A DNA stretch of 64,000 nt from Kudoa neothunni (lineage: Eukaryota; Animalia; Cnidaria). The translations under genes were made by a program, and so were the position numbers. The notes under the pieces were generated by a model, which did no database searches, was not told the DNA's origin, and saw only the letters and a program-made list of their open reading frames with translations. How positions within the stretch are numbered: the first letter of the stretch is position 1; each line of letters starts with the position of its first letter. Location of the stretch: positions 11,066,847 through 11,130,846 of the forward strand of contig OZ199839.1 in the NCBI GenBank assembly GCA_964304625.1, written 5' to 3'. Of the stretch, positions 1 to 64,000 are shown one piece after another.

Positions 1-3000
1 GTTTTTAATTCTTAAGTATTTATTTGTTTATCTATCTATATTCAGCAGGATTATAAAATGTTCGGCAGTTACCTTGTGTGTGTCATTTGATCTTTGTGTT
101 TCTATCAGCGCTTGCATTCCAAAACATAACATTAATAATTAAAAAGCAATAAAATTTTTGTTCAATAAACATGCAGAGAAGTAGATTAGTTAATTATTGT
201 GTGAATATTCCATTGGTTTTGTAATCAATACGTACATTCATATATATCAACTACAATCGATGACTACTAATTCGCAATCCCCTTGGGGACGGGGAAAAAT
301 ATGAATTACACGTCAGTGACGTCTAATTCTTAGTAGTTTACGTGCGTGCGATTGATAAAAATACAATGAAAAATTGACTTTTATTGTTTCATCGATTTAA
401 AATTATTCATAATTTAGATCAAAACTAAAAAATAATAAAGCATTTTTTTGACGCACCAAAAAATTATTGTTATATGGAAATAATATTATTAAGAACTTTT
501 GGGTTTCATCTGATGTATGTAAAACAATTTATTCGGAACAAAAATAACCATGTTTTGGAATTACTTAAGAGGCGTTAATTGATAGAACAGCGCTCTCTCA
601 TCGACACTATATATTTTATCCTCCTTATAATTTTCAAGAATTTAAAGAAGTTGAGTGTTCTAATCTGTAATGATTCCTATGGGTACCGTGTTAGATTCAA
701 CATGGAAACTGTTTTTTTAAGTTGAACCTATTTTTAAAGTCACGAAATTATCCATAACTAACATTTTTTAAATCATTTTCAGAAGAATCGATGTTATATC
801 TTTTGTTAATTATTTCGTTGGGCGATAATTCGATATTTTTGATCCCATCCAAACGAACCACTCACACACGTTGATCAGCGTCGTCATATTTTCTTTTCCA
901 CATTGATCTTTGTTTAACTAGAAGCAATTTTCTTTCAAATGTCTGTTTATTTTGAACTTATTTTCTAAAATGCCATTTAAAGTTGAAATATAACCTATGT
1001 TGAAGTGTTTAGTAGTTTTCGTATTTCTATTTAAGGGCGGTAAACTATCATAATATGTAATTATCTCATATTTCTCTTGAAGCAATATAAATTTGTGAAT
1101 TCTTTTTGGGGAATTTAGAAATAATTACGATTAATTGGTTATTACACAATGTTAAAACTTTTTATTTCACAAAATAAAAAACCACTCTTGTATTTAATTA
1201 TGAACGCATAATACATGTTATTTGATAAATTTAACCGGATGGATAAAGTTTTAAGGAAAGTTACGAATTAACGGCCACCTACTGTATATATAAAACTAAT
1301 AGAAATTAACAAAATATGGCGTAATTGTATTCGTTGTGTCAACAATAGGATATACGATATATAAAATCATAATTAGTATTGTTTATCAAAGTTTATTGAG
1401 TTTAGCATCAATATTTCCTTAATTTATTTTTTGTTTCAAGTTAATTTCTAAATTTTGACAAGACCGACGATCCATATTTTAGGTTATATGCAACTTTTAA
1501 GAAAATTTTAAAGTTTAATTTAAAAATGATGTATACATTTCGTTAAATTAGTGTGTCCCAACCTTTTTATTTCACGGACTCTCCACTTGTTAAGTTAAAT
1601 GAATTTGAACCCTTAAGTATAGTCAACATATATTTATATTCATGATACCGTTCCATAATTGTTTTTTAAAGTCAGGTATATACGAAAGAATAATTTTTGT
1701 TGACGAAATTTTTATAGTATAATCCTTTTCACGGACCTCTATAAATAATTACGCCAGCCCTTGATTGGGATGGATTTTATCGAATTCCCAGTTATTCAAT
1801 AACTCACTATTAGGGGTTAAAAAATGTGATTATCGTATCGAATAGTCTTGATACTCTAAAATATCAAAAGTTACTCAAAATTTCAATACGGTGTTGATCA
1901 TTTAATTTTTTAGGGAATAAGCTAAAACAATGTATATCTACTTCTATTATATATGAAAATTAGCGCGACCTTCCCGGCTTCGTTAGAGATCGGTAAGATT
2001 TTTCATTGAAACTTAGGTTAAATCCTACAAGCAGTACGTAAATCCTGTCAATTAACCCGTAGAAGTGTATATGTAGAGATTACACACGCTATTGGGTAAC
2101 AACCTTGAAATATAATAGTTACTTGTAAAAAAATAATAAAAAAGACTGAAAAATTTGACTATATGTAAAAAATAAAGTGAACATGTACATATAGATCATG
2201 GTATATCACAAAAATACCATTTATATTTGATGTAATTAGCACCCTTAAAAACATATTAACTGCAAAAAATAATGCTAATATAATTTTTTAAAATTAATTA
2301 ATGAATTAAAGTCTGATAGTTGACCACATTGTCATTATTTTAATTAAATGGTAAAATTAATATAATAAATTAGTAATAACTTTGTTCTTAATATCAATAA
2401 GTTGATACAAAAAATATATAAACTAAAACAAATATTAATTTATGATATTATTTCTTTAAAAAGTACATTGTTGTTATACAAAATAAATGGTAGAACGGAT
2501 CATTTCTAATAAAACATGTCAAACTAATTAAAATGATTGAATCGAATAATTTCTGAACGAAACACTATTGAAAATGTTTTTAAGGCGTATTAATTACGTG
2601 AAAAGTAATTCGTGGACAATAAAATGGGGTTTTATTTGTTTTTGGAAATGTAACGAAGTTTTCACGTGTGCGGACAATTTTGTACTCGGGATTTCGTAAT
2701 AAAAAAAAAATCATTATAATTACCTGAGTTATTTCTATTTGTGTTCTTTTATTTTATTATTGGCAAAAATAAAAAAAAGAGAATAAAAACGATGTTTTTA
2801 GACCGCCTCCTACCTTATTATCTGACCTACAACTGGCTTTCCCCCAATCCTAATAAGTATTTGATAGCCTAATTTTTCTTAATATTAAAAATGAGAATAT
2901 CTTCTTTAAGAATCGATAAAAATATTTAATAACGAAATACAAATACAACTAACAAAATCCCAGGCTTTATTTCGACCTTGTGACTTAATACATATAATCT

Positions 3001-4150
3001 TCGATATGGTACTAAGAAAATCTCAAGATTTGAGGAAAATATCTCAATATTATAAATTTCCGATTGAGCTTCGACTCAGTCATAGATAAAAGTCACGCCA
3101 CACGAATTTCCAAACTCCCACTCACTATGTAATACATTCCTCTACGTCCTATATATAACTGTAATCACACGACCATCACCAATTTGTTTCTGCTTTAACC
3201 CTTCGAACCCCAATGTTGCCATTTGGTAACATTTTAATTTTGTGAGTGTTCTGACTGGTTAATTACATTTTTAAATCTATCCTTTTTATAATAATATAGT
3301 TAATGTTTATTTGATTTTATAAAATTTTGTTTGTTTAATATCAAGAGCAACAGATACGAATATCGAACTCTAAGGCAGATATAAAAAAGGGTAAAAGTTT
3401 CCTGCAAATAAACTTAGAATTTTGACATTTCAATAAAATTCAAAAATATACACATAAAGTATTAAGTAAGTTTATTCTAAAAATGAATTTAAGAAGAAAA
3501 TATGTTTTGATATGTATACTATAAGGACAGATTAATCCATGCTGCCATTTGGCAACGTTCGGCCTTCGATTTAAGTGTGTTTATATATCTTTGGAATGGA
3601 TTCTGATTAGACTGGAGATGAGGAATAAACAGATCATATTTTTAAAAATCATATTATTACCAGGTAAACACAGATCAGACGTTGGACTGGAATCGGATTC
3701 CATTTTGTATAGTCAATATGATGATATTTTATCCGAATACAGTTCCAGTGATGGGGAGTAAGATGACTACCGTTTAAATTAGACAATGAACGCAAAAAAT
3801 TAAATAAACAATGATATTGAAACAACTATTATTTTTGAATAAGTTGAAGATATTATAATTGAATTTTTCACTTATTTCAATCGATTCTTCAAAGATAAAT
3901 TATTTGAATATAATTTGCATTAAGTGCAATGTTCATTTGTGTCTCAATAAAAACAGAAACTGCGTTTTGGACTATTCAAATTGTAATCAATAATTTAATA
4001 TTTCATTTCTGATGGTGGAAGAGTAATTTCTTGGTTAAAAACAGGCACATGCCCACTCCAGCATATTGAAATAAGCCGCGTCCCAATGTTGCCATTTAGC
4101 ACCATGTGTGTATCTTTTTAATTTTTGAAATGACTGCTCCAATGTTTCGA
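1..4150 (+). repeat. Segmental duplication, copy of 39549-~43660
   Basis: Base 1 onward (gtttttaattcttaagtatt...) matches from 39549. Near-identical to ~3450, more diverged after that. Confidence 0.92.
254..1284 (-). mobile_element. Decayed pogo/Tigger-like Tc1-mariner element (second copy ~39802-40835)
   Basis: TA-flanked degenerate TIRs (CAATCGATGACTACTAATTCG / CGAATTAACGGCCACCTACTG). Left subterminal region resembles that of the 10068 element. Confidence 0.5.
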
Positions 4151-4820
4151 TATTTTATGAAAAATTATTTGAAATTTTGTTGAATGAATTATGTTCAATT
4201 TACTATTCAGATGGGCTCATGGAGCCCAAGGTCACATATTAAGGGTTAAAAGGATATTTTATATGCTTTAATATAAATTTATCGGAGCTGGTTAATAACG
4301 TGAGGATTTAAGGAGAATCCCCATTTTAAGTCAAAGTCTGTTACTTTTATCATTCATAAATAAAATCAAACTAATAAAAATTAATATTTAAATAGAAAAA
4401 TTTTATGTAATAAAGATTCTAAGTTCATCCTAAAAAATTATTTCAAAATTTTTTGCTAAGGCTAAAAAACAATCGAGTAGGACTTTTCTATTTTGTGCCC
4501 AAAATATAAATTATGGAAGTACTATATTTGAAAATTACTATTATTACTATTATGAACTGTTCTCAATCAAGAAATTCTATATTATCCAATGCACACAACA
4601 CTATAAATATTCACGATAAACTTAATTATAAGGTAAATATAATTTTGATAATGGCCAAAATTAGAATTATGTTAATGAATTTATTTTCTTTCCGCATTAA
4701 TGCTAAAGATTTATGACTTTTTCGGATTATTTGAATTAGTTCGCAAATCATTTAATTAAATGCATTGAATTAATTATAAACAATTATTTACGACAAGAAT
4801 ATGGTATGTATGTATATAAC

Positions 4821-4934
4821 GATCATTGAATTCATTAGCCGATTACACTTATTTAAAGATTCATTCTATAATAGTGTTAAAATTATTTAAAGTTATTTGA
4901 CAATTATACGAATCGGAACGATAAAATATTGAAA
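4821..4934 (+). promoter_or_regulatory. Conserved proximal upstream block (promoter/5'UTR) of the surface-protein genes; also at ~22957-23070, ~25152-25265, ~35940-36053
   Basis: Near-identical gatcattgaattcattagccgattacactta...gaacgataaaatattgaaaATG in all four copies, preceded by a TATATAA/TATAAA-like box. Regulatory function is inferred. Confidence 0.55.
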
Positions 4935-6777
4935 ATGAAACTATTTTGGATTCTACTGATATGTAATTTTTTAATTTGTAATCAAAATGTTGATCCTTTT
5001 AGGTTGTCTCAATGTTCTCTATTCAAACGCCGAAATTATTGATAAAGATTATAGCAATAGTGAAAACCTTGAACATAAAGATAAGTCTCCCCCCGAATTA
5101 AAGCACCGAATTAAATGCATACTAAATCGGAATTTGCCGTTTAAACAATTTGACGCAGAAAAATACAATTACACTAATGAGGCGAGCCAAGTTTGCGATG
5201 TGGCACATTTTCTAAGTGACTCGAAGAATTATCTTAACACGCAAGAAAATAATTATGGTTTGAAAAGCCAAAGACTGCTGGAAATAATCGAAGTAAGTAA
5301 GTTTATAAAGCAGACAACATTTATTTCATTTAACTATGAAAAAATTAAATCAATTATTGAAAAATACATTGACAATATTAATAATATTATCCAAAACGAA
5401 AGTAAAATAAAAAGTGATGCCCAGTTGTTTAAAAATAAAAAAAGTGAATTTATTTCTGAATGGGAAGATTACAAAAACAAATACGACCAAATTAATGTGG
5501 CAAAGAGAGAAATAAAAGAAATTTTCGATTCCGTAGTCAGATCGAAACAAATTTGTTCCGGAAATGCGCAAAGCGTTGACGATTACGATCATATAATAAG
5601 CAAATATAGTGTAAAAGACCTCTTGGATACCAACTGGAAAACGATAACCGATAGCGCTGATGTGCTGAAAATTGCATGCGGAAATGAGAAAACTATTCCA
5701 AAAATCGATACAATTATAACCACGGCTTTTGATGATTATAAAGAGATTATTGAAGAAATCAGAGTGCAAGAAGATGATTTAACCAGTAAAGTTCAAGATT
5801 TGTCCAAAGAAGCTTCCAATTATAGTAGTCTGATAAATGATATCAACCAAATAACTCACAATAATTTAATTGCTAAATACGATCAACTAACGAAAGATTA
5901 TAATGATGCTGTTAAAATGATTGAAACTAACAAAAGGGAACGGAGTTTCTGGAGCGATTATCTCAGAAGGGTATCTGTTCACGTATTAAAGAAAAGCGAA
6001 GCTGAAAAAGATTCATTTGAGAAAGCGATTAGAGCTCTGAAGGAATATTTAAATGAGAATATAGACAAAGATGGAAATGAAGAAAAACTTAAAATATTAA
6101 CAGGACGCCTGGAAAACGTAATCGAAAATTTGCACACCCAGAGGGATACAATGCTAAACATAGCCAAATTAAATGCGAAAAACGTAGAAATCACGGAAAA
6201 ATGGATTAAAGCTATCTCTGATGCATTAGAATCACGATTTTATAAAAATAAAGACCGATATCGGAATATATATGTGGGAAATTCGACTCCCAGCAATACC
6301 TACGCTTTCAATAGAAGCGCGACATCTATTACCGAATATGTAAACGAACTTAAATCAACGGTGGAAAATATAAGAGAAGGATTGAGTAAAAGCACCCAAC
6401 TTTTTAATTCTGCATCAATTAACAAGGATAGAATTGAAAATGAAGGGAAGGAAGTGGAGAAAATATTTGAATCCCTACACATCAACGTACCGACTGCGCC
6501 TAAAAACGACGGGGGTAATTCAAAACCGAATATTATGAACCAAACAAGTGAGGTAACGACGGACCCAAAAATGAACAATGTTACAGCTGAAGAGCAAGAT
6601 CAATCATCAGAAACGACAACAGCTACAATTACCAATAATTCGAAAAGTCAAAGCAAATCTAGTTTGATTGCTATCGTGGCAACTGTGTTAGGGCTTTTGG
6701 TGATTATTATTATTGTTGGAGTGGTAATATACCGAACCAAATTGGCAACCAATCAAAAGTTCAACGATAAAATTTAG
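4935..6777 (+). CDS. Surface-protein family copy 1 (type A): type-I membrane protein, ~600 aa; exon1 4935-4962, 40-nt intron 4963-5002, exon2 5003-6777
   Basis: ATG at 4935 plus a phase-1 GT..AG intron gives MKLFWILLICCLNVLYSNA-EIID, a good signal peptide. Long helical K/N/E/I-rich ectodomain with 4 Cys, T/S/N-rich stalk, TM helix (LIAIVATVLGLLVIIIIVGVVIY) and tail RTKLATNQKFNDKI. The same exon layout occurs in all paralogues. Confidence 0.9.
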
Positions 6778-6949
6778 TCTTTGTTTGATGCAAAATTCAT
6801 ATTTATTTAATTCATTTTTAGTATTTTAGATTTATATGGAAAATTATTATTTTTTTATATTCATGTCTGAGTTTTATTTATGAAATTATAGAATTATTTT
6901 ATTATTATAGTGAATTTATATATAATAATATAAATGGTTTATAAAATAA

Positions 6950-6985
6950 CTAGTGCGAAAACCCAAGCGTTGCCGAGGAGTGGGT
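6950..6985 (-). mobile_element. Helitron-like 3' end immediately downstream of type-A genes (also 27272-27305)
   Basis: On the minus strand a hairpin (CCCCGGCAAGGCCGAGG in the copy 3 flank) is followed by CTAG/CCAG then T. It lies exactly where the type-A and type-B 3' flanks diverge. Confidence 0.55.
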
Positions 6986-9900
6986 TAATTTAAAATTAAA
7001 AATGGTACTGGCTATTCTTATGGTAATAAATATCTTCTATAATAGCTAAGATATTACAAAACTGATTTCATTAATGTGAAAAGCTATTTTTTATTTCCTC
7101 AAAAATAAAATTTCATAAAGATATCTTTTTATTAAAATTCACTGGTGAGTTTGAGCTTTATATCGTAGTTGGTTCTTTAAATTTGCCTACGTATATCCCC
7201 GTTTGTCAAAATAATACTTTGTGGAATTTTTATTTAGTGGAGTAAATACTTTATTAAATATACAAATAGGCATAATTTCACAATTTCTAATATTTGACAC
7301 TTGAGAATTCTTTTGACGATGTTGTATTTGGGCATTTTAGATATTGAGGTTTATTCAAATTTATATTGCTTACACAATAATATAATTTTAAATCTTATTT
7401 TAAAATTTGTTATCTGGATTAAAAGTTCTTATCAATAATTAATAAATCGTTAAATTTAAAATATTTGAGTAACAATCTTACCTCAAGAGAAACTATACGC
7501 AATATTCTCTAAGTGTTATTTTCGTTAGCCTCACATTTCACAAAAATATTTACTTCTGTTAAAATTTTTGTAGATGAGTGAATGATTATTATTAAATTGA
7601 GATTTTATTTCCTTACCATGATTATTTATGACAATTTATTGATTTGTGATTTTTCTAGGCGGGGGTCTCATAAATTGCCGCTATACTCTACGGAAAATAA
7701 CGTTAATATTCAAAACATATGAGAATTTTTTAGTATCAAATTAAAATTTCAAAATGGATTCCTTTTTTTAATTTCACCACTTCTTTATCAACTGCATACG
7801 TTGATTATCAACATATAAATTTTTTTTCATTGTACATTAATGCGGTTTAAATAATAGCATTATTCAAACTTTATGCATCAAATTTTGACCATAAAATCTC
7901 CTAAATTTATTATACATAACCGTTATCAATCTTAAATTAAAACCAATAAATATATTTAGAAATTTCTTTAAAAATCAACAGCTTTGCAGCACTACAAAAG
8001 AGGTTTCGTGCATATTAGACAAGGTTACTTTGGCCGGCTAGATCGCATGGCGCACCTGGTTTATGACTAAAACCCCTGAACTTATTAGTAATATGAAAAA
8101 CGTCATTATCAATCTTAAAACACGTTTTGCCGCTAGTGTATTCACGAATAAATGCATTTCAAGTGAATTCAATGAATATAGGATGATTAAAGGACTATAC
8201 TCATCAGAAATGTTTAATAAGAAACTAACTTAATAAATTTTGTATAAACGAGGGAATAAATAATAGCTTTACACATTAATAAAATCAATTTTATAATATC
8301 TTAGCTATTCTAGAAGATATTCCTTACCGTAAGAATAGTCAGTACCATTGAAAATGCGATTACCGTATCGAATAGTCTTGATACTCGAAAATATCTAAAA
8401 TTATTCTAAATTTCGATTCGAAGGTTCTCACTTTAATTGTTTAAGAAATAAGCTAAAGCAATGTATATCGACTTCTACTATCTCTGAAAAGTAACACATA
8501 CTTCCCGGCTTCGTTAGTTATAAGGAATATTCTCCATTGAAAAGTTGGTCAAACCATTCAAACAATACATTACTCTCTTCAATTAACCTATAGAAGTGTA
8601 TATATGGTAATTACACACATTATTGGTTGGAAAAATTAAAATATAATAGTTATATTGTAATAAAAATAATAAAAAATGTGCAAAACAAATTTGTAACCGA
8701 CCCAATGTGGAAAATACAGTACACACTACTCTACGAGCTGAAATATTTTACTGAGTCCCATTTTTATTACACATTTTTATTGGGTGAAAGAAACTGTCTC
8801 AAAAAAACGTATGAATAAAATAATGCGTATGGAATATTTTTAAAAGATTGTAAATGTATTGATGTCCAAAGGTTGATCATATCGTAACTATTAAATTTTA
8901 ATTATAAAATTTTTATCATAAAATGGTGGCAGTGGGTATTGCAACGAATCCGTTTAACCTGTATGCTCGGACTGTCTATTGTAACGGGAGGAAATAACCC
9001 TTAAACTAACATGTCAATTAAATTTTAAACTTCATTTTTATAATTGGTGACTTTTTTGAAAAATAATTTAAAAATTTGGGGAAATTATAGTAGGTAGAAT
9101 TTTCGGTAATGAGGAGTGTGTAGCACCTAGAAACCACTATCTTGCGCATGTTCCTTCATTCTAATTTTTCACGATTGTTTATAATAAAATAATATCGAGA
9201 GCAAAGATTCAGCACAAAATAACAACTTCTAAATTCTAACAATTCTTAAACCGAACATTGTGGGGTGCACGTGCAATCTCCATCATGAGACAATGAACAT
9301 TGAATTTTCTCTTTCTCTCTTCTCTTAATAACTCGACTGTTACATATTATCAATATTTAAATTTTTGTCTACTATAATATAACAATTTTAAAACGATAAA
9401 CTTAAAAAAAGGTCTTCCACATTTTTCACAAAAAATATATTTTCTATTACATAAATATGTTGTGTTAACTACTAATGTATATAAACAAGTTTACAATAGG
9501 TATTTTTAGTTTATAATTTTTTTGGACGATTTATATTTACTTATAGGATTGTTATACTATCATTTTTATTAACATTTATTAATTGCAAAAATTATGCATG
9601 TAAATATCAACAATTCTAAATGTTCATTATGTCAAAGGCCTCATCAAAAAAATCTGTGCACAAATATTTTATTGAAAATTATTTATTTAACAATTCTTTT
9701 GAATAAATAAAAATAGAAGCCAGAATCCATGTAAGATTTTAAAAACGGTGACAATAATTTACAATTTTTTATTGTTATTCTTAATTCATTAATTCAGGTA
9801 TTCTCAACCGGAGGGAAATGACGAGGGGTAAATTAAATAACATCCAAATTGGATGTGGAATTTTTTGCTTAATGTGCTTGAGATGTACTGCAGGATTTCT

Positions 9901-10067
9901 AAGGAATTATATTATGTGAGGATATTAAAATCAATATGAAATAGGGAGAAATTCTTCCAAAACTTTGTAGGAATAAGTATTTAACAGTTATTTTTAAAAC
10001 TATTATCAATCTCTATCTTTTATATCTCTTTTATTTTTTGGTGATGCATCCCCTAATAATTATAATA

Positions 10068-10920
10068 CAGTAAGAAACCAAATTCACGTAATCCCCTCGG
10101 GACCAAGGAAAAGTGCGTAAAACCGGTCACGTCCAATTTCACTCACCCGCGTGCGCAATTATTCAGAAAAAATTGGCACTTAATAATGATTAAATTGCGT
10201 TTATAAAGGCTAATTAACTATATATTAATTTTTAAATGATAATTAAAACTCGAGAAACGTGTTAACAGTACAAAAATATTTGTCAACGATCTATGAAATA
10301 CTCTTCTTGTTGCTATCGGTAGAATACGGCAGTTTCGTCTACATTTTAAAAATAATTTTCAGAGTATCTTTTAAAAAATGTTCTGATTTAATTCGTCTAT
10401 TACGAAGTAGTTTCAGATGTAGAAACAGTAGATTACCTAATAAAATTTGATTTTTTAATGTTGGACCTTTTTTTAAAGAGCAAAACCTGCCACGAATTGC
10501 ACATGAAGGCAAACCTTTTTCTTTGACGAATTGATTTCTCTTGATAATTATCGTGAAGACGCTTATTACAATCTTTCTGCTTCGTGTCCACCCAATCCAC
10601 TCATATACATTTTCATCAACAAAATTAAATTGTCTTGCATACAAATTATTTCTATTTTTAGATTATAAAACCATTTATATGTTTTGATTATTTTATTTTC
10701 CATCTCTAGGATGACATTAGGAGTCGGGATAATAGATATTTTAAAATGTGATACAGTGACAGTTTTTGGGTCGTTAGATTGAAGACTTTCATAATAACTA
10801 GTAATATTGTATTCTTCGACAATAGGTATAGTTATAGGAGTTTATGACATTAAATATTAACTTAACTAAATGATAAACAAGAAGCACCCAGGAAAAGTGC
10901 GTGAAATTGGTTACCTACTG
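10068..10920 (-). mobile_element. pogo/Tigger-like element, internally deleted
   Basis: TA TSD; TIRs CAGTAAGAAACCAAATTCACG / CGTGAAATTGGTTACCTACTG; CENP-B-type HTH remnant DENVYEWIGWTRSRKIVIS; exact empty site (attataaTAatactta) at ~30135-30150. Confidence 0.85.
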
Positions 10921-10954
10921 TAATACTTAACATGACTATTTTCATGGTAATTAA

Positions 10955-13268
10955 CCCATTCGAGTTTTATGTATCGAAAATGATACACCAGTATTTCGAT
11001 TGTATATCTATATATAAATAATATACCTATTTTTTCCCCATTTTAATTTAAGTGAAAAATAAAAATTGTTTATAATATAACGATATAAATGTAAAATTAT
11101 TTATTTGGAAGTTTTACTGATTCTTTTTTTTCCGTCCGCCTAAGTATGGGCATCGGCACGAAAAAATGTTTCTGTTGTGCTAGAAGAAACTGAAACTGCT
11201 AACATATATTATCTTTTGAATTAATTTTACATTGTATTCAATTTAAACATCATACCTAAACTGATTGCGGAAATAATATACTTTAACTAGTGTATCATTT
11301 TCGATGCATAAAACCCAAGTGTTTACGGTAAACTCTCAAAATGAACGTCACTGAGTATTTAAAATTACCTGATGCAATCAAAAATTTTGACGAAATTTGC
11401 GATAACACATTACTGATATTGTTGAACTTCCGCCTGACAATGTTGGTGTAGTTACTGATGAAGAGGACAGTTATATTCCCATTGGCGATAATATCATCAG
11501 AGACAATGATATCCATGATATTGCGGGTCATATTGAAATATTTACTATTTTAGGAGATCCGGGAGAAATAGAATTTATTGAAAAGGTTTTATGGAGAAAA
11601 TATACGAATGAATTAATTCAAAAAAGAGAAAACAGGGGTGAAAATGTACCAATTCAATATGATCTATACCCAGGTTTTTTTGAATTAAATCTGTTATTTT
11701 AACAAAATTTAGATTCATATGAAATATATAAGCAATTATTTGATGACAATCTTGTATTGAAAATAGTTAAGCAGACAAATATTTACTCTCGCCAGAAGAA
11801 TGATCATGACTTTCACGTATCTGTTAATGAAATGAAAAATTTCATAGGCATACTTATATTATCTGGTTATCATAACTTACCAAGACAGAAAATGTATTGG
11901 GAAACTGCTGAAGACTCTGGCGTCCAATTAGTTAAAAAAGCCATGACTTTAAAACGTTTTAAAGAAATTAAACGTTATGTACACTTTGCTGATAACAACT
12001 CAATCGATGTAAGCGATAAAATGGCTAAATTAAGACCGTTAATCGATAAGTTGAATGCTAATTTTAAAAAATTCTAGATTTTTGATAAAACATTATCAAT
12101 CGATAAACAAATGGTGCCTTATTTTGGTATGCACTCGGCCAAAATGTTTATAAAAGGCAAACCAGTAAGGTTCGGATTCAAGTTATGGATTATGGCCAGC
12201 AAGTCTGGTTATATATACAGCTTCAAAATTTATTGCGGTAAGAAAGAGCAAATAACCAATTTTGTCTCGGTGAGAATGTGGTTTTAAATTTTCTAAAGGA
12301 TATTGATGATTTAAGTGAAGTGGATCTTTATATTGACAACTTCTTTACATCCTACAAATTACTAAAGTTGTTGAAGGAAATGGATGTGGCGGCTACTGGT
12401 ACAGTAAGACCGAATCGAACTGGGAAGCGTCCTCTTTTATGCTTTAATGTTTTTTCCAAAAATAAAAGAGGATATTTCGAACAATATGAAGATTCTCATC
12501 AAATTTATTGTTCCCAATGGAATGACACGAAGCCGGTTATTGTAATGAGCAACCACTACACATGTTATCCATTAGTGTCCATAAAAAGATACTCCAAAAA
12601 GGATAACAAAAATATAATTATTGACCAGCCTCAAATGATACATAAATACAACAAAAACATGGGTGATGTTGATTTGGCCGATAATGGTATTGCCAATTAT
12701 AGAATTTCTATAAGAGGAAAAAAATGGTATTGGCCAATTTTCACTAACCTGATATCCATGTGTGTTGTTAACCCCTGGAAAATTTATAATTCCTTAACAG
12801 ACAAACCTATTGATCTTTTAGAGCACACCAGCGCAATCGTGTCAAATTTGATAAAAACCTCAAATGATATACCTAACAAGAAAAAATCCAAATTATCTCA
12901 AATTATTAAATCTAATATGTGCCCAAAGCCCCTAATAACAACTGATAAATCTGGAAAAAGACTGAGATGCGCCATATGCCATAAAATCACCGTATATTTT
13001 TGTGAAGGGTGCTCCACCGGACTCCATACAAAATGTTTCGCCCTATTTCACAGTTGACGAATAATTTTCAATATAGTGTCGTAATAATATAATTAAAACA
13101 ATTATTCTTATATAGTATTAATTAAGTTTTTATTTTTTGCACATGCACGTTCTCGGGGGTTTTATGTATCGAAAATGATACATTCATAAAATCGCAATAT
13201 TTTTTTAACCTATTATCACAGTTTAATTTTAATTCTTATAATTTTTTAATATAGAAAACCTGAATAGG
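10955..13268 (+). mobile_element. piggyBac transposon with disrupted transposase (PGBD3-like)
   Basis: TTAA flanks; CCCATTCGAGTTTT / AAAACCTGAATAGG ends; repeated subterminal motif gtatcgaaaatgatac. Motifs KPVRFGFKLW, YIDNFFTS, TGTVRPNR, YNKNMGDVDLAD, KKWYWPIF and a C-terminal Cys-rich domain. Stop at 12075 and frameshift ~12265. Empty site at ~30172. Confidence 0.93.
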
Positions 13269-13741
13269 TTAATAGTAATGGGTAAATAGTTGTGACTAAT
13301 TTAATTATGTTTAGGACATAAGAGCGAAAAAATTGGCAAGAAATAATTTACTTTGGAAAATCTGAAAAATAAAATCCATATAAGGCTTGTAAGAGTTGAT
13401 GGAATTAAAAACTGTCATTTTGCGAGCGTAAGTGTCTGTTAGGACAAAAATTTACCCCCAAACCTCAAATAACTCCTGCTATAACTAAACCAGTATAAAA
13501 CCTTACAGTAAAAGTGAATTTTGCTTCCAAGTTAAGGTAATAAATTTTAATTTTTTACCAGGCTGAGGGATAACTATGAAAAAACGGTTGAGAACCCTGC
13601 ATTAAACGATTATATTCGATTTGTTTTATTAAAAATAAAACACATTTAATATTTATTTCAGTATGGATTGAATATATTTTATTTTATTATTATTTTTATA
13701 ATCGTATTGGGATCGGATTTTAAATCTATACATCTTATAAT

Positions 13742-15140
13742 TAGAGAACGTCGTTTTAGACGTGTATTTTCCGATTTCAGCAGTGCGCATGCTCGTACAA
13801 AACGTTCTGCGAAAAATAGTACAATACGCGGAAAAACAATATGATTTTATAATTTACCGTTATAATATAATATTGAAAGTATTCTAAATCGTTCATTTGA
13901 CAAACGCATCCTATCTTGCGTGAATACATGTTGCAGAGCGCGGAAATGTTAAACATTCCCGCTGAAAATTTTCTTTTTCCGCAATGCCGCAAACGAATTG
14001 TGACATATCAGATAATTTCACATTATTAGAATTATAATATTGTGAAAAATCAATATTTCGAACAGTTTCGAAAGAGTGATCGGACGGAAAGCAACCTTCA
14101 ATTTGTTTATTAATTATTGTAAACATCTAAACAAATTAACAAATTTTGACATATTTCCGAAAATCTTTTCTCTTCTGTCTAATGGGAACATTTCCATGGA
14201 ATTTTTAAAATTATTTAATATATCTGTAGGGAAATATTGTAATTACATTTCATCCAATTATGGAGATGTGAAAACCATATGAACTCTTGGATTCGATCGG
14301 CGTGGAAAAATCATACAATGGAGACAAAGATATTTAAATGAATTTAAGGTAAATATGTAATTCGCTTAATGATTCATTGGATGTCTTAGAAATACTCATA
14401 AATGATGAAACAGAATCATGGGTTGAATTCAACAAAAAGTCGGAAATGGCTGGAAAATATTAAACACAGCGTTGTATACAATTGTATGTACTGTACCATC
14501 TTATGTCAAGTACTTGTGGGATCTCTTTTCGAAACACTATTCCATGATTCACAAGAATTTGAAGGAATGAATTTTTTGCAGATCTATTTTTATACAAAAG
14601 TGCAGAAAATTTCATGCAGAACTTGTTGACTCTATCAAACACAACGTCAACCGATCTTTTAACTGCCAGGTGTATCATCGACAAATACGTATCCACCAAG
14701 GAGCGACTGTTTGGGAATGATCTAGAAGGCCAACAATACTTTGACAAAAATCGTCGCAGATAACTTTTCTTATCAATCAGAAACAGCGGAACTCCATCAA
14801 AAACTACAATAGACACCTATTCTACATCTAAAAAAAATATTTGGCATAACGGACGTCTCTTTAAACGTTTTTTCAATGAAATGTGTTTTTTCGATTTCAT
14901 ATTCTCGTCAACTGTATTTTGTTTTAACGGAAGTTTTACTTTACAATATTTGCAAATTAATTCATTTTTAACATTTTCTATGTCCGTCCACTCTTCCAGA
15001 AAACTAGAAATTTCTCTCTTATGTCTAGCCATGTCTATGTTAACTCGGAAAAGATAGCCATCATTTATGCAAAATAAACGTCGAACTTTTAAAAAAATTC
15101 GACGGCTAAAATCGATTTTAATCGAAAACGATATTCCCTA
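13742..15140 (-). mobile_element. hAT element with CGGBP1-like zinc-finger transposase remnant
   Basis: Perfect 8-bp TSD CTTATAAT (13734-41, 15141-48); TIRs TAGAGAACGTCGTTTT / AAAACGATATTCCCTA; LICKYC..MKSKKH finger and VPLFLIDKKSYLRRFLSKY..FPNSRSLVDTYL. Confidence 0.85.
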
Positions 15141-15461
15141 CTTATAATATACCATATATATTCTTTATGCATTAAAGAAAGCTGAAATATCGTTAATTTA
15201 ATCATTTTTGCATATTCATAGATAGACATGTATTTATTTATTCAGTAATATATTTAATCATACTAAAAACGTTATTTAAAAGTTCTAATTTTTCCCCATT
15301 AATTGATCTGAATCATTCTTCGGATAAATATGCTTCTAAGATTTCAAAAGAAACTCCTCTTTTTATTCTTAGGAATTTTGTTTTCAGTCTTCCCCAGCAG
15401 GCCTCGATGGTATTAGTGTGAAACCCATCGCGAACATATTCTATAGAATGATTAATTTTTA

Positions 15462-18400
15462 GGCAGTGTCTATTTTGCCGGACGCGCTTTTTCTCTTAAA
15501 ATAATAATTCAATCGCTACAATTTTTTCCTAAAAATATCTTTTATAAATGCAGAATATAAATTTAGTGTCATTAATTCAGTGACGAATTTTTAACATAGC
15601 TAATTTGTATCCATAATATCCAAATGAAAATACAGTAAAGTAAAACTATTTGGCCAATTCGTATTTTAAGTTTTTATAATTAGCTGAACATTTTTAGCAG
15701 GTGATTGATACATCACTAAAATTTAATAAAATGTTGAGTATTCTACTTTAAATAATAAATGTTTGAAATTATCTTGTATGGCAACGCCAAATAATTGTGA
15801 CAGTTTAACTTCCACATAATATTATATTTGAATATTATATATCGATATTAGTGTTATTATTACTATCATCATTTTCTTTTTTTCTCAAACCAATAACTGT
15901 TTGAAATACACCTTTTGGTCTACCTCTCAATTTCACTACTGTTGGCAGTTTAATTCCTATAATTTTATGAATTTAGCAAAATGGACAAAAGATACACACC
16001 CTTCAAAGATGGATTTTTAGTTGTGGTATCATCTACAATATTCGGGATCTCCATATCAATTATTGATGATGGAACGTTATCATTAACTGCTTCTAGTATA
16101 TCCTCATTCTCTAATCGTGATTCCTCAGTAACTAAACACGAAATAAAAATTCTACTAAAGACAATATCATTAATTACATGTTGGGATTGAAATCTCTTGA
16201 TTGTTTATGATGACAGATTCAGACATTAACTTGAACTAAATTAAGTTGATATATGAATAGTGGAAAAAATAGTCACCTTATCCAGAGAATCCCCATTGGA
16301 AATAAGAGAGATTAATTCACCTAAAATCTTTTTTAATGAATCATATTGACTCCCTGTTTTTTCAGACCCTAGCGAAGCTATTTTCTTACAAAGAATTTCT
16401 AGCTCCCTGTATCGCTTAAAAGCAGAATTCGGAACAGGGCACTGACTCGAAATTTCTGTAATACTTGGTTGCACACAACACGAAGGATTTTGAAGATATA
16501 AATTTTTGGTCATTTGAATAAATGACAGGTAATATTCTTTGTGCCACCTCTTATTACAAATTTTCTCTTCATATAAATTCATGTTCATTATTTTTCTAGC
16601 GTAAATAATATGCCTACATGGTAACTCCATACTTACGTAGAAACAACATGTACAACTATTGGGATCAGGATTGGCATAGGATTCGATATGATTATTTATT
16701 TCATCCTGCATAATATTATACACATATGAAGTTAACAATGTTTTATATTGTTCGTTAATGTCTGAATTTAATTTCTCAGCAGTTTGGGTTGTCCCACTCT
16801 CTAACTGCTTTATTCTCACGCTCAGTCCTCATACTTGGTAAATAAATAAGCAGATCGCTGAAAAAGACTTCAATTGTTGAGAATTTTTTTTATGATTTGT
16901 TTAATTTTGGAATTTATGCATTCTAATCGATTATTTGTTCTATTTAAAAAAGTACCCTTTAGGTTCATGTATGCCGGGCACCATTCATGTTTGATTGGAT
17001 CCCAAGATTTATTATAATAAGTAATGATTTTTTTGTTACATGTATTATTTAACAATTCATGGTAATTTTCATAAATTTTTGGATCATTGGTATAGCAAAG
17101 CTTTTGAATCAACTCTAAGGCAGTTTTTCTTTCGGCTTTGTTTATTCCCATTCTTAATGTAGAGATTTCTCTCCCAAATGTTCTTAAGACATGGTACAGG
17201 CATAAGTTTGTACTTACGTTAGGAAATATAGATCTTATAGAGTTTCTTTCAATCATGTCTTTATCCGTAATGAAACAAACTGTTTTGGTTGACATTTCCT
17301 CGTTATGTTTAAGTAGAGACTGACATAACCAGGTAACAGTCACGGTACTCTCCTCAGATAAAAGAGCAATAGCTCCTATTTGACTTTGCCCAAATGAATC
17401 GATAAACAGACATATATACAATGGCATACGATTATTGATTAATTTATAAGTGGCATCCATAAATACTAGTTCGGGAAATTTTTTAATAACGTTTTTCATA
17501 TAAAGGTCCTGGAAAAATATTCCAGTCATTTCATTGGAGTTATTGTGTAATATTTCGATAGTTGCATTTGGGTGAGAATTTTTTATTGAATTAAACAATT
17601 CCAAAATATCCAACGAAACATTTTTTTTAGTGTTTAGATATAATTATGGATTTGCTTCAACGAAACCTTTTTTTGTGATTGGTTCATGATTTCTACTTGT
17701 ACTCTTTTTAAATTTCCATCATAAAAATGAACATTTTTTATAAGATTCTTGCTTTCTTCATCTAATTTTCTATTCATTGGTAAAAAATCCCTTAAATGCT
17801 CATTTCTGTTGCAGCTGTGAGTAAGATCCAATTTTCTAATAACTAACATATTCATGTTTTTAGGAACTCGCAGTGTAATGAAGAAATTGCAACCACTTTT
17901 ATGGCTGTTGATTTTTCTCTTCCCAACACTTTTAGATTGTATCTGAATTCAAATTAATTACATCAACGTTTATATAGATAGTTACATTTTTACCACCATG
18001 AACACAACAAAAAGTGGCTTCATAATAAACAAGATCAGAGTTCATGTCTCTATCAAATTTTTTTAGGGCAGTTGAGATTTTTCTAGAGTCTCGGACCCAG
18101 TAACAAAAGTTGTTCCGCTTTGAGTACTTATCCATGAATTCTTTAGCCTTTTCAAAGTTTGTAAATGCATTTCCGACCATAGGTTCAGATGTAATATCCT
18201 GAATTAGTAGTGTTTGATCAGACTCTCCTTCCATAGTGATTCTACTCGCGACTATCAAAGTTACAACCGCACGCTAGAGGGTATTTTACTCGTTTATGCT
18301 GTTATAACACATAAAATTAGATTAATTATATAAATAATACAGATTTATAAAAATTTAATGTCGTTTATAATGAAACTTATGAATGAGTTTAAAATATCCT

Positions 18401-18549
18401 CAATGTATGTTGATACCTAATTATTAATTAAAAGATAAATGAAACTAAATTTATATTCTGCATTTATAAAAGATATTTTTAGGAAAAAATTGTAGCGATT
18501 GAATTATTATTTTAAGAGAAAAAGCGCGTCCGGCAAAATAGACACAGCC
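15462..18549 (-). mobile_element. Mutator-like element (MULE; FAR1-like + DDE + SWIM, ZSWIM3-like), transposase disrupted
   Basis: ~106-bp TIRs with one mismatch (GGCAGTGTCTATTTTGCCGGACGCGC...). Motifs VFMDATYKL, FITDKD, LCLYHV, RTNNRLECINSKIK, SWIM CTCCFYVSMELPCRHI and AT-hook-like KLRGRPKG. 43-nt intron 17943-17985. Confidence 0.93.
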
Positions 18550-21500
18550 AATGGAATATATTCTCGTTATTTCTTTCAAAATAAAATCGAAAAACTCCCG
18601 TGAATTTTCACGTTTCAATCGTAACCACTCCTCAGTCAGATACAAATGAAGCATAAAATTTCGGCACACCATTCATCCTTCGCAAAAGCTTCGTTTTTAA
18701 CCCTTCTTGGCACGCATGGGGTCCAATGGACCCCACGTGAATTTTCGACTCCGATACTTCTGGTTTTAACTAACTTAATTCTAAACGGTCAGTTCTATTC
18801 GCATATTTTTGTTTATTTAATTTTTCTGTCAACTTAGATGGATTTAAGAAAATTTCTTGACGATGATAGCAACGATTCTTATCTATCCGATCAAGAGTCC
18901 CATAGCGACGACTCATGTAGTGATGATTTGGTATTAGAAAAAAGAGATAATTCGATTTCTGAATCATTTAAGGATATAGAAGAAACCTATATATATATAT
19001 ATCTAAAAATCACTCAACTTTGGAAACTTCTGATGGGTATAAAGATAAATTTTATGGAAAGAACTTTGAATAGTCAGCTAATCCTGTTGGATTAATTTTC
19101 TTAAAAGAGGAAGTACGATATCTTAAAAGAAAAAAAACAAATACACATTCCTGATAATATTAACACAGAATCTCAAATCTGGAGCCTATTTTTTACAGAT
19201 GCAATATTAAATAATACACTTTATCACACCAACAACCATTTAAAAAACATTAAGTCAAATTTCAAACGAGAACGTGATCACACAGAATTTGATCTATGTG
19301 ATTTAAAAGCATTCATTGGCTTGCACTATTTTCTTGCAATAAAAAAGACAGATTTAACCTACATGAATGAACTCTGGGCCGATGATGACTTCGGCATTCC
19401 ATTATGCAAAAAGGTTTTCAGTTTTAATAGATTCAAATTATTAAAAAGATGTCCACATTATGCGGAAAATTTACCAGACTCTGCCCATCATAAATTTGAA
19501 AAAATTAAAGATGTTTTCAATGACGTCAAAACAAAATTCTTAAAATATTGTTCCCCTCAGAATATTTAGTCAATTGATGAAATGTTAAAATCATTTAGAG
19601 AGAGTAGAGAGAGGTGTATTTTTAAACAATACCTGCCCAAAAAGCCAGAAAAATATGGGCTTAAAATATTCAGTATGGAGATTCAAAGACATTTTATACT
19701 TTAAACCTAGAAGTTTATTTGGATGCTCAGAGTAACGTGGATAATTCTGCTCAAAGTGTAGTTATGCGTCTAGCACAACCAATTTTAGGTTCTGGGAGAA
19801 ACATAACTATAGAGATAACTGGTTTTCTTCTGTTCCCCTTTTTCAAGAATTGTTAAAAAATGGAATAACCGCTCGTGGAGCTTTTAAAAAAATAAATTCC
19901 TGGTGAATTTTTAGCATCAAAAACAAAAGAGCTGTACTCATCGAAATCTGCATATACTAAAGAGTTAACGCCACTTTCGTATGTCCCTAACAAGAATAAA
20001 TAGGTCATTTTGTTGAGCACATTTCATCACAGACCAATTGTCGACTTAGAAAATCCTAAAAAAAGTCCAGAAATTATTTCATTTTATAACTCTGCCAAAG
20101 GTGGTGTTGATACAGTTGACCAAATGTGTGCCAATTATTCCACCTATCGAACAACTAGAAGATAGTCGGCAGTAATATTTCACACTTTGTTAGACGTCGT
20201 ATCAATCAACGCTTTTGTTATTTACTGTATAAAATCGAACAAACAAATAAGAAGCAAAGATTTGTTCAAATCGTTATCCATGCAGCTTATAGAAGAACAA
20301 ATCGGTAGAAAAGGTATTAAACATAATTTATTTTAATTAAAACTTTATAGAACCACCAAAAATCAATTTCTCACAAGAATTCAACAATCTGATCGCGAAA
20401 ACAACGTTGCCACCTATGTCCTCGCCAAAACGATAAAAACCCCCAAACAGCGTGTCACAGTTGCAAAAATCAGGTTTGCAACGAACACTCTAACGTTATA
20501 TGCGATAACTGTTTTAAAAAGATAGATTAAAATATTATATGTGGCAATTTACGTCGAGTTTTACTTCGTGGGGTCCAATGGACCCCATGCGTGCGTTCGC
20601 GTTAAATTTTTTGCGCGTCCCACGGAGGGTTAAATGGTGTCATACAACCTCTACAGTGTTTGTATGATCCCCATTATCTGTAACTTATTCTTTTGAGTGG
20701 TTTATAGCTATATGATTATACCCCCAAATTCTTAATCGTTTATACTCGTTCCATTCGTTGGTGTATATTGTGGAGTAATGTGATACCTCATGAAGAATTA
20801 GGGGTATAAGTATATTTTTCCCTTCAATCCACAAAGAAAAATCTCAAATCCAGCAATTTACGTTTACCTTCATCGTCAACGGAGTATTCACAAATCTCAA
20901 CTACCGACGGACCTTCTATTCTGTTCTCATATCTTTCGACATTAGTGCCACCAGAATCATCATCCGTGTCATCATCAGATGATGGAGAATAAGTTTCATT
21001 AGGGGCGCTTCTCCAGACATCTGCTCCCAAGAACCTAACACGATTATTTTTCCGTTTTCTCCTCAAAAGGCATTCGTCTATTTCAATAATTCTTTTTCCG
21101 TCGAACTTTTTACGCCACTGAAAACCTCCCCAACAAATTTTTCTTAAAGGTGAGTACCAATATGTAATAGTTTTGCCTGTTATTCTAGTTAAAATAATCG
21201 CCTGGCATCTAAACTCTTCCATAGCCCACAAATAGACCAGCTAGCAAATGTCGGAGACCGAGAACTTGGAAGAATTATCATGAAATTTATTTATAATTCC
21301 AAAAAAAATTGAGGCTCTTGGAGAAAATAATTTTTTACAATCACTTCTACAATTATATTCATAATAATTTCAAAAACATTAAATCCCTTTGAAACAAATA
21401 TAAGTGGATTTGTCTGATCCAAAAAAAAATTGTAGGTCTGTGGAATTGTTTTTAACCTTCGTTCAATCTTTAATTTACAGGTGGTATACGTACGACAATT

Positions 21501-21600
21501 TTTTCACCTGTTCGGCATTTCCTGCAATAGACCTTTCCTGGTTAAGAAGTTCAGCAATGTTTCTTGATCTAGAAGCAACTTGTAAAACTAGCGTTGTGAC
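18550..21600 (-). mobile_element. Merlin/ISXO2-type transposase remnant, interrupted by a piggyBac and truncated by the MULE
   Basis: IEIDECLLRRKRKNNR (20824-21231), TIYTNEWNEY..HTNTVE (~20650-20780), and C-terminal LHLYLTEEWLR..FFDFILKEITRIY on the other side of the piggyBac. Confidence 0.8.
18701..20629 (+). mobile_element. piggyBac transposon, decayed transposase (PGBD4-like)
   Basis: TTAA flanks; CCCTTCTTGGCACGC / GCGTCCCACGGAGGG ends; subterminal near-palindrome GGGGTCCAATGGACCCC at both ends; IDEM, KPEKYGLKI, DNWFSS, YNSAKGGVDTVDQM and a Cys-rich tail. Confidence 0.92.
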
Positions 21601-22199
21601 TTAAATTCTACCATTGCTAAGCTTCAGTCGGTAGCGTGTTACAGAAAATTTTTAAATATAACTCATTAATTCATCTCTGATCTAAATTTTTTAAACTAAT
21701 AATTAAAATCACAAAAACTATATCTAACACCCAAAATGTAGAACTAAAGTAGGGATCTATTGATAGTTCCAATGATATCATAGAACTTAATTAAACTGAA
21801 CATAATGATAGCCTCAAAGTTGTATATGTGTGGAAACTTAGGGAAATAAAGCACAAAAAAAGAACGCACAAAGTTATGCGCACGCCACGATAATGACCGA
21901 AGCTGCATTTTTATTGATCTTTTTAACTGATATTCTTAAAGATATTTGCGTTCACTCCATATTTAAAAATGTCTTTAGACGATTTATAATAAAATCGGTA
22001 GGTTTGCATAGGCGAAAAAGGATGAATTTTTGGAGGTGGATACTCCCCCATTACCCAATCGACTACTCAGGTGGACTCATGGAGCCCAAGGTCACCTATT
22101 AAGGGTTAAAAGGTTATTTTATGTACTTTAATATATATTTATCGGAGCGTGTTAATAACGTGAGGATTTGAGGAGAACTCCCATTTAAAGTCAAATTAA

Positions 22200-22448
22200 C
22201 CCTTAAAGGATAACCTTCAGTTCCATGCGCCCATCTTTATATTATTTTGTTTATAAATTTTGTTGTTATGCATGTTATATTTTGTGTATATTCGTCAGAA
22301 TTTCATCTACATTTTTAAAAAAGCATTATCTACCGACAGACATAATAAAATAAGTTAATGGTTTGGCGAAATTACACAAATTATAACAGGTTTTACAACA
22401 AAATAATAGGGAGGTGGACGCGCGAATTCAATGGTTAGCCTTTAAGGG
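22200..22448. mobile_element. piggyBac-derived MITE upstream of copy 2
   Basis: TTAA flanks; TIRs CCCTTAAAGGATAACC / GGTTAGCCTTTAAGGG; absent from the homologous region upstream of copy 1. Confidence 0.85.
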
Positions 22449-23070
22449 TTAATAAAAATTATTATTTAAATAGAAAAATCTTATGTAATAAATATTCAAG
22501 TTCGTCTTAAAAAATTATTTTAAAATTGTTTTCTAAGGTTAAAAAATAATTGGGTAGGACTTTACATACTTATATATTTTATGCTCAAAATATAAATTAT
22601 GGAAGTACTATATTTGAAAATCATTATTATTACTATTATGAACTGTTCTCAATCAAGAAGTTTATATTATCCAATGTACATAACACTATAAATATTCACA
22701 ATAAACTTATTTAATAATTATAAAATCAATATAATTTTATATTTCCTAAATTTATGATTTTATTGTTATTTAAATTATTAAATTTTGGTAATGACCAAAA
22801 TTAGAATTATGTTAATGAATTTACAGTTGGTTCATATTGTCGCTAAAGATTACCCGATTATCCATATTATTTGAATTTTTTCGCCGTCTATTTAATTAAA
22901 TGGAGTGAATTAATTATAAACAATTATTTTCATGAAGAATATGGTATTTATATAACGATCATTGAATTCATTAGCCGATTACACTTATTTAAAGATTCAT
23001 TCTATAATAGTGTTAAAATTATTTAAAGTTATTTGACAATTGTACGAATCGGAACGATAAAATATTGAAA

Positions 23071-24118
23071 ATGAAATTATTTTGGATTCTTCTGACATGT
23101 AATTTTTTAATTAGGAGTTATAATGTTAATTCTTCTAGATTTGTCCAAAGAAGCTTCCAATTATAATAATCTGATAAATGATATAAACAATATCACTAAA
23201 ACTCATTTAACTACTAAATACGAGCAGCTAACGAAAGGTTATAATGGTGCTGTTGAAATGATTGAAAATAACAAAAGGGTCAGGAGTTTCTGGAGCGATT
23301 ATCTCCGAAGGATATCTGTTCACGTATTAAAGAAAAGTGAAGCTGAAAAAGATTCATTCGAGAAAGCAATTACTGCTCTAAATGGATATTTGAAAGAGAA
23401 TATAGACGAGGATGGAAATGAAGAGAAACTTAAAATATTAACAGAACGTTTGGGGAACGTAATCAAAAATTTTGACACTCAGAAGGATACAATGTTAAAA
23501 ATAGCCAAGTTGAATGCTGAAAAAGTAGATACCACAATTAAATGGATTGAAGCAATCAATAAGATATTTAAGTCACTATTTTTTCAAAATAAAGACCATT
23601 ATCAGGATATAAATGTGGAAAATTCGACTCTCAGCAATACCTACGCTTTCAATGGAAGCGCGACATCTATTACCGAATATGTAGACGAACTTAAATTCAA
23701 TATGACAAGTATGGATGTTGGATTGAAGATAAGCACTCAACTTTACAATTCTGCTTCACGCAACAAGGATGGAATTGAACACGAGGGAAAAAAACTGAAG
23801 AAAATATTTGAATCCCTACACATCAACGTACCGACTGTGCCTAAAAACGACGGGGGCAATTCAAAACCGAATACTATGAACCAAACAAATGAGATAATGA
23901 CGGCCCCAAAAATGAACAATGTTGCAGCTGAAGGGCCAGACCTATCATCGGAAACGACAGCAGTTACAATTATTAATGACTCGAAAAGTCAAAGCAAATC
24001 TAGTTTGATTGCTATCGTGGCAACTGTGATAGGGCTTTTGGTGATCATTATTATTGTTGGAGTGGTAATATATCGAACCAAATTGGCAACCAATCAAAAG
24101 TTCAACGATAAAATTTAG
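23071..24118 (+). CDS. Surface-protein family copy 2 (type B), in-frame internal deletion, ~335 aa; exon1 23071-23098, intron 23099-23138, exon2 23139-24118
   Basis: Same upstream block, exon1 and 40-nt intron as the other copies. Exon2 starts directly at LSKEASNY (786 nt missing relative to copy 3) and stays open through the TM and tail. Confidence 0.8.
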
Positions 24119-25265
24119 TCTTTGTTTGATCCAAAATTCATATTTATTTAATTCATTTTTAGTATTTTAGATTTATATGGAAAATTTTTTTTTATCTTCA
24201 TATGTCTGATTTTTGCTGATGTAATTATAGAATTATTTTGTTATTATAGGAAATTTTTATTAAATAGTGTAAATGGTTTATAAAATAATATATTAACTGA
24301 TAATAAATTTTAACTTATATACTGTGTGAAATAGAATGAACATAAGGTGCAGTTCGCGTTTATTTTTTTTTAGTTGATAAAGCCTAAAAATATTATAGCT
24401 TTGAATTTTTATTAATTATTAATATCTTGAATTTGAATAAATAGAGTTTTAATAATTTAATAATTTCATTTAATTAAATATTTTTCATGTATTTACATAT
24501 TTTGGGAAAGCGTTTGTGATTTCCATAAGTTATTAAGATTAACACGAAGAACCACATAAAATCGTCTAGTTTAATTTAACCCTTACGGGACGGACGAGGT
24601 ATTTTAGGAATCGCAATTATTTTATTTTTCGAAATATCTATTTTTACCTATTTATTTTCTCTGTAATTTTCCATGCAATCTTTTAATATCATATCAACTT
24701 TAAACCAAACTATCAAAAATTGTTTGCTAAAGCTAAAAAATAATTGGGTAGGACTTTTTTTATATATTTTGTGCTCAAAATATAAATTATGGAAGTACTA
24801 TATTTGAAAATCACTATTATTACTATTATGAACTGTTCTCAATCAAGAAATTCTATATTATCCAATGCACACAACACTATAAATATTCACGTAAAACTCA
24901 TTTAATAGTCATAAGGTAAACATTATTTTGCATTTTCTAAATTTATGATTTTGTTTTTATCGGAATCGTTAAATTTTGATAATGGCCAAAATTAGAATTA
25001 TGTTAATGAATTTATTTTCTTTCCGCATTAATGCTAAAGATTTATGGCTTTTTTGGATTATTTGAGTTAGTTCGCAAATCATTTAATTAAATGCATTGAA
25101 TTAATTATAAACAATTATTTACGAAAAGAATATGGTATGTATATATATAACGATCATTGAATTCATTAGCCGATTACACTTATTTAAAGATTCATTCTAT
25201 AATAGTGTTAAAATTATTTAAAGTTATTTGACAATTGTACGAATCGGAACGATAAAATATTGAAA

Positions 25266-27099
25266 ATGAAACCATTTTGGATTCTATTGATATGTAATTT
25301 TTAAATTTAGAATTATAGTTATGATTCTTTTAGATTGTTTCAATATTCTCTATTCAAGTACCGAAATTATTGATAATGATTATAGGAATAGCGCAAACGA
25401 CACATCACATGAAATGATGCACCGAATTAAATGCATGATAAATCAAAATTTGCCATTCGAACAATATGACGCAGAAAAATACAATTACACTGATGAGACG
25501 TACCAAGTTTGCGATGTGGCAAATTTTCTAAATAACTCAACAAGTACTCTTAACAAGCAAGAAAATGAATATGGTTCGAATAATCAGAAATTGTTGGAAA
25601 TAATTGAAGTTAGTAAGTTTATACAGCGGACGAAGTATATTTCAAATAATTACAAAAATATTAAAACTATTATTGAAAAACACGCTGGAAAAATAGGAAA
25701 TATTGTCCAAAAAGAAAGTAAAATAAGAAATGATTCCACGTCATTTAGAAATGACAAAAGACAATTTATTTCTAAATGGGAAGGTTACAAAAACAAATAC
25801 GACCAAATTAATGCGGCAAAGGGAAAAATAAAAGATATTTTCGATTCAATAGCCAAATCGATAAAAATTTGTTCTGGAAATGTGAAAAACGTTACCGATT
25901 TCAATTATGTAATTGGAAAATATAATGTGAGCGACTATTTGGATGAGAATTGGAAAATAATTACTGAAGGTGCTGAAGAGTTGAAAACTGCATGTCAAAC
26001 CGATAACGAAAAGACTATTCCCACCATAGACACAAGTATAACCACGGCTTTTGATGATTATAAAGAGATTATTGAAGAAATCAGAGTGCAAGAAGATGAT
26101 TTAACCAGTAAAGTTCAAGATTTGTCCAAAGAAGCTTCCAATTATAGTAGTCTGATGAATTATATCAACCAAATCACTCACAATCATTTAATTGCTAAAT
26201 ACGATCAACTAACAAAAGGTTATCATGATTCTGTTAAAATGATTGAAAATAACAAAAGGGAACGGAGTTTCTGGAGCGATTATCTCAGAAGGGTATCTGT
26301 TCACGTATTAAAGAAAAGCGAAGCTGAAAAAGATTTATTTGAGAAAGCGATTAGCGCTCTGAATGAATACTTAAATGAGAATATAGACAAAGATGGAAAT
26401 GAAGAAAAACTTAACATATTAACACAACGTTTGGAAACATACACCCGAAGTTTTAGCGAAAAACGGCAATCGATATTATCCAAAACTACGCTGGATGCTA
26501 AAAATGTAGATATCACAATTGAATGGATTAAAGCTATCTCTGATATAATAAAGTCACAATTTTATCAAAATAAAGAACGATATCGAGATATATATGTGGA
26601 AAATTCGACTCCCAGCAATACCTACGCTTTCAATAGAAGCGCGACATCTATTACCGAATATGTAAACGAACTTAAATCAACGGTGGAAAATATAAGTGAA
26701 GGATTGAGTAAAAGTACTCATCTTTACAATTCTGCTTCACGCAACAAGGATGGAATTGAACACGAGGGAAAAAAACTGAAGAAAATATTTGAATCCCTAC
26801 ACATCAACGTACCGACTGTGCCTAAAAACGACGGAGGTAATTCAAAACTGAATACTATGAACCAAACAAATGAGGTAACGACGGACCCAAAAATGAACAA
26901 TATTACAGCTGAAGAGCAAGATCAATCATCAGAAACAACAACAGCTACAATTACCAATGATTCGAAAAGTCAAAGCAAATCTAGTTTCATTGCTATCATG
27001 GGAACTGTGTTAGGGCTTTTGGTGATCGCTATTATTGTTGCAGTGGTAATATACCGAACCAAATTGTCAACCAATCAAAAGTTCAACGATAAAATTTAG
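25266..27099 (+). CDS. Surface-protein family copy 3 (type A), ~597 aa; exon1 25266-25293, intron 25294-25333, exon2 25334-27099
   Basis: Spliced N-terminus MKPFWILLIYCFNILYSST-EIID; open frame; same 4 Cys, stalk, TM and tail. Confidence 0.9.
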
Positions 27100-30000
27100 T
27101 CTTTGTTTGATCCAAAATTCATATTTATTTAATTCATTTTTAGTATTTTAGATTTATATGGAAAATTATTATTTTTTTATATTCATGTCTGAGTTTTATT
27201 TATGAAATTATAGAATTATTTTATCTTTATAGTGAATTTATATAAAATAATATAAATGGTTTATAAAATAACTGGTGCGAAAACCTCGGCCTTGCCGGGG
27301 AGTGGGTTACTTTCAATATTAAAATGGTACTGGCTATTCTTACGGTAATAGATGACTTCTAGAATAGCTACGATGTTACAAAACTGATTTCATTAATGTG
27401 TAAAGCTGTTGTTTATTTCCTCGAAAATAAAATTTCATAAAGATATCTTTTTATTAAAATTCACTGGTGAGTTTGAGCTTTATACCGTAGTTGGTTCTTT
27501 AAATTTGCCTACGTACATCCCCGTTTGTCAAAATAATACTTTGTGGAATTTTTATTTAGTGGAGAAAATGCTTTATTAAATATCCAAATAGGCATAATTT
27601 CATAATTTCTAATATTTGATACTTGAGAATTCTTTTGGCGAGGTTGTATTTGGGCATTTTAGATATTGAGGTTTATTCAAATTTATATTGCTTACACATA
27701 ATAATATAATTTTAAATCTTATTTAAAAATTTGTTATCTGGATTAAAGTCCTTATCAATAATTAATAAATTTTTAAATTTAAAATTTTTGTAGATGAGTG
27801 AATTATTATTATTAAATTGATATGTTATTTCCGTAACATGATTATTTATGAAAACTTATTGATTTGTGACTTTTCTAGGCGTGGGTCTCATAAATTGCCG
27901 CTATACTTTACGGAAAATAATGTTAATATTCAAAACATATGGGAATTTGTTAGTATCAAATTAAAATTTCAAAATAAATTCCTTTTTTTAATTTCACCAC
28001 TTCTTTATCAACTGCATACGTTGATTATCAACATATAAATTTTTTTTATTGTAAATTAATGCGGTTTAAATAATAGCATTATTCAAACTTTATACATCAA
28101 ATTTTGACCATAAAATCTCCTAATTAGATAAAAAATGGTCTCCAATTATCGAATGTTGAGAATTGGAAAACGTAAATATTTCTCCTAAATTTATTATACA
28201 TAAACGCTATCAATTTTAAATTAAAACCAATAAATATATTTAGAAATTTCTTTAAAAATCAACAGCTTTGCAGCACTACAAAAAGGTTTCGTGTGTATTA
28301 GACAAGGTTACTTTGGCCGGCTAGAACGCATGGCGCACCTGATTCATGACTAAAACCCCTGAACTTATTAGTAATATGGAAAACGTCATTTTCAACCTTT
28401 AAAACACGTTTTGCCGCTAATGTATTTACGAATAAGTGCATTTCAAGTGAATTCAATGAATATAGGATGATTAAAGGATCATACTCATCAGAAATGTTAA
28501 ATAAGAAACTAACTTAATAAATTTTGTATAAACGATGGAATAAATAATAGCTTTACACATTAATAAAATCAATTTTATAATATCTTAGCTATTCTAGAAG
28601 ATATTCCTTACCGTATCGAATAGTCTTGATACTCGAAAATGTCTAAAATTATTCAAAATTTTGATTCGGTGATGATCACTTTAATTGTTTAGGAAATAAG
28701 CTAAAGCAGTGTATATATGGTAATTACACACATTATTGGTTGGAAAAATTAAAATATAATAGTTATATTGTAATAAAAATAATAAAAAATGTGCAAAACA
28801 AATTTGTAACCGACCCAATGTGGAAAATACAGTACACACTACTCTACGAGCTGAAATATTTTACTGAGTCCCATTTTTATTACACATTTTTATTGGGTGA
28901 AAGAAATTGTCTCAAAAAAACGTATGAATAAAATAATGCGTATGGAATATTTTTAAAAGATTATAAATGTATTGAAGTCCAAAGGTTGATCATATCGTAA
29001 ATATTAAATTTTAATTATAAAATTTTTATCATAAAATGATCGGACTGTCTATTGCAACAGGAGGAAATAACCTTTAAAATAACATGTCAATTAAATTTTA
29101 AACTTCATTTTTATAATTGATGATTTTTTCGAAAAATAATTTAAAAATTTGGGGAAAATATAGTAGGTAGAATTTTCGGTAATGGGGAGTGTATGGCACC
29201 TAGAAATCACTATCTTGCGCATGTTCCTTCATTCTAATTTTTCACGATTGTTTATAATAAAATAATATCGAGATCAAAGATTCAGCACAAAATAACAACT
29301 TCTAAATTCTAACAATTCTTAACCCGAACATTGTGGGGTGCAGTGCAATCTCCATCATGAGACAATAAACATTGAATTTTCTCTTTCTCTCTCCTCTTAA
29401 TGACTCGACTGTTACATATTATCAATATTTAAATTTTTGTTTACTTTAATATAACAATTTTAAAATGATAAAATTAAAAACAGGCATTTCGCATTTTTCA
29501 CAAAAAACATCATATTTTCTATTATATAAATACGTTGTATTAACTATTAATGTATATAAACAAGTTTACAATAGGTATTTTTAGTTTATAATTTTTTTGG
29601 ACGATTTATATTTACTTATAGGATGATTATACTTGCATTTTTATTAACATTTATTAACTGCAAAAATTGTATATGTAAATATCAACAATTCTAAATGTTC
29701 ATTATGTCAAAGGCCTTATCAAAAAAATCTGTGCACAAATATTTTATTGAAAATTATTTATTTAACAATTCTTTTGAATAAATAAAAATAGGAGCCTGGA
29801 TCCAAGTAAGGTTTTAAAAACGGTGACAATAATTGAATAATTTTTTATTATTATTCTTAATTAATTAATTCAGGGATTCTCAACCGGAGGGAAATGACGA
29901 GGGGTAAATTAAATAACATCCAAATTGGATGTGGAATTTTTTGCTTTATATGCTTGTGATGTATTGCAGGATTTCTAAGGAATTATATTATGTGGCGATA

Positions 30001-30934
30001 TTAAAATCAACATGAATTAGGGAGAAATTCTTTCAAAATTAGTTAGGAACATGTATTTAACAGTTATTTTTAAAACTATTATCAATCTCTATCTTTTATT
30101 CCCCTTTTATTTTTTGGTGATGCATCCCCTAATAATTATAATAATACTTAACATGATTATTTTCATGGTAATTAGTATTAATGGGTAAATAGTTGTGACT
30201 AATTTAATTATGTCTAGGACATAAGATCGAAGAAATTGGCAAGAAATAATTTACTTGGGCAAATCTGAAAAATAAAATCCATATACGGCTTGTAAGAGTT
30301 GATGGAATTAAAAATTGTTATTTTGCGAGCGTAAGTGTCTGTTAGGACAAAAATTTACCCCCAAACCTCAAATAACTCCTGCTATAACTAAACCAGTATA
30401 AAACCTTACAGTAAACGTGAATTTTTCTTCCAAGTTAAGGGGATAAATATGAAAAAACGGTTGAGAACCCCTGCATTATACGATTATATTTGATTTGTTT
30501 TATTAAAAATAAAACACAATTAATATTTAACTCAGTTTGGATTGTATATATTTTAACATATTATTATTTTTATAATCGTATTAGAATCGGATTTATAATC
30601 TATATATCTTATAATTAGGGAATGCCACATATATTCTTTATGCATTAAAAAAATCTGCAATATCGTTAATTTAATCATTTTTGCATATTCATAGATAGAC
30701 ATGTATTTATTTATTCAGTAATATATTTAATCATACTAAAAACGTTATTTAAAAGTTCTAATTTTTCCCCATTAATTGATCTGAATCATTCTTCGGATAA
30801 ATATGCTTCTAAGATTTCAAAAGAAACTCCTCTTTTTATTCTTAGGAATTTTGTTTTCAGTCTTCCCCAGCAGGCCTAGATGGTATTAGTGTGAAACCCA
30901 TCGCGAACATATTCTATAGAATGATTAATTTTTA
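27100..30934 (+). repeat. Type-A downstream flank, duplicate of 6778-15461 minus later TE insertions
   Basis: Collinear high-identity match, including the same 63-codon frame at 8627 and 28740. Homology stops at the MULE TIR at 15462. Confidence 0.9.
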
Positions 30935-32309
30935 TATGATTATAACCAAGCGATGATAAACTATTGTAGGCAGACCATAAATCACTAAAAATAGTCCACC
31001 CAGAAATGACTTCAGTCTTGATAATTTCGGTCAAGGTTTCGGAATTTCCTTTTTCGACGTAGAAGTATCGAACTTCCTTTAGTCATCTTTTGTTATTGTC
31101 GTCGACGTGACAAAGTGTCAAACAAAATATCCACGGCAGTCAATACAGTTACCGTATTTTTCTCTTCTTGCTGAATTTATATACTCAAATAAATTGAACA
31201 AGATAATCATATATTACTTTAGGAATTATCCGATACTACGTTCTCTGATGGTTCATATTGGCTTCAGCTCATATCATTGATTGCTATAAGATTAAAAGTA
31301 TAACAAGCCATAATAAAGAAATATGGTGCATTAAATAATAGAGATAATCACTTAGATCAACAAATTCTTTGTTTGGAGACGTCTTCCAAATATTTCATTT
31401 TAAACAACCGTCACGATTATTTTTTCGTTTTCCATGGAGAAGGGTTTCATCTATTCCAACTACGAAATCTTCTCCACTAAATTTGACTCGTTGATTAAAG
31501 TTGAGGGTGCAAATATCTCCAAGCTTCGTAAACCACATGGCCACCGTTTTCTTGTCCGAATCAATCATTTCGGAGGCGGATAAAATAGAATTATCCATAG
31601 ATCCGTAATAAATAATTTTAAAAAATTTTTTGACTGTCAGGTTATGAGATGGACCATGACAACTTGAAATAGAAAAGAACGTCCCGTTCCTCGGAGATAC
31701 CTTGGTTTTGCATCTGACTCCCGTTAAGGTGGTTTTTAGAGACAACGTTATTACTTTTTACAAAAATAGCAAAACGTATAATCATAATCATTCTGTTAGT
31801 ATGATGTCACTTTTGGCATAGGTCTTCTGACATTCGATTTTCGTTTTGTTAATGAAAAACATTTAAAATTATAACATTTAGAGCACCTATGAGGTTGAGA
31901 ACGAAGATACCCTTTATGTAGCAATGCATTAAATAATTTCATGGGATCATTAATTAATGGAAAAAGGCGCCATCTCCTAGAAAACTTAACGAATCCATTT
32001 CCTTAACACATGCTAAGCTAACCCATTATTTTATTAACAAAGTTTATATGTTGTTCAATAATAAATCATGAAAGTCAAGGTTAATTTGAAAATAAGAGAA
32101 AATTCAGTGTTTACTGTCACATGGAGGAGATTGTACACGCATTCGACAGTGTTCAGGTTAAGAATTGTTAGAATTTAGAATTTGTTATTCTGAGCTGAAT
32201 CTTTGCTCTCGGTATTATTTTATTTTATTATAAACAATCGTGAAAAAATTAGAAAGAAGCAACATGCACAAGATAGTGATTTTTAGGTGCCACACACTCC
32301 CCTATTACC
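29178..32309 (-). mobile_element. Probable Merlin element with ~165-bp TIRs, containing the hAT MITE and a decayed ISXO2-type transposase
   Basis: 29178-29345 is the reverse complement of ~32140-32309 (GGTAATGGGGAGTGT...). Internal VVGIDETLLHGKRKNNR (31395-31745). The TSD is not clean. Confidence 0.65.
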
Positions 32310-32929
32310 ATTATTTCTTCTTTCATTCGGTTGGTTGGTTATTCTATACCTGATTATCTTATTTCGAATTATGCTCGTTGGTATCGTTTTTTACTTTAAG
32401 TTAGTTATATCATTTTAAATGAGTATTTTGTAACAATGTTTAATATTTTTTCTAGTCTTGAAATATTATTATTTCCAATGTAGCTTTAATTATCTTAATG
32501 GCAATCATTGAACTAAGGATAAATTCATTGCAATATTCTGCAGACGTTGGCCTATATTTGTTTACAATCATTGCTGCAAACAAACCACATTAACACAAGC
32601 TCACGTGTTCTTAATTTAAGTCTCGTATATATCGATATTCTAGTTGTGTAAAATCAACGCAACATTTAAAAATCACTTATACAACAACTTAAGTATGGAT
32701 TTATTGAAGCAAAGTATTAAACAATGACGGCATATTTGGCCAATTTAGAGGAAAAAGTCGACTAATTTATTTTCTTTTTAAAATTTATTTAACAGTAGTT
32801 CATTTATTGTTATATGTATTTATGAAATTAAAATTTTCATACGTACGTTATTTTGGTAGATATTCCCATCCGTTGCAATAGCCACTATCATTTTTTAAAG
32901 TGAGTCCCCTATTAGGCATCTTTCGAGAG

Positions 32930-35121
32930 GCCTGTTTGAAAACTGAATCCGACTATAATCAGTGCGTGGATGAGCAGATGATTCCATTTAAAGGTATTTA
33001 CGAGAAATGAGTCTGGTGGTATTGTTCATGACATTTTTCTGGAAGTGGCAATTTTACTTATGATGGCGAAATCTCGGGTTTTCAATACTCCGACATCGTT
33101 TTAAATTGGCCCAGTCTATTGAAAAGGGAAACAGACACCACATACATTTTGATAATTATTTTTCAACGCTCCCGCCGCATTCGATTATACTCAAAATGGG
33201 TCATCATTCCATGAGTACGATGAGAAGAAATCGCCTCCGTAATTGTCCTATCAGTGACGATAAGACTTTTAAAAAATTGAAAAGGGGCAGTTACGAATAT
33301 GCGCTATATGTAGACAAAGATTCAAAAACTAATATTGTGTGTTGGTTAGACAGATCCGCCTTAACTGTGACATCGACAGCTCACTCTATTTCTCCTATGA
33401 GCGCTATCGACAGATACGATCGAAAAGAGAAAAAAAGTTGTAAAAATCGATTGGACCATAAATCCAAAAAATGGTATAAGAGGATATTTTTGTGGGCCAT
33501 TATGCCAATGTTTTATAAAGATGTCTTCCAACGTTTACATCATTGTTGACCCTGTGGCCTCATTATGAAATATCACTAGTTCTTTCTATTAGTATTTAAG
33601 CCCTCATTATTATCTTTATATCATCACATTTCACCTGTTTTATATTCACGTATGCGTCACGAGAGGTTTTGACAATATCCTTAAAGGATAACTTATCTAC
33701 AAATGCCAATGCTTGTTAGACGAAATTCCCGCACAACAGTAAGAAATACAATGAATAATGGCTCAAGATAGATATCATATATAAATCATAGTTATTATAA
33801 TACATAATTATTTGAGTTTCCAGTTATAAGTTGTTGCAACGGCTTTAAAAAAGAATAAATCATATGAGAGTTAATTATGACATGTTTTTCAAGTCATTTA
33901 TTTTTATGTGATGCTTTAATTTCTGGGTCATTGGTAGGGTTACACAATTGGAACATTTCCAGTCCAGCAGAACTTTGTTGGGTTTTTAAGTTTATAGTAA
34001 ATGTCATTTATCCCGAATGAGCTTTTTCGATGGGGAATAGAAACGTCTATTAAAAATTTCGGCATTGTTGGAAGTAAGTTTTTTATTATTGAATATTCGA
34101 TCACAGGCATTCCACGATTCAATGAGGTATTACTTTTAATATAGTTTTTGTTAAAATATTCTAGGAAATGATCTATATTGACATTTTTAAATATACTTGA
34201 TTCGTCGTACAATTTTTTAAATTCTTTCTCAACGACATCTCTAGGAGCAAACGCAAGCGAGGAAATCTATTTTATGTAAAAAAACTCATAATGGTATATC
34301 ATATCTTGGGGTTTTTAGTTTATGAATGACAAAATTTACATTCGCGCGATTGTCCATTTTGTTTTATTCGTATTCACGAAGTTAATTGTTGTGATAAATT
34401 ATTATTTACTCACACGCGTGGGCCGGCAAATGTTTGTCTATGGTAAAAATTTGTCATACTATTTTTTGGGGCCATTGATTTGTGTATCCTTAACAGATGA
34501 CTTTTCTACAAACGCTAATGCTTGTTAAACGAAATTCATGCCAAAAATATTCGCTGTTTAATGGATTTTGGCGTTTCGGTGAGCGAGCAATGGATGCATG
34601 TGTATCAGGTGTTAAATATGATGAGGAAGAGAGGTAAACCCTCCACATCCGATTTTGTTCCTACATCAATTCCAATGACAGCTAGGGTCTATAATCTTTT
34701 TGATTCAAAGGTAAGTACAAATGTACGATTTGACGAAATATCTCATTTCCCAGAATAAATAGCGGCTAATGTAAGATGTTAATTTTGTGGACTGCATTCC
34801 AGAACAATGTGTCTTAAATGCGATGTCCACTTATGCTTAAATATAAGTATAAACTGCTTCTTAGACTATCATACAAAAAAATAAATTTTTTTATTACGTT
34901 TGTCTGTTATACGTGTATTTTTTGGGAACGACAACACCTTTATAAATTTTTGGGCATGTGCACGACAATTTTTGAGGCCAAGATGTCTCCGAATGATGCC
35001 ATATGACACCATTAAGTAATAGACTTCCTACTTAAATATTCCTTTAATTTTTGCATATATTATTAATTTAATTTTTTAAAATATTTTCTCACTCCTTGGT
35101 TTTCAGGTCTCAAAGAGTTAA
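32930..35121 (+). mobile_element. Decayed piggyBac with a nested MULE-like fragment (~33900-34280, minus strand)
   Basis: VDEQMIPFKG, HFDNYFST, KSKKWYKRIF and Cys-rich tail CLKCDVHLC; right end ..gagTTAA. Nested SLAFAP..FLEYFNKNYI motif typical of MULE transposases. Confidence 0.7.
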
Positions 35122-36053
35122 GTAGAAATTTAAAAATCCGCGCTCGCAAAAGACATTGTTTACTTGATTAATAAGCAATTATTTATTATGTAAAATATTT
35201 TAACTTCGGCTACTTAAATTAAAAATGTTGACGTATCTATTAATTAAGAATATGGAGACTTCAAGGAAAAACAGTACATAATAATGGCAATTTTTACACG
35301 TCTACAGAGGAGTAATCTGCTTTTTTAAATAATTGATAATTAATTTTTGCTTAATATATATACAGCCATGTGTTCAGATATAGTACAAATTTACATAAGA
35401 ACCGAATGTTTAATCTAAGTTTTAAAAGGAACATTTATCATTAAATAATCTAGGAATATTTTTGTTTTAAATATTGCATTGGTATATATGTTACATTGTA
35501 TAGTCGTACGGTGATGATTGCTACTTTTATCCGGAAATATGATTAAATAGTTCTTCCGGTTTCCGGTTATCGAGGTTCGACTGTATTTGAAAATCATTAT
35601 TTTTCGCGATTATAAACTTTTCTTGGTCAGGGAGTTTGTTATTTCCCAAAGTAGACAATTATCACTATAAAAATCCACAAGAAAATTAATTAATAATTAT
35701 AAGGTAAATATAATTTTGAATTTTCTAAATTTATGATTTTATAATTATCGGAACCGTTAAGTTTTGATAATGACCAAAATTAGAATTATGTTAATGAATT
35801 TATAGTTAGTTCATATTGACGCTAAAGATTACCCGATTTTTCGTATTATTTGAATTGGTTGGCCATTTATTTAATTAAATCGGGTGAATTAATTATAAAC
35901 AATTATTTACGAAAAGAATATGGTATGTGTGTATAAAGGGACCATTGAATTCATTAGCCGATTACACTTATATAAAGATTCTATCTATAATAGTGTTAAA
36001 ATTATTTAAAGTTATTTGACAATTGTACGAATCTGAACGATAAAATATTTAAA

Positions 36054-37887
36054 ATGAAATTATTTTGGATTCTTCTGATATGTAATTTTTTAATTTGGAA
36101 TTATAGTTTTGATTCTTCTAGGTTGTCTCAATATTCTCTATTCATACGCCGAAATTATTGATAATGATTATAGGAATAGTGCAAACGACACATCATTTGA
36201 AATGAAGCACCGAATTAAATGCATAATAAATCAAAATGTGCCGTTTAAACAATATGACGCAAAAAAATACAATTTTACTAATGAGACGAACCAAGTTTGC
36301 GATGTGGCAGATTTTCTAAGCGGCTCAAAGAATAATCTTAACACGCAAGAAAATGAATATGGTTCGAATAATCAGAAATTGTTGGAAATAATCGAAGTAA
36401 GTAAGTTTTTAAATCAGACGAAGTATATTTCAAATAACTATGAAATAATTAAATCAATTATTGAAACATACATTGGAAATATTACTAATATTATCCAAAA
36501 CGAAACTACATTGAAAAGTGCTGCCGCGTTATTTAAAAATAAAAAAAGTGAATTTATTTCTGAATGGGAAGATTACAAAAACAAATGCGACAAAATTAAT
36601 GCGGCAAAGGGAAAAATAAAAGATATTTTCGATTCAATAGCCAAATCGATAAAAATTTGTTCTGGAAATGTGAAAAGCGTTGCCGATTACAATTACGTAA
36701 TTAGCAATTATAGTGTGACCAAATATTTGGATGATAATTGGAAAATAATTACTGAAGGTGCTAAAGAGTTGAAAACTGCGTGTCAAACCGACAACGAAAA
36801 GACTATTCCTACCATATACGCATGTATTACCACGACTTTTGATAATTATAAACAGATTTTAAGCAAAATTAACAATCAAAAAGACGATTTAATCAGTAAA
36901 GTTCCAGAGTTAACCCAAGAAACTTCAAATTATCGTAGTCTGATAAACGATATCAATAGAATAACTCAAGATAATTTATTGACTAAGTATAACCTGCTGA
37001 TGGTGAGTTATAATGACGCCCTCAAAATGATTGAAAATAATAAACGGGAAAGGAGTTTATGGAACGATTATATCGTTAGAGTGACTGTTCATTTATCAAA
37101 GGGAAGCGCAACAGAAAAAGATTCATTCGAGAAAGCAATTACTGCTCTAAATGGATATTTGAAAGAGAATATAGACGAGGATGGAAATGAAGAGAAACTT
37201 AAAATATTAACAGAACTTTTGGGAGACGTAATCAAAAATTTTGACACCCAGAGGGATACAATGCTAAAAATAGCCAAGTTGAATGCTGAAAATGTAGATA
37301 TCACAATTAAATGGATTAAAGCTATCTCTGGTATAATAAAATCACAATTTTATGAGAATAAAGACTATTATCAGGATATATATGTGGAAAATTCGACTCT
37401 CAGCAATACCTACGCTTTCAATAGAAGCGCGACATCTATTACCGAATATGTAGACGAACTTAAATTCACGATGAAAAGTATGAGTGAAGGATTGAGTAGA
37501 AGCACCCAACTTTTAAATTCTGCTTCACTCAATAAGGTTGGAATTGAAAATGAAGGGAAAAAACTGGAGAAAATATTTGAATCCCTACAAATCAACGTAC
37601 CAAATGTGCCTAAAAACGGCGGAGGTAATTCAAAACTGAATACTATGAACCAAACAAATGAGATAATGACGGCCCCAAAAATGAACAATGTTGCAGCTGA
37701 AGGGCCAGACCTATCATCGGAAACGACAGCAGTTATAATTATTAAAGACTCGAAAAGTCAAAGCAAATCTAGTTTGATTGCTATCGTGGCAACTGTGTTA
37801 GGGCTTTTGGTGATCATTATTATTGTTGGAGCGGTAATATACCGAACCAAATTGGCAACCAATCAAAAGTTCAACGATAAAATTTAG
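36054..37887 (+). CDS. Surface-protein family copy 4 (type B), ~597 aa; exon1 36054-36081, intron 36082-36121, exon2 36122-37887
   Basis: Spliced N-terminus MKLFWILLICCLNILYSYA-EIID; open frame; same architecture, with two extra Cys (NKCDK, YACIT). Confidence 0.9.
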
Positions 37888-38500
37888 TCTTTGTTTGATG
37901 CAAAATTCATATTTATTTAATTCATTTTTAGTATTTTAGATTTATATAGAAAATTTTTTTTATCTTCATATGTCTGATTTTTGCTGATTTAATTATAGAA
38001 TTATTTTGTTATTATAGTGAATTTTTATTAAATAATGTAAATGGTTTATAAAATAATATATTAACTGATAATAAATTTTTAACTTATATACTGAGTGAAA
38101 TAGAATGAATATAAGGTGCAGTTCGCGTTTATTTTTTTGTAGTTGATAAAGCCTAAAAATATTATAGCTTTGAATTTTTATTAATTATTAAGATCTTGAA
38201 TTTGAATAAATAGAGTTTTAATAATTTAATAATTTCATTTAATTAAATATTTTTCATGTATTTACATATTTTGGGAAAGCGTTTGTGATTTCCATAAGTT
38301 ATTAAGATTAACACGAAGAACCACATAAAATCGTCTAGTTTAATTTAACCCTTACGGGACGGACGAGGTATTTTAGGAACCGCAATTATTTTATTTCTCG
38401 AAATTTCTATTTTTACCTTTTTATTTTCTCTATAATTTTCCATGCAATCTTTTAATATCATATCAACTTTAAACCAAACTATCAAAAAATTATTTGCTCA
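37888..38500 (+). repeat. Type-B downstream flank, duplicate of 24119-~24730
   Basis: Near-identical to the flank of copy 2 up to aaaccaaactatcaaaaa. Confidence 0.9.
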
Positions 38501-39297
38501 AGGATATAAAATATTAGACTACTTTTTCAAAACCGAATTAATAGTATTTAATATTTAAAAGCCTTTGAATCTCTTATATTTATTATTTATTTAATTTTAA
38601 CTAAAAATTAATGGTAAAAAATTAATTTATAAATGAATACAAGCAATAAGAGCATGACTAAGTTTTGTTTTATTTTCTACCGGAAGAATCCAACAAGATT
38701 GGAGATTATCCTGAGATTGTTTTAAGACATGAGCGCTCTTGGTAGTATATTAATTTTGAAAATATAGGTCGATTAGTATTTAATTTTGTTCAAACCGGGT
38801 TTTTCTTTTTACATCAGTCATGATTTTTACCATCAAATGAAAATTCTAACTTACAAGATAGTTGTTTGAAGGGAAGGAAATATTCCTACGATTTGATACC
38901 ACGATCGCCACATGAGATTAACAAAAATTTTCGAATATCTTTGTTGTGGCGGTTTTATCGGTTGTTTCTTTCAGATGACAGATTCACTTGAAGATCAAAC
39001 TTGAGTTTTCAATAGTTACTTAATAGCTTTATACAAACATAACCTATATTTTTGAGGAATTTCTTGTGTATTCTCGCTTTTTTTCTTAAAAGTGATGGTT
39101 AAGAATTGCTTGTATTTTTTTCCTAACTTGTTAAATATTTTTACATTCTGGGCAGTTATTTTTATTTCAAATTAAATAATAACCATATTGAACAATTTGT
39201 TATCCATGCGGACGAATTAAGTTGAAAAACCTCTGGGGTACCTTAGGTTCCCCCATCGGCACACGCATAAGTTTTTTCGAGTGCCGTCTTCCGAGGG
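38349..39297. mobile_element. piggyBac-derived non-autonomous element (truncated copy at 24580-~24725)
   Basis: TTAA-CCCTTACGGGACGG ... CCGTCTTCCGAGGG-TTAG ends. Confidence 0.55.
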
Positions 39298-39548
39298 TTA
39301 GGTGAAGATATATATATATATATAGATGCGACAATATTTCGATAAAGTTATAAGACTATTATTCAGCAGATTTAGGCAAAAAGTATTATAAATATGGAAT
39401 TATACACACGTATCGCATTTCATTAATTTTCCTAGTAAACAGTGATTGTTATGCATTCCAAACGTAGGTTCTATTCTTAGTGGAAATCAAACGACATTAC
39501 AGTACGTAAACTTAGATTCTACATGAATAACCACTTAGAATAATCAAG

Positions 39549-42500
39549 GTTTTTAATTCTTAAGTATTTATTTGTTTATCTATCTATATTCAGCAGGATT
39601 ATAAAATGTTCGGCAGTTACCTTGTGTGTGTCATTTGATCTTTGTGTTTCTATCAGCGCTTGCATTCCAAAACATAACATTAATAATTAAAAAGCAATAA
39701 AATTTTTGTTCAATAAACATGCAGAGAAGTAGATTAGTTAATTATTGTGTGAATATTCCATTGGTTTTGTAATCAATACGTACATTCATATATATCAACT
39801 ACAATCGATGACTACTAATTCGCAATCCCCCTTGGGGACGGGGGAAAAATATGAATTACACATCAGTGACGTCTAATTCTTAGTAGTTTTCGTGCGTGTG
39901 ATTGATAAAAATACAATGAAAAATTGACTTTTATTGTTTCATCGATTTAAAAATATTCATAATTTAGATCAAAACTAAAAAAATAATAAAGCACTCTTTT
40001 GACGAACCAAAATATATTGTTATATGGAAATAATATTATTAAGAACTTTTGGGTTTCATCTGATGTATGTAAAACAATTTATTCGAAACAAAAATAACCA
40101 TGTTTTGGAATTACTTAAGAGGCGTTAATTGATAGAACAGCGCTGTCTCATCGATGCTATATATTTTATCCTCCTTATAATTTTCAAGAATTTAAAGAAG
40201 TTGAGTGTTCTAATCTGTAATGATTCCTATGGGTACCGTGTTAGATTCAACATGGAAACTGTTTTTTTAAGTTGAACCTATTTTTAAAGTCACGAAATTA
40301 TCCATAACTAACATTTTTTAAATCATTTTCAGAAGAATCGATGTTATATCTTTTGTTAATTATTTCGTTGGGCGATAATTCGATATTTTTGATCCCATCC
40401 AAACGAACCACTCACACACGTTGATCAGCGTCGTCATATTTTCTTTTCCACATTGATCTTTGTTTAACTAGAAGCAATTTTCTTTCAAATGTCTGTTTAT
40501 TTTGAACTTATTTTCTAAAATGCCATTTAAAGTTGAAATATAACCTATGTTGAAGTGTTTAATAATTTCCGTATTTCTATTTAAGGGCGGTAAACTGTCA
40601 TAATATGTAATTATGTCGTATTTCTATTGAAGCATTATAAATTTGTGAATTCTTTTTGGGAAATTTAGAAATAATTACGATTAATCGGTTATTACACAAT
40701 TTTAAAACTTTTTATTCCACAAAATAAAAAATAACTCTTGTATTTAATTATGAACTCATAATACATGTTATTTGATAAATTTAGCCGGATGGATAAAGTT
40801 TTAAGGAAAGTTACGAATTAACGGTCACCTACTATATATATAAAACTAATAGAAATTAACAAAATATGGCGTAATTGTATTCGTTGTGTCAACAATAGGA
40901 TATATGATATATAAAAATCATAATTAGTATTGTTTATCAAAGTTTATTGAGTTTAGCATCAATATTTCCTTGATTTATTTTTTGTTTCAAGTTAATTTCT
41001 AAATTTTGACAAGACCGACGATCCATATTTTAGGTTATATGCAACTTTTAAGAAAATTTTAAAGTTTAATTTAAAAATGATGTATACATTTCGTTAAATT
41101 AGTGTGTCCCAACCTTTTTATTTCACGGACTCTCCACTAGTTAATTTAATTGAATTTGAACCCTTAAGTATAGTCAACATATATTTATATTCATGATACC
41201 GTTCCATAATTGTTTTTTAAAGTTAGGTATATACGAAAGAATAATTTTTGTTGACGAAATTTTTATAGTATAATCCTTTTCACGGACCTCTATAAATAAT
41301 TACGCCAGCCCTTGATTGGGATGGATTTTATCGAATTCCCAGTTATTCAATAACTCACTATTAGGGGTTACAAAATGTGATTATCGTATCGAATAGTCTT
41401 GATACTCTAAAATATCAAAAGTTACTCAAGATTTCAATACGGTGTTGATCATTTTAATTTTTTAGGGAATAAGCTAAAACAATGTATATCTACTTCTATT
41501 ATATATGAAACTTAGCGCGACCTTCCCGGCTTCGTTAGAGATCGGTAAGATTTTTCATTGAAACTTAGGTTAAATCCTACAAGCAGTACGTAAATCCTGT
41601 CAATTAACCCGTAGAAGTGTATATGTAGAGATTACACACGCTATTGGGTAACAACCTTGAAATATAATAGTTACTTGTAAAAAAATAATAAAAAAGACTG
41701 AAAAATTTGACTATATGTAAAAAATAAAGTGAACATGTATATATAGATCATGGTATATCACAAAAATACCATTTATATTTGATGTAATTAGCACCCTTAA
41801 AAACATATTAACTGCAAAAAATAATGCTAATATAATTTTTTAAAAAGTAATTAATGAATTAAAGTCTGATAGTTGACCACATCGTCATTATTTAAATTAA
41901 ATGGTAAAATTAATATCATAAATTAGTAATAACTTTGTTCTTAATATAAATAAGTTGATACAAAAAATATATAAACTAAAACAAATATTAATTTATGATA
42001 TTATTTCTTTAAAAAGTACATTGTTGTTATACAAAATAAATGGTAGAACGGATCATTTATAATAAAACATGTCAAACTAATTAAAATGATTGAATCGAAT
42101 AATTTCTGAACGAAACATTATTGAAAATGTTTTTAAGACGTATTAATTACGTGAAAAGTAATTTGTGGACAATAAAATGGGGTTTTATTTGTTTCTGGAA
42201 ATGTAACGAAGATTTCACGTGTGCGGACAATTTTGTACTCGGGATTTCGTAATAAAAATAAAAATCATTATAATTAACTGAGTTATTTCTATTGGTGTTC
42301 TTTTATTTTATTATTGGCAAAAAATAAAAAAAAGAGAATAAAAACGATGTTTTTTAGACCGCTTCCTACCCTATTATCCGACCTATAACTGGTTTTCCCC
42401 AATCTTAATAAGTATTTGATAGTCTAATTTTTTCTTAATATTAAAAATGAGAATATCTTCTTCAAGAATTGATAAAAATATTTAATAACGAAATACAAAT

Positions 42501-43660
42501 ACAACTAACAAAATCCCAGGTTTTTTTTTCGACCTTGTGAGCTTAATACATATAATCTTCGATATGGTAATAAAAAAAATCTCGAGATTTGAGGAAAATA
42601 TCTCAATATTAGAAATTTCCGATTGAGCTTCGACTCAGTCATAGATAAAAGTCACGCCACACGACCATCACCAATTTGTTTCTGCTTTTAACCCTTCGAA
42701 CCCCAATGTTGCCACTTGGTAACATTTTAATTTTGTGAGTGTTTTGACTGGTTAATTACATTTTTAAATCTATCCTTATTATAATAATATAGTTAATGTT
42801 TATTTGATTTTATAAAAATTTGTTTGTTTAATATCAAGAGCAATAGATACGAATATCAAACTCTAAGACATATATAAAAAGGGTAAAAGTTTCCTGCAAA
42901 TAAACTTAGAATTTTGACATTTCAATAAAATTCAAAAATATACACATACACTATTAAATCAGTTTATACCAAAAATTAATCTAAAAAGAAAATATATTTT
43001 GATATGTAAACTATAAGGACAGATTAATCCACTTTACCGTTTGGAAACATTGGGGTCACTGGGTATAGCGAGCGTTGTCACACGGCAACGTTCGGCTCTA
43101 GATTAAAGTGTGTTTGTATTCTTTTGAATAGATTCTGACCAGATTGGGGAGAAGGAGTAAATAGGGCAGACTTTTATAAAATCATATTATTACCAGTTGG
43201 CTGGAATCGGATTCCATTTCGTATAGTCAATATGATGATATTGTATCCGAATACAGTTCTAGTGATGAGGATGACTACAGTTTAAATAAGACAATGAATG
43301 CGAAAAAATTTGATAAACAGTTGATATTGAAACAACTGATATTTTTAATAAAGTTGAAGATATTATATTTGAGCGTTTCACCTATTTCAACCGATTCTTC
43401 AATGATAGATTATTTGAAAATATTTGCATTAATCGTAATGTTTATCTGTGCCTCAATAAAAACAGAAACTGGTTATTGGACTGTTGGAATTATAATAAAT
43501 AATTTAATATTTTATTTTTGATGGTGGAGGAGTAATTTCTTGGTTAAAAACAAAGTAACATAAAAACAAGCACACGCGCATATTGAAATAAGTAGTGTCC
43601 CACTGTTCCCATTTGGCATCATGTGTGTATCTTTTTATTTTTTGAAATGAGTGATTCAAT
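39549..43660 (+). repeat. Segmental duplication, copy of window start 1-~4150
   Basis: Direct line-by-line match. Lacks a ~70-nt segment that lies between cacacga repeats in the first copy (3099-3172). Confidence 0.92.
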
Positions 43661-43753
43661 TGTTGGATATTTTAAATCAAGTTATTTAAAATTAAACATA
43701 ATGAGCAGAAAAAAATTTTTCAGCCGCTGAATTAAATTCGGGGTTCAAGGGGG
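42692..43753. mobile_element. piggyBac-derived non-autonomous element (related, chimeric copy at ~3200-4245)
   Basis: TTAA-CCCTTCGAACCCC ... GGGGTTCAAGGGG-TCAA ends; repeated subterminal aatgttgccatttggcaac-type palindrome. Confidence 0.6.
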
Positions 43754-43999
43754 TCAACTTAGTAATGCCGAAGAAGCGTGTGTGTCTGAATTCTTGCATA
43801 TAGTATGGAATCGACTTTATCTTAACGAATCGAGCGAAAAACCTTAATAAGTAATATATTCAGAACTCTTTTGAAATGGCTAAATGAAGCCTTCAACTCT
43901 CAAATAATGCCTATAATCCGTATATTCTAATCATACGGAAGAAAAACCGGTTAAACTGGAGGTGAAAAGAGTTAGATTTAGATTTTAAGGGACATTGTT

Positions 44000-44280
44000 A
44001 AAACTTGAGTTCACATCAGAGAAGAAATCGATGCTTGCAACTTTACATCACCTAGCATAACATATTATAAAGACAAAGAAACCTCACGACAATGTTGAGA
44101 AACTAATTAAACCTTGCGCCTTAGGCATGATTGGGCTAGCTAATATGTTGTAGAGAAGCATAACAGGAAATTTAAGCTATTCCGTTCTTTAAGCGCCCCA
44201 TTCAACGACGCATTTGTGAAATGGGGCCAAATTATTTGTGATCAAGTCATCGAAAATCTAAATCAATCAGAAATTTTTAA
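44000..44280 (+). mobile_element. hAT Buster/ZBED5-like transposase fragment
   Basis: Translates IIKTKKPHDNVEKLIKPCA and IQRRICEMG, matching the Buster-type KKPHTIGEELIKPC / RRI.EM motifs. Confidence 0.6.
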
Positions 44281-44825
44281 TGAAAACAAAATTCAGATAA
44301 TTTTAATATTTTGAGGGGGAGAATAGCTTTACATAATGGTGAAATCAATAATTTAATATCCCAATTATTCTAAGGGATATTTTTACTCCAAAGATAACCA
44401 CTACCAAATTAATAATAAACGTCGTTTGATTTTTTGAATATACAGCAAATATCCTTTAGAAAATGAGATAAAAATCTGCCGTCCAAATGGACCTAGTTTA
44501 CTCGGAAGGAATTCGATTTAGGCATAGTCATTGGGTCAATGTGTATAGATTGCAAGCATAATTAACTGGTTATATTAAGTCTCATCAGTTTGTTTTTTTC
44601 ACCATTGATATTTTTTTACTACGATACTTCACAATAAATACGATAATTAATATTTCTTAAAATAATAATATTTTACGATAGAGAATTTTTTTAAACATTT
44701 GTCAATATACTTAATAGAGAAGAGTTTATATAAAATATAGTTTTTCTTCATAATATCTGTATTAATATATACAATGTGTACTTAACTTCATTCATTGACA
44801 TTTATCGGAAGCTGGCGATTATATT

Positions 44826-46775
44826 ATGGACCCTTTGATTCCGATAATTCTCATTTCAGGTAAATTTTTATCATAAGAAAAAAAATCACGATCTATTTTT
44901 AAGCTATATTCAATCCGTTGAATTCAATAAGAAATTTTGATGTTTCCTTTGAAAATAATGAAAACATTGAGTTGGATGGTCACAATGATAATAGTAAGAT
45001 GTATGCAATAAAATGCACTCATAATCCTAACAGACCATTTAATCAATACAACAAAGAAAACTTCAACTTTGATACTCAGGAATATCAGTATTGCAACACG
45101 AACAATTTACAACAGGAAGCCCGCAACAAGATGGACCATACCCGTTTGAGCTATCAGCGACCTCATGAACAATTTCCTGAAATGGAGGCTGCGTTCATTT
45201 TTTTAAAAAACTCCGCATTTATTACCGAACATATTGTCACTCTCAGTAATATTCTGAATAACTACTATGGCAATCTCGATCAATTGATTATCGATGCATC
45301 AAAAGCGGAAACACAACTTCCTGAATTAATCAATGCTAATATAGCTTTACTTAATAAAATTAGATTCTGTTGAAATAGTAGAAAACGAAGTGGCCAAGTA
45401 TAAACGCGATGTTCATGACTTATTTTCTTCCATTGAAATCTCTTTGAAAGTATGCACTGAGGCAATTCGTCAAAACGATTATGACAACTATGTGAATATT
45501 GTAAGCAGTTATAAAATAGCAGAACGTTTGAGCCAGTACAAGGAAACGATTAAACAGAAGGTCAAATTAATCAATGGAATCTGTGAAGCAGCTAGAAACC
45601 CACCAAGGAGGGGAACTGCTTTGAACAATGTGATAAGCAACTATGAAGGCTTGGTACGTTCTTTGGGAACAATTGTTCCATATTTGTCCAATCAAATATA
45701 TGGTTTAAATGAAGTGGTTGCAAAAATATCAAGCATGGATTGAAAAAATAAACAAACATACACCAAATCAACTATCAAACGATCTTAAACAATTGATCGT
45801 AATATTAAAAAGTAATGACCAACGGCTTAGAACTTTTGAAATAGAAATTAAAAAAGTGGAAACTTTTATTGAAGAAGTAACTGGTTTATATTGATAAGCT
45901 TTCTTCTCGAGGCCAAGAAATATTAAATGTAACCATTTCGCATATAAGACGTTATTTCCAACAATATAAGGATAGAAAAAAGATAATGTCAGACTTGGAA
46001 TTATCGGCAGAATCACTACTAAGCGACAGAATTCCTCAATTATCGCCGATGCATCCCCCAGTATTAAATAAAGCTAACCTAAACCTCAATAATACAATTC
46101 TAACGAGAGATGTCTATAACGGTATTAAGAAAAATACAACAAAAAATATTAAATGAAAGAAATAATTACCTTGTAAGAAGAAGACTAACAAAATACGCTA
46201 CAAACCCGTGGGACTATTCATTGACAAATGATGAGACAAGCATTGTTGAATACTTACGCAGGATTGACGAAGTGAACAATGATATAAAATCAATGACTAG
46301 CAAGAACTACGACAATACCCACGTATTACAGAATTATTTAAAGGGCATTCATAATCAAGTTGCTTACTTGAAGGATCATTTTGATCACCAAAAATCCATA
46401 CAAATACAAATATCTGAACCTCATCAAAATATCTATTATTATCATTCTGAAAATTTTGAAAAAGACCAACAGATTTTAAACCATAATGTTGACTCTGCAA
46501 CAGAAATAAAACCAGCCAATGGATCAGAAGACACATCATCAACAAATACAAACCGACGTCATAAAACTACATCAAAAAAGTCCAGTCCACCCCAAGAAAC
46601 TACGGCACATCCAAATATTAATGAAAACAGCCGCATGACCAAAAGCAATATGGTTCTTGTGTCTAGTTTGGTGGCTGTGGTTACATTATTAATTTTGATT
46701 GTTGCTGCTATTTTTACTTTGAAAAAACAACACCAATTCCAATGGAAGAAGCCAAAAATAAGCGTAGAAATATAA
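44826..46775 (+). pseudogene. Divergent member of the same surface-protein family, frameshifted and with stops; exon1 44826-44859, 44-nt intron 44860-44903
   Basis: Spliced start MDPLIPIILISAIFNPLNS with the same phase-1 intron in the signal peptide. IKCTHNPNRPFNQYNKENFNFDTQEYQYC aligns to IKCILNRNLPFKQFDAEKYNYTNEASQVC; DLFSSIEISLKVC to EIFDSVVRSKQIC; TSIVEYL to TSITEYV. Stalk and TM at the end. Frame changes near 45360, 45740 and 45900-46100. Confidence 0.8.
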
Positions 46776-47619
46776 TTAATAGTTTATTAGATCAATTAAA
46801 AGCTTCTATTCATTTTATTTTTGTGTATTTATCAGCGTTTGCGCAACAAGATTTTATATTCGATATTCTATTTGTTAGTAATATTAGATATTATAATATT
46901 GTATTGAACTCATATCCTCTCATAATCATTTTTACAGACTTCAACACTCAATAAAGTAAAGCAACATTTATATATTTTAAAATATGAGAATGGGAACTAT
47001 GATTTTGATGCGTTATCACATTTTCTCCATTGCGATCACCTATTATTAATTCTTTTTCAATAATATTTTCATATTTAATACAAGAATTATATGTTAAATT
47101 GTAACGAATAATTAACATTATTAAAAGAAAAAGTTATTGGATGATAATAATACTTAGGTAACAATAATTTTGATTATATTTAATAAATTTTGGTCAACTA
47201 CTTTGCTCGTAGGGCCAAAAATAATCAAAAATAATAGTTTCTAACAAATAAATCTGTATACAGCTTGTGAGAAAAAGTTGCCGAGATTAAAAATTGTTTC
47301 AGCGCATGCGCATGCGTGTTTTAAAATTAAAATTTACTATCTATATAACCTCTGTCTTATTTTTAATTAAAAATTTAATCTATAACGAACAAATTTACTT
47401 TTAAATTTCTACATCAAAATTAAATTGGAATGTTTATTTACAGACGTTTAAAACGCTTCCTCTTTGAAATTGCGCACCAATTAGTCCAAGAATCCGATTT
47501 TTAATAATTTAAAATTATAAATAAACTGAAACTGGTTAATTTTATTATTATATATTATGTGACTGTGGAACAGTAAATAAAACAAAAGAACCGATAAAAT
47601 ATTGAGCATTAATGAAGCG

Positions 47620-48400
47620 TCTGTTTTTAGGATCATAAAGAAAACTTGTGCTAAAAATGGTAACAAAAACACTCAAAACTGATGAAAACCCACAAAAAAT
47701 TGATTGATGAAAAAGTAATGAAAATCTTATAGTTACAATTAAAATAATTTTTGAAGCCTTGTTCGAATATTTTTGAATTAAAATATCCTGACAAATTATA
47801 TCAAATGTTCTTCAGCATTTATGTTACTCCTTAAAAAATTTGCATATTTCAACAATCATCGAACAAAAAAATATTTCATCACTGTAAAATTTGATTAATT
47901 TCTAGATATGATATGGAATTTTCGGGTATTGAATTTATACACGATAAGATAATAATTATTGATGAATGTGGTTTCTTGCTCGATACGAGACGCACCCAGG
48001 GTCGCTTATTACTTGGCTGTCAAGCTGTTATTAGAGTGAAAACAATCAGAGCCAAACAAATATTTCTTTAATTTTGGCTGGAAGTTTTTAATAAATTAAG
48101 AACTTAGAAATTATATAAGGAACAGTGAATGATATAAAATTAGAGGAATACAAGTTGAAGTTAATGACATCTTTGTTTGAGAGAGTTAAGAAGTTTTTCT
48201 TATTTGGATAATATCTCAACTCATATGAATAAATATTTTTTTAACATAATTGAAAGAAAACGACCATACACTTTTTCCTTAAACATTATTTCTCTTATTT
48301 TCGTCGCATTGAAATAGCTATTAATCAAAGGAAATCAAATGTAAGAAATAGGCTTCATTAAACTGAAAAGAACTATATGATGCCACGATGAAATCTCATC
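47620..48400 (+). mobile_element. Heavily decayed Tc1/IS630-type DDE transposase
   Basis: IIIDECGF..TRRTQG motif at ~47955-48002, followed by degenerate DN..H and P.LN.IE-like regions. Confidence 0.5.
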
Positions 48401-48415
48401 CTTTATCTTCTACAT

Positions 48416-49442
48416 CAGGGGTGGCCACACTTACCCAGATCGGGAGAAAACTTTATGGTTGACCAGATTTTCAAGAGCCACAAGGCATTAAAATCATTTA
48501 TGTACCTTTTCCTTATTTAAAACTTACATTATTAGAGTATTTTTGGTAAATATTAAAATAAAATGTTGTAGAATTATAAATATAAGGTTTTTAATTTTTT
48601 CCTATTCAATGAATTGCTGAAAAACTTACATATAATTTTCATAGGTATATTTTATGATAGTTCTTCCAACAAAGTTAATTTGTATTTAGTGATCCAAGAA
48701 ACTTACTTTCTTTGAAAAAGGCCGCAAAGATAATAAAATATTTTCAATATCTAATCATGTATGATAGTCTGACAAAAAATAAAATTAAAAATTCACGAAT
48801 AAAGTACTAATAAAGGTTTGAATGCTTTCAAAATATTATTTTCGGAAGTTGTTTCTAATATTACAAGTTTTTTATGTTTCCACATTATCAATGGGCTGAC
48901 AGTAATCCGGTTAGTATGTTGTAAACGCTGTACGAATTAGTTCCGTCAGGTATTCGTTTGTGAGGGTGGGATCCGCGATGCTTCTATTTTATAAACTTTA
49001 TCGTTGAATAAATAGACTCACACCAATAAATTGTTCCAAAGATAGAAACAAGTTTGAAACAAATTTCTTTTCATTTCGAATATTTAGTTTCTAGAACGTA
49101 TTTCCGTAATTCACTTAGTGAGTTGGAATCATGTTTAAAGCTTCAATGAATGTTTTATTTCTTCCGATATCTATCACGTTGATAATGAATAAACATTAGT
49201 TCTAATTGTATTTTCCTAATGAAACTAGTAGTAATTCCATGTTGCATCAAATGTTAAAACTATATGGTAGTTTGTAACTATGTTTTCTAATCAAAAATAT
49301 TTTCTAGTTTATGATTAAAGATTTGATTTCTTCATTTAATTAAGCAGTTTAAACGTTGTACTTTTCTGAATTAACGTGCTGATTGAATTAAAAAAATTCA
49401 ATTAAAAAATATTTTTCCAAGAGCTGCATGTGGCCACCCCTG
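48416..49442. mobile_element. hAT (Charlie-like) non-autonomous element
   Basis: Perfect 14-bp TIRs CAGGGGTGGCCACA / TGTGGCCACCCCTG; TSD degenerate. Confidence 0.75.
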
Positions 49443-50370
49443 ACATATATAAAGCTATGCTGTCCGTGTGTGTGTCAGCAAGTGTGCATGTGTGACACAA
49501 TTTTTTCCTTTTAGAGAGACATTATGAGATTTTTTAAAAATCATCTCGTTTCGAAAAATCACTAAATCGTATTCATACTACCAAATGTTCCCAAAAGTGT
49601 TTAGAAAGTAGTGATTTTGTTTATTCAAACTTTGGTAAACGGATTACCTGGCTACAGCAATAGGATTAACACCTGCTTACGTCATGGTGATGGTCGGTTG
49701 AAGCAAACTTCCCTACTTATATGCTCTATAGAATGTTAATTAAACGATTTCTTCTATCTTTATGTATAAGATTGGCGTGCCTATTTAGGTGTTCGCGCAA
49801 ATACACTCTTTATTTCGGGAGTTTTAACGTATTTGACTTGATAAGTATATTTTGAAAGTTCTATAGGTTGCATTTAATATAACGAAAATATAAAAATTTG
49901 CTAAATTAACGAAGAATTGGAATCGCGTATTGTAATCAGATGGATTCAATCCCGACACACTGAAACTAGGTCCTTAAATTTCACTGTAGCGACCGTCCAA
50001 CTTAATTTTGAGCGATAAGATTTAATGTGTAGATTGAAACCTTACTTTATCTAATTATTTTTGTTCATATTAAGAGGTTATACAACCGATATCGAGGAGA
50101 ACGTGTACAAAAAAGGTGTCGGAATAAAATATTAATTTGAGCAATAAAAATTAATCATCGTAAGTTATTATCGAGTTATTCAGGTTTTTGTTACTTTCAT
50201 GATCTTAATTTTTACTATTCCTATCACAGTCGTTAAAAGTGCGATATTTAAAAAAATTATTTAATTTCTCTTCTGGGCTACTCAGGAGTCTTTATGTCTT
50301 TATTTTTTGACCGTATTCTTCTATGATGAAATTTTCCAAATCCCGTGCGAAGCTGGGCAGTTCGCGCTAG
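49443..50370 (+). mobile_element. Non-autonomous Helitron-like element
   Basis: 5' (T)ATATATAAAG..CTGTCCGTGTGTGTGTC; 3' hairpin CCCGTGCGAAGCTGGG then CTAG followed by T. Confidence 0.65.
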
Positions 50371-50895
50371 TAGGAAATAAATTTTGAACAGCTTGAATCT
50401 TATTTCAGGCATGCGAGAATAAATTTTGCACATTTGTTGAATATAACTGAAATATTAAGATAATATTATTATGCTTCGATGGGAAATTATATTTTATGTC
50501 TAGCTAATTATATCAAAATGCTCAAAATGTTGGTTAAAAATACTTAAAAAGCCCTTCTGGTTATATATCACTTAATTCCACTTTAAGAAAGAAATTTTAA
50601 TATTTAAACGTATTAAAAATGTTTTATATTATTAATATAATGAAATTTCACATTGATATTGAAATATTGTATTATTCTATTATCCTACCGCAATTAAAAA
50701 AAAGCTAGCATATTTTGATATTATATTATTAAAATAAACTTTAATATAAAAAGTATTATTTAAAATCTTATATTTCAATATTACCTATTTATCTAAACAA
50801 CACCGCTATTTATTAAATCTGAACGAAACATTAAAAATTATAATTCCCGCCAAATAATAATTGAAACAAGAAAAAAATCAATTGAAAAATTAATA

Positions 50896-53157
50896 TTAAA
50901 CATAAGTTGAATTTTTGATGGTTTTAATTTGTGTTGAGGATTGTAGTTCACTTGAAGAGTCGTTGGATGTAGGAGAGTGGCCAACTTTGAAAACCCCACT
51001 GTTATTGGATGAAACGTCCCCATTCAATGACTGGCTATTGTTCGGTTTATTAAACAGATAGGAATGCTTAGGTATATTTTTTAGTTTATTTCTTGTTTGG
51101 TCAATTGCACAGTCCTTAAATATGAGGCAACGAATCAGAAAATGAGTGCACACTCCAGAATTAGATTATTACGTTAGACATGTTCAAAATTGAGTTATTT
51201 TTGGGGATATTCACACTAGGAGGCGGATATTTAGCAAATGTGCACGGTAGCAGCTTATCCAGAGATGAGTTAAAATGTTGGGAATCGTCTATGTTGTCAT
51301 TTTTTTCATACAGCATTTGTTCAATCTCCTGATTGGTTCTATTTTGGTTTATGTATCGCTGTTGGCTATTTTGAATAAGAATAAATTATTAAAGTGAAAA
51401 TAAGAAAGTAAAATAATGAATAATTACTTGTTTAATTGTGACGCTTGCAGCAAGTATTGCTTCCTTTTCGTAGATTTTCGACATCCACTTTTCTGACACT
51501 GAGATATACCCACCACTATGAGAACAAAAATTGCCACTGTACATACAATAATAATGGCCATTATTATGTATTTATCTTGAGTAAACTCATCATTTTTCGA
51601 GGGTCCAGTGAAAAGAGTGCTAGTTGCTGCAAGTCCAGCACCTGCACTATTTATCGCTGCTACTTTAACCATGTAATATGTGTCTGAGAATAGCGAATCT
51701 TGGTAATGAAAATTATCAGGTGTATCAATAACCTCTATCAGCAAAAGGCAGTCAGAATATGGGGAGTTTTCATTTGTTTCGTTACAGATGTCAATCGAAA
51801 ACACTGACTTAACTCTTAGAGCATTGGTCACTGGAGCATTAGCAGTAGATGTACCATCTGTCATAGTAGATGGTTGGATCAATTTATAAAGTTGTAGGTT
51901 GTAATGGTCTATTATCGGAGGATTTCCTAAAGAGGTAGGCGGTTGCCATTGCATGAGTACGTGTGTGGAGTTGACTATCTCAACAGTTAGGTTAAGTGGT
52001 GCGCTGGGTGGTTCTAGGTAACATCCAAAATAGTCATTATCTACCAAAAATTATCTACCGTAAACATTTATAATGGCTGATTCAGATGCACTAGGATACA
52101 CCACAGTAGGTTTGTACAGAAAAGATGGGTCAATTTTGGTCAAACATTCTATAGTTTGATTTTGAAGATCAACCATCACCTTATTCAAATAAAACATCCC
52201 TATCGCTATACAGTTGTATAGCATGGATTCTTTGGCGTTCTCCAGCATATCACCTAATAACAACACAATTCAAAATAGGTGATTAATGTGAATTTCTTAT
52301 TTTTTTGCTCTATCTAATTCAAATGCATACGTAATATTTTTTTAACATTTTGAGCCATAGAATTGTGAGATTGGTTATTGTTTGGGTTCACATCAATAGT
52401 TATGGTCTCTACTTTTCGAGCAATAACATCGCTATTCCATTTGACCAACGAGCAGGGACTTGATGCCACATAGCATCTAATAACACTATCCTCACTATCA
52501 ATCAGGACATTTTGAGGGGACTCATAATAAAATATTATTGGTGAAACTTGTCGAAATGTAAATTAAAAAATTTGCCAACAAACCAACCTACCTATCACAA
52601 TCAGTAGAGAGATATCACTGTTGGTGACAATAATTCTTCCTCTCGCATTAGTTGCCAACACATAAGCTCGAATTCGTCGTCGATTGTCACATTCGTAGTC
52701 CATTAAAGTTATCATCAAACTACCAGCAACTACATTTAGTCTGTTCATATAACATTGCTTCAGTTCATTATTCTCAATCTAATAGTAATTTAAGTTGGTT
52801 AACACACTGTAAAAGCTAATTGAGACCAATCGAGTATAAGTAATAGTTAAGTCAGTTGCTAGATACAACATAATAAATGTTTACCTGCACAACAACGAAT
52901 TGACCATCACCAATTTTTCTGGCCACTGGGTACGCTTTATTATCGTTGGTATACATTTGAATAACAAACTCTTGAAGTGTCTCATTCGGAGAGAGCGTAT
53001 ACTCGTAATTCAATTGCAGGGGGGTATTTTGTAAGGCTTCAATTTTTGGAGGGAGATTTGTGAGAACAACACCATCCACCAAATTAAAATCAACAATCAA
53101 CCTAATGCATACCAAAAATGAGAAATATAAAACATACAATTCATTGCACACTGCCAT
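50896..53157 (-). CDS. Multi-exon Ig-superfamily / fibronectin type III single-pass membrane protein (NCAM/fasciclin-like architecture)
   Basis: Spliced reading gives a hydrophobic N-terminus, an Ig-like region (IRCYVASSPCSLVKWN ... LYNCIA), FN3 (EPPSAPLNLTV..VLMQWQPP..YYMVKVAAINSAGAG), TM (IIMAIIIVCTVAIFVLIVVGI) and a cytoplasmic tail ending STYV. GT-AG introns e.g. 52779-52884 and 52547-52591. Confidence 0.8.
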
Positions 53158-55437
53158 TGAAAGTGGAATGTGTGCTGTTTATTTGATTGTAGTCGGTGTC
53201 AAACTATTGTCAAGGAAACCCCTGTATGAGACAACGCGCTCCAAGTTTAAGCAGTTCCATTACCATTGGATACTAAAAACAACAGTCTTTTTTATTGTTG
53301 GTTTTAATCCGAAAAATATACTCGATATTATGCTTGATATATAAGCTTTAAGCTTATAGAATATAATAATAAACAAAATAGGATGAACCGATTCGGAATA
53401 ACACTAAACGCTCTTCAAATAAAGACCGCATGAAAACAACGAAATATTTAACTTTGTTTGTTTGAAATTACTATTTTAATGGTGTTTAATTATTTCCCAA
53501 GTAAACAATAGCGTAAAGTCGAGTATTAGAAACCACCATACCTAGATCAATTAAGTTCAATCACTTATCATAACCCCTCTCCTTTGGGATTAGCTTAACA
53601 TCTTACTGGTTTAAAAGTACCAGTTTTATACAATATCATGAGGAAAATAAATAGCTAATAGACAATAGTTCGTAACTTTATTAAAAACAATTTATTCTTT
53701 AATCGAAAAAATCTAATTTATAATTGGATTTTCTATAATATTTTAATATATACAAGATTATTAACAAATATGAATTATTTTCTAAATCTAATTATATACG
53801 TTATTAAATTAACTAATGCCACATTTAATCGTTCAAATATAAGATAAACATAATAAAGATGATTTTTTTCTAAATTATAAAATATTTATTTTATTAATAT
53901 TATATGCGAAAAAATTAAAATTGACCATAAGAAACATGAGCATGCGCGACGATAAATTTCGATCCCAAAAAATCTTATTTATAGTTGATATATTAGGTTT
54001 ATTTTTCAGAGTCGCTGTATTTAATTATTAAGAACACATTGCTACCAATCTTGGTGGCCAAAAATAATTAATTACCATTAAAACTACATTCATCTGGATA
54101 TTATGATCCCTTTTAAATTTTCCCCATACAAGGCCTAAATCTAAATCGTTGTGATAATGCATACACAAAAGCATCCTTCCATATTGTGCCCTATACCTTT
54201 ATAGTTTGGAATGATACTTTCTATAACTTTTGTGTATATGTTTTAGAATATTTTCAAAATAACACTCACTTCATCTTTTCTACCAAACATCCATTTAATT
54301 CGTCATTTAATTTGAACCCTATCACAATTTATTTTAAATAGATCTCCATGGAAAAAAATCATTCCATAGTCTCCTAATGCTCTAACATCATGAACTAGCT
54401 TTGGAAGTATAAATGTCAATATGAAAATATTACGTGGAAATATAATTTAATATTAACATTAATAAGAACCAAAAAAATTCAGAATTTTCTCTTTACAAAT
54501 AACGTCTAAACATGAAAATAATAACACTAAAATAGGATTTGATTTATCATCCTTACTGTATATCAACAATGACAATTTTCGAAGTATATAATAACTATTC
54601 TTAAGTTGTGATATTACATGAGCATTATATAGACCCATTTCGCATTCTCCTCCAACCATTCGACGATATTTTTATTTAAAAATAAAGTGGACTGATGGAA
54701 ACCCATTTGTAATTCTATTTCTTATGCTTTCAAAGTATTTTTGGTAATATAGAATAATTAATTTTTGTGAAAATTTAATATTTATTTTTTATTATAACCT
54801 TAATATCTTTACTTTATTGAAAAATATTTTTCGAATATTTAGAGCTTTTATTGTGACAAAATGCAAAAGTTAATTTTAGGTGGATTCTAATATTGTGGTC
54901 AAAAATTAAGTCACAAAAACCATTAAAAGTAACATCTTAACTTTTACATTAAAAATTCTATTTTTTTAGGAAAATAATTAATATGCCGGCAAAATATCAA
55001 TAATTAATTATTTTTATCAGTGTGGCGCATGCGTACATAACGGCGAAATTTACCCATACTAGATACCAGACAAACATACCTGACAAATTCAGTTATTAAA
55101 ATTAAAAACTTTACGTGAACAATAATCTGTTTTTGAATTAATGAGAAATAAGTTTGAGAATATTTAACTAATATTTGTTCGTGGTATTTATTTGCTTATA
55201 AATTTGGGAACATTTTAAAATAAGAACTTATATTTTAATGTTGAATTATAAAATATAAATTTTTGTAACATATATAATCAAAAATAAGCTTAACATAATA
55301 ATAAAAAAGGACCAATTTTAAGCAAGCACTCAGAGAGTAATTCGCAACATGATAAAAAATACGACTCAACAATCTAATTTATACGATATAAAACATTTTG
55401 GGATATATCAATATCCAAATTCAACCATCCAACTGTG

Positions 55438-58400
55438 TTAGGGAGAAGAACTGTAGAGATTATTTTTGGTGGTTGGTGCAGAAGATGAAGTGTTCATTTT
55501 GGGAGTAGTAGAGGTAGTGATATTGACGGAAGTGGAAGAAGTAGGCTCAATTTTGGGTAAGTACTGATTCTTCCAAAACATGAGATCACTAAAATTGTGG
55601 AGTTGGATAGTTTGATCGAGCTGTCTACTAGGTGGTCGTTCTTCCACTTTGGGAAAAATATGATTGACATAGGTAGCCAAAGATTCAAAGCTAAACTCAC
55701 AATTATCTCTAATCTCATCGACAATCACATATACGTAATGGATTGATATTGATTTTGTTCATTTTTTATTTGACCCTTTAGAGGTAGATTAGCAAAAACC
55801 GCATTTTGAAAATTACCTTTTTGTTTATAATGAAAATATGACTATCATTGATACCCATTGTTTTGTAGGCGAGTGCATCCTATTTGAAACATCGCAAAAT
55901 AATATTACATCATAAATGTATAACTGATTATTACATTTGTGCGATTTCCAAATCCGGAATAGAATGGGTTGACTGAATCCGAGAACAGACTTCGAATATC
56001 ATTTAAACAACCAATCTTAAAAATTTCGGGTTTATTTTCAATTATCTCACTACAATATCGGTAGTTATAGTTTCGAATGGATTAGAAGATAAATTACGCA
56101 TGTATTGCTTGGAATAAAGAACTTGGAGATAAAAGAATAGGCCCTTCTGGAAGATGAATTTCGCCGGTGTTTACAGTTTGTATGAAATTGCGGGTAATAT
56201 TAGCCTACAATCACACCCAAATAAATAAGATATTTTCATTGTAAAGAAAAACAATAAGTCATAATAATGTGCTATTGCAAATACTATTCCAATCGTTCGA
56301 GAACTCAGATACACTATTCGATAACCATTGGAACGAATTTGATTGAGCAATTTGGTGACACCTTGATGTACCCATTCTTTTCCTACAAAATACATCACAT
56401 GTCCAAGAACATCTGATTTTGTGATGGTTCCATCTATGTCTGAAATAACAATTTTATCGAGTTTGTTCCAGAGAAAGATTCTGGAATTAATTGTGACAGT
56501 TCCCTAAACCAATAAATGTCTAATAATAGCAATGAACATATATATTAATGAGGTTATTAATTTATTCTGCCGTATTGTAAAATTATCTAAGTCAAATCTA
56601 TATTTGATTAATATTTTGATTTGATATTTACAAATATATTTCTTCAAATAAATGTTTTAATTTTTAAAGAAAAATAAAATCGGTTTGAAGAATATTTAAT
56701 ATGAACTATTTTAAAATAGTACAAAAATTATAAATTAATTTTATAACGTTAGGTTTTGTGCCTACAAAATTTCGAATCCAAAATAAATTTTTAAACAAGT
56801 GAAAATAAACTAGTTGTACGTATAAATAAAAAGTCATTTACCTTTTTAAATTTTGAATAAACATTTGTAGAGTAATCCTCTTTTAAGTTTATTAATCATT
56901 TGATTTTTTAGCATGTAATATTAAAATAGCATAAAAATACCGATCATATAATTAATATTAACACAGAATTCACAAACTGAATACTTCTAAAAAAAGAAAA
57001 CACCTGATTTGGAGTTAAATTGGTGCAAATTATAACGCATGCACACACGACACAATCAATCTGTTGGGCTTACCGATTGAATTTTAAACAATGTATCGAG
57101 AATATATTCGTAAAATATTAAGTAACAACATTTTAAAATTTACAGCAATTTTTTCTAATTATTCGTTTAATTTACGGAGATTATTACTTGATCATTCTAA
57201 ATTTCATTACGCGCATACACAGCGTATATTGTCTATTCGCATTTCGAATTCGTGAGGATTCAAATTAAATCTCAAACTTCCATAAATTATTCATTATTAT
57301 ACGTAGAATAGAATGCTATCAATTTAAAAAATATTTATAATTGTATCCTTATAATATTTTAAAAAAATAAAAAAGGCGCGATACTTCTATGGCATAAATA
57401 GTAGGAGGAAATTACCTGAAATTTGGAAGTCACAGTAAACGATATATCATTAGCACCATCACGAAGGCCCAGTTTGCCAATGTTATCAGATTCCAATTTA
57501 AGGACACGTCTTTTGCATCTGTTGTTATTGATAGGCTTATCATGTTTTATAGCGGAAGCTTCTGCTTCGTCATTCTTTTTGAAATAAGGTTAGAAATCTA
57601 ATTAACGATCGACATATACTCTAATCGAGTTGTTCTCTTTATCGTTATCATCATCGGAAGTTGCTTTTTCGTTTGGTTCGTTTGTGGAATTTCGCCACAT
57701 AAACCATCCTCGCATTTTTTTCTTCTATTAAAATATGGTATCAAACGACTTGAGAAATTTTATTTCGTTTTTACTTTTTTGTACTGTAATTTTAGATCTT
57801 TTATAGATTCCTAATAATTTACATTATTAAAATTTTCCTTATAATTGCCAAAATAATTTAAAGGGGGGTGTTTATAGGCTAAAGAAACTAAACTAATTTT
57901 TAGATAAATATTATGCTTATTATTTATTTATTTTTAAAGTTAACAACATATTTAATTAATAAAATCTAGTATTGTTAGGAGGCGGCCATTATTGATCTTT
58001 ATAAATCTAATTTCCAAGTTGTATACTAGTGGGCATTGTGTAATTTTTGTATCTCAGGCCCCCATTTATACTATAAATATACATTATATCCAATAATCTT
58101 TTACAATTCATTAATTAAACGCTCATATTGACTTATTGAGGGTCTTGGAGAGTTATTTATAGTCAAAATTAGAGGATGACAATTTATATGGATCAAGGAC
58201 ACTTTAGATTTAGAAACGTTCATTTGTATTAAGCCAAAAGACGCAAGGGAAGTTAAAAAAGAATCCGACCTGGCTATTAGGTAATTTTAACTTCAAGCAG
58301 TATTTACTTATGTAAAGATTTAGGTAAATTATTCAATTAGTCGAATAACCTCTATGTGTATTTTTAAGAAAAAAAAATATTCCATGGTTTTGATAAGTCG

Positions 58401-61400
58401 AGGACCCAAAGAAGTTTAACAAAAAAATTAGCAATAATAGAATTTTACAAATAAATAGGAAGAATAAAGGGCGTGAAAATCGGGACCATCAAAAAATTAA
58501 CCCTTTCGTGCCGGATGCCAGATATACGGGACAGCAATTTGTGATTAAATCGGAAACTTACTTAAGCGAGATTTCTTTATGTGATGAATATAAGTATAAT
58601 ATATTAAAGTAGTTGTTTTTTTAATAATAGATTTCATAATTATTAAAAAACATTATATTCATTAAACTAGGCATTTAAAATTGGATCTCCATACCACTGT
58701 ATCATTCAAAAGAATTTTGAGCATAACATATAGAGTTTTCATGATTTACCAAAATAAAAATTTGACATAGTGTGAATAATTAATTTCATTAAATCAATAG
58801 ATTATATAAGCGAATCAGATTCATAATTTTTGAAATAATACAATGTTTAACACGTGCCCATATACCGGACATCCGACACTCTTGGATTGGATTTGGTTTG
58901 ATCACAATGGATCATGACATTAGGACTAATAATGATGAAAATGAAAACGAATTTTCAGAAATCATTGTTCTTTCTGATGCTGACATATCTAAGCCAGATT
59001 CGTATTCTAACAACTCAGTTAAAATTTGCAATTAACATTTGTAATTAATGGTTTTTGGCATAACACAATTAAACGTTTTGGAGGAAATTTAAGCTAGTGA
59101 CAAATACAACATTATTGTAAGGCGTTTTGGGCTAAAAATAGCGTTAGTTCATCTTTTTAACGCTTAGAAAAATTAACTAATAAAGAAAATACTCAAATGA
59201 AATACACAATTTTGACTTCTTTTAATATGAGCGTGCGCCAAGAAACATTTTTAATTTTGTGGTAACTGCTCACCTATTTAAATAGGAGTAATATTTGTAT
59301 AATTTGAAAATTTAAAACAGTAAGGAAGTAAATTATTAGTTTATGAAAATTCTTAAGCACATGAATTAGAAATATTGTATTAGACTGATTATGATCCACT
59401 TTTTGCGCTCAAATAAAACTAATTTTTAATAAACGGTTAGTATTTTAAATAGATAGTGTATTGGTTTTTCATAGGTTTTTTCTAGAAAAAGCAATGACTG
59501 TAAGCCTGGATTATTTAGGTCGTCCTATTGTTATCACTCTCGATGGGAATGAATGATAACTCTAACTAATATTTGTTAACATTTTAATGATTTTATTTCG
59601 AGTATCAGTTATTTCGTATTATTTTGTGCTAACTTGCTTTGAAACATTTGTATTACACAAAGTTTAAAGGCAAAAAATGAGTATTTGAAGAGACCATTCT
59701 CAAAAATTCCCTTTCTTTATGTTCTCAACAATAACAACAATACATAATTTTTCATTCCAAATAGGATCGTTAGCAACAGTTAAATACAAGGGTGCACTAA
59801 TAAGAATACCAATTGTGGAATTTATCTAAAATATTCGAATTTACAATCACCGCAAGTTCGAAAGTTTATTTATTGCATCCATTAGCACAAATCTTCAACA
59901 AAATAGAAGAGTTAATCCCATTAGGTGATCAACCAAAAATAATCAAGTAACAACATTATTTTCATTTTTTATAATTAAAATATCACAATTAAAATTGTGA
60001 GTTAACATATTGATAGTCATAAATGCAGCTGTGTTGATTATTCCTCTTGTTTCTACATTGCGTAGGGATTTCATCATTCCATAAAATAACATTTTTTATA
60101 TACTCCTTTTATTAGATCCAAATAATATTAATTCAAAAAGGTGATTATCTGAGAAATCGACTATTAGTTGATGAAGACGAAATTTGTATATCGAAGCACT
60201 ACAAAGATGATTATGTATCTCATTTAAGAATATGATTATGAACATTTTTCCATATCGTTACTATCCAAAAAAATAATTCTACAGAGGTAGTTACCTCTAT
60301 ATGTTGATGATTTTTGTTACCTTTAAGCTTTCTTTTCTATGGAGAGTCGAAAGAATACAAATATTATTTTGTAGTAAATTAAAGCTTGATTGAAATATTT
60401 TAGAATTTTAGATTGGGAATTTTGTATTTTCCGCAATTCCCTCATTTTTAATTCCAGGAAAAAAGATATTCATAGCGATTAATATGACTTTTTAGTGAGT
60501 TATATAAGTCAGCTTTCAATCCAGGAGAGGATTCCATCGTACAAATGACGCTACAGTGAAAACTTAGATTCCCACACAGGTTACTGTAATCAAGAATTCA
60601 AAACGTGTTTCCTTCTATTGTAGGCATTGACTTTAGATAACGCATTAGCGTAAAATTTAAATTTTTATAAAATTTTTATGTTATTAAAATTAATAATTTA
60701 TCAATACTTGTAGTAATAACACATAGGAAGATAGAATTATGCTCACCGCTATTTAAACGCACACAGTATGCTATTATATTGATTTTAACTATAAAACTAA
60801 ACATTACTTTGAATATATTTACTGAATTCACTATATAGAATGTTCTAATCGATTTCCATGAATAGCGGTGATATGTAATATACTTTGTAGATATGTAATA
60901 ATGGAGATATGAATATAATCAAATATATATATATATATATATATATAACAAATACAATTATTTCATTTCATAAAAACATAGTTAAGCATATTTAAATAGA
61001 TTACATTAGCTGGGCTAGATTATACACATTAGGTACAGTCAGAGGTAATAGGGTGAACGGTTTTATACATAAAACACGAAATTTATAGTCACAATATTAG
61101 AAATTTCGATAGCTCAAATTTTCTCCAAAACAGTTAATTATGTTGGACCAAAAATCATCAATTACAAATGGGAAGTTCAAATTTTATGTGAACATGCCGA
61201 TTTGAAGTTATTCTAACCGTAGCAACAGACAACCCCCACTTGAGGATTATACAGATCCGTAGCAATAGCCAGTGCCAAATAAAAATACTGCTGTTTTTAT
61301 GATTCAATGAAAAAATTATTCAACTATTAATTTACAAAGCACGCATCCAAAGTAATATTATACGAAGTGGCATCTTCTTAGTCCCGTTAAATGACGCCAC

Positions 61401-63197
61401 AGCCAGATCAGACTGTATATTATACGCAAGTGCATATTTCGCCAAAATTTTAAAATTAGAGGTAACTATCGGCTCTCAAAAACTTAATTACTTCTATGCT
61501 CATTAACTGAAACAGTTTTTTACAAATAAATTGTCGAAACCAATTAAATATATGAGTTATAGGGAATAAAAGTATACAGGTCGTTCGCCATACTTCAAAA
61601 TTTAATCGGTTTCACCCAACCAACAGTATACCCCCTCAAATATTTAATACATCACATCCACATAACAATATATCACCTAGGCCAGTGATTTATGCAGAGT
61701 GTGACTTGTTACAACCAACTAAAACAATCAGAGCTATTAATTACTTTTGGGAAATTCTTTTTAAAAATGCACGAAGAAACAATAATTGGAGCAGCCACCA
61801 TCCAGTTGTAGTATCTAGTGGTAAAATAATGAACGGAAATAAATGTGACACAGTACTTTCCATTGATTTCTACAACTACATCCTTGTCGTATAAGATTGT
61901 GGGCTGTGAGGAAAGAGTTTCAAATGTGAGCAATAATTCCTCAAATTTGGCTGAATATTCAAAAAAACCTAAAATCAAAACGATTTTGAAGTTTTGGATC
62001 ATGATTATACCTGGTTTTTTTAGTGCTGTTATTCAACTCTCCACACAACGATATTCGGCAGTCAAATGTGGAAGGGGAAACCAGCCGGATTACTGGTACT
62101 CTTGGAGTCGGGAGAATATGATAAACTAGTGTAGAGAAAAATTGATGAGTGGGCTAAAATATTGAATACATCTCGACATACGTTTGGGTGGAGGTTTTTC
62201 TGAGTCTGTTAGGGCGGGGGTGAGTTAGAAGGGCTTCCATCAATAGCCAACGACGAAATTTTATCAGATAGAAACTACAACGACATAATTACAACAAATT
62301 CATAGTCATGGTTGTAAACCGTAATGTCATTATCGGATGTGAAACTGAGACTATCTTCATCATCCACAACTATAAACACAGTTTATTAAAAATGTATTTA
62401 ATGCCATGATGGACAAATATTAGTGTTGAGAATTACTGTTAGATTGTTGACAGGAAGTCGTTGTGTGGTGAGACTGCAATTTTTGACCTAAAAATATTGA
62501 TGTCAATAGATTGTTGGCTAATAGTGGTAGTGAAAATGATTCCTAAATTTAAAAATACCGTCTTAGGTAGCTCGCCCCATTCCCATTCGGAAACACTTTT
62601 CGAAGGACGACCCGACATATCATCCACTTCTGATTCGCTCATTGCACGCTTTCTGCAGACAACAAATTCAATCACATTGAAAAATACGAAAAATACGAAC
62701 TTTTTATCAGCTACATAGTCGTAAACTTCCGAATCGGACAACACATTAAAGATTTCTTGTTGATTTGGTTGCGCACGTTGGCTTTTAACCTAAAAGAGTT
62801 CATTTCAAATAGATTCTGGTGTGATTTCGACAAATACAGTGGAATCAATGCTGGTGGTTTTCAATTTGTTCACAGTTGCTTGATGCAAACAACTTTTACA
62901 ATCACACTGTTCGTTTGGACGAGGAAAATATGCTTCGCCAGCCCCTCCAAGCTTCATTTTTACATCAACTGGCTTACCATTAACTGTTATGTCAACACGT
63001 CGTTCTTTCGGTTGCAAAACATCATATTTTCCAAATTTCACGTGAAATGGAGACGATTTGTAGGTGATCAGTCGTTCACCGTCAACTATCTGCTCATCCT
63101 TCACCACTACCACATCGATGGCTCCGGTAAGATTGGATGGATTGATTTCATCATAGAAATACTTAAATCCAGTAACAAATTTTCCCAAATAATTCAT
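55438..63197 (-). CDS. LPIN: Lipin / phosphatidate phosphatase (PAH1/LPIN family), multi-exon
   Basis: N-LIP start [45 protein letters not shown]; M-Lip-like [10 protein letters not shown]; GWFMWRN; HAD motif [18 protein letters not shown] (~56400-56455); [22 protein letters not shown] and FSDLMFWK. Many short introns plus larger ones (~56505-57415, ~57810-61600). Confidence 0.93.
58501..58880 (+). mobile_element. piggyBac-like left end inside the large lipin intron
   Basis: TTAA-CCCTTTCGTGCCGGATGCCAGATATACGGG, with an inverted copy of this motif at ~58856-58878. Confidence 0.4.
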
Positions 63198-64000
63198 CCT
63201 GTAGACATGTACGCGAGTCTTTTGACTATAATGATATCGCGCAGTATGTTGACCTCAGATAAGTAGATACGCTGGTTGGATTATTGCTAACTTTAACAGG
63301 TCGTTAGAACTGCAGCTGTGATAACACGGCCTAAATCCTACAATCTATTCTTTATTGTTGATATTGATAGATTCTTTCAATAACAATCGGAAGTGATTGC
63401 ATTTGAAATTGTGACAGTTTTTTAAGAGAATGGTTTGATTGATTTCTTAGCAACACCCTTCCCTACATCCGATCATAAGATCATTCAATTAATTTCTTTA
63501 TATTAAGTATGCTAGTTAATAAACATTAACTATACATATTGAAATATATGATTTATCATTTATTTGATTCAATAAATACGTGTAAATGCCCCTTGGGAGT
63601 AGTTATTTACGAGGGTTAGTAGGGTTGTAATGAGATATTATTTCCAATCAAAAAATTTAATAGTTTTACTCGATTAAGAGTTTGTCAATTAGGCTGAAAT
63701 GAAGCTTTGATTTGAATAGTATGAATTAACCCACTCCTGCTTATTCACAGTTGGTCCCAAAGAATTTTGATTATAAATAACACTTACTGAACTTTATTGT
63801 GTTTGGCAACTAAGTGAAGACATTTTGCTGTCTTAAATATTTATAAATTTATATAGGTTACATAAAATGGTAATAAATTAGGACAACGAGAAATTCTACA
63901 TTATTCATAAAAATAGGTAAGTATGACGATCGAGATTAAGTTATTATTGATACATTCGTTTGTATCCGACGTGAGACCATTAACAAAATAAATTTGTCTT

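What the first reader, a model, noticed from the sequence alone, without database searches (positions are those of the whole stretch)
4935..46775. Tandem array of an unrecognised variable surface-protein family: candidate antigenic-variation / immune-evasion locus
Seen: five same-strand paralogues with signal peptide, helical ectodomain (~480 aa with 4 conserved Cys in full-length copies) carrying many N-x-S/T sequons, mucin-like stalk, TM and short tail. Among copies 1-4 the TM, tail and 3'UTR are nearly invariant while the exposed ectodomain differs heavily, and by eye mostly non-synonymously. The array sits in TE-dense, duplicated DNA next to normal housekeeping genes. I recognise no known domain. 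Inference: this constant-anchor/variable-ectodomain layout parallels parasite variant antigen families (trypanosome VSG/ISG, Babesia ves, Pneumocystis Msg), here in an animal-type genome.
Basis: partly seen in the sequence, partly recalled or inferred. Interest (0 to 1): 0.9.

Follow-up and report, generated by a model that had tools for sequence, protein, structure and literature searches.

The report
Fast-diverging surface-protein family in Kudoa
A tuna-muscle parasite (the myxozoan Kudoa neothunni) carries a previously undescribed family of about 19 intact membrane-anchored helical proteins whose outer part is being reshuffled and changed much faster than the DNA around it, which fits a host-facing surface repertoire, although nothing yet shows that the genes are expressed or switched.

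Summary
The window carries three full-length genes, one half-length gene and one broken distant member. Two more copies lie just upstream of the window.

Each gene has a 28-nt signal-peptide exon, a 40-nt intron and one long exon. That exon encodes a ~470-aa all-helical ectodomain with 4 invariant Cys, an S/T-rich stalk, a TM helix and a short tail.

The genome matches the published Kudoa neothunni assembly in size, chromosome number and telomere motif. It holds about 19 intact and 7 broken family loci, mostly within 1.5 Mb of chromosome ends.

No relative was found among 1.84 billion representative proteins, in Pfam or in PDB sequences. The fold is a generic long helical bundle; its likeness to trypanosome receptors is below noise.

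- **Mosaic:** array copies are gene-conversion mosaics (34 runs against 83 expected).
- **Flanks:** in three independent paralogue groups, ectodomain synonymous divergence is 2-20 times that of adjacent non-coding flanks.
- **Selection:** dN/dS is 0.46-0.81 in the array and 1.5-2.2 in the youngest pair.

The most likely reading is a diversifying, host-facing surface family. Programmed antigenic variation is not shown: the family is small and has no expression data. N-glycosylation sequons are not enriched. Earlier scan reports describe two other surface families in this genome.

The parts
4640..4934 (+). Conserved non-coding 5' flank of copy 1 (putative promoter and 5'UTR).
   Evidence: It is 97-100% identical among c0, c1 and c3. 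Only the six array units in the genome carry it.
4935..4962 (+). Copy 1, exon 1. It encodes the first 9 codons plus 1 nt of the signal peptide.
   Evidence: Pattern found 4 times against 0 expected. Read directly. The same 28-nt exon with a phase-1 intron is inferred in distant family members.
4963..5002 (+). Copy 1, 40-nt intron (GT..AG).
   Evidence: The published median intron length for this genome is 49 bp (PMC12239612). There is no RNA confirmation.
5003..6777 (+). Copy 1, exon 2. It encodes the rest of the signal peptide, the ~470-aa helical ectodomain, the S/T-rich stalk, the TM helix, a 15-aa tail and the stop codon.
   Evidence: ORF. AF2 model at pLDDT 89.4. Four invariant Cys.
6778..6949 (+). 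Conserved 3'UTR-like stretch of copy 1.
   Evidence: About 170 nt are shared by all array units at 88-100%. Beyond that lies a dispersed repeat.
23071..24118 (+). Copy 2, the half-length gene. Exon 1 is 23071-23098, the intron is 23099-23138 and exon 2 is 23139-24118. The signal peptide is joined directly to the C-terminal helical-bundle half, then stalk, TM and tail.
   Evidence: It starts at model residue 244, near the domain border at about 235.
25266..27099 (+). Copy 3, full length. Exon 1 is 25266-25293, the intron is 25294-25333 and exon 2 is 25334-27099.
   Evidence: It is 74% identical to copy 1.
36054..37887 (+). Copy 4, full length. Exon 1 is 36054-36081, the intron is 36082-36121 and exon 2 is 36122-37887.
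   Evidence: It is 71% identical to copy 1.
44918..46775 (+). Copy 5, a broken member of a different subfamily. It is closest to the loci at C2:1.13 Mb and C3:10.25 Mb.
   Evidence: There is a frameshift near 45340-45354, and 45741-46101 is full of stops in the gene's frame. The stalk, TM and tail ORF at 46110-46775 is still open.
11757..13057 (+). piggyBac-type transposase remnant between copies 1 and 2.
   Evidence: PF13843 at E 1.7e-28 and 8.9e-27.
16241..18258 (-). MULE / ZSWIM-type transposase remnant.
   Evidence: PF10551, PF21056, PF04434 and PF21599.
1..4176 (+). Segmental duplicate of 39549-43693. The blocks are 81-97% identical, and the main 3.1-kb block is 97% identical. One copy lies upstream of copy 1 and the other upstream of copy 5.
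   Evidence: Self-BLAST.

Best explanation
This is a tandem array from a lineage-restricted multigene family of Kudoa neothunni. The family has about 19 intact and 7 broken loci and encodes type I membrane proteins.

Protein architecture:
- a signal peptide split by a tiny conserved intron;
- an all-alpha ectodomain of two elongated helical bundles, the N-terminal one carrying four invariant Cys and the motif H-x-I-K-C-x-x-N-x-N-x-P-F;
- a low-complexity S/T-rich stalk;
- one TM helix and a short basic tail.

Shown here:
- The array grew by segmental duplication.
- Its copies exchange segments by gene conversion.
- The gene ends and non-coding flanks stay nearly identical, while the ectodomain diverges 2-20 times faster than those flanks, even at synonymous sites.
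- dN/dS runs from about 0.5 up to 1.5-2.2 in the youngest pair.

Inferred:
- The proteins sit on the parasite surface or at the host-parasite interface.
- Selection favours ectodomain diversity. Conversion homogenises promoter and anchor, and converted ectodomains are either filtered out or shuffled into new mosaics.
- The result is a diversified host-facing repertoire of coat proteins or ligand receptors, not a single conserved function.

Whether members are expressed one at a time or switched is unknown.
For: Gene models and family:
- Gene models.
- Family size, four invariant Cys and the motif.
- No homologue among 1.84 billion representative proteins (only 4 coiled-coil-type hits, E >= 1.3e-6), in the 5.8-billion word search, in Pfam, in PDB sequences or in the ESM Atlas.

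Structure:
- Confident all-helical models at pLDDT 89.4 and 87.7.

Gene conversion:
- 130 informative sites support three incompatible groupings in 34 runs against 83 +/- 5 expected, with 0 of 10,000 permutations as low.
- Tracts 100% identical between copy 3 or c0 and the upstream frameshifted copy lie beside tracts of 70-80% identity.

Flanks against ectodomain:
- Array pairs: flank divergence 0.011-0.15 against ectodomain synonymous divergence 0.22-0.30.
- L011/L019: 0.061 against 0.18.
- L015/L017: 0.020 against 0.095.
- Fisher p is 3e-6 or smaller in every case.

dN/dS by four methods:
- Array: 0.46-0.81.
- L011/L019: 0.78-1.09.
- L015/L017: 1.52-2.24, with bootstrap 95% interval 1.05-2.44.

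Other:
- Amino-acid identity rises towards the membrane in array copies: N-domain 63-65%, C-domain 70-79%, TM and tail 90-100%.
- 22 of 26 loci, and 11 of 15 independent clusters, lie within 1.5 Mb of a chromosome end (p = 4e-5 for clusters).
- The organism is an obligate parasite of fish.
Against: - There is no expression, localisation or host-contact evidence. Three RNA runs labelled with the species gave zero reads (no test), and the genome paper reports very few parasite RNA reads.
- Kudoa plasmodia live inside muscle fibres (my own knowledge), where antibody pressure is weak. The selective agent is therefore unclear.
- dN/dS is below 1 in the array itself. The above-1 result rests on one pair, with Fisher p = 0.057.
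- Recombination makes pairwise dS hard to interpret.
- High dN/dS could partly reflect relaxed constraint.
- The assembly is from low-coverage HiFi data with purged haplotypes, so some near-identical flanks could in principle reflect assembly history.
Confidence: 0.6

Rival explanations
1. This is a programmed antigenic-variation system. One member at a time is expressed on the parasite surface. Switching occurs by transcriptional change or by gene conversion from silent and broken copies, letting the parasite escape fish antibodies.
For: - The layout is a constant anchor with a variable ectodomain.
- Copies are conversion mosaics, and identical tracts are shared with a frameshifted copy.
- Broken copies lie beside intact ones.
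- Loci are enriched in distal chromosome regions.
- dN/dS exceeds 1 in the youngest pair.
- The parasite infects a vertebrate.
- Antigenic change is reported for another myxozoan, Sphaerospora molnari (10.64898/2026.02.11.705288).
Against: - There are only about 19 intact genes, most only 16-30% identical to each other.
- The nearest locus is about 250 kb from a chromosome end, so the loci are not at telomeres.
- All array copies keep the same upstream region, so no distinct expression site is visible.
- No expression data exist.
- The parasite lives inside muscle fibres (own knowledge).
Confidence: 0.12
2. The family serves the parasite's own biology, for example cell-cell recognition between sporogonic cells, spore or valve surface structure, or attachment in the annelid host. 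Its fast evolution would come from relaxed constraint or from recognition-type selection, not from the fish host.
For: - The strictly conserved N-terminal motif and four Cys across members that are otherwise 16-30% identical point to a shared structural or binding core.
- dN/dS is below 1 in most pairs.
- There is no evidence of host exposure.
Against: - Ectodomain-restricted divergence exceeds that of the non-coding flanks in three independent groups.
- dN/dS exceeds 1 in the youngest pair.
- Both are unusual for structural proteins.
- Family loci sit in distal, TE-rich regions.
Confidence: 0.2
3. Part of the pattern is an assembly artefact. Divergent haplotypes or strains of one or two loci were placed in tandem, or paralogues were mis-joined, which would produce identical flanks around different cores.
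For: - The assembly comes from low-coverage HiFi reads of an infected tuna, with haplotypic duplication purged afterwards.
- The upstream 'broken' copy differs from intact copies by eight +1 insertions, all in short homopolymers, with no in-register stop. That looks like read error.
Against: - The same flank-versus-ectodomain contrast appears in pairs 375 kb and 725 kb apart, one of them inverted.
- Units differ by TE insertions and spacing.
- Mosaic tracts of about 100 nt are far shorter than HiFi reads.
- Distant family members sit on all three chromosomes.
Confidence: 0.05
4. The genes are envelope-like genes of a mobile element or endogenous virus, spread by transposition.
For: - They are near-intronless type I membrane proteins with long helices.
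- They lie amid TEs.
- Generic fold hits include gp41-type helix bundles.
Against: - The phase-1 intron inside the signal peptide is conserved across members only 16-30% identical.
- The 5' flank is confined to the six array units.
- No LTRs or gag/pol genes are linked to the units.
- Pfam and fold searches give no viral glycoprotein above noise.
Confidence: 0.03

Closest known systems
Trypanosome three-helix-bundle surface proteins (ISG65/ISG75, haptoglobin-haemoglobin receptor, factor H receptor, VSG)
   Same: - The ectodomain is an elongated helical bundle on a membrane anchor.
- ISGs are also type I TM proteins with a short tail.
- Both are multigene families in a parasite.
- Variability is greatest away from the membrane.
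- These structures appear among the top fold hits: 4x0j Z 9.9, 4e40 Z 9.7, 5vtl Z 9.4, 6xz6 Z 8.7.
   Different: - There is no sequence similarity.
- The Z scores are below the roughly 13 that the tool gives as background for helical bundles, and they tie with BAR domains, IKK1 and designed bundles.
- This ectodomain has two bundles and is about 470 aa long.
- The organism is a cnidarian, not a kinetoplastid.
- The repertoire is tens of genes, not thousands.
- No expression-site architecture is visible.
Candidate variant surface families reported in the myxozoan Sphaerospora molnari (VSP-like, RIFIN/STEVOR-like; PMC11792419 and preprint 10.64898/2026.02.11.705288)
   Same: - It is a lineage-specific, duplicated membrane-protein family in a myxozoan, proposed to vary the surface.
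- The size is similar, 18-27 genes.
   Different: - The Kudoa family has 4-7 Cys per ectodomain, so it is not Cys-rich with CXXC motifs.
- It does not match the RIFIN model. One broken fragment scores 17.4 bits against a cut-off of 32, and none of 18 intact members matches.
- I could not compare the sequences directly.
Other surface-protein families noted by this scan in the same genome (CD39-like pseudo-apyrases; a gene-conversion mosaic surface family)
   Same: - They are in the same genome.
- They are tandem or dispersed paralogues of membrane-anchored proteins.
- Gene conversion is reported for one of them, and a host-facing reading is proposed for the CD39-like family.
   Different: - They are different proteins on other DNA. 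The CD39 family has a known fold, whereas this family has no recognisable relative.
- Those notes are unchecked by me.
Borrelia paralogous helical outer-surface proteins (e.g. PFam12 BBH37/BBK01)
   Same: - They are all-helical surface proteins encoded by paralogous families in a pathogen.
- They appear among the fold hits at Z 9.0 and 7.6.
   Different: - They are bacterial lipoproteins of about 190 aa.
- There is no sequence similarity.
- The Z scores lie within the helical-bundle background.

Membership tests
Trypanosome VSG / ISG / HpHbR-type three-helix-bundle surface proteins | Detectable sequence or profile similarity to the family models | tested here: not met
   No Pfam hit to any trypanosome family in 18 members. 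Nothing in the PDB sequence profile search. Nothing among 1.84 billion representatives.
Trypanosome VSG / ISG / HpHbR-type three-helix-bundle surface proteins | Fold match standing above unrelated helical bundles | tested here: inconclusive
   Z is 8.7-9.9 for 4x0j, 4e40, 5vtl and 6xz6. These tie with IKK1, HD-PTP, BAR domains and designed bundles, and lie below the tool's background of about 13 for helical bundles. Foldseek E-values are 0.1 or higher.
Trypanosome VSG / ISG / HpHbR-type three-helix-bundle surface proteins | Membrane anchoring of a helical ectodomain (type I TM for ISGs) | tested here: met
   A signal-peptide exon, a 23-residue hydrophobic segment and a 10-20-aa basic tail are read directly from the sequences.
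RIFIN/STEVOR (PF02009) | Score above the Pfam gathering threshold | tested here: not met
   Only the broken copy-5 fragment hits, at 17.4 bits against a cut-off of 32, over its stalk and TM region. None of the 18 intact members hits.
Giardia-type VSP | Cys-rich ectodomain with many CXXC motifs and a conserved C-terminal pentapeptide | tested here: not met
   There are 4-7 Cys in about 473 aa. No shared C-terminal motif is seen across the family.
Antigenic-variation system (functional class) | Large repertoire of variant genes, often with pseudogene donors | tested here: inconclusive
   The genome holds about 19 intact and about 7 broken loci. Tracts identical between intact copies and a frameshifted copy exist. 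That copy may be an error-laden intact gene.
Antigenic-variation system (functional class) | Mutually exclusive expression and switching | not testable with these tools
   No RNA reads were laid on the locus.
Antigenic-variation system (functional class) | Diversifying selection on the exposed part | tested here: inconclusive
   dN/dS is 1.5-2.2 in one young pair, with bootstrap 95% interval 1.05-2.44 and Fisher p = 0.057. It is 0.46-1.09 in the other pairs. Recombination complicates the estimates.
Antigenic-variation system (functional class) | Telomere-proximal or clustered location | tested here: met
   22 of 26 loci, and 11 of 15 clusters, lie within 1.5 Mb of a scaffold end (p = 4e-5). 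None is closer than about 250 kb. Only one telomere is assembled (PMC12239612).
Viral or retroelement envelope glycoprotein | Location inside a bounded mobile element; viral glycoprotein domain | tested here: not met
   The 5' flank is unique to the array. The spliceosomal intron is conserved. No viral Pfam or fold hit rises above noise.

The most novel reading that the evidence does not exclude
Kudoa keeps a contingency-gene repertoire in the distal parts of its chromosomes. A dedicated process targets change to the ectodomain exon, either conversion with silent or broken copies or local hypermutation, while promoter and anchor are held constant. This would give a cnidarian parasite true antigenic or ligand variation, convergent with trypanosome helical-bundle coats.
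Probability: 0.12. Interest if true: 0.9.

Novelty: new variant of a known kind. Interest (0 to 1): 0.62.

Why it matters
Myxozoans are economically important fish parasites, and their host-interaction molecules are almost unknown. Variant surface families have only just been proposed for one other species, on weak domain hits.

This family is an orphan with a confident predicted structure. It has a clear, testable evolutionary signature: the ectodomain diverges faster than the neighbouring non-coding DNA, copies are conversion mosaics, and one young pair has dN/dS above 1.

If the proteins prove to be surface-exposed, they would be prime candidates for host recognition, immune evasion, diagnostics or vaccines in Kudoa. 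They would also be an independent case of the helical-bundle-on-a-stalk surface design known from trypanosomes.

Tried and rejected
**Homology searches, all blank**
- Word-indexed search of 5.8 billion proteins with copy 1.
- Exhaustive profile search of 1.84 billion representatives. The four hits are bacterial coiled-coil or low-complexity proteins.
- Pfam on single proteins and on all 18 members.
- PDB sequence profile search.
- ESM Atlas by features and by shape.
- I ran no further search on separate domains. The exhaustive HMM search has no length limit and covers the same collection.

**Fold searches**
- The whole ectodomain and the N-terminal domain alone gave only generic helical-bundle matches.
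- An internal duplication between the N and C halves is rejected (hhalign probability 2.5%).

**Expression**
- RNA runs X5-X7 gave zero reads, which is no test.
- X1 behaves like low-coverage DNA contigs.

**Organism identification**
- Nematode SL1 and TTAGGG telomere searches were negative.
- The paper search for the telomere motif was not decisive.
- An earlier scan note gave the lead to Kudoa neothunni. I checked it against the published assembly statistics.

**Other**
- Sequon enrichment is rejected.
- The RIFIN-like reading is rejected.
- My first in-register stop count for the upstream copy used the wrong codon register. It was redone.

**Handling of the spliced model**
- Searches used exon 2 by reference only. 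The 28-nt exon 1 was never joined to exon 2 for any search or fold.
- One script joined candidate exons only to display the first 60 or fewer residues.

Full report
**What is in the window**

The window is AT-rich (GC about 29%). It carries same-strand ORFs of 596, 331, 592 and 592 aa at 4987-6777, 23123-24118, 25321-27099 and 36109-37887. Three further ORF pieces lie at 44918-46775.

Aligning the upstream regions shows a perfectly conserved 28-nt exon beginning with ATG, then a 40-nt GT..AG intron that ends just inside each long ORF. The exon-1 pattern occurs four times in the window against zero expected by chance.

The real gene model is therefore:
- exon 1 (4935-4962 for copy 1);
- intron (4963-5002);
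- exon 2 (5003-6777).

The signal peptide is split by a phase-1 intron. Candidate exons of the same 28-nt size and phase precede the long exon in distant family members too. There is no RNA confirmation. I never joined the exons for any search or fold. One script joined candidate exons only to display the first residues.

**The organism**

The window is C2:11,066,847-11,130,846 of a 40.26-Mb assembly. That assembly has three large contigs (17.15, 12.04 and 11.05 Mb) and an 18.2-kb contig. The end of C2 carries 89 perfect copies of AGGTTT.

An earlier scan note named Kudoa neothunni. I checked this against PMC12239612. The published K. neothunni assembly is 40.2 Mb with N50 12.0 Mb and three chromosomes. 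One chromosome end carries (TAAACC)n, which is the reverse complement of the repeat I found. It also has a circular mitochondrial genome, a median intron of 49 bp and 45.6% repeats.

This match makes the genome that of a myxozoan (parasitic cnidarian) of yellowfin tuna muscle. The paper does not mention surface proteins or gene families.

**The family**

A protein search and then a profile search of the whole genome find about 19 intact and 7 broken loci. The array is larger than the window shows. It contains, in order:
- an intact copy (c0) 20.6 kb upstream of the window;
- a frameshifted copy just before base 1;
- copies 1 to 4;
- copy 5.

The four full-length array copies (c0 and copies 1, 3 and 4) are 67-75% identical to each other. 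They are only 14-22% identical to the rest of the family.

All 18 aligned intact members share four invariant Cys and the N-terminal motif H-x-I-K-C-x-x-N-x-N-x-P-F. They also share an S/T/N-rich stalk of variable length. Sixteen of the 18 have a TM helix and a short basic tail.

Copy 5 belongs to a different subfamily. It is broken by a frameshift and a stop-filled stretch.

22 of 26 loci lie within 1.5 Mb of a scaffold end. The same holds for 11 of 15 clusters counted as independent units (p = 4e-5). None is closer than about 250 kb.

**No known relatives**

Nothing was found in any of these searches:
- the 5.8-billion-protein word search;
- an exhaustive profile search of 1.84 billion representatives, whose four hits are bacterial coiled-coil-like proteins with E >= 1.3e-6;
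- Pfam;
- PDB sequences;
- the ESM Atlas.

These libraries also failed to return this genome's own proteins. They probably lack Kudoa data, so restriction to Kudoa is untested.

**Structure**

AF2 with the 18-member alignment gives a confident all-helical ectodomain (pLDDT 89.4). The N-terminal domain folded alone reaches pLDDT 87.7.

Residues 235-472 form an elongated helical bundle. Fold searches return trypanosome HpHbR, factor H receptor, a metacyclic invariant surface protein, ISG65 and Borrelia PFam12. These tie with IKK1, HD-PTP/ALIX, BAR domains and designed bundles at Z 8-11, below the tool's stated background for helical bundles.

The likeness to trypanosome coats is therefore architectural only. 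The two halves are not detectable repeats of each other. The half-length copy 2 starts at model residue 244. It keeps essentially the membrane-proximal bundle, the stalk and the anchor.

**Evolutionary dynamics: the array**

Identity varies sharply along the array units:

| Region | Identity |
|---|---|
| 300 nt upstream | 97-100% among c0, c1 and c3; 75-95% to c4 |
| TM, tail and first ~170 nt after the stop | 92-100% |
| Ectodomain DNA | 60-97%, in patches |

The upstream stretch occurs only at the six array units in the genome. The first ~170 nt after the stop are likewise confined to array units, and a dispersed repeat begins about 200 nt downstream of the stop.

130 parsimony-informative sites among four copies support three incompatible groupings. 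These are clustered in 34 runs against 83 +/- 5 expected, and 0 of 10,000 permutations reached so few.

The frameshifted upstream copy shares 100%-identical tracts with copy 3 and with c0. These lie beside tracts of much lower identity.

Synonymous divergence is 0.26-0.44 in the ectodomain but 0-0.07 in the TM and tail. The constant anchor is therefore not explained by protein-level constraint alone. The gene ends are being homogenised, or the cores replaced.

**Evolutionary dynamics: the rest of the family**

The same contrast appears in two further, physically separate pairs. L011/L019 lie 725 kb apart on C2. L015/L017 lie 375 kb apart on C3 and are inverted.

| Pair | Flank divergence | Ectodomain synonymous divergence | Fisher p |
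|---|---|---|---|
| Array pairs | 0.011-0.15 | 0.22-0.30 | 2.5e-6 or smaller |
| L011/L019 | 0.061 | 0.18 | 1.3e-6 |
| L015/L017 | 0.020 | 0.095 | 3e-8 |

dN/dS by four methods:

| Pair | dN/dS |
|---|---|
| Array pairs | 0.46-0.81 |
| L011/L019 | 0.78-1.09 |
| L015/L017 | 1.52-2.24 (bootstrap 95% interval 1.05-2.44; Fisher p = 0.057) |

Older pairs fall to about 0.4.

This fits rapid amino-acid diversification soon after duplication on a conserved helical scaffold, with recombination mixing the variants.

**What it most likely is**

The most likely reading is a lineage-restricted family of surface or interface glycoprotein-like membrane proteins whose ectodomains are kept diverse.

- **Shown:** gene structure, family size and location, lack of relatives, helical fold, mosaicism, the flank-versus-ectodomain contrast, and elevated dN/dS.
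- **Inferred:** surface location, host contact, and selection for diversity.
- **Not shown:** expression, mutually exclusive use, and switching.

The three RNA runs carrying the species label gave no reads on the locus, which is no test. The DNA-like run only confirms that the sequence exists.

Programmed antigenic variation remains possible (about 0.12). It is weakened by three points:
- the repertoire is small and mostly ancient;
- every array copy has the same upstream region;
- the parasite lives inside muscle fibres (my own knowledge).

- Sequons are not enriched. Array copies carry 30 against 28.5 expected from composition. The remaining members carry 30 against about 85 expected, which is a depletion.
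- The 'fifth paralogue' is a broken distant member.
- The weak RIFIN hit on its stalk and TM fragment is far below threshold and absent from all intact members.

**Caveats**

- The assembly is from low-coverage HiFi data with purged haplotypes.
- The upstream 'pseudogene' differs from intact copies by eight +1 insertions, all in short homopolymers, and has no in-register stop. It may be an intact gene with read errors.
- Pairwise dS in recombining genes mixes histories.
- No comparison with other Kudoa genomes was possible with these tools.

**Context**

Candidate variant surface families (VSP-like and RIFIN/STEVOR-like) have recently been proposed for the myxozoan Sphaerospora molnari (PMC11792419; 10.64898/2026.02.11.705288).

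Earlier scan reports on other DNA of this genome describe a CD39-like surface family and another gene-conversion mosaic surface family. K. neothunni thus seems to hold several such repertoires.

Noticed in passing
G000:C2:11064254-11066037 (locus L008, just upstream of window base 1): This array copy was scored as broken. It differs from intact copies by eight single-base insertions, each lengthening a short homopolymer, and has no in-register stop codon. That looks more like HiFi read error than decay. It shares 100%-identical tracts with copy 3 and with c0.
   Followed up: partly
Copies 1, 2 and 4 match only at chance level (29 of 61).
   Followed up: yes
family-wide (alignment A3): N-x-S/T sequons are depleted in the 14 non-array members, at 30 observed against about 85 expected from composition. 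The four full-length array copies (c0 and copies 1, 3 and 4) sit at expectation.
   Followed up: partly
L016 (C3:10256090-10257595) and L020 (C3:10250816-10252147): Two members of an older tandem cluster end their open frame before any TM segment. They are either secreted forms or have a 3' exon that I did not look for.
   Followed up: no
window 4620-4650 and the equivalent positions in the other copies: A TATA-like block (CACTATAAATATTCAC in four of the five aligned copies; c4 differs at two positions) lies about 290 nt upstream of exon 1, followed by AAG|GTAAAT in four of the five copies (the half-length copy reads AAAATCAAT). This could be a 5'UTR intron donor.
   Followed up: no
window 11757-13057 (+), 33106-33549 (+), 16241-18258 (-): piggyBac-type (PF13843) and MULE/ZSWIM transposase remnants lie between the copies. 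MULE expansion is also reported for other myxozoans in preprint 10.64898/2026.02.11.705288.
   Followed up: partly
window 51424-52047 (-) and 62805-63197 (-): Two neighbouring genes were noted. One exon encodes a fibronectin type III domain followed by a TM helix (PF00041, E 1.3e-6). The other is the N-terminal exon of lipin (PF04571, E 5e-32).
   Followed up: no
G000:C4 (18,219 bases; loci L035 and L039): The putative mitochondrial contig has 44% GC against about 29% in the nuclear window. Long ORFs appear only when TGA is read as sense. No standard cloverleaf tRNA is found. This fits published Kudoa mitochondrial genomes.
   Followed up: partly
window 1-4176 and 39549-43693: A ~4.2-kb non-coding segment is duplicated (81-97% identical blocks; the main 3.1-kb block is 97% identical). 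One copy lies upstream of copy 1 and the other upstream of the broken copy 5. It has no ORF of 100 aa or more.
   Followed up: no

What the first reader, a model, noticed from the sequence alone, without database searches (positions are those of the whole stretch)
5429..37216. Ectodomains are patchwork mosaics with switching nearest neighbours (segmental gene conversion)
Seen: near-identical nucleotide tracts link different pairs. Copy1=copy3 at 5716-5835/26038-26157 (ITTAFDDYKEIIEEIRVQEDDLTSKVQDLSKEASNYSSL). Copy1=copy4 at 5430-5485/36531-36587 (FKNKKSEFISEWEDYKNK). Copy3=copy4 at 25805-25890/36593-36678 (INAAKGKIKDIFDSIAKSIKICSGNVK) and at EIIDNDYRNSANDTS. Copy2=copy4 at 23346-23447/37113-37215. 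Copy2=copy3 at 23741-23855/26722-26835 (LYNSASRNKDGIEHEGKKLKKIFESLH). No single duplication tree explains these pairings. Inference: recurrent short-tract conversion shuffles variable modules while preserving the frame.
Basis: partly seen in the sequence, partly recalled or inferred. Interest (0 to 1): 0.85.

Follow-up and report, generated by a model that had tools for sequence, protein, structure and literature searches.

The report
Gene-conversion mosaics in Kudoa surface-protein genes
Neighbouring copies of an undescribed membrane-protein gene in the fish parasite Kudoa neothunni are real patchworks of one another, the classic footprint of gene conversion between tandem paralogues, which is a well-known process seen here in a new gene family.

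Summary

- **Organism:** the genome matches the published Kudoa neothunni assembly. This myxozoan parasite was assembled from yellowfin tuna reads.
- **Genes:** the window holds four of six close copies of an orphan ~600-aa type I membrane protein. It has a signal peptide, an all-helical ectodomain, a stalk and a TM segment.
- **Array:** the six genes form three tandem repeats of a two-gene unit. Flanking DNA sorts them cleanly into X type (A, c1, c3) and Y type (P, c2, c4).
- **Mosaic:** the coding sequence breaks that tree repeatedly. There are 9 segments with 7 topologies, and identical tracts of 60-350 nt link non-orthologous copies.
- **Statistics:** the PHI test, a GENECONV-style test, a runs test and a single-tree simulation all reject a single history.

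Repeated interlocus gene conversion is the best explanation. Copies A and P, outside the window, are the nearest partners for many segments.

Nothing shows programmed antigen switching, because every copy is an autonomous gene. I could not check the mosaics against raw reads.

The scan found the same phenomenon before in other surface-protein families of this genome. This is a new member of a known kind, of moderate interest.

The parts
4935..6777 (+). Copy c1 (X type). Exon 1 is 4935-4962, the 40-nt GT..AG intron is 4963-5002 and exon 2 is 5003-6777. The product is 600 aa.
   Evidence: The flanks are 97-99.7% identical to copy A, but the ectodomain is only 81-85% identical.
23071..24118 (+). 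Copy c2 (Y type), a 335-aa variant. An in-frame deletion runs from just after the splice acceptor to the middle of the ectodomain. Exon 1 is 23071-23098 and the intron is 23099-23138.
   Evidence: Its 3' flank is 96-98% identical to P and c4.
25266..27099 (+). Copy c3. It has X-type flanks but a Y-type N-terminal half, and is the most obvious mosaic. Exon 1 is 25266-25293 and the intron is 25294-25333. The product is 597 aa.
   Evidence: the 5' flank is 98% identical to A, while the N-half is 90% to P, 86% to c4 and only 77-80% to A and c1. One search lists the nearest-neighbour switches.
36054..37887 (+). Copy c4 (Y type). Exon 1 is 36054-36081 and the intron is 36082-36121. The product is 597 aa.
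5715..5817 (+). Tract identical between c1 and c3 (the partner lies at 26037-26139), 103 nt. In the same columns A equals P instead.
   Evidence: In the GENECONV-style test it spans 32 polymorphic sites with global P = 0.0002.
25763..25996 (+). The longest exchange tract. c3 is identical to copy P for 234 nt (P lies outside the window at C2:11064254-11066037). c4 shares the inner 84 nt (25805-25888 = 36593-36676).
   Evidence: The tract covers 84 concordant polymorphic sites with global P = 0 in 5000 permutations.
26559..26834 (+). In c3, a P-identical tract (26559-26700, 142 nt) is followed by a c2-identical tract (26722-26834 = 23741-23853, 113 nt).
23345..23442 (+). Tract identical between c2 and c4 (partner at 37114-37211), 98 nt.
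   Evidence: Pairwise P = 0.0008.
5430..5485 (+). c1=c4 tract (partner about 36534-36587), 53 of 54 identical. It is immediately followed in c4 by the c3/P-type tract.
6594..6946 (+). 3' anchor. The stalk, TM, tail and start of the 3' UTR of c1 are identical to copy A for 353 nt. The stalk/TM/tail is 90-97.5% identical among all six copies, and the first 68 nt after the stop codon are 97-100% identical.
4643..4962 (+). 5' anchor of c1, comprising the upstream region and exon 1. It is 96-98% identical within the X type and 86-89% between X and Y. The equivalent blocks precede c2, c3 and c4.
3317..42664 (.). Two of the three tandem two-gene units (c1...c2 and c3...c4). They are collinear with the upstream unit A...P at 89-98% identity. 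The spacers carry piggyBac and MULE transposase remnants at 12278-13057 and 16241-17613.
   Evidence: Self-BLAST of 124 kb and Pfam.
44918..46775 (+). A seventh, distant family member in pieces. An N-terminal ORF lies at 44918-45373 and a C-terminal ORF with TM at 46110-46775. It takes no part in the mosaic.
   Evidence: hhalign against the family profile gives E 5.5e-28 and 1.5e-11.

Best explanation
The window lies 0.9 Mb from the right end of chromosome 2 of the myxozoan Kudoa neothunni. It carries four of six close paralogues of an orphan family of type I membrane proteins. Each protein has a signal peptide split by a 40-nt intron, an all-helical ectodomain of about 465 aa with four invariant cysteines, a disordered Ser/Thr/Asn-rich stalk, one TM helix and a 15-aa tail. 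The six genes are three tandem copies of a two-gene unit (X gene, spacer, Y gene).

X and Y units share only a homology block of about 2.3-2.7 kb around the gene. Inside that block, repeated non-allelic gene conversion between array members has copied patches of 25-350 nt from one gene into another. Short double exchange would leave the same pattern.

The gene ends are almost homogenised among all six copies. These ends are the upstream region, exon 1 and intron on one side, and the stalk, TM, tail and first part of the 3' UTR on the other. The helical ectodomain keeps deeply diverged sequence (dS 0.2-0.5) that is reassorted into new combinations.

Shown: the mosaic, its statistical incompatibility with one tree, the flank-versus-core conflict and the array structure. 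Inferred: that conversion is the process, its direction (for example a Y-type N-half copied into c3), that the near-identical ends serve as homology anchors, and that the product is a host-facing surface protein whose diversity is useful to the parasite.
For: Organism: the contig sizes are 17,154,348, 12,040,071, 11,048,340 and 18,219 bp, summing to 40,260,978. These match the K. neothunni assembly in PMC12239612, which reports 40.2 Mb, N50 12.0 Mb, three chromosomes and an 18,219-bp mitochondrial contig.

Array structure: self-BLAST shows three collinear units. Beyond about 170 nt after the stop codon, the 3' flanks are 92-99.7% identical within a type and unalignable (52-60%) between types.

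Conflict in the core: c3's N-half is 90% identical to P but 77-80% to A and c1. A and c1 have flanks 97-99.7% identical but ectodomains only 81-85% identical, with dS 0.25-0.35. Because synonymous sites are also diverged, selection on the protein alone cannot explain this.

Incongruence: clean 2|3 split sites fall in blocks. Parsimony segmentation gives 9 segments and 7 topologies. The AU test rejects every tree with the flank-defined P+c4 pair in 5 of 9 segments.

Unbiased tests: PHI, GENECONV-style fragments, the quartet runs test and the single-tree simulation with mimicked site rates.

Protein: the family alignment of 18 members has 4 invariant Cys. The AF2 model has pLDDT 81 and is all-helical over residues 20-480, disordered over 489-543 and has a TM helix.
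Against: The assembly was built from only about 7x HiFi k-mer coverage with hifiasm-meta and purge_dups. A scaffold gap lies just before the window start.

The segments used in the AU tests were chosen from the same data, so those P values are optimistic. One genome cannot show non-reciprocity, event rate or direction. Some shared tracts may be inherited from unit duplication rather than converted.

dN/dS in the ectodomain is 0.4-0.8, so there is no gene-wide signal of positive selection. Expression and surface location are untested.
Confidence: 0.8

Rival explanations
1. The mosaics come mainly from reciprocal unequal crossing-over between misaligned tandem units, which creates chimeric genes and changes unit number, rather than from short-tract conversion.
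For: The genes sit in a tandem array of three units with different spacer lengths (18 kb, 18 kb and 10.8 kb). c2 and c3 lie only 1.2 kb apart, as if a unit junction had formed there. The in-frame deletion in c2 shows that rearrangements do occur.
Against: Each crossover gives one breakpoint and exchanges everything distal to it. Here the flanks on both sides of each gene keep their own type, while several internal patches of 25-260 nt switch partner and switch back. c3 alone switches at least five times within 1.8 kb.
Confidence: 0.1
2. The patchwork is an assembly or consensus artefact, arising from paralogue collapse, chimeric contigs or cross-correction in a low-coverage metagenomic HiFi assembly.
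For: Coverage was about 7x, haplotypic duplication was purged, and a 200-N gap sits at window -199..0. Copy P, within 3 kb of that contig end, carries eight single-base homopolymer insertions that look like read errors.
Against: The window is one gap-free contig. HiFi reads are longer than a whole gene plus its flanks, and assemblers do not splice 50-250-nt patches between copies that differ by 10-20% on either side. The mosaic is significant without P, using the quartet A, c1, c3, c4, and within the four window copies alone. The reported assembly QV is 48.5.
Confidence: 0.05
3. The array is a programmed diversity generator. Conversion would occur at high frequency during infection to produce new surface variants, an antigenic-variation system like VSG, vlsE, msp2 or ves1.
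For: The features that fit are conserved 5' and 3' ends around a variable core, a position in the distal chromosome arm, a family enriched near chromosome ends, many perfectly identical and therefore recent tracts, and an elongated helical ectodomain on a stalk. Antigenic variation has been reported in myxozoans with the mechanism unknown (preprint 10.64898/2026.02.11.705288).
Against: There is no expression-site and silent-cassette architecture. Every copy has its own upstream region, start codon, signal-peptide exon, intron and full ORF. There are only six close copies. No within-sample variation or expression data are available. dN/dS is below 1.
Confidence: 0.05
4. There was one duplication tree with strong rate variation along the gene, or convergent selection, and no exchange.
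For: Variability does differ strongly along the gene, with conserved ends and a variable core.
Against: In 200 simulations on the ML tree with the observed site-rate pattern, the longest identical tract was 92 nt and there were at most 2 topology segments, against 266 nt and 7 segments observed. Shared tracts are identical at synonymous sites. Incompatible splits are spatially clustered.
Confidence: 0.01

Closest known systems
Interlocus (ectopic) gene conversion in tandem multigene families, for example MHC and KIR loci or globin and opsin duplicates (established knowledge)
   Same: It shows phylogenetic incongruence along paralogues, patches of identity bounded on both sides, flanks that keep the duplication history, and near-homogenised segments beside diverged ones.
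   Different: The family is an undescribed orphan in a myxozoan. Divergence of the core relative to the flanks is extreme, with dS 0.25-0.35 against 0.3-3% in the flanks for the A-c1 pair.
Mosaic surface-antigen families of parasites, such as Pneumocystis msg (PMC5676039, listed), Plasmodium var/rif, Babesia ves1 and Trypanosoma VSG mosaics (the last three from my own knowledge)
   Same: It is a multicopy family of membrane or surface proteins placed towards chromosome ends. Conserved gene ends flank a variable ectodomain, and new combinations arise by segmental exchange between paralogues.
   Different: There is no evidence for mutually exclusive expression, an expression site or silent cassettes. 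Only six close copies lie in this cluster, with about 20 distant ones elsewhere. There is no sequence or significant fold relation to any of those families, and the organism is an animal (a cnidarian).
Trypanosome elongated helical-bundle surface receptors such as HpHbR, the factor H receptor and ISG65
   Same: It is predicted to be an elongated antiparallel helical bundle carried on the membrane. These receptors are among the top weak structural matches.
   Different: The matches lie within the noise for helical proteins (Foldseek E >= 0.04, TM 0.18-0.33; VIA Z 7.6-9.0 where helical models typically reach about 13). Here the anchor is a TM helix after a disordered stalk.
'RIFIN/STEVOR-like' genes reported in the myxozoan Sphaerospora molnari (PMC11792419; preprint 10.64898/2026.02.11.705288)
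   Same: They are lineage-specific multicopy myxozoan membrane or secreted proteins proposed as immune-evasion factors. A sub-threshold RIFIN Pfam match also appears here, over the stalk/TM region of c2 and of the ORF at 46110-46775.
   Different: The Pfam RIFIN scores here are 11-17 bits against a cut-off of 32. The match covers only the low-complexity stalk and the TM helix. I did not compare the S. molnari sequences directly.

Membership tests
Interlocus gene conversion among paralogues (process) | Different parts of the alignment support incompatible trees, and the incompatible sites are spatially clustered. | tested here: met
   PHI gave 0 of 2000. There are 9 segments and 7 topologies. 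The quartet runs test gave 35 runs against 83 +/- 5. The single-tree simulation also failed to reproduce the data.
Interlocus gene conversion among paralogues (process) | There are tracts of unexpectedly high identity between otherwise diverged copies, bounded on both sides. | tested here: met
   The GENECONV-style permutation test found 15 fragments with global P <= 0.026 and spans of 33-260 nt. Identical runs reach 353 nt.
Interlocus gene conversion among paralogues (process) | Flanking DNA keeps the original paralogue identity, so there is no crossover of the flanks. | tested here: met
   The 3' flanks are 92-99.7% identical within a type and 52-60% between types. c3 has X-type flanks but a Y-type N-half.
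Interlocus gene conversion among paralogues (process) | Transfer is non-reciprocal and observed as events, with the donor unchanged. | not testable with these tools
   This needs several isolates or pedigrees.
Programmed antigenic variation by cassette conversion (VSG, vlsE, msp2 type) | There is one expression site plus promoterless or truncated silent donor cassettes. | tested here: not met
   All four window copies have the conserved upstream block, an ATG, a signal-peptide exon, a GT..AG intron and an open exon 2.
Programmed antigenic variation by cassette conversion (VSG, vlsE, msp2 type) | Variants arise within one infection, and expression is mutually exclusive. | not testable with these tools
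   No read or RNA data could be reached. The genome paper notes that very few RNA reads mapped to the parasite.
RIFIN/STEVOR (Pfam PF02009) | The Pfam match is above the gathering threshold. | tested here: not met
   c2 scores 11.3 bits (E 0.33) and the ORF at 46110-46772 scores 17.4 bits (E 0.0045), against a cut-off of 32. RIFIN is not among the 25 most frequently matched families across the 18 members.
Giardia-type VSP | The ectodomain is cysteine-rich (>10% Cys) with many CXXC motifs. | tested here: not met
   Only four invariant Cys are conserved across about 465 ectodomain residues, and there are no CXXC repeats.
Trypanosome three-helix-bundle surface receptor fold | There is a significant structural match covering the domain. 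| tested here: inconclusive
   The best Foldseek hit, HpHbR, has E 0.041 and TM 0.10/0.18. VIA gives Z 9.0 (4e40), below the level of about 13 that is common for helical models.

The most novel reading that the evidence does not exclude
These tandem arrays, with near-identical 5' and 3' ends around a reassorting helical ectodomain, could be the molecular basis of the antigenic variation reported in myxozoans. Frequent mitotic conversion between array members would create new surface variants during infection. That would be the first variant-antigen system of the protozoan type described in an animal.
Probability: 0.06. Interest if true: 0.85.

Novelty: new member of a known kind. Interest (0 to 1): 0.4.

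Why it matters
Myxozoans are economically important fish parasites, and their host-interface proteins are almost unknown. Two Sphaerospora papers state that antigenic variation has been seen in myxozoans but that its mechanism is unknown. The K. neothunni genome paper does not use the words surface, paralog or orphan.

This locus gives a concrete and testable candidate. It is an orphan family of about 20-30 membrane proteins concentrated towards chromosome ends. Its closest copies demonstrably exchange ectodomain segments, and its conserved ends would allow the whole repertoire to be amplified from isolates.

The process itself, gene conversion between tandem paralogues, is textbook. The scan has already reported it for other families of this genome.

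Tried and rejected
- **Homology searches came back empty.** The search for homologous proteins on c1 found no hit. A profile of 18 family members searched against 1.84 billion representatives gave nine hits with E between 2e-5 and 9.4e-4, all to the stalk/TM end. Pfam gave only sub-threshold coiled-coil noise. The ESM Atlas feature search gave nothing usable.
- **Fold searches were not informative.** Foldseek against the PDB gave nothing below E 0.04. VIA wide gave a best Z of 11.4 to the IKK1 scaffold domain, which is generic for long helices.
- **A nematode origin was considered and dropped.** I suspected Strongyloides because of the three chromosomes, 40 Mb and AT-richness. There is no SL1 RNA and no cuticle-collagen N domain, and the assembly sizes match K. 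neothunni exactly.
- **Hudson-Kaplan Rm was uninformative.** Observed Rm was 44, against a mean of 63 in single-tree simulations, because recurrent mutation at this divergence scatters incompatibilities. Only clustering-based statistics are useful here.
- **Read-level validation was not possible.** No place was reported as human-like.
- **The joined gene model was used locally only.** I joined exon 1 and exon 2 inside a local script to check the reading frame. No search tool received the joined model, and all searches used exon 2 by reference.
- **Not run:** GC-biased conversion, breakpoint motifs and mapping of variability on the structural model.
Full report
**What the sequence is**

The window is AT-rich (25-35% GC) and gene-poor. 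It carries four related ORFs on the + strand. The genome has four contigs of 17,154,348, 12,040,071, 11,048,340 and 18,219 bp, totalling 40,260,978 bp. The smallest contig carries COX1 with TGA read as Trp.

These figures match the Kudoa neothunni assembly in PMC12239612. That paper reports 40.2 Mb, scaffold N50 12.0 Mb, three chromosome-scale scaffolds and an 18,219-bp circular mitochondrial contig. A nematode origin, my first guess, was rejected.

The assembly came from about 7x HiFi k-mer coverage of parasite reads in yellowfin tuna data. It was built with hifiasm-meta, purge_dups and Hi-C scaffolding. The window is C2:11066847-11130846, 0.9 Mb from the right end of the 12.04-Mb chromosome 2. 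A 200-N scaffold gap lies immediately before window position 1.

**The genes**

Each window copy has three parts:
- a 28-nt first exon (MKLFWILLI...);
- a 40-nt GT..AG intron, in line with the 49-nt median intron the paper reports;
- one long second exon.

The gene models are as follows:

| Copy | Exon 1 | Exon 2 | Product |
|---|---|---|---|
| c1 | 4935-4962 | 5003-6777 | 600 aa |
| c2 | 23071-23098 | 23139-24118 | 335 aa |
| c3 | 25266-25293 | 25334-27099 | 597 aa |
| c4 | 36054-36081 | 36122-37887 | 597 aa |

I joined the exons only inside a local script to check the frame. Every search used exon 2 by reference.

c2 lacks the N-terminal half of the ectodomain through an in-frame deletion that begins right after the splice acceptor.

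Two more close copies lie just upstream of the window:
- A is at C2:11046209-11047993 (window -20638..-18854).
- P is at C2:11064254-11066037 (window -2593..-810).

A genome search found about 20 further full-length relatives at 19-26% identity. Of the 15 clusters I count, 11 lie within 1.25 Mb of a chromosome end.

An alignment of 18 members shows four invariant cysteines and a shared architecture. The AlphaFold2 model built on that alignment has mean pLDDT 81. It is all-helical over residues 20-480 with helices of up to 56 residues, disordered over 489-543 (the Ser/Thr/Asn-rich stalk), and ends in a TM helix and a short tail.

Nothing related was found by any search:
- the word-indexed protein search;
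- a profile search of 1.84 billion representatives, which hit only the TM/stalk end with E between 2e-5 and 9.4e-4;
- Pfam;
- the ESM Atlas;
- fold search, where Foldseek's best E was 0.04 and VIA's best Z was 11.4, within the noise for long helices.

This is therefore an orphan type I membrane-protein family. Surface exposure is inferred from topology only.

**Array structure gives the expected tree**

I ran a self-comparison of 124 kb around the window. It shows that window -22318..+3105 is collinear with 3317..42664 at 89-98% identity. It also shows that the block beginning at c3 repeats the block beginning at c1.

The six genes are thus three tandem copies of a two-gene unit: (A...P), (c1...c2) and (c3...c4). 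The spacers carry piggyBac and MULE transposase remnants.

The flanks confirm two gene types:

| Region | Within X (A, c1, c3) | Within Y (P, c2, c4) | Between X and Y |
|---|---|---|---|
| 3' flank beyond ~170 nt after the stop | 92-99.7% | 96-98% | 52-60% (unalignable) |
| 5' block | 96-98% | 87-92% | 86-89% |

The duplication history therefore predicts (A, c1, c3 | P, c2, c4).

The c3=c4 N-terminal match holds too.

With A and P added, the picture is sharper. The identical runs include:

| Pair | Length (nt) | Position in the window copy |
|---|---|---|
| c3=P | 234 | 25763-25996 |
| c3=P | 142 | 26559-26700 |
| A=P | 166 and 93 | outside the window |
| c1=c3 | 103 | 5715-5817 |
| c2=c3 | 113 | 26722-26834 in c3 |
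| c2=c4 | 98 | 23345-23442 in c2 |
| c1=A | 353 | 6594-6946 |

**It is not chance or rate variation**

- **Clustered splits.** Sites with a clean 2|3 split among the five full-length copies fall into blocks that support incompatible pairs. Going along the gene these are A+c1, then c1+c3 with A+P, then P+c4, then A+c3 with P+c1, then c1+c4.
- **PHI.** PHI is 0.30, against 0.517 +/- 0.008 in permutations of the coding region. It is also significant for the four window copies alone (0 of 2000 in each case).
- **GENECONV-style test.** This permutation test gives 15 fragments with global P <= 0.026.
- **Segmentation.** Parsimony segmentation needs 9 segments with 7 different topologies. The best single tree costs 153 extra steps, against 86 for the segmented model.
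- **AU tests.** These reject all trees containing the flank-defined P+c4 pair in 5 of the 9 segments. The segments were chosen from the same data, so these P values are optimistic.
- **Without P and c2.** Leaving out the doubtful copy P and the truncated c2, the quartet A, c1, c3, c4 supports the three topologies with 57, 49 and 24 sites. They fall in 35 runs, against 83 +/- 5 expected (0 of 10000).
- **Simulation.** Two hundred alignments simulated on the single ML tree with the real site-rate pattern never gave more than 2 segments or an identical tract longer than 92 nt. The observed values are 7 segments and 266 nt.
- **Rm.** Hudson-Kaplan Rm was uninformative at this divergence.

**Mechanism**

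The flanks of each gene keep their type, while internal patches of 25-260 nt switch partner and back. c3 alone switches at least five times in 1.8 kb. That pattern points to gene conversion or closely spaced double exchange. Single unequal crossovers do not produce it, although they probably built the array.

For the A-c1 pair, the flanks differ by 0.3-3%. The ectodomain differs by 15-19%, with dS 0.25-0.35. Synonymous sites are as affected as non-synonymous ones, so protein-level selection alone cannot explain the contrast. Old, diverged ectodomain sequence persists and is reassorted, while the gene ends and surrounding unit are young or homogenised.

The ends are close to identical in all six copies. 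The stalk/TM/tail is 90-97.5% identical and the first 68 nt after the stop are 97-100% identical. It is a reasonable inference that these ends provide the homology that starts or resolves the exchanges.

The X-type flanks and Y-type N-half of c3 suggest that c3 was the recipient there. Direction otherwise cannot be read from one genome.

dN/dS in the ectodomain is 0.4-0.8. This is relaxed or mixed constraint, not gene-wide positive selection.

**What it is not shown to be**

Every copy has its own upstream block, start codon, signal exon, intron and open frame. There is therefore no expression-site and silent-cassette layout, and no evidence of programmed switching.

Weak RIFIN Pfam matches (11-17 bits against a cut-off of 32) cover only the stalk and TM and are rejected.

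An assembly artefact is unlikely. The window is one gap-free contig, HiFi reads exceed gene length, and assemblers do not splice 100-nt patches between copies that are 10-20% diverged.

**Context and verdict**

Interlocus gene conversion in tandem families is textbook biology. So are mosaic surface-antigen families near chromosome ends in parasites, for example Pneumocystis msg (PMC5676039).

Follow-up agents of this scan already reported conversion mosaics in other surface-protein families of this same genome. The K. neothunni paper does not discuss such families. Two Sphaerospora molnari papers say antigenic variation occurs in myxozoans with the mechanism unknown.

The finding is real. It is a new member of a known kind and is moderately interesting.

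Noticed in passing
outside the window, C2:11064254-11066037 (window -2593..-810); gap at window -199..0: Copy P reads as a pseudogene only because of eight +1 insertions. All eight extend homopolymer runs, and there are no nonsense codons in 593 aligned codons. P lies within 3 kb of a contig end in an assembly of about 7x coverage, so it is probably an intact gene with consensus errors rather than a true pseudogene.
   Followed up: partly
window 23071-24118: c2 is a half-length in-frame variant of 335 aa. The deletion starts right after the splice acceptor and removes the N-terminal half of the ectodomain, while the signal peptide, C-half, stalk and TM remain open.
   Followed up: partly
window 44918-45373 and 46110-46775: A seventh, distant family member lies in two ORF pieces, an N-terminal and a C-terminal part (hhalign E 5.5e-28 and 1.5e-11 to the family profile). 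The middle is disrupted, so it is either a decayed gene or another stretch of consensus errors.
   Followed up: partly
window 12278-13057 (+) and 16241-17613 (-): A piggyBac-type transposase fragment (DDE_Tnp_1_7, E 9e-27) and a MULE/SWIM transposase (E 1e-18 to 9e-29) sit in the spacer between c1 and c2. The MULE block is duplicated with the unit (97.6% identical to window -13888..-10769).
   Followed up: no
window 51424-52047 (-): This ORF has a fibronectin type III domain (E 1.2e-6). It may belong to the FN3-like surface families that other notes describe in this genome.
   Followed up: no
genome-wide: loci L009-L029: About 20 distant members of the same family (19-26% identity) lie mostly within 1.25 Mb of chromosome ends, in 11 of the 15 clusters I count. 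Several occur as tandem or dispersed pairs, for example four genes at C3:10.25-10.30 Mb.
   Followed up: partly
window 1-3105 versus 39549-42664: A 3.1-kb block at the window start is 97.3% identical to the block downstream of c4. It is the tail of the upstream unit (A...P), interrupted by the scaffold gap.
   Followed up: partly
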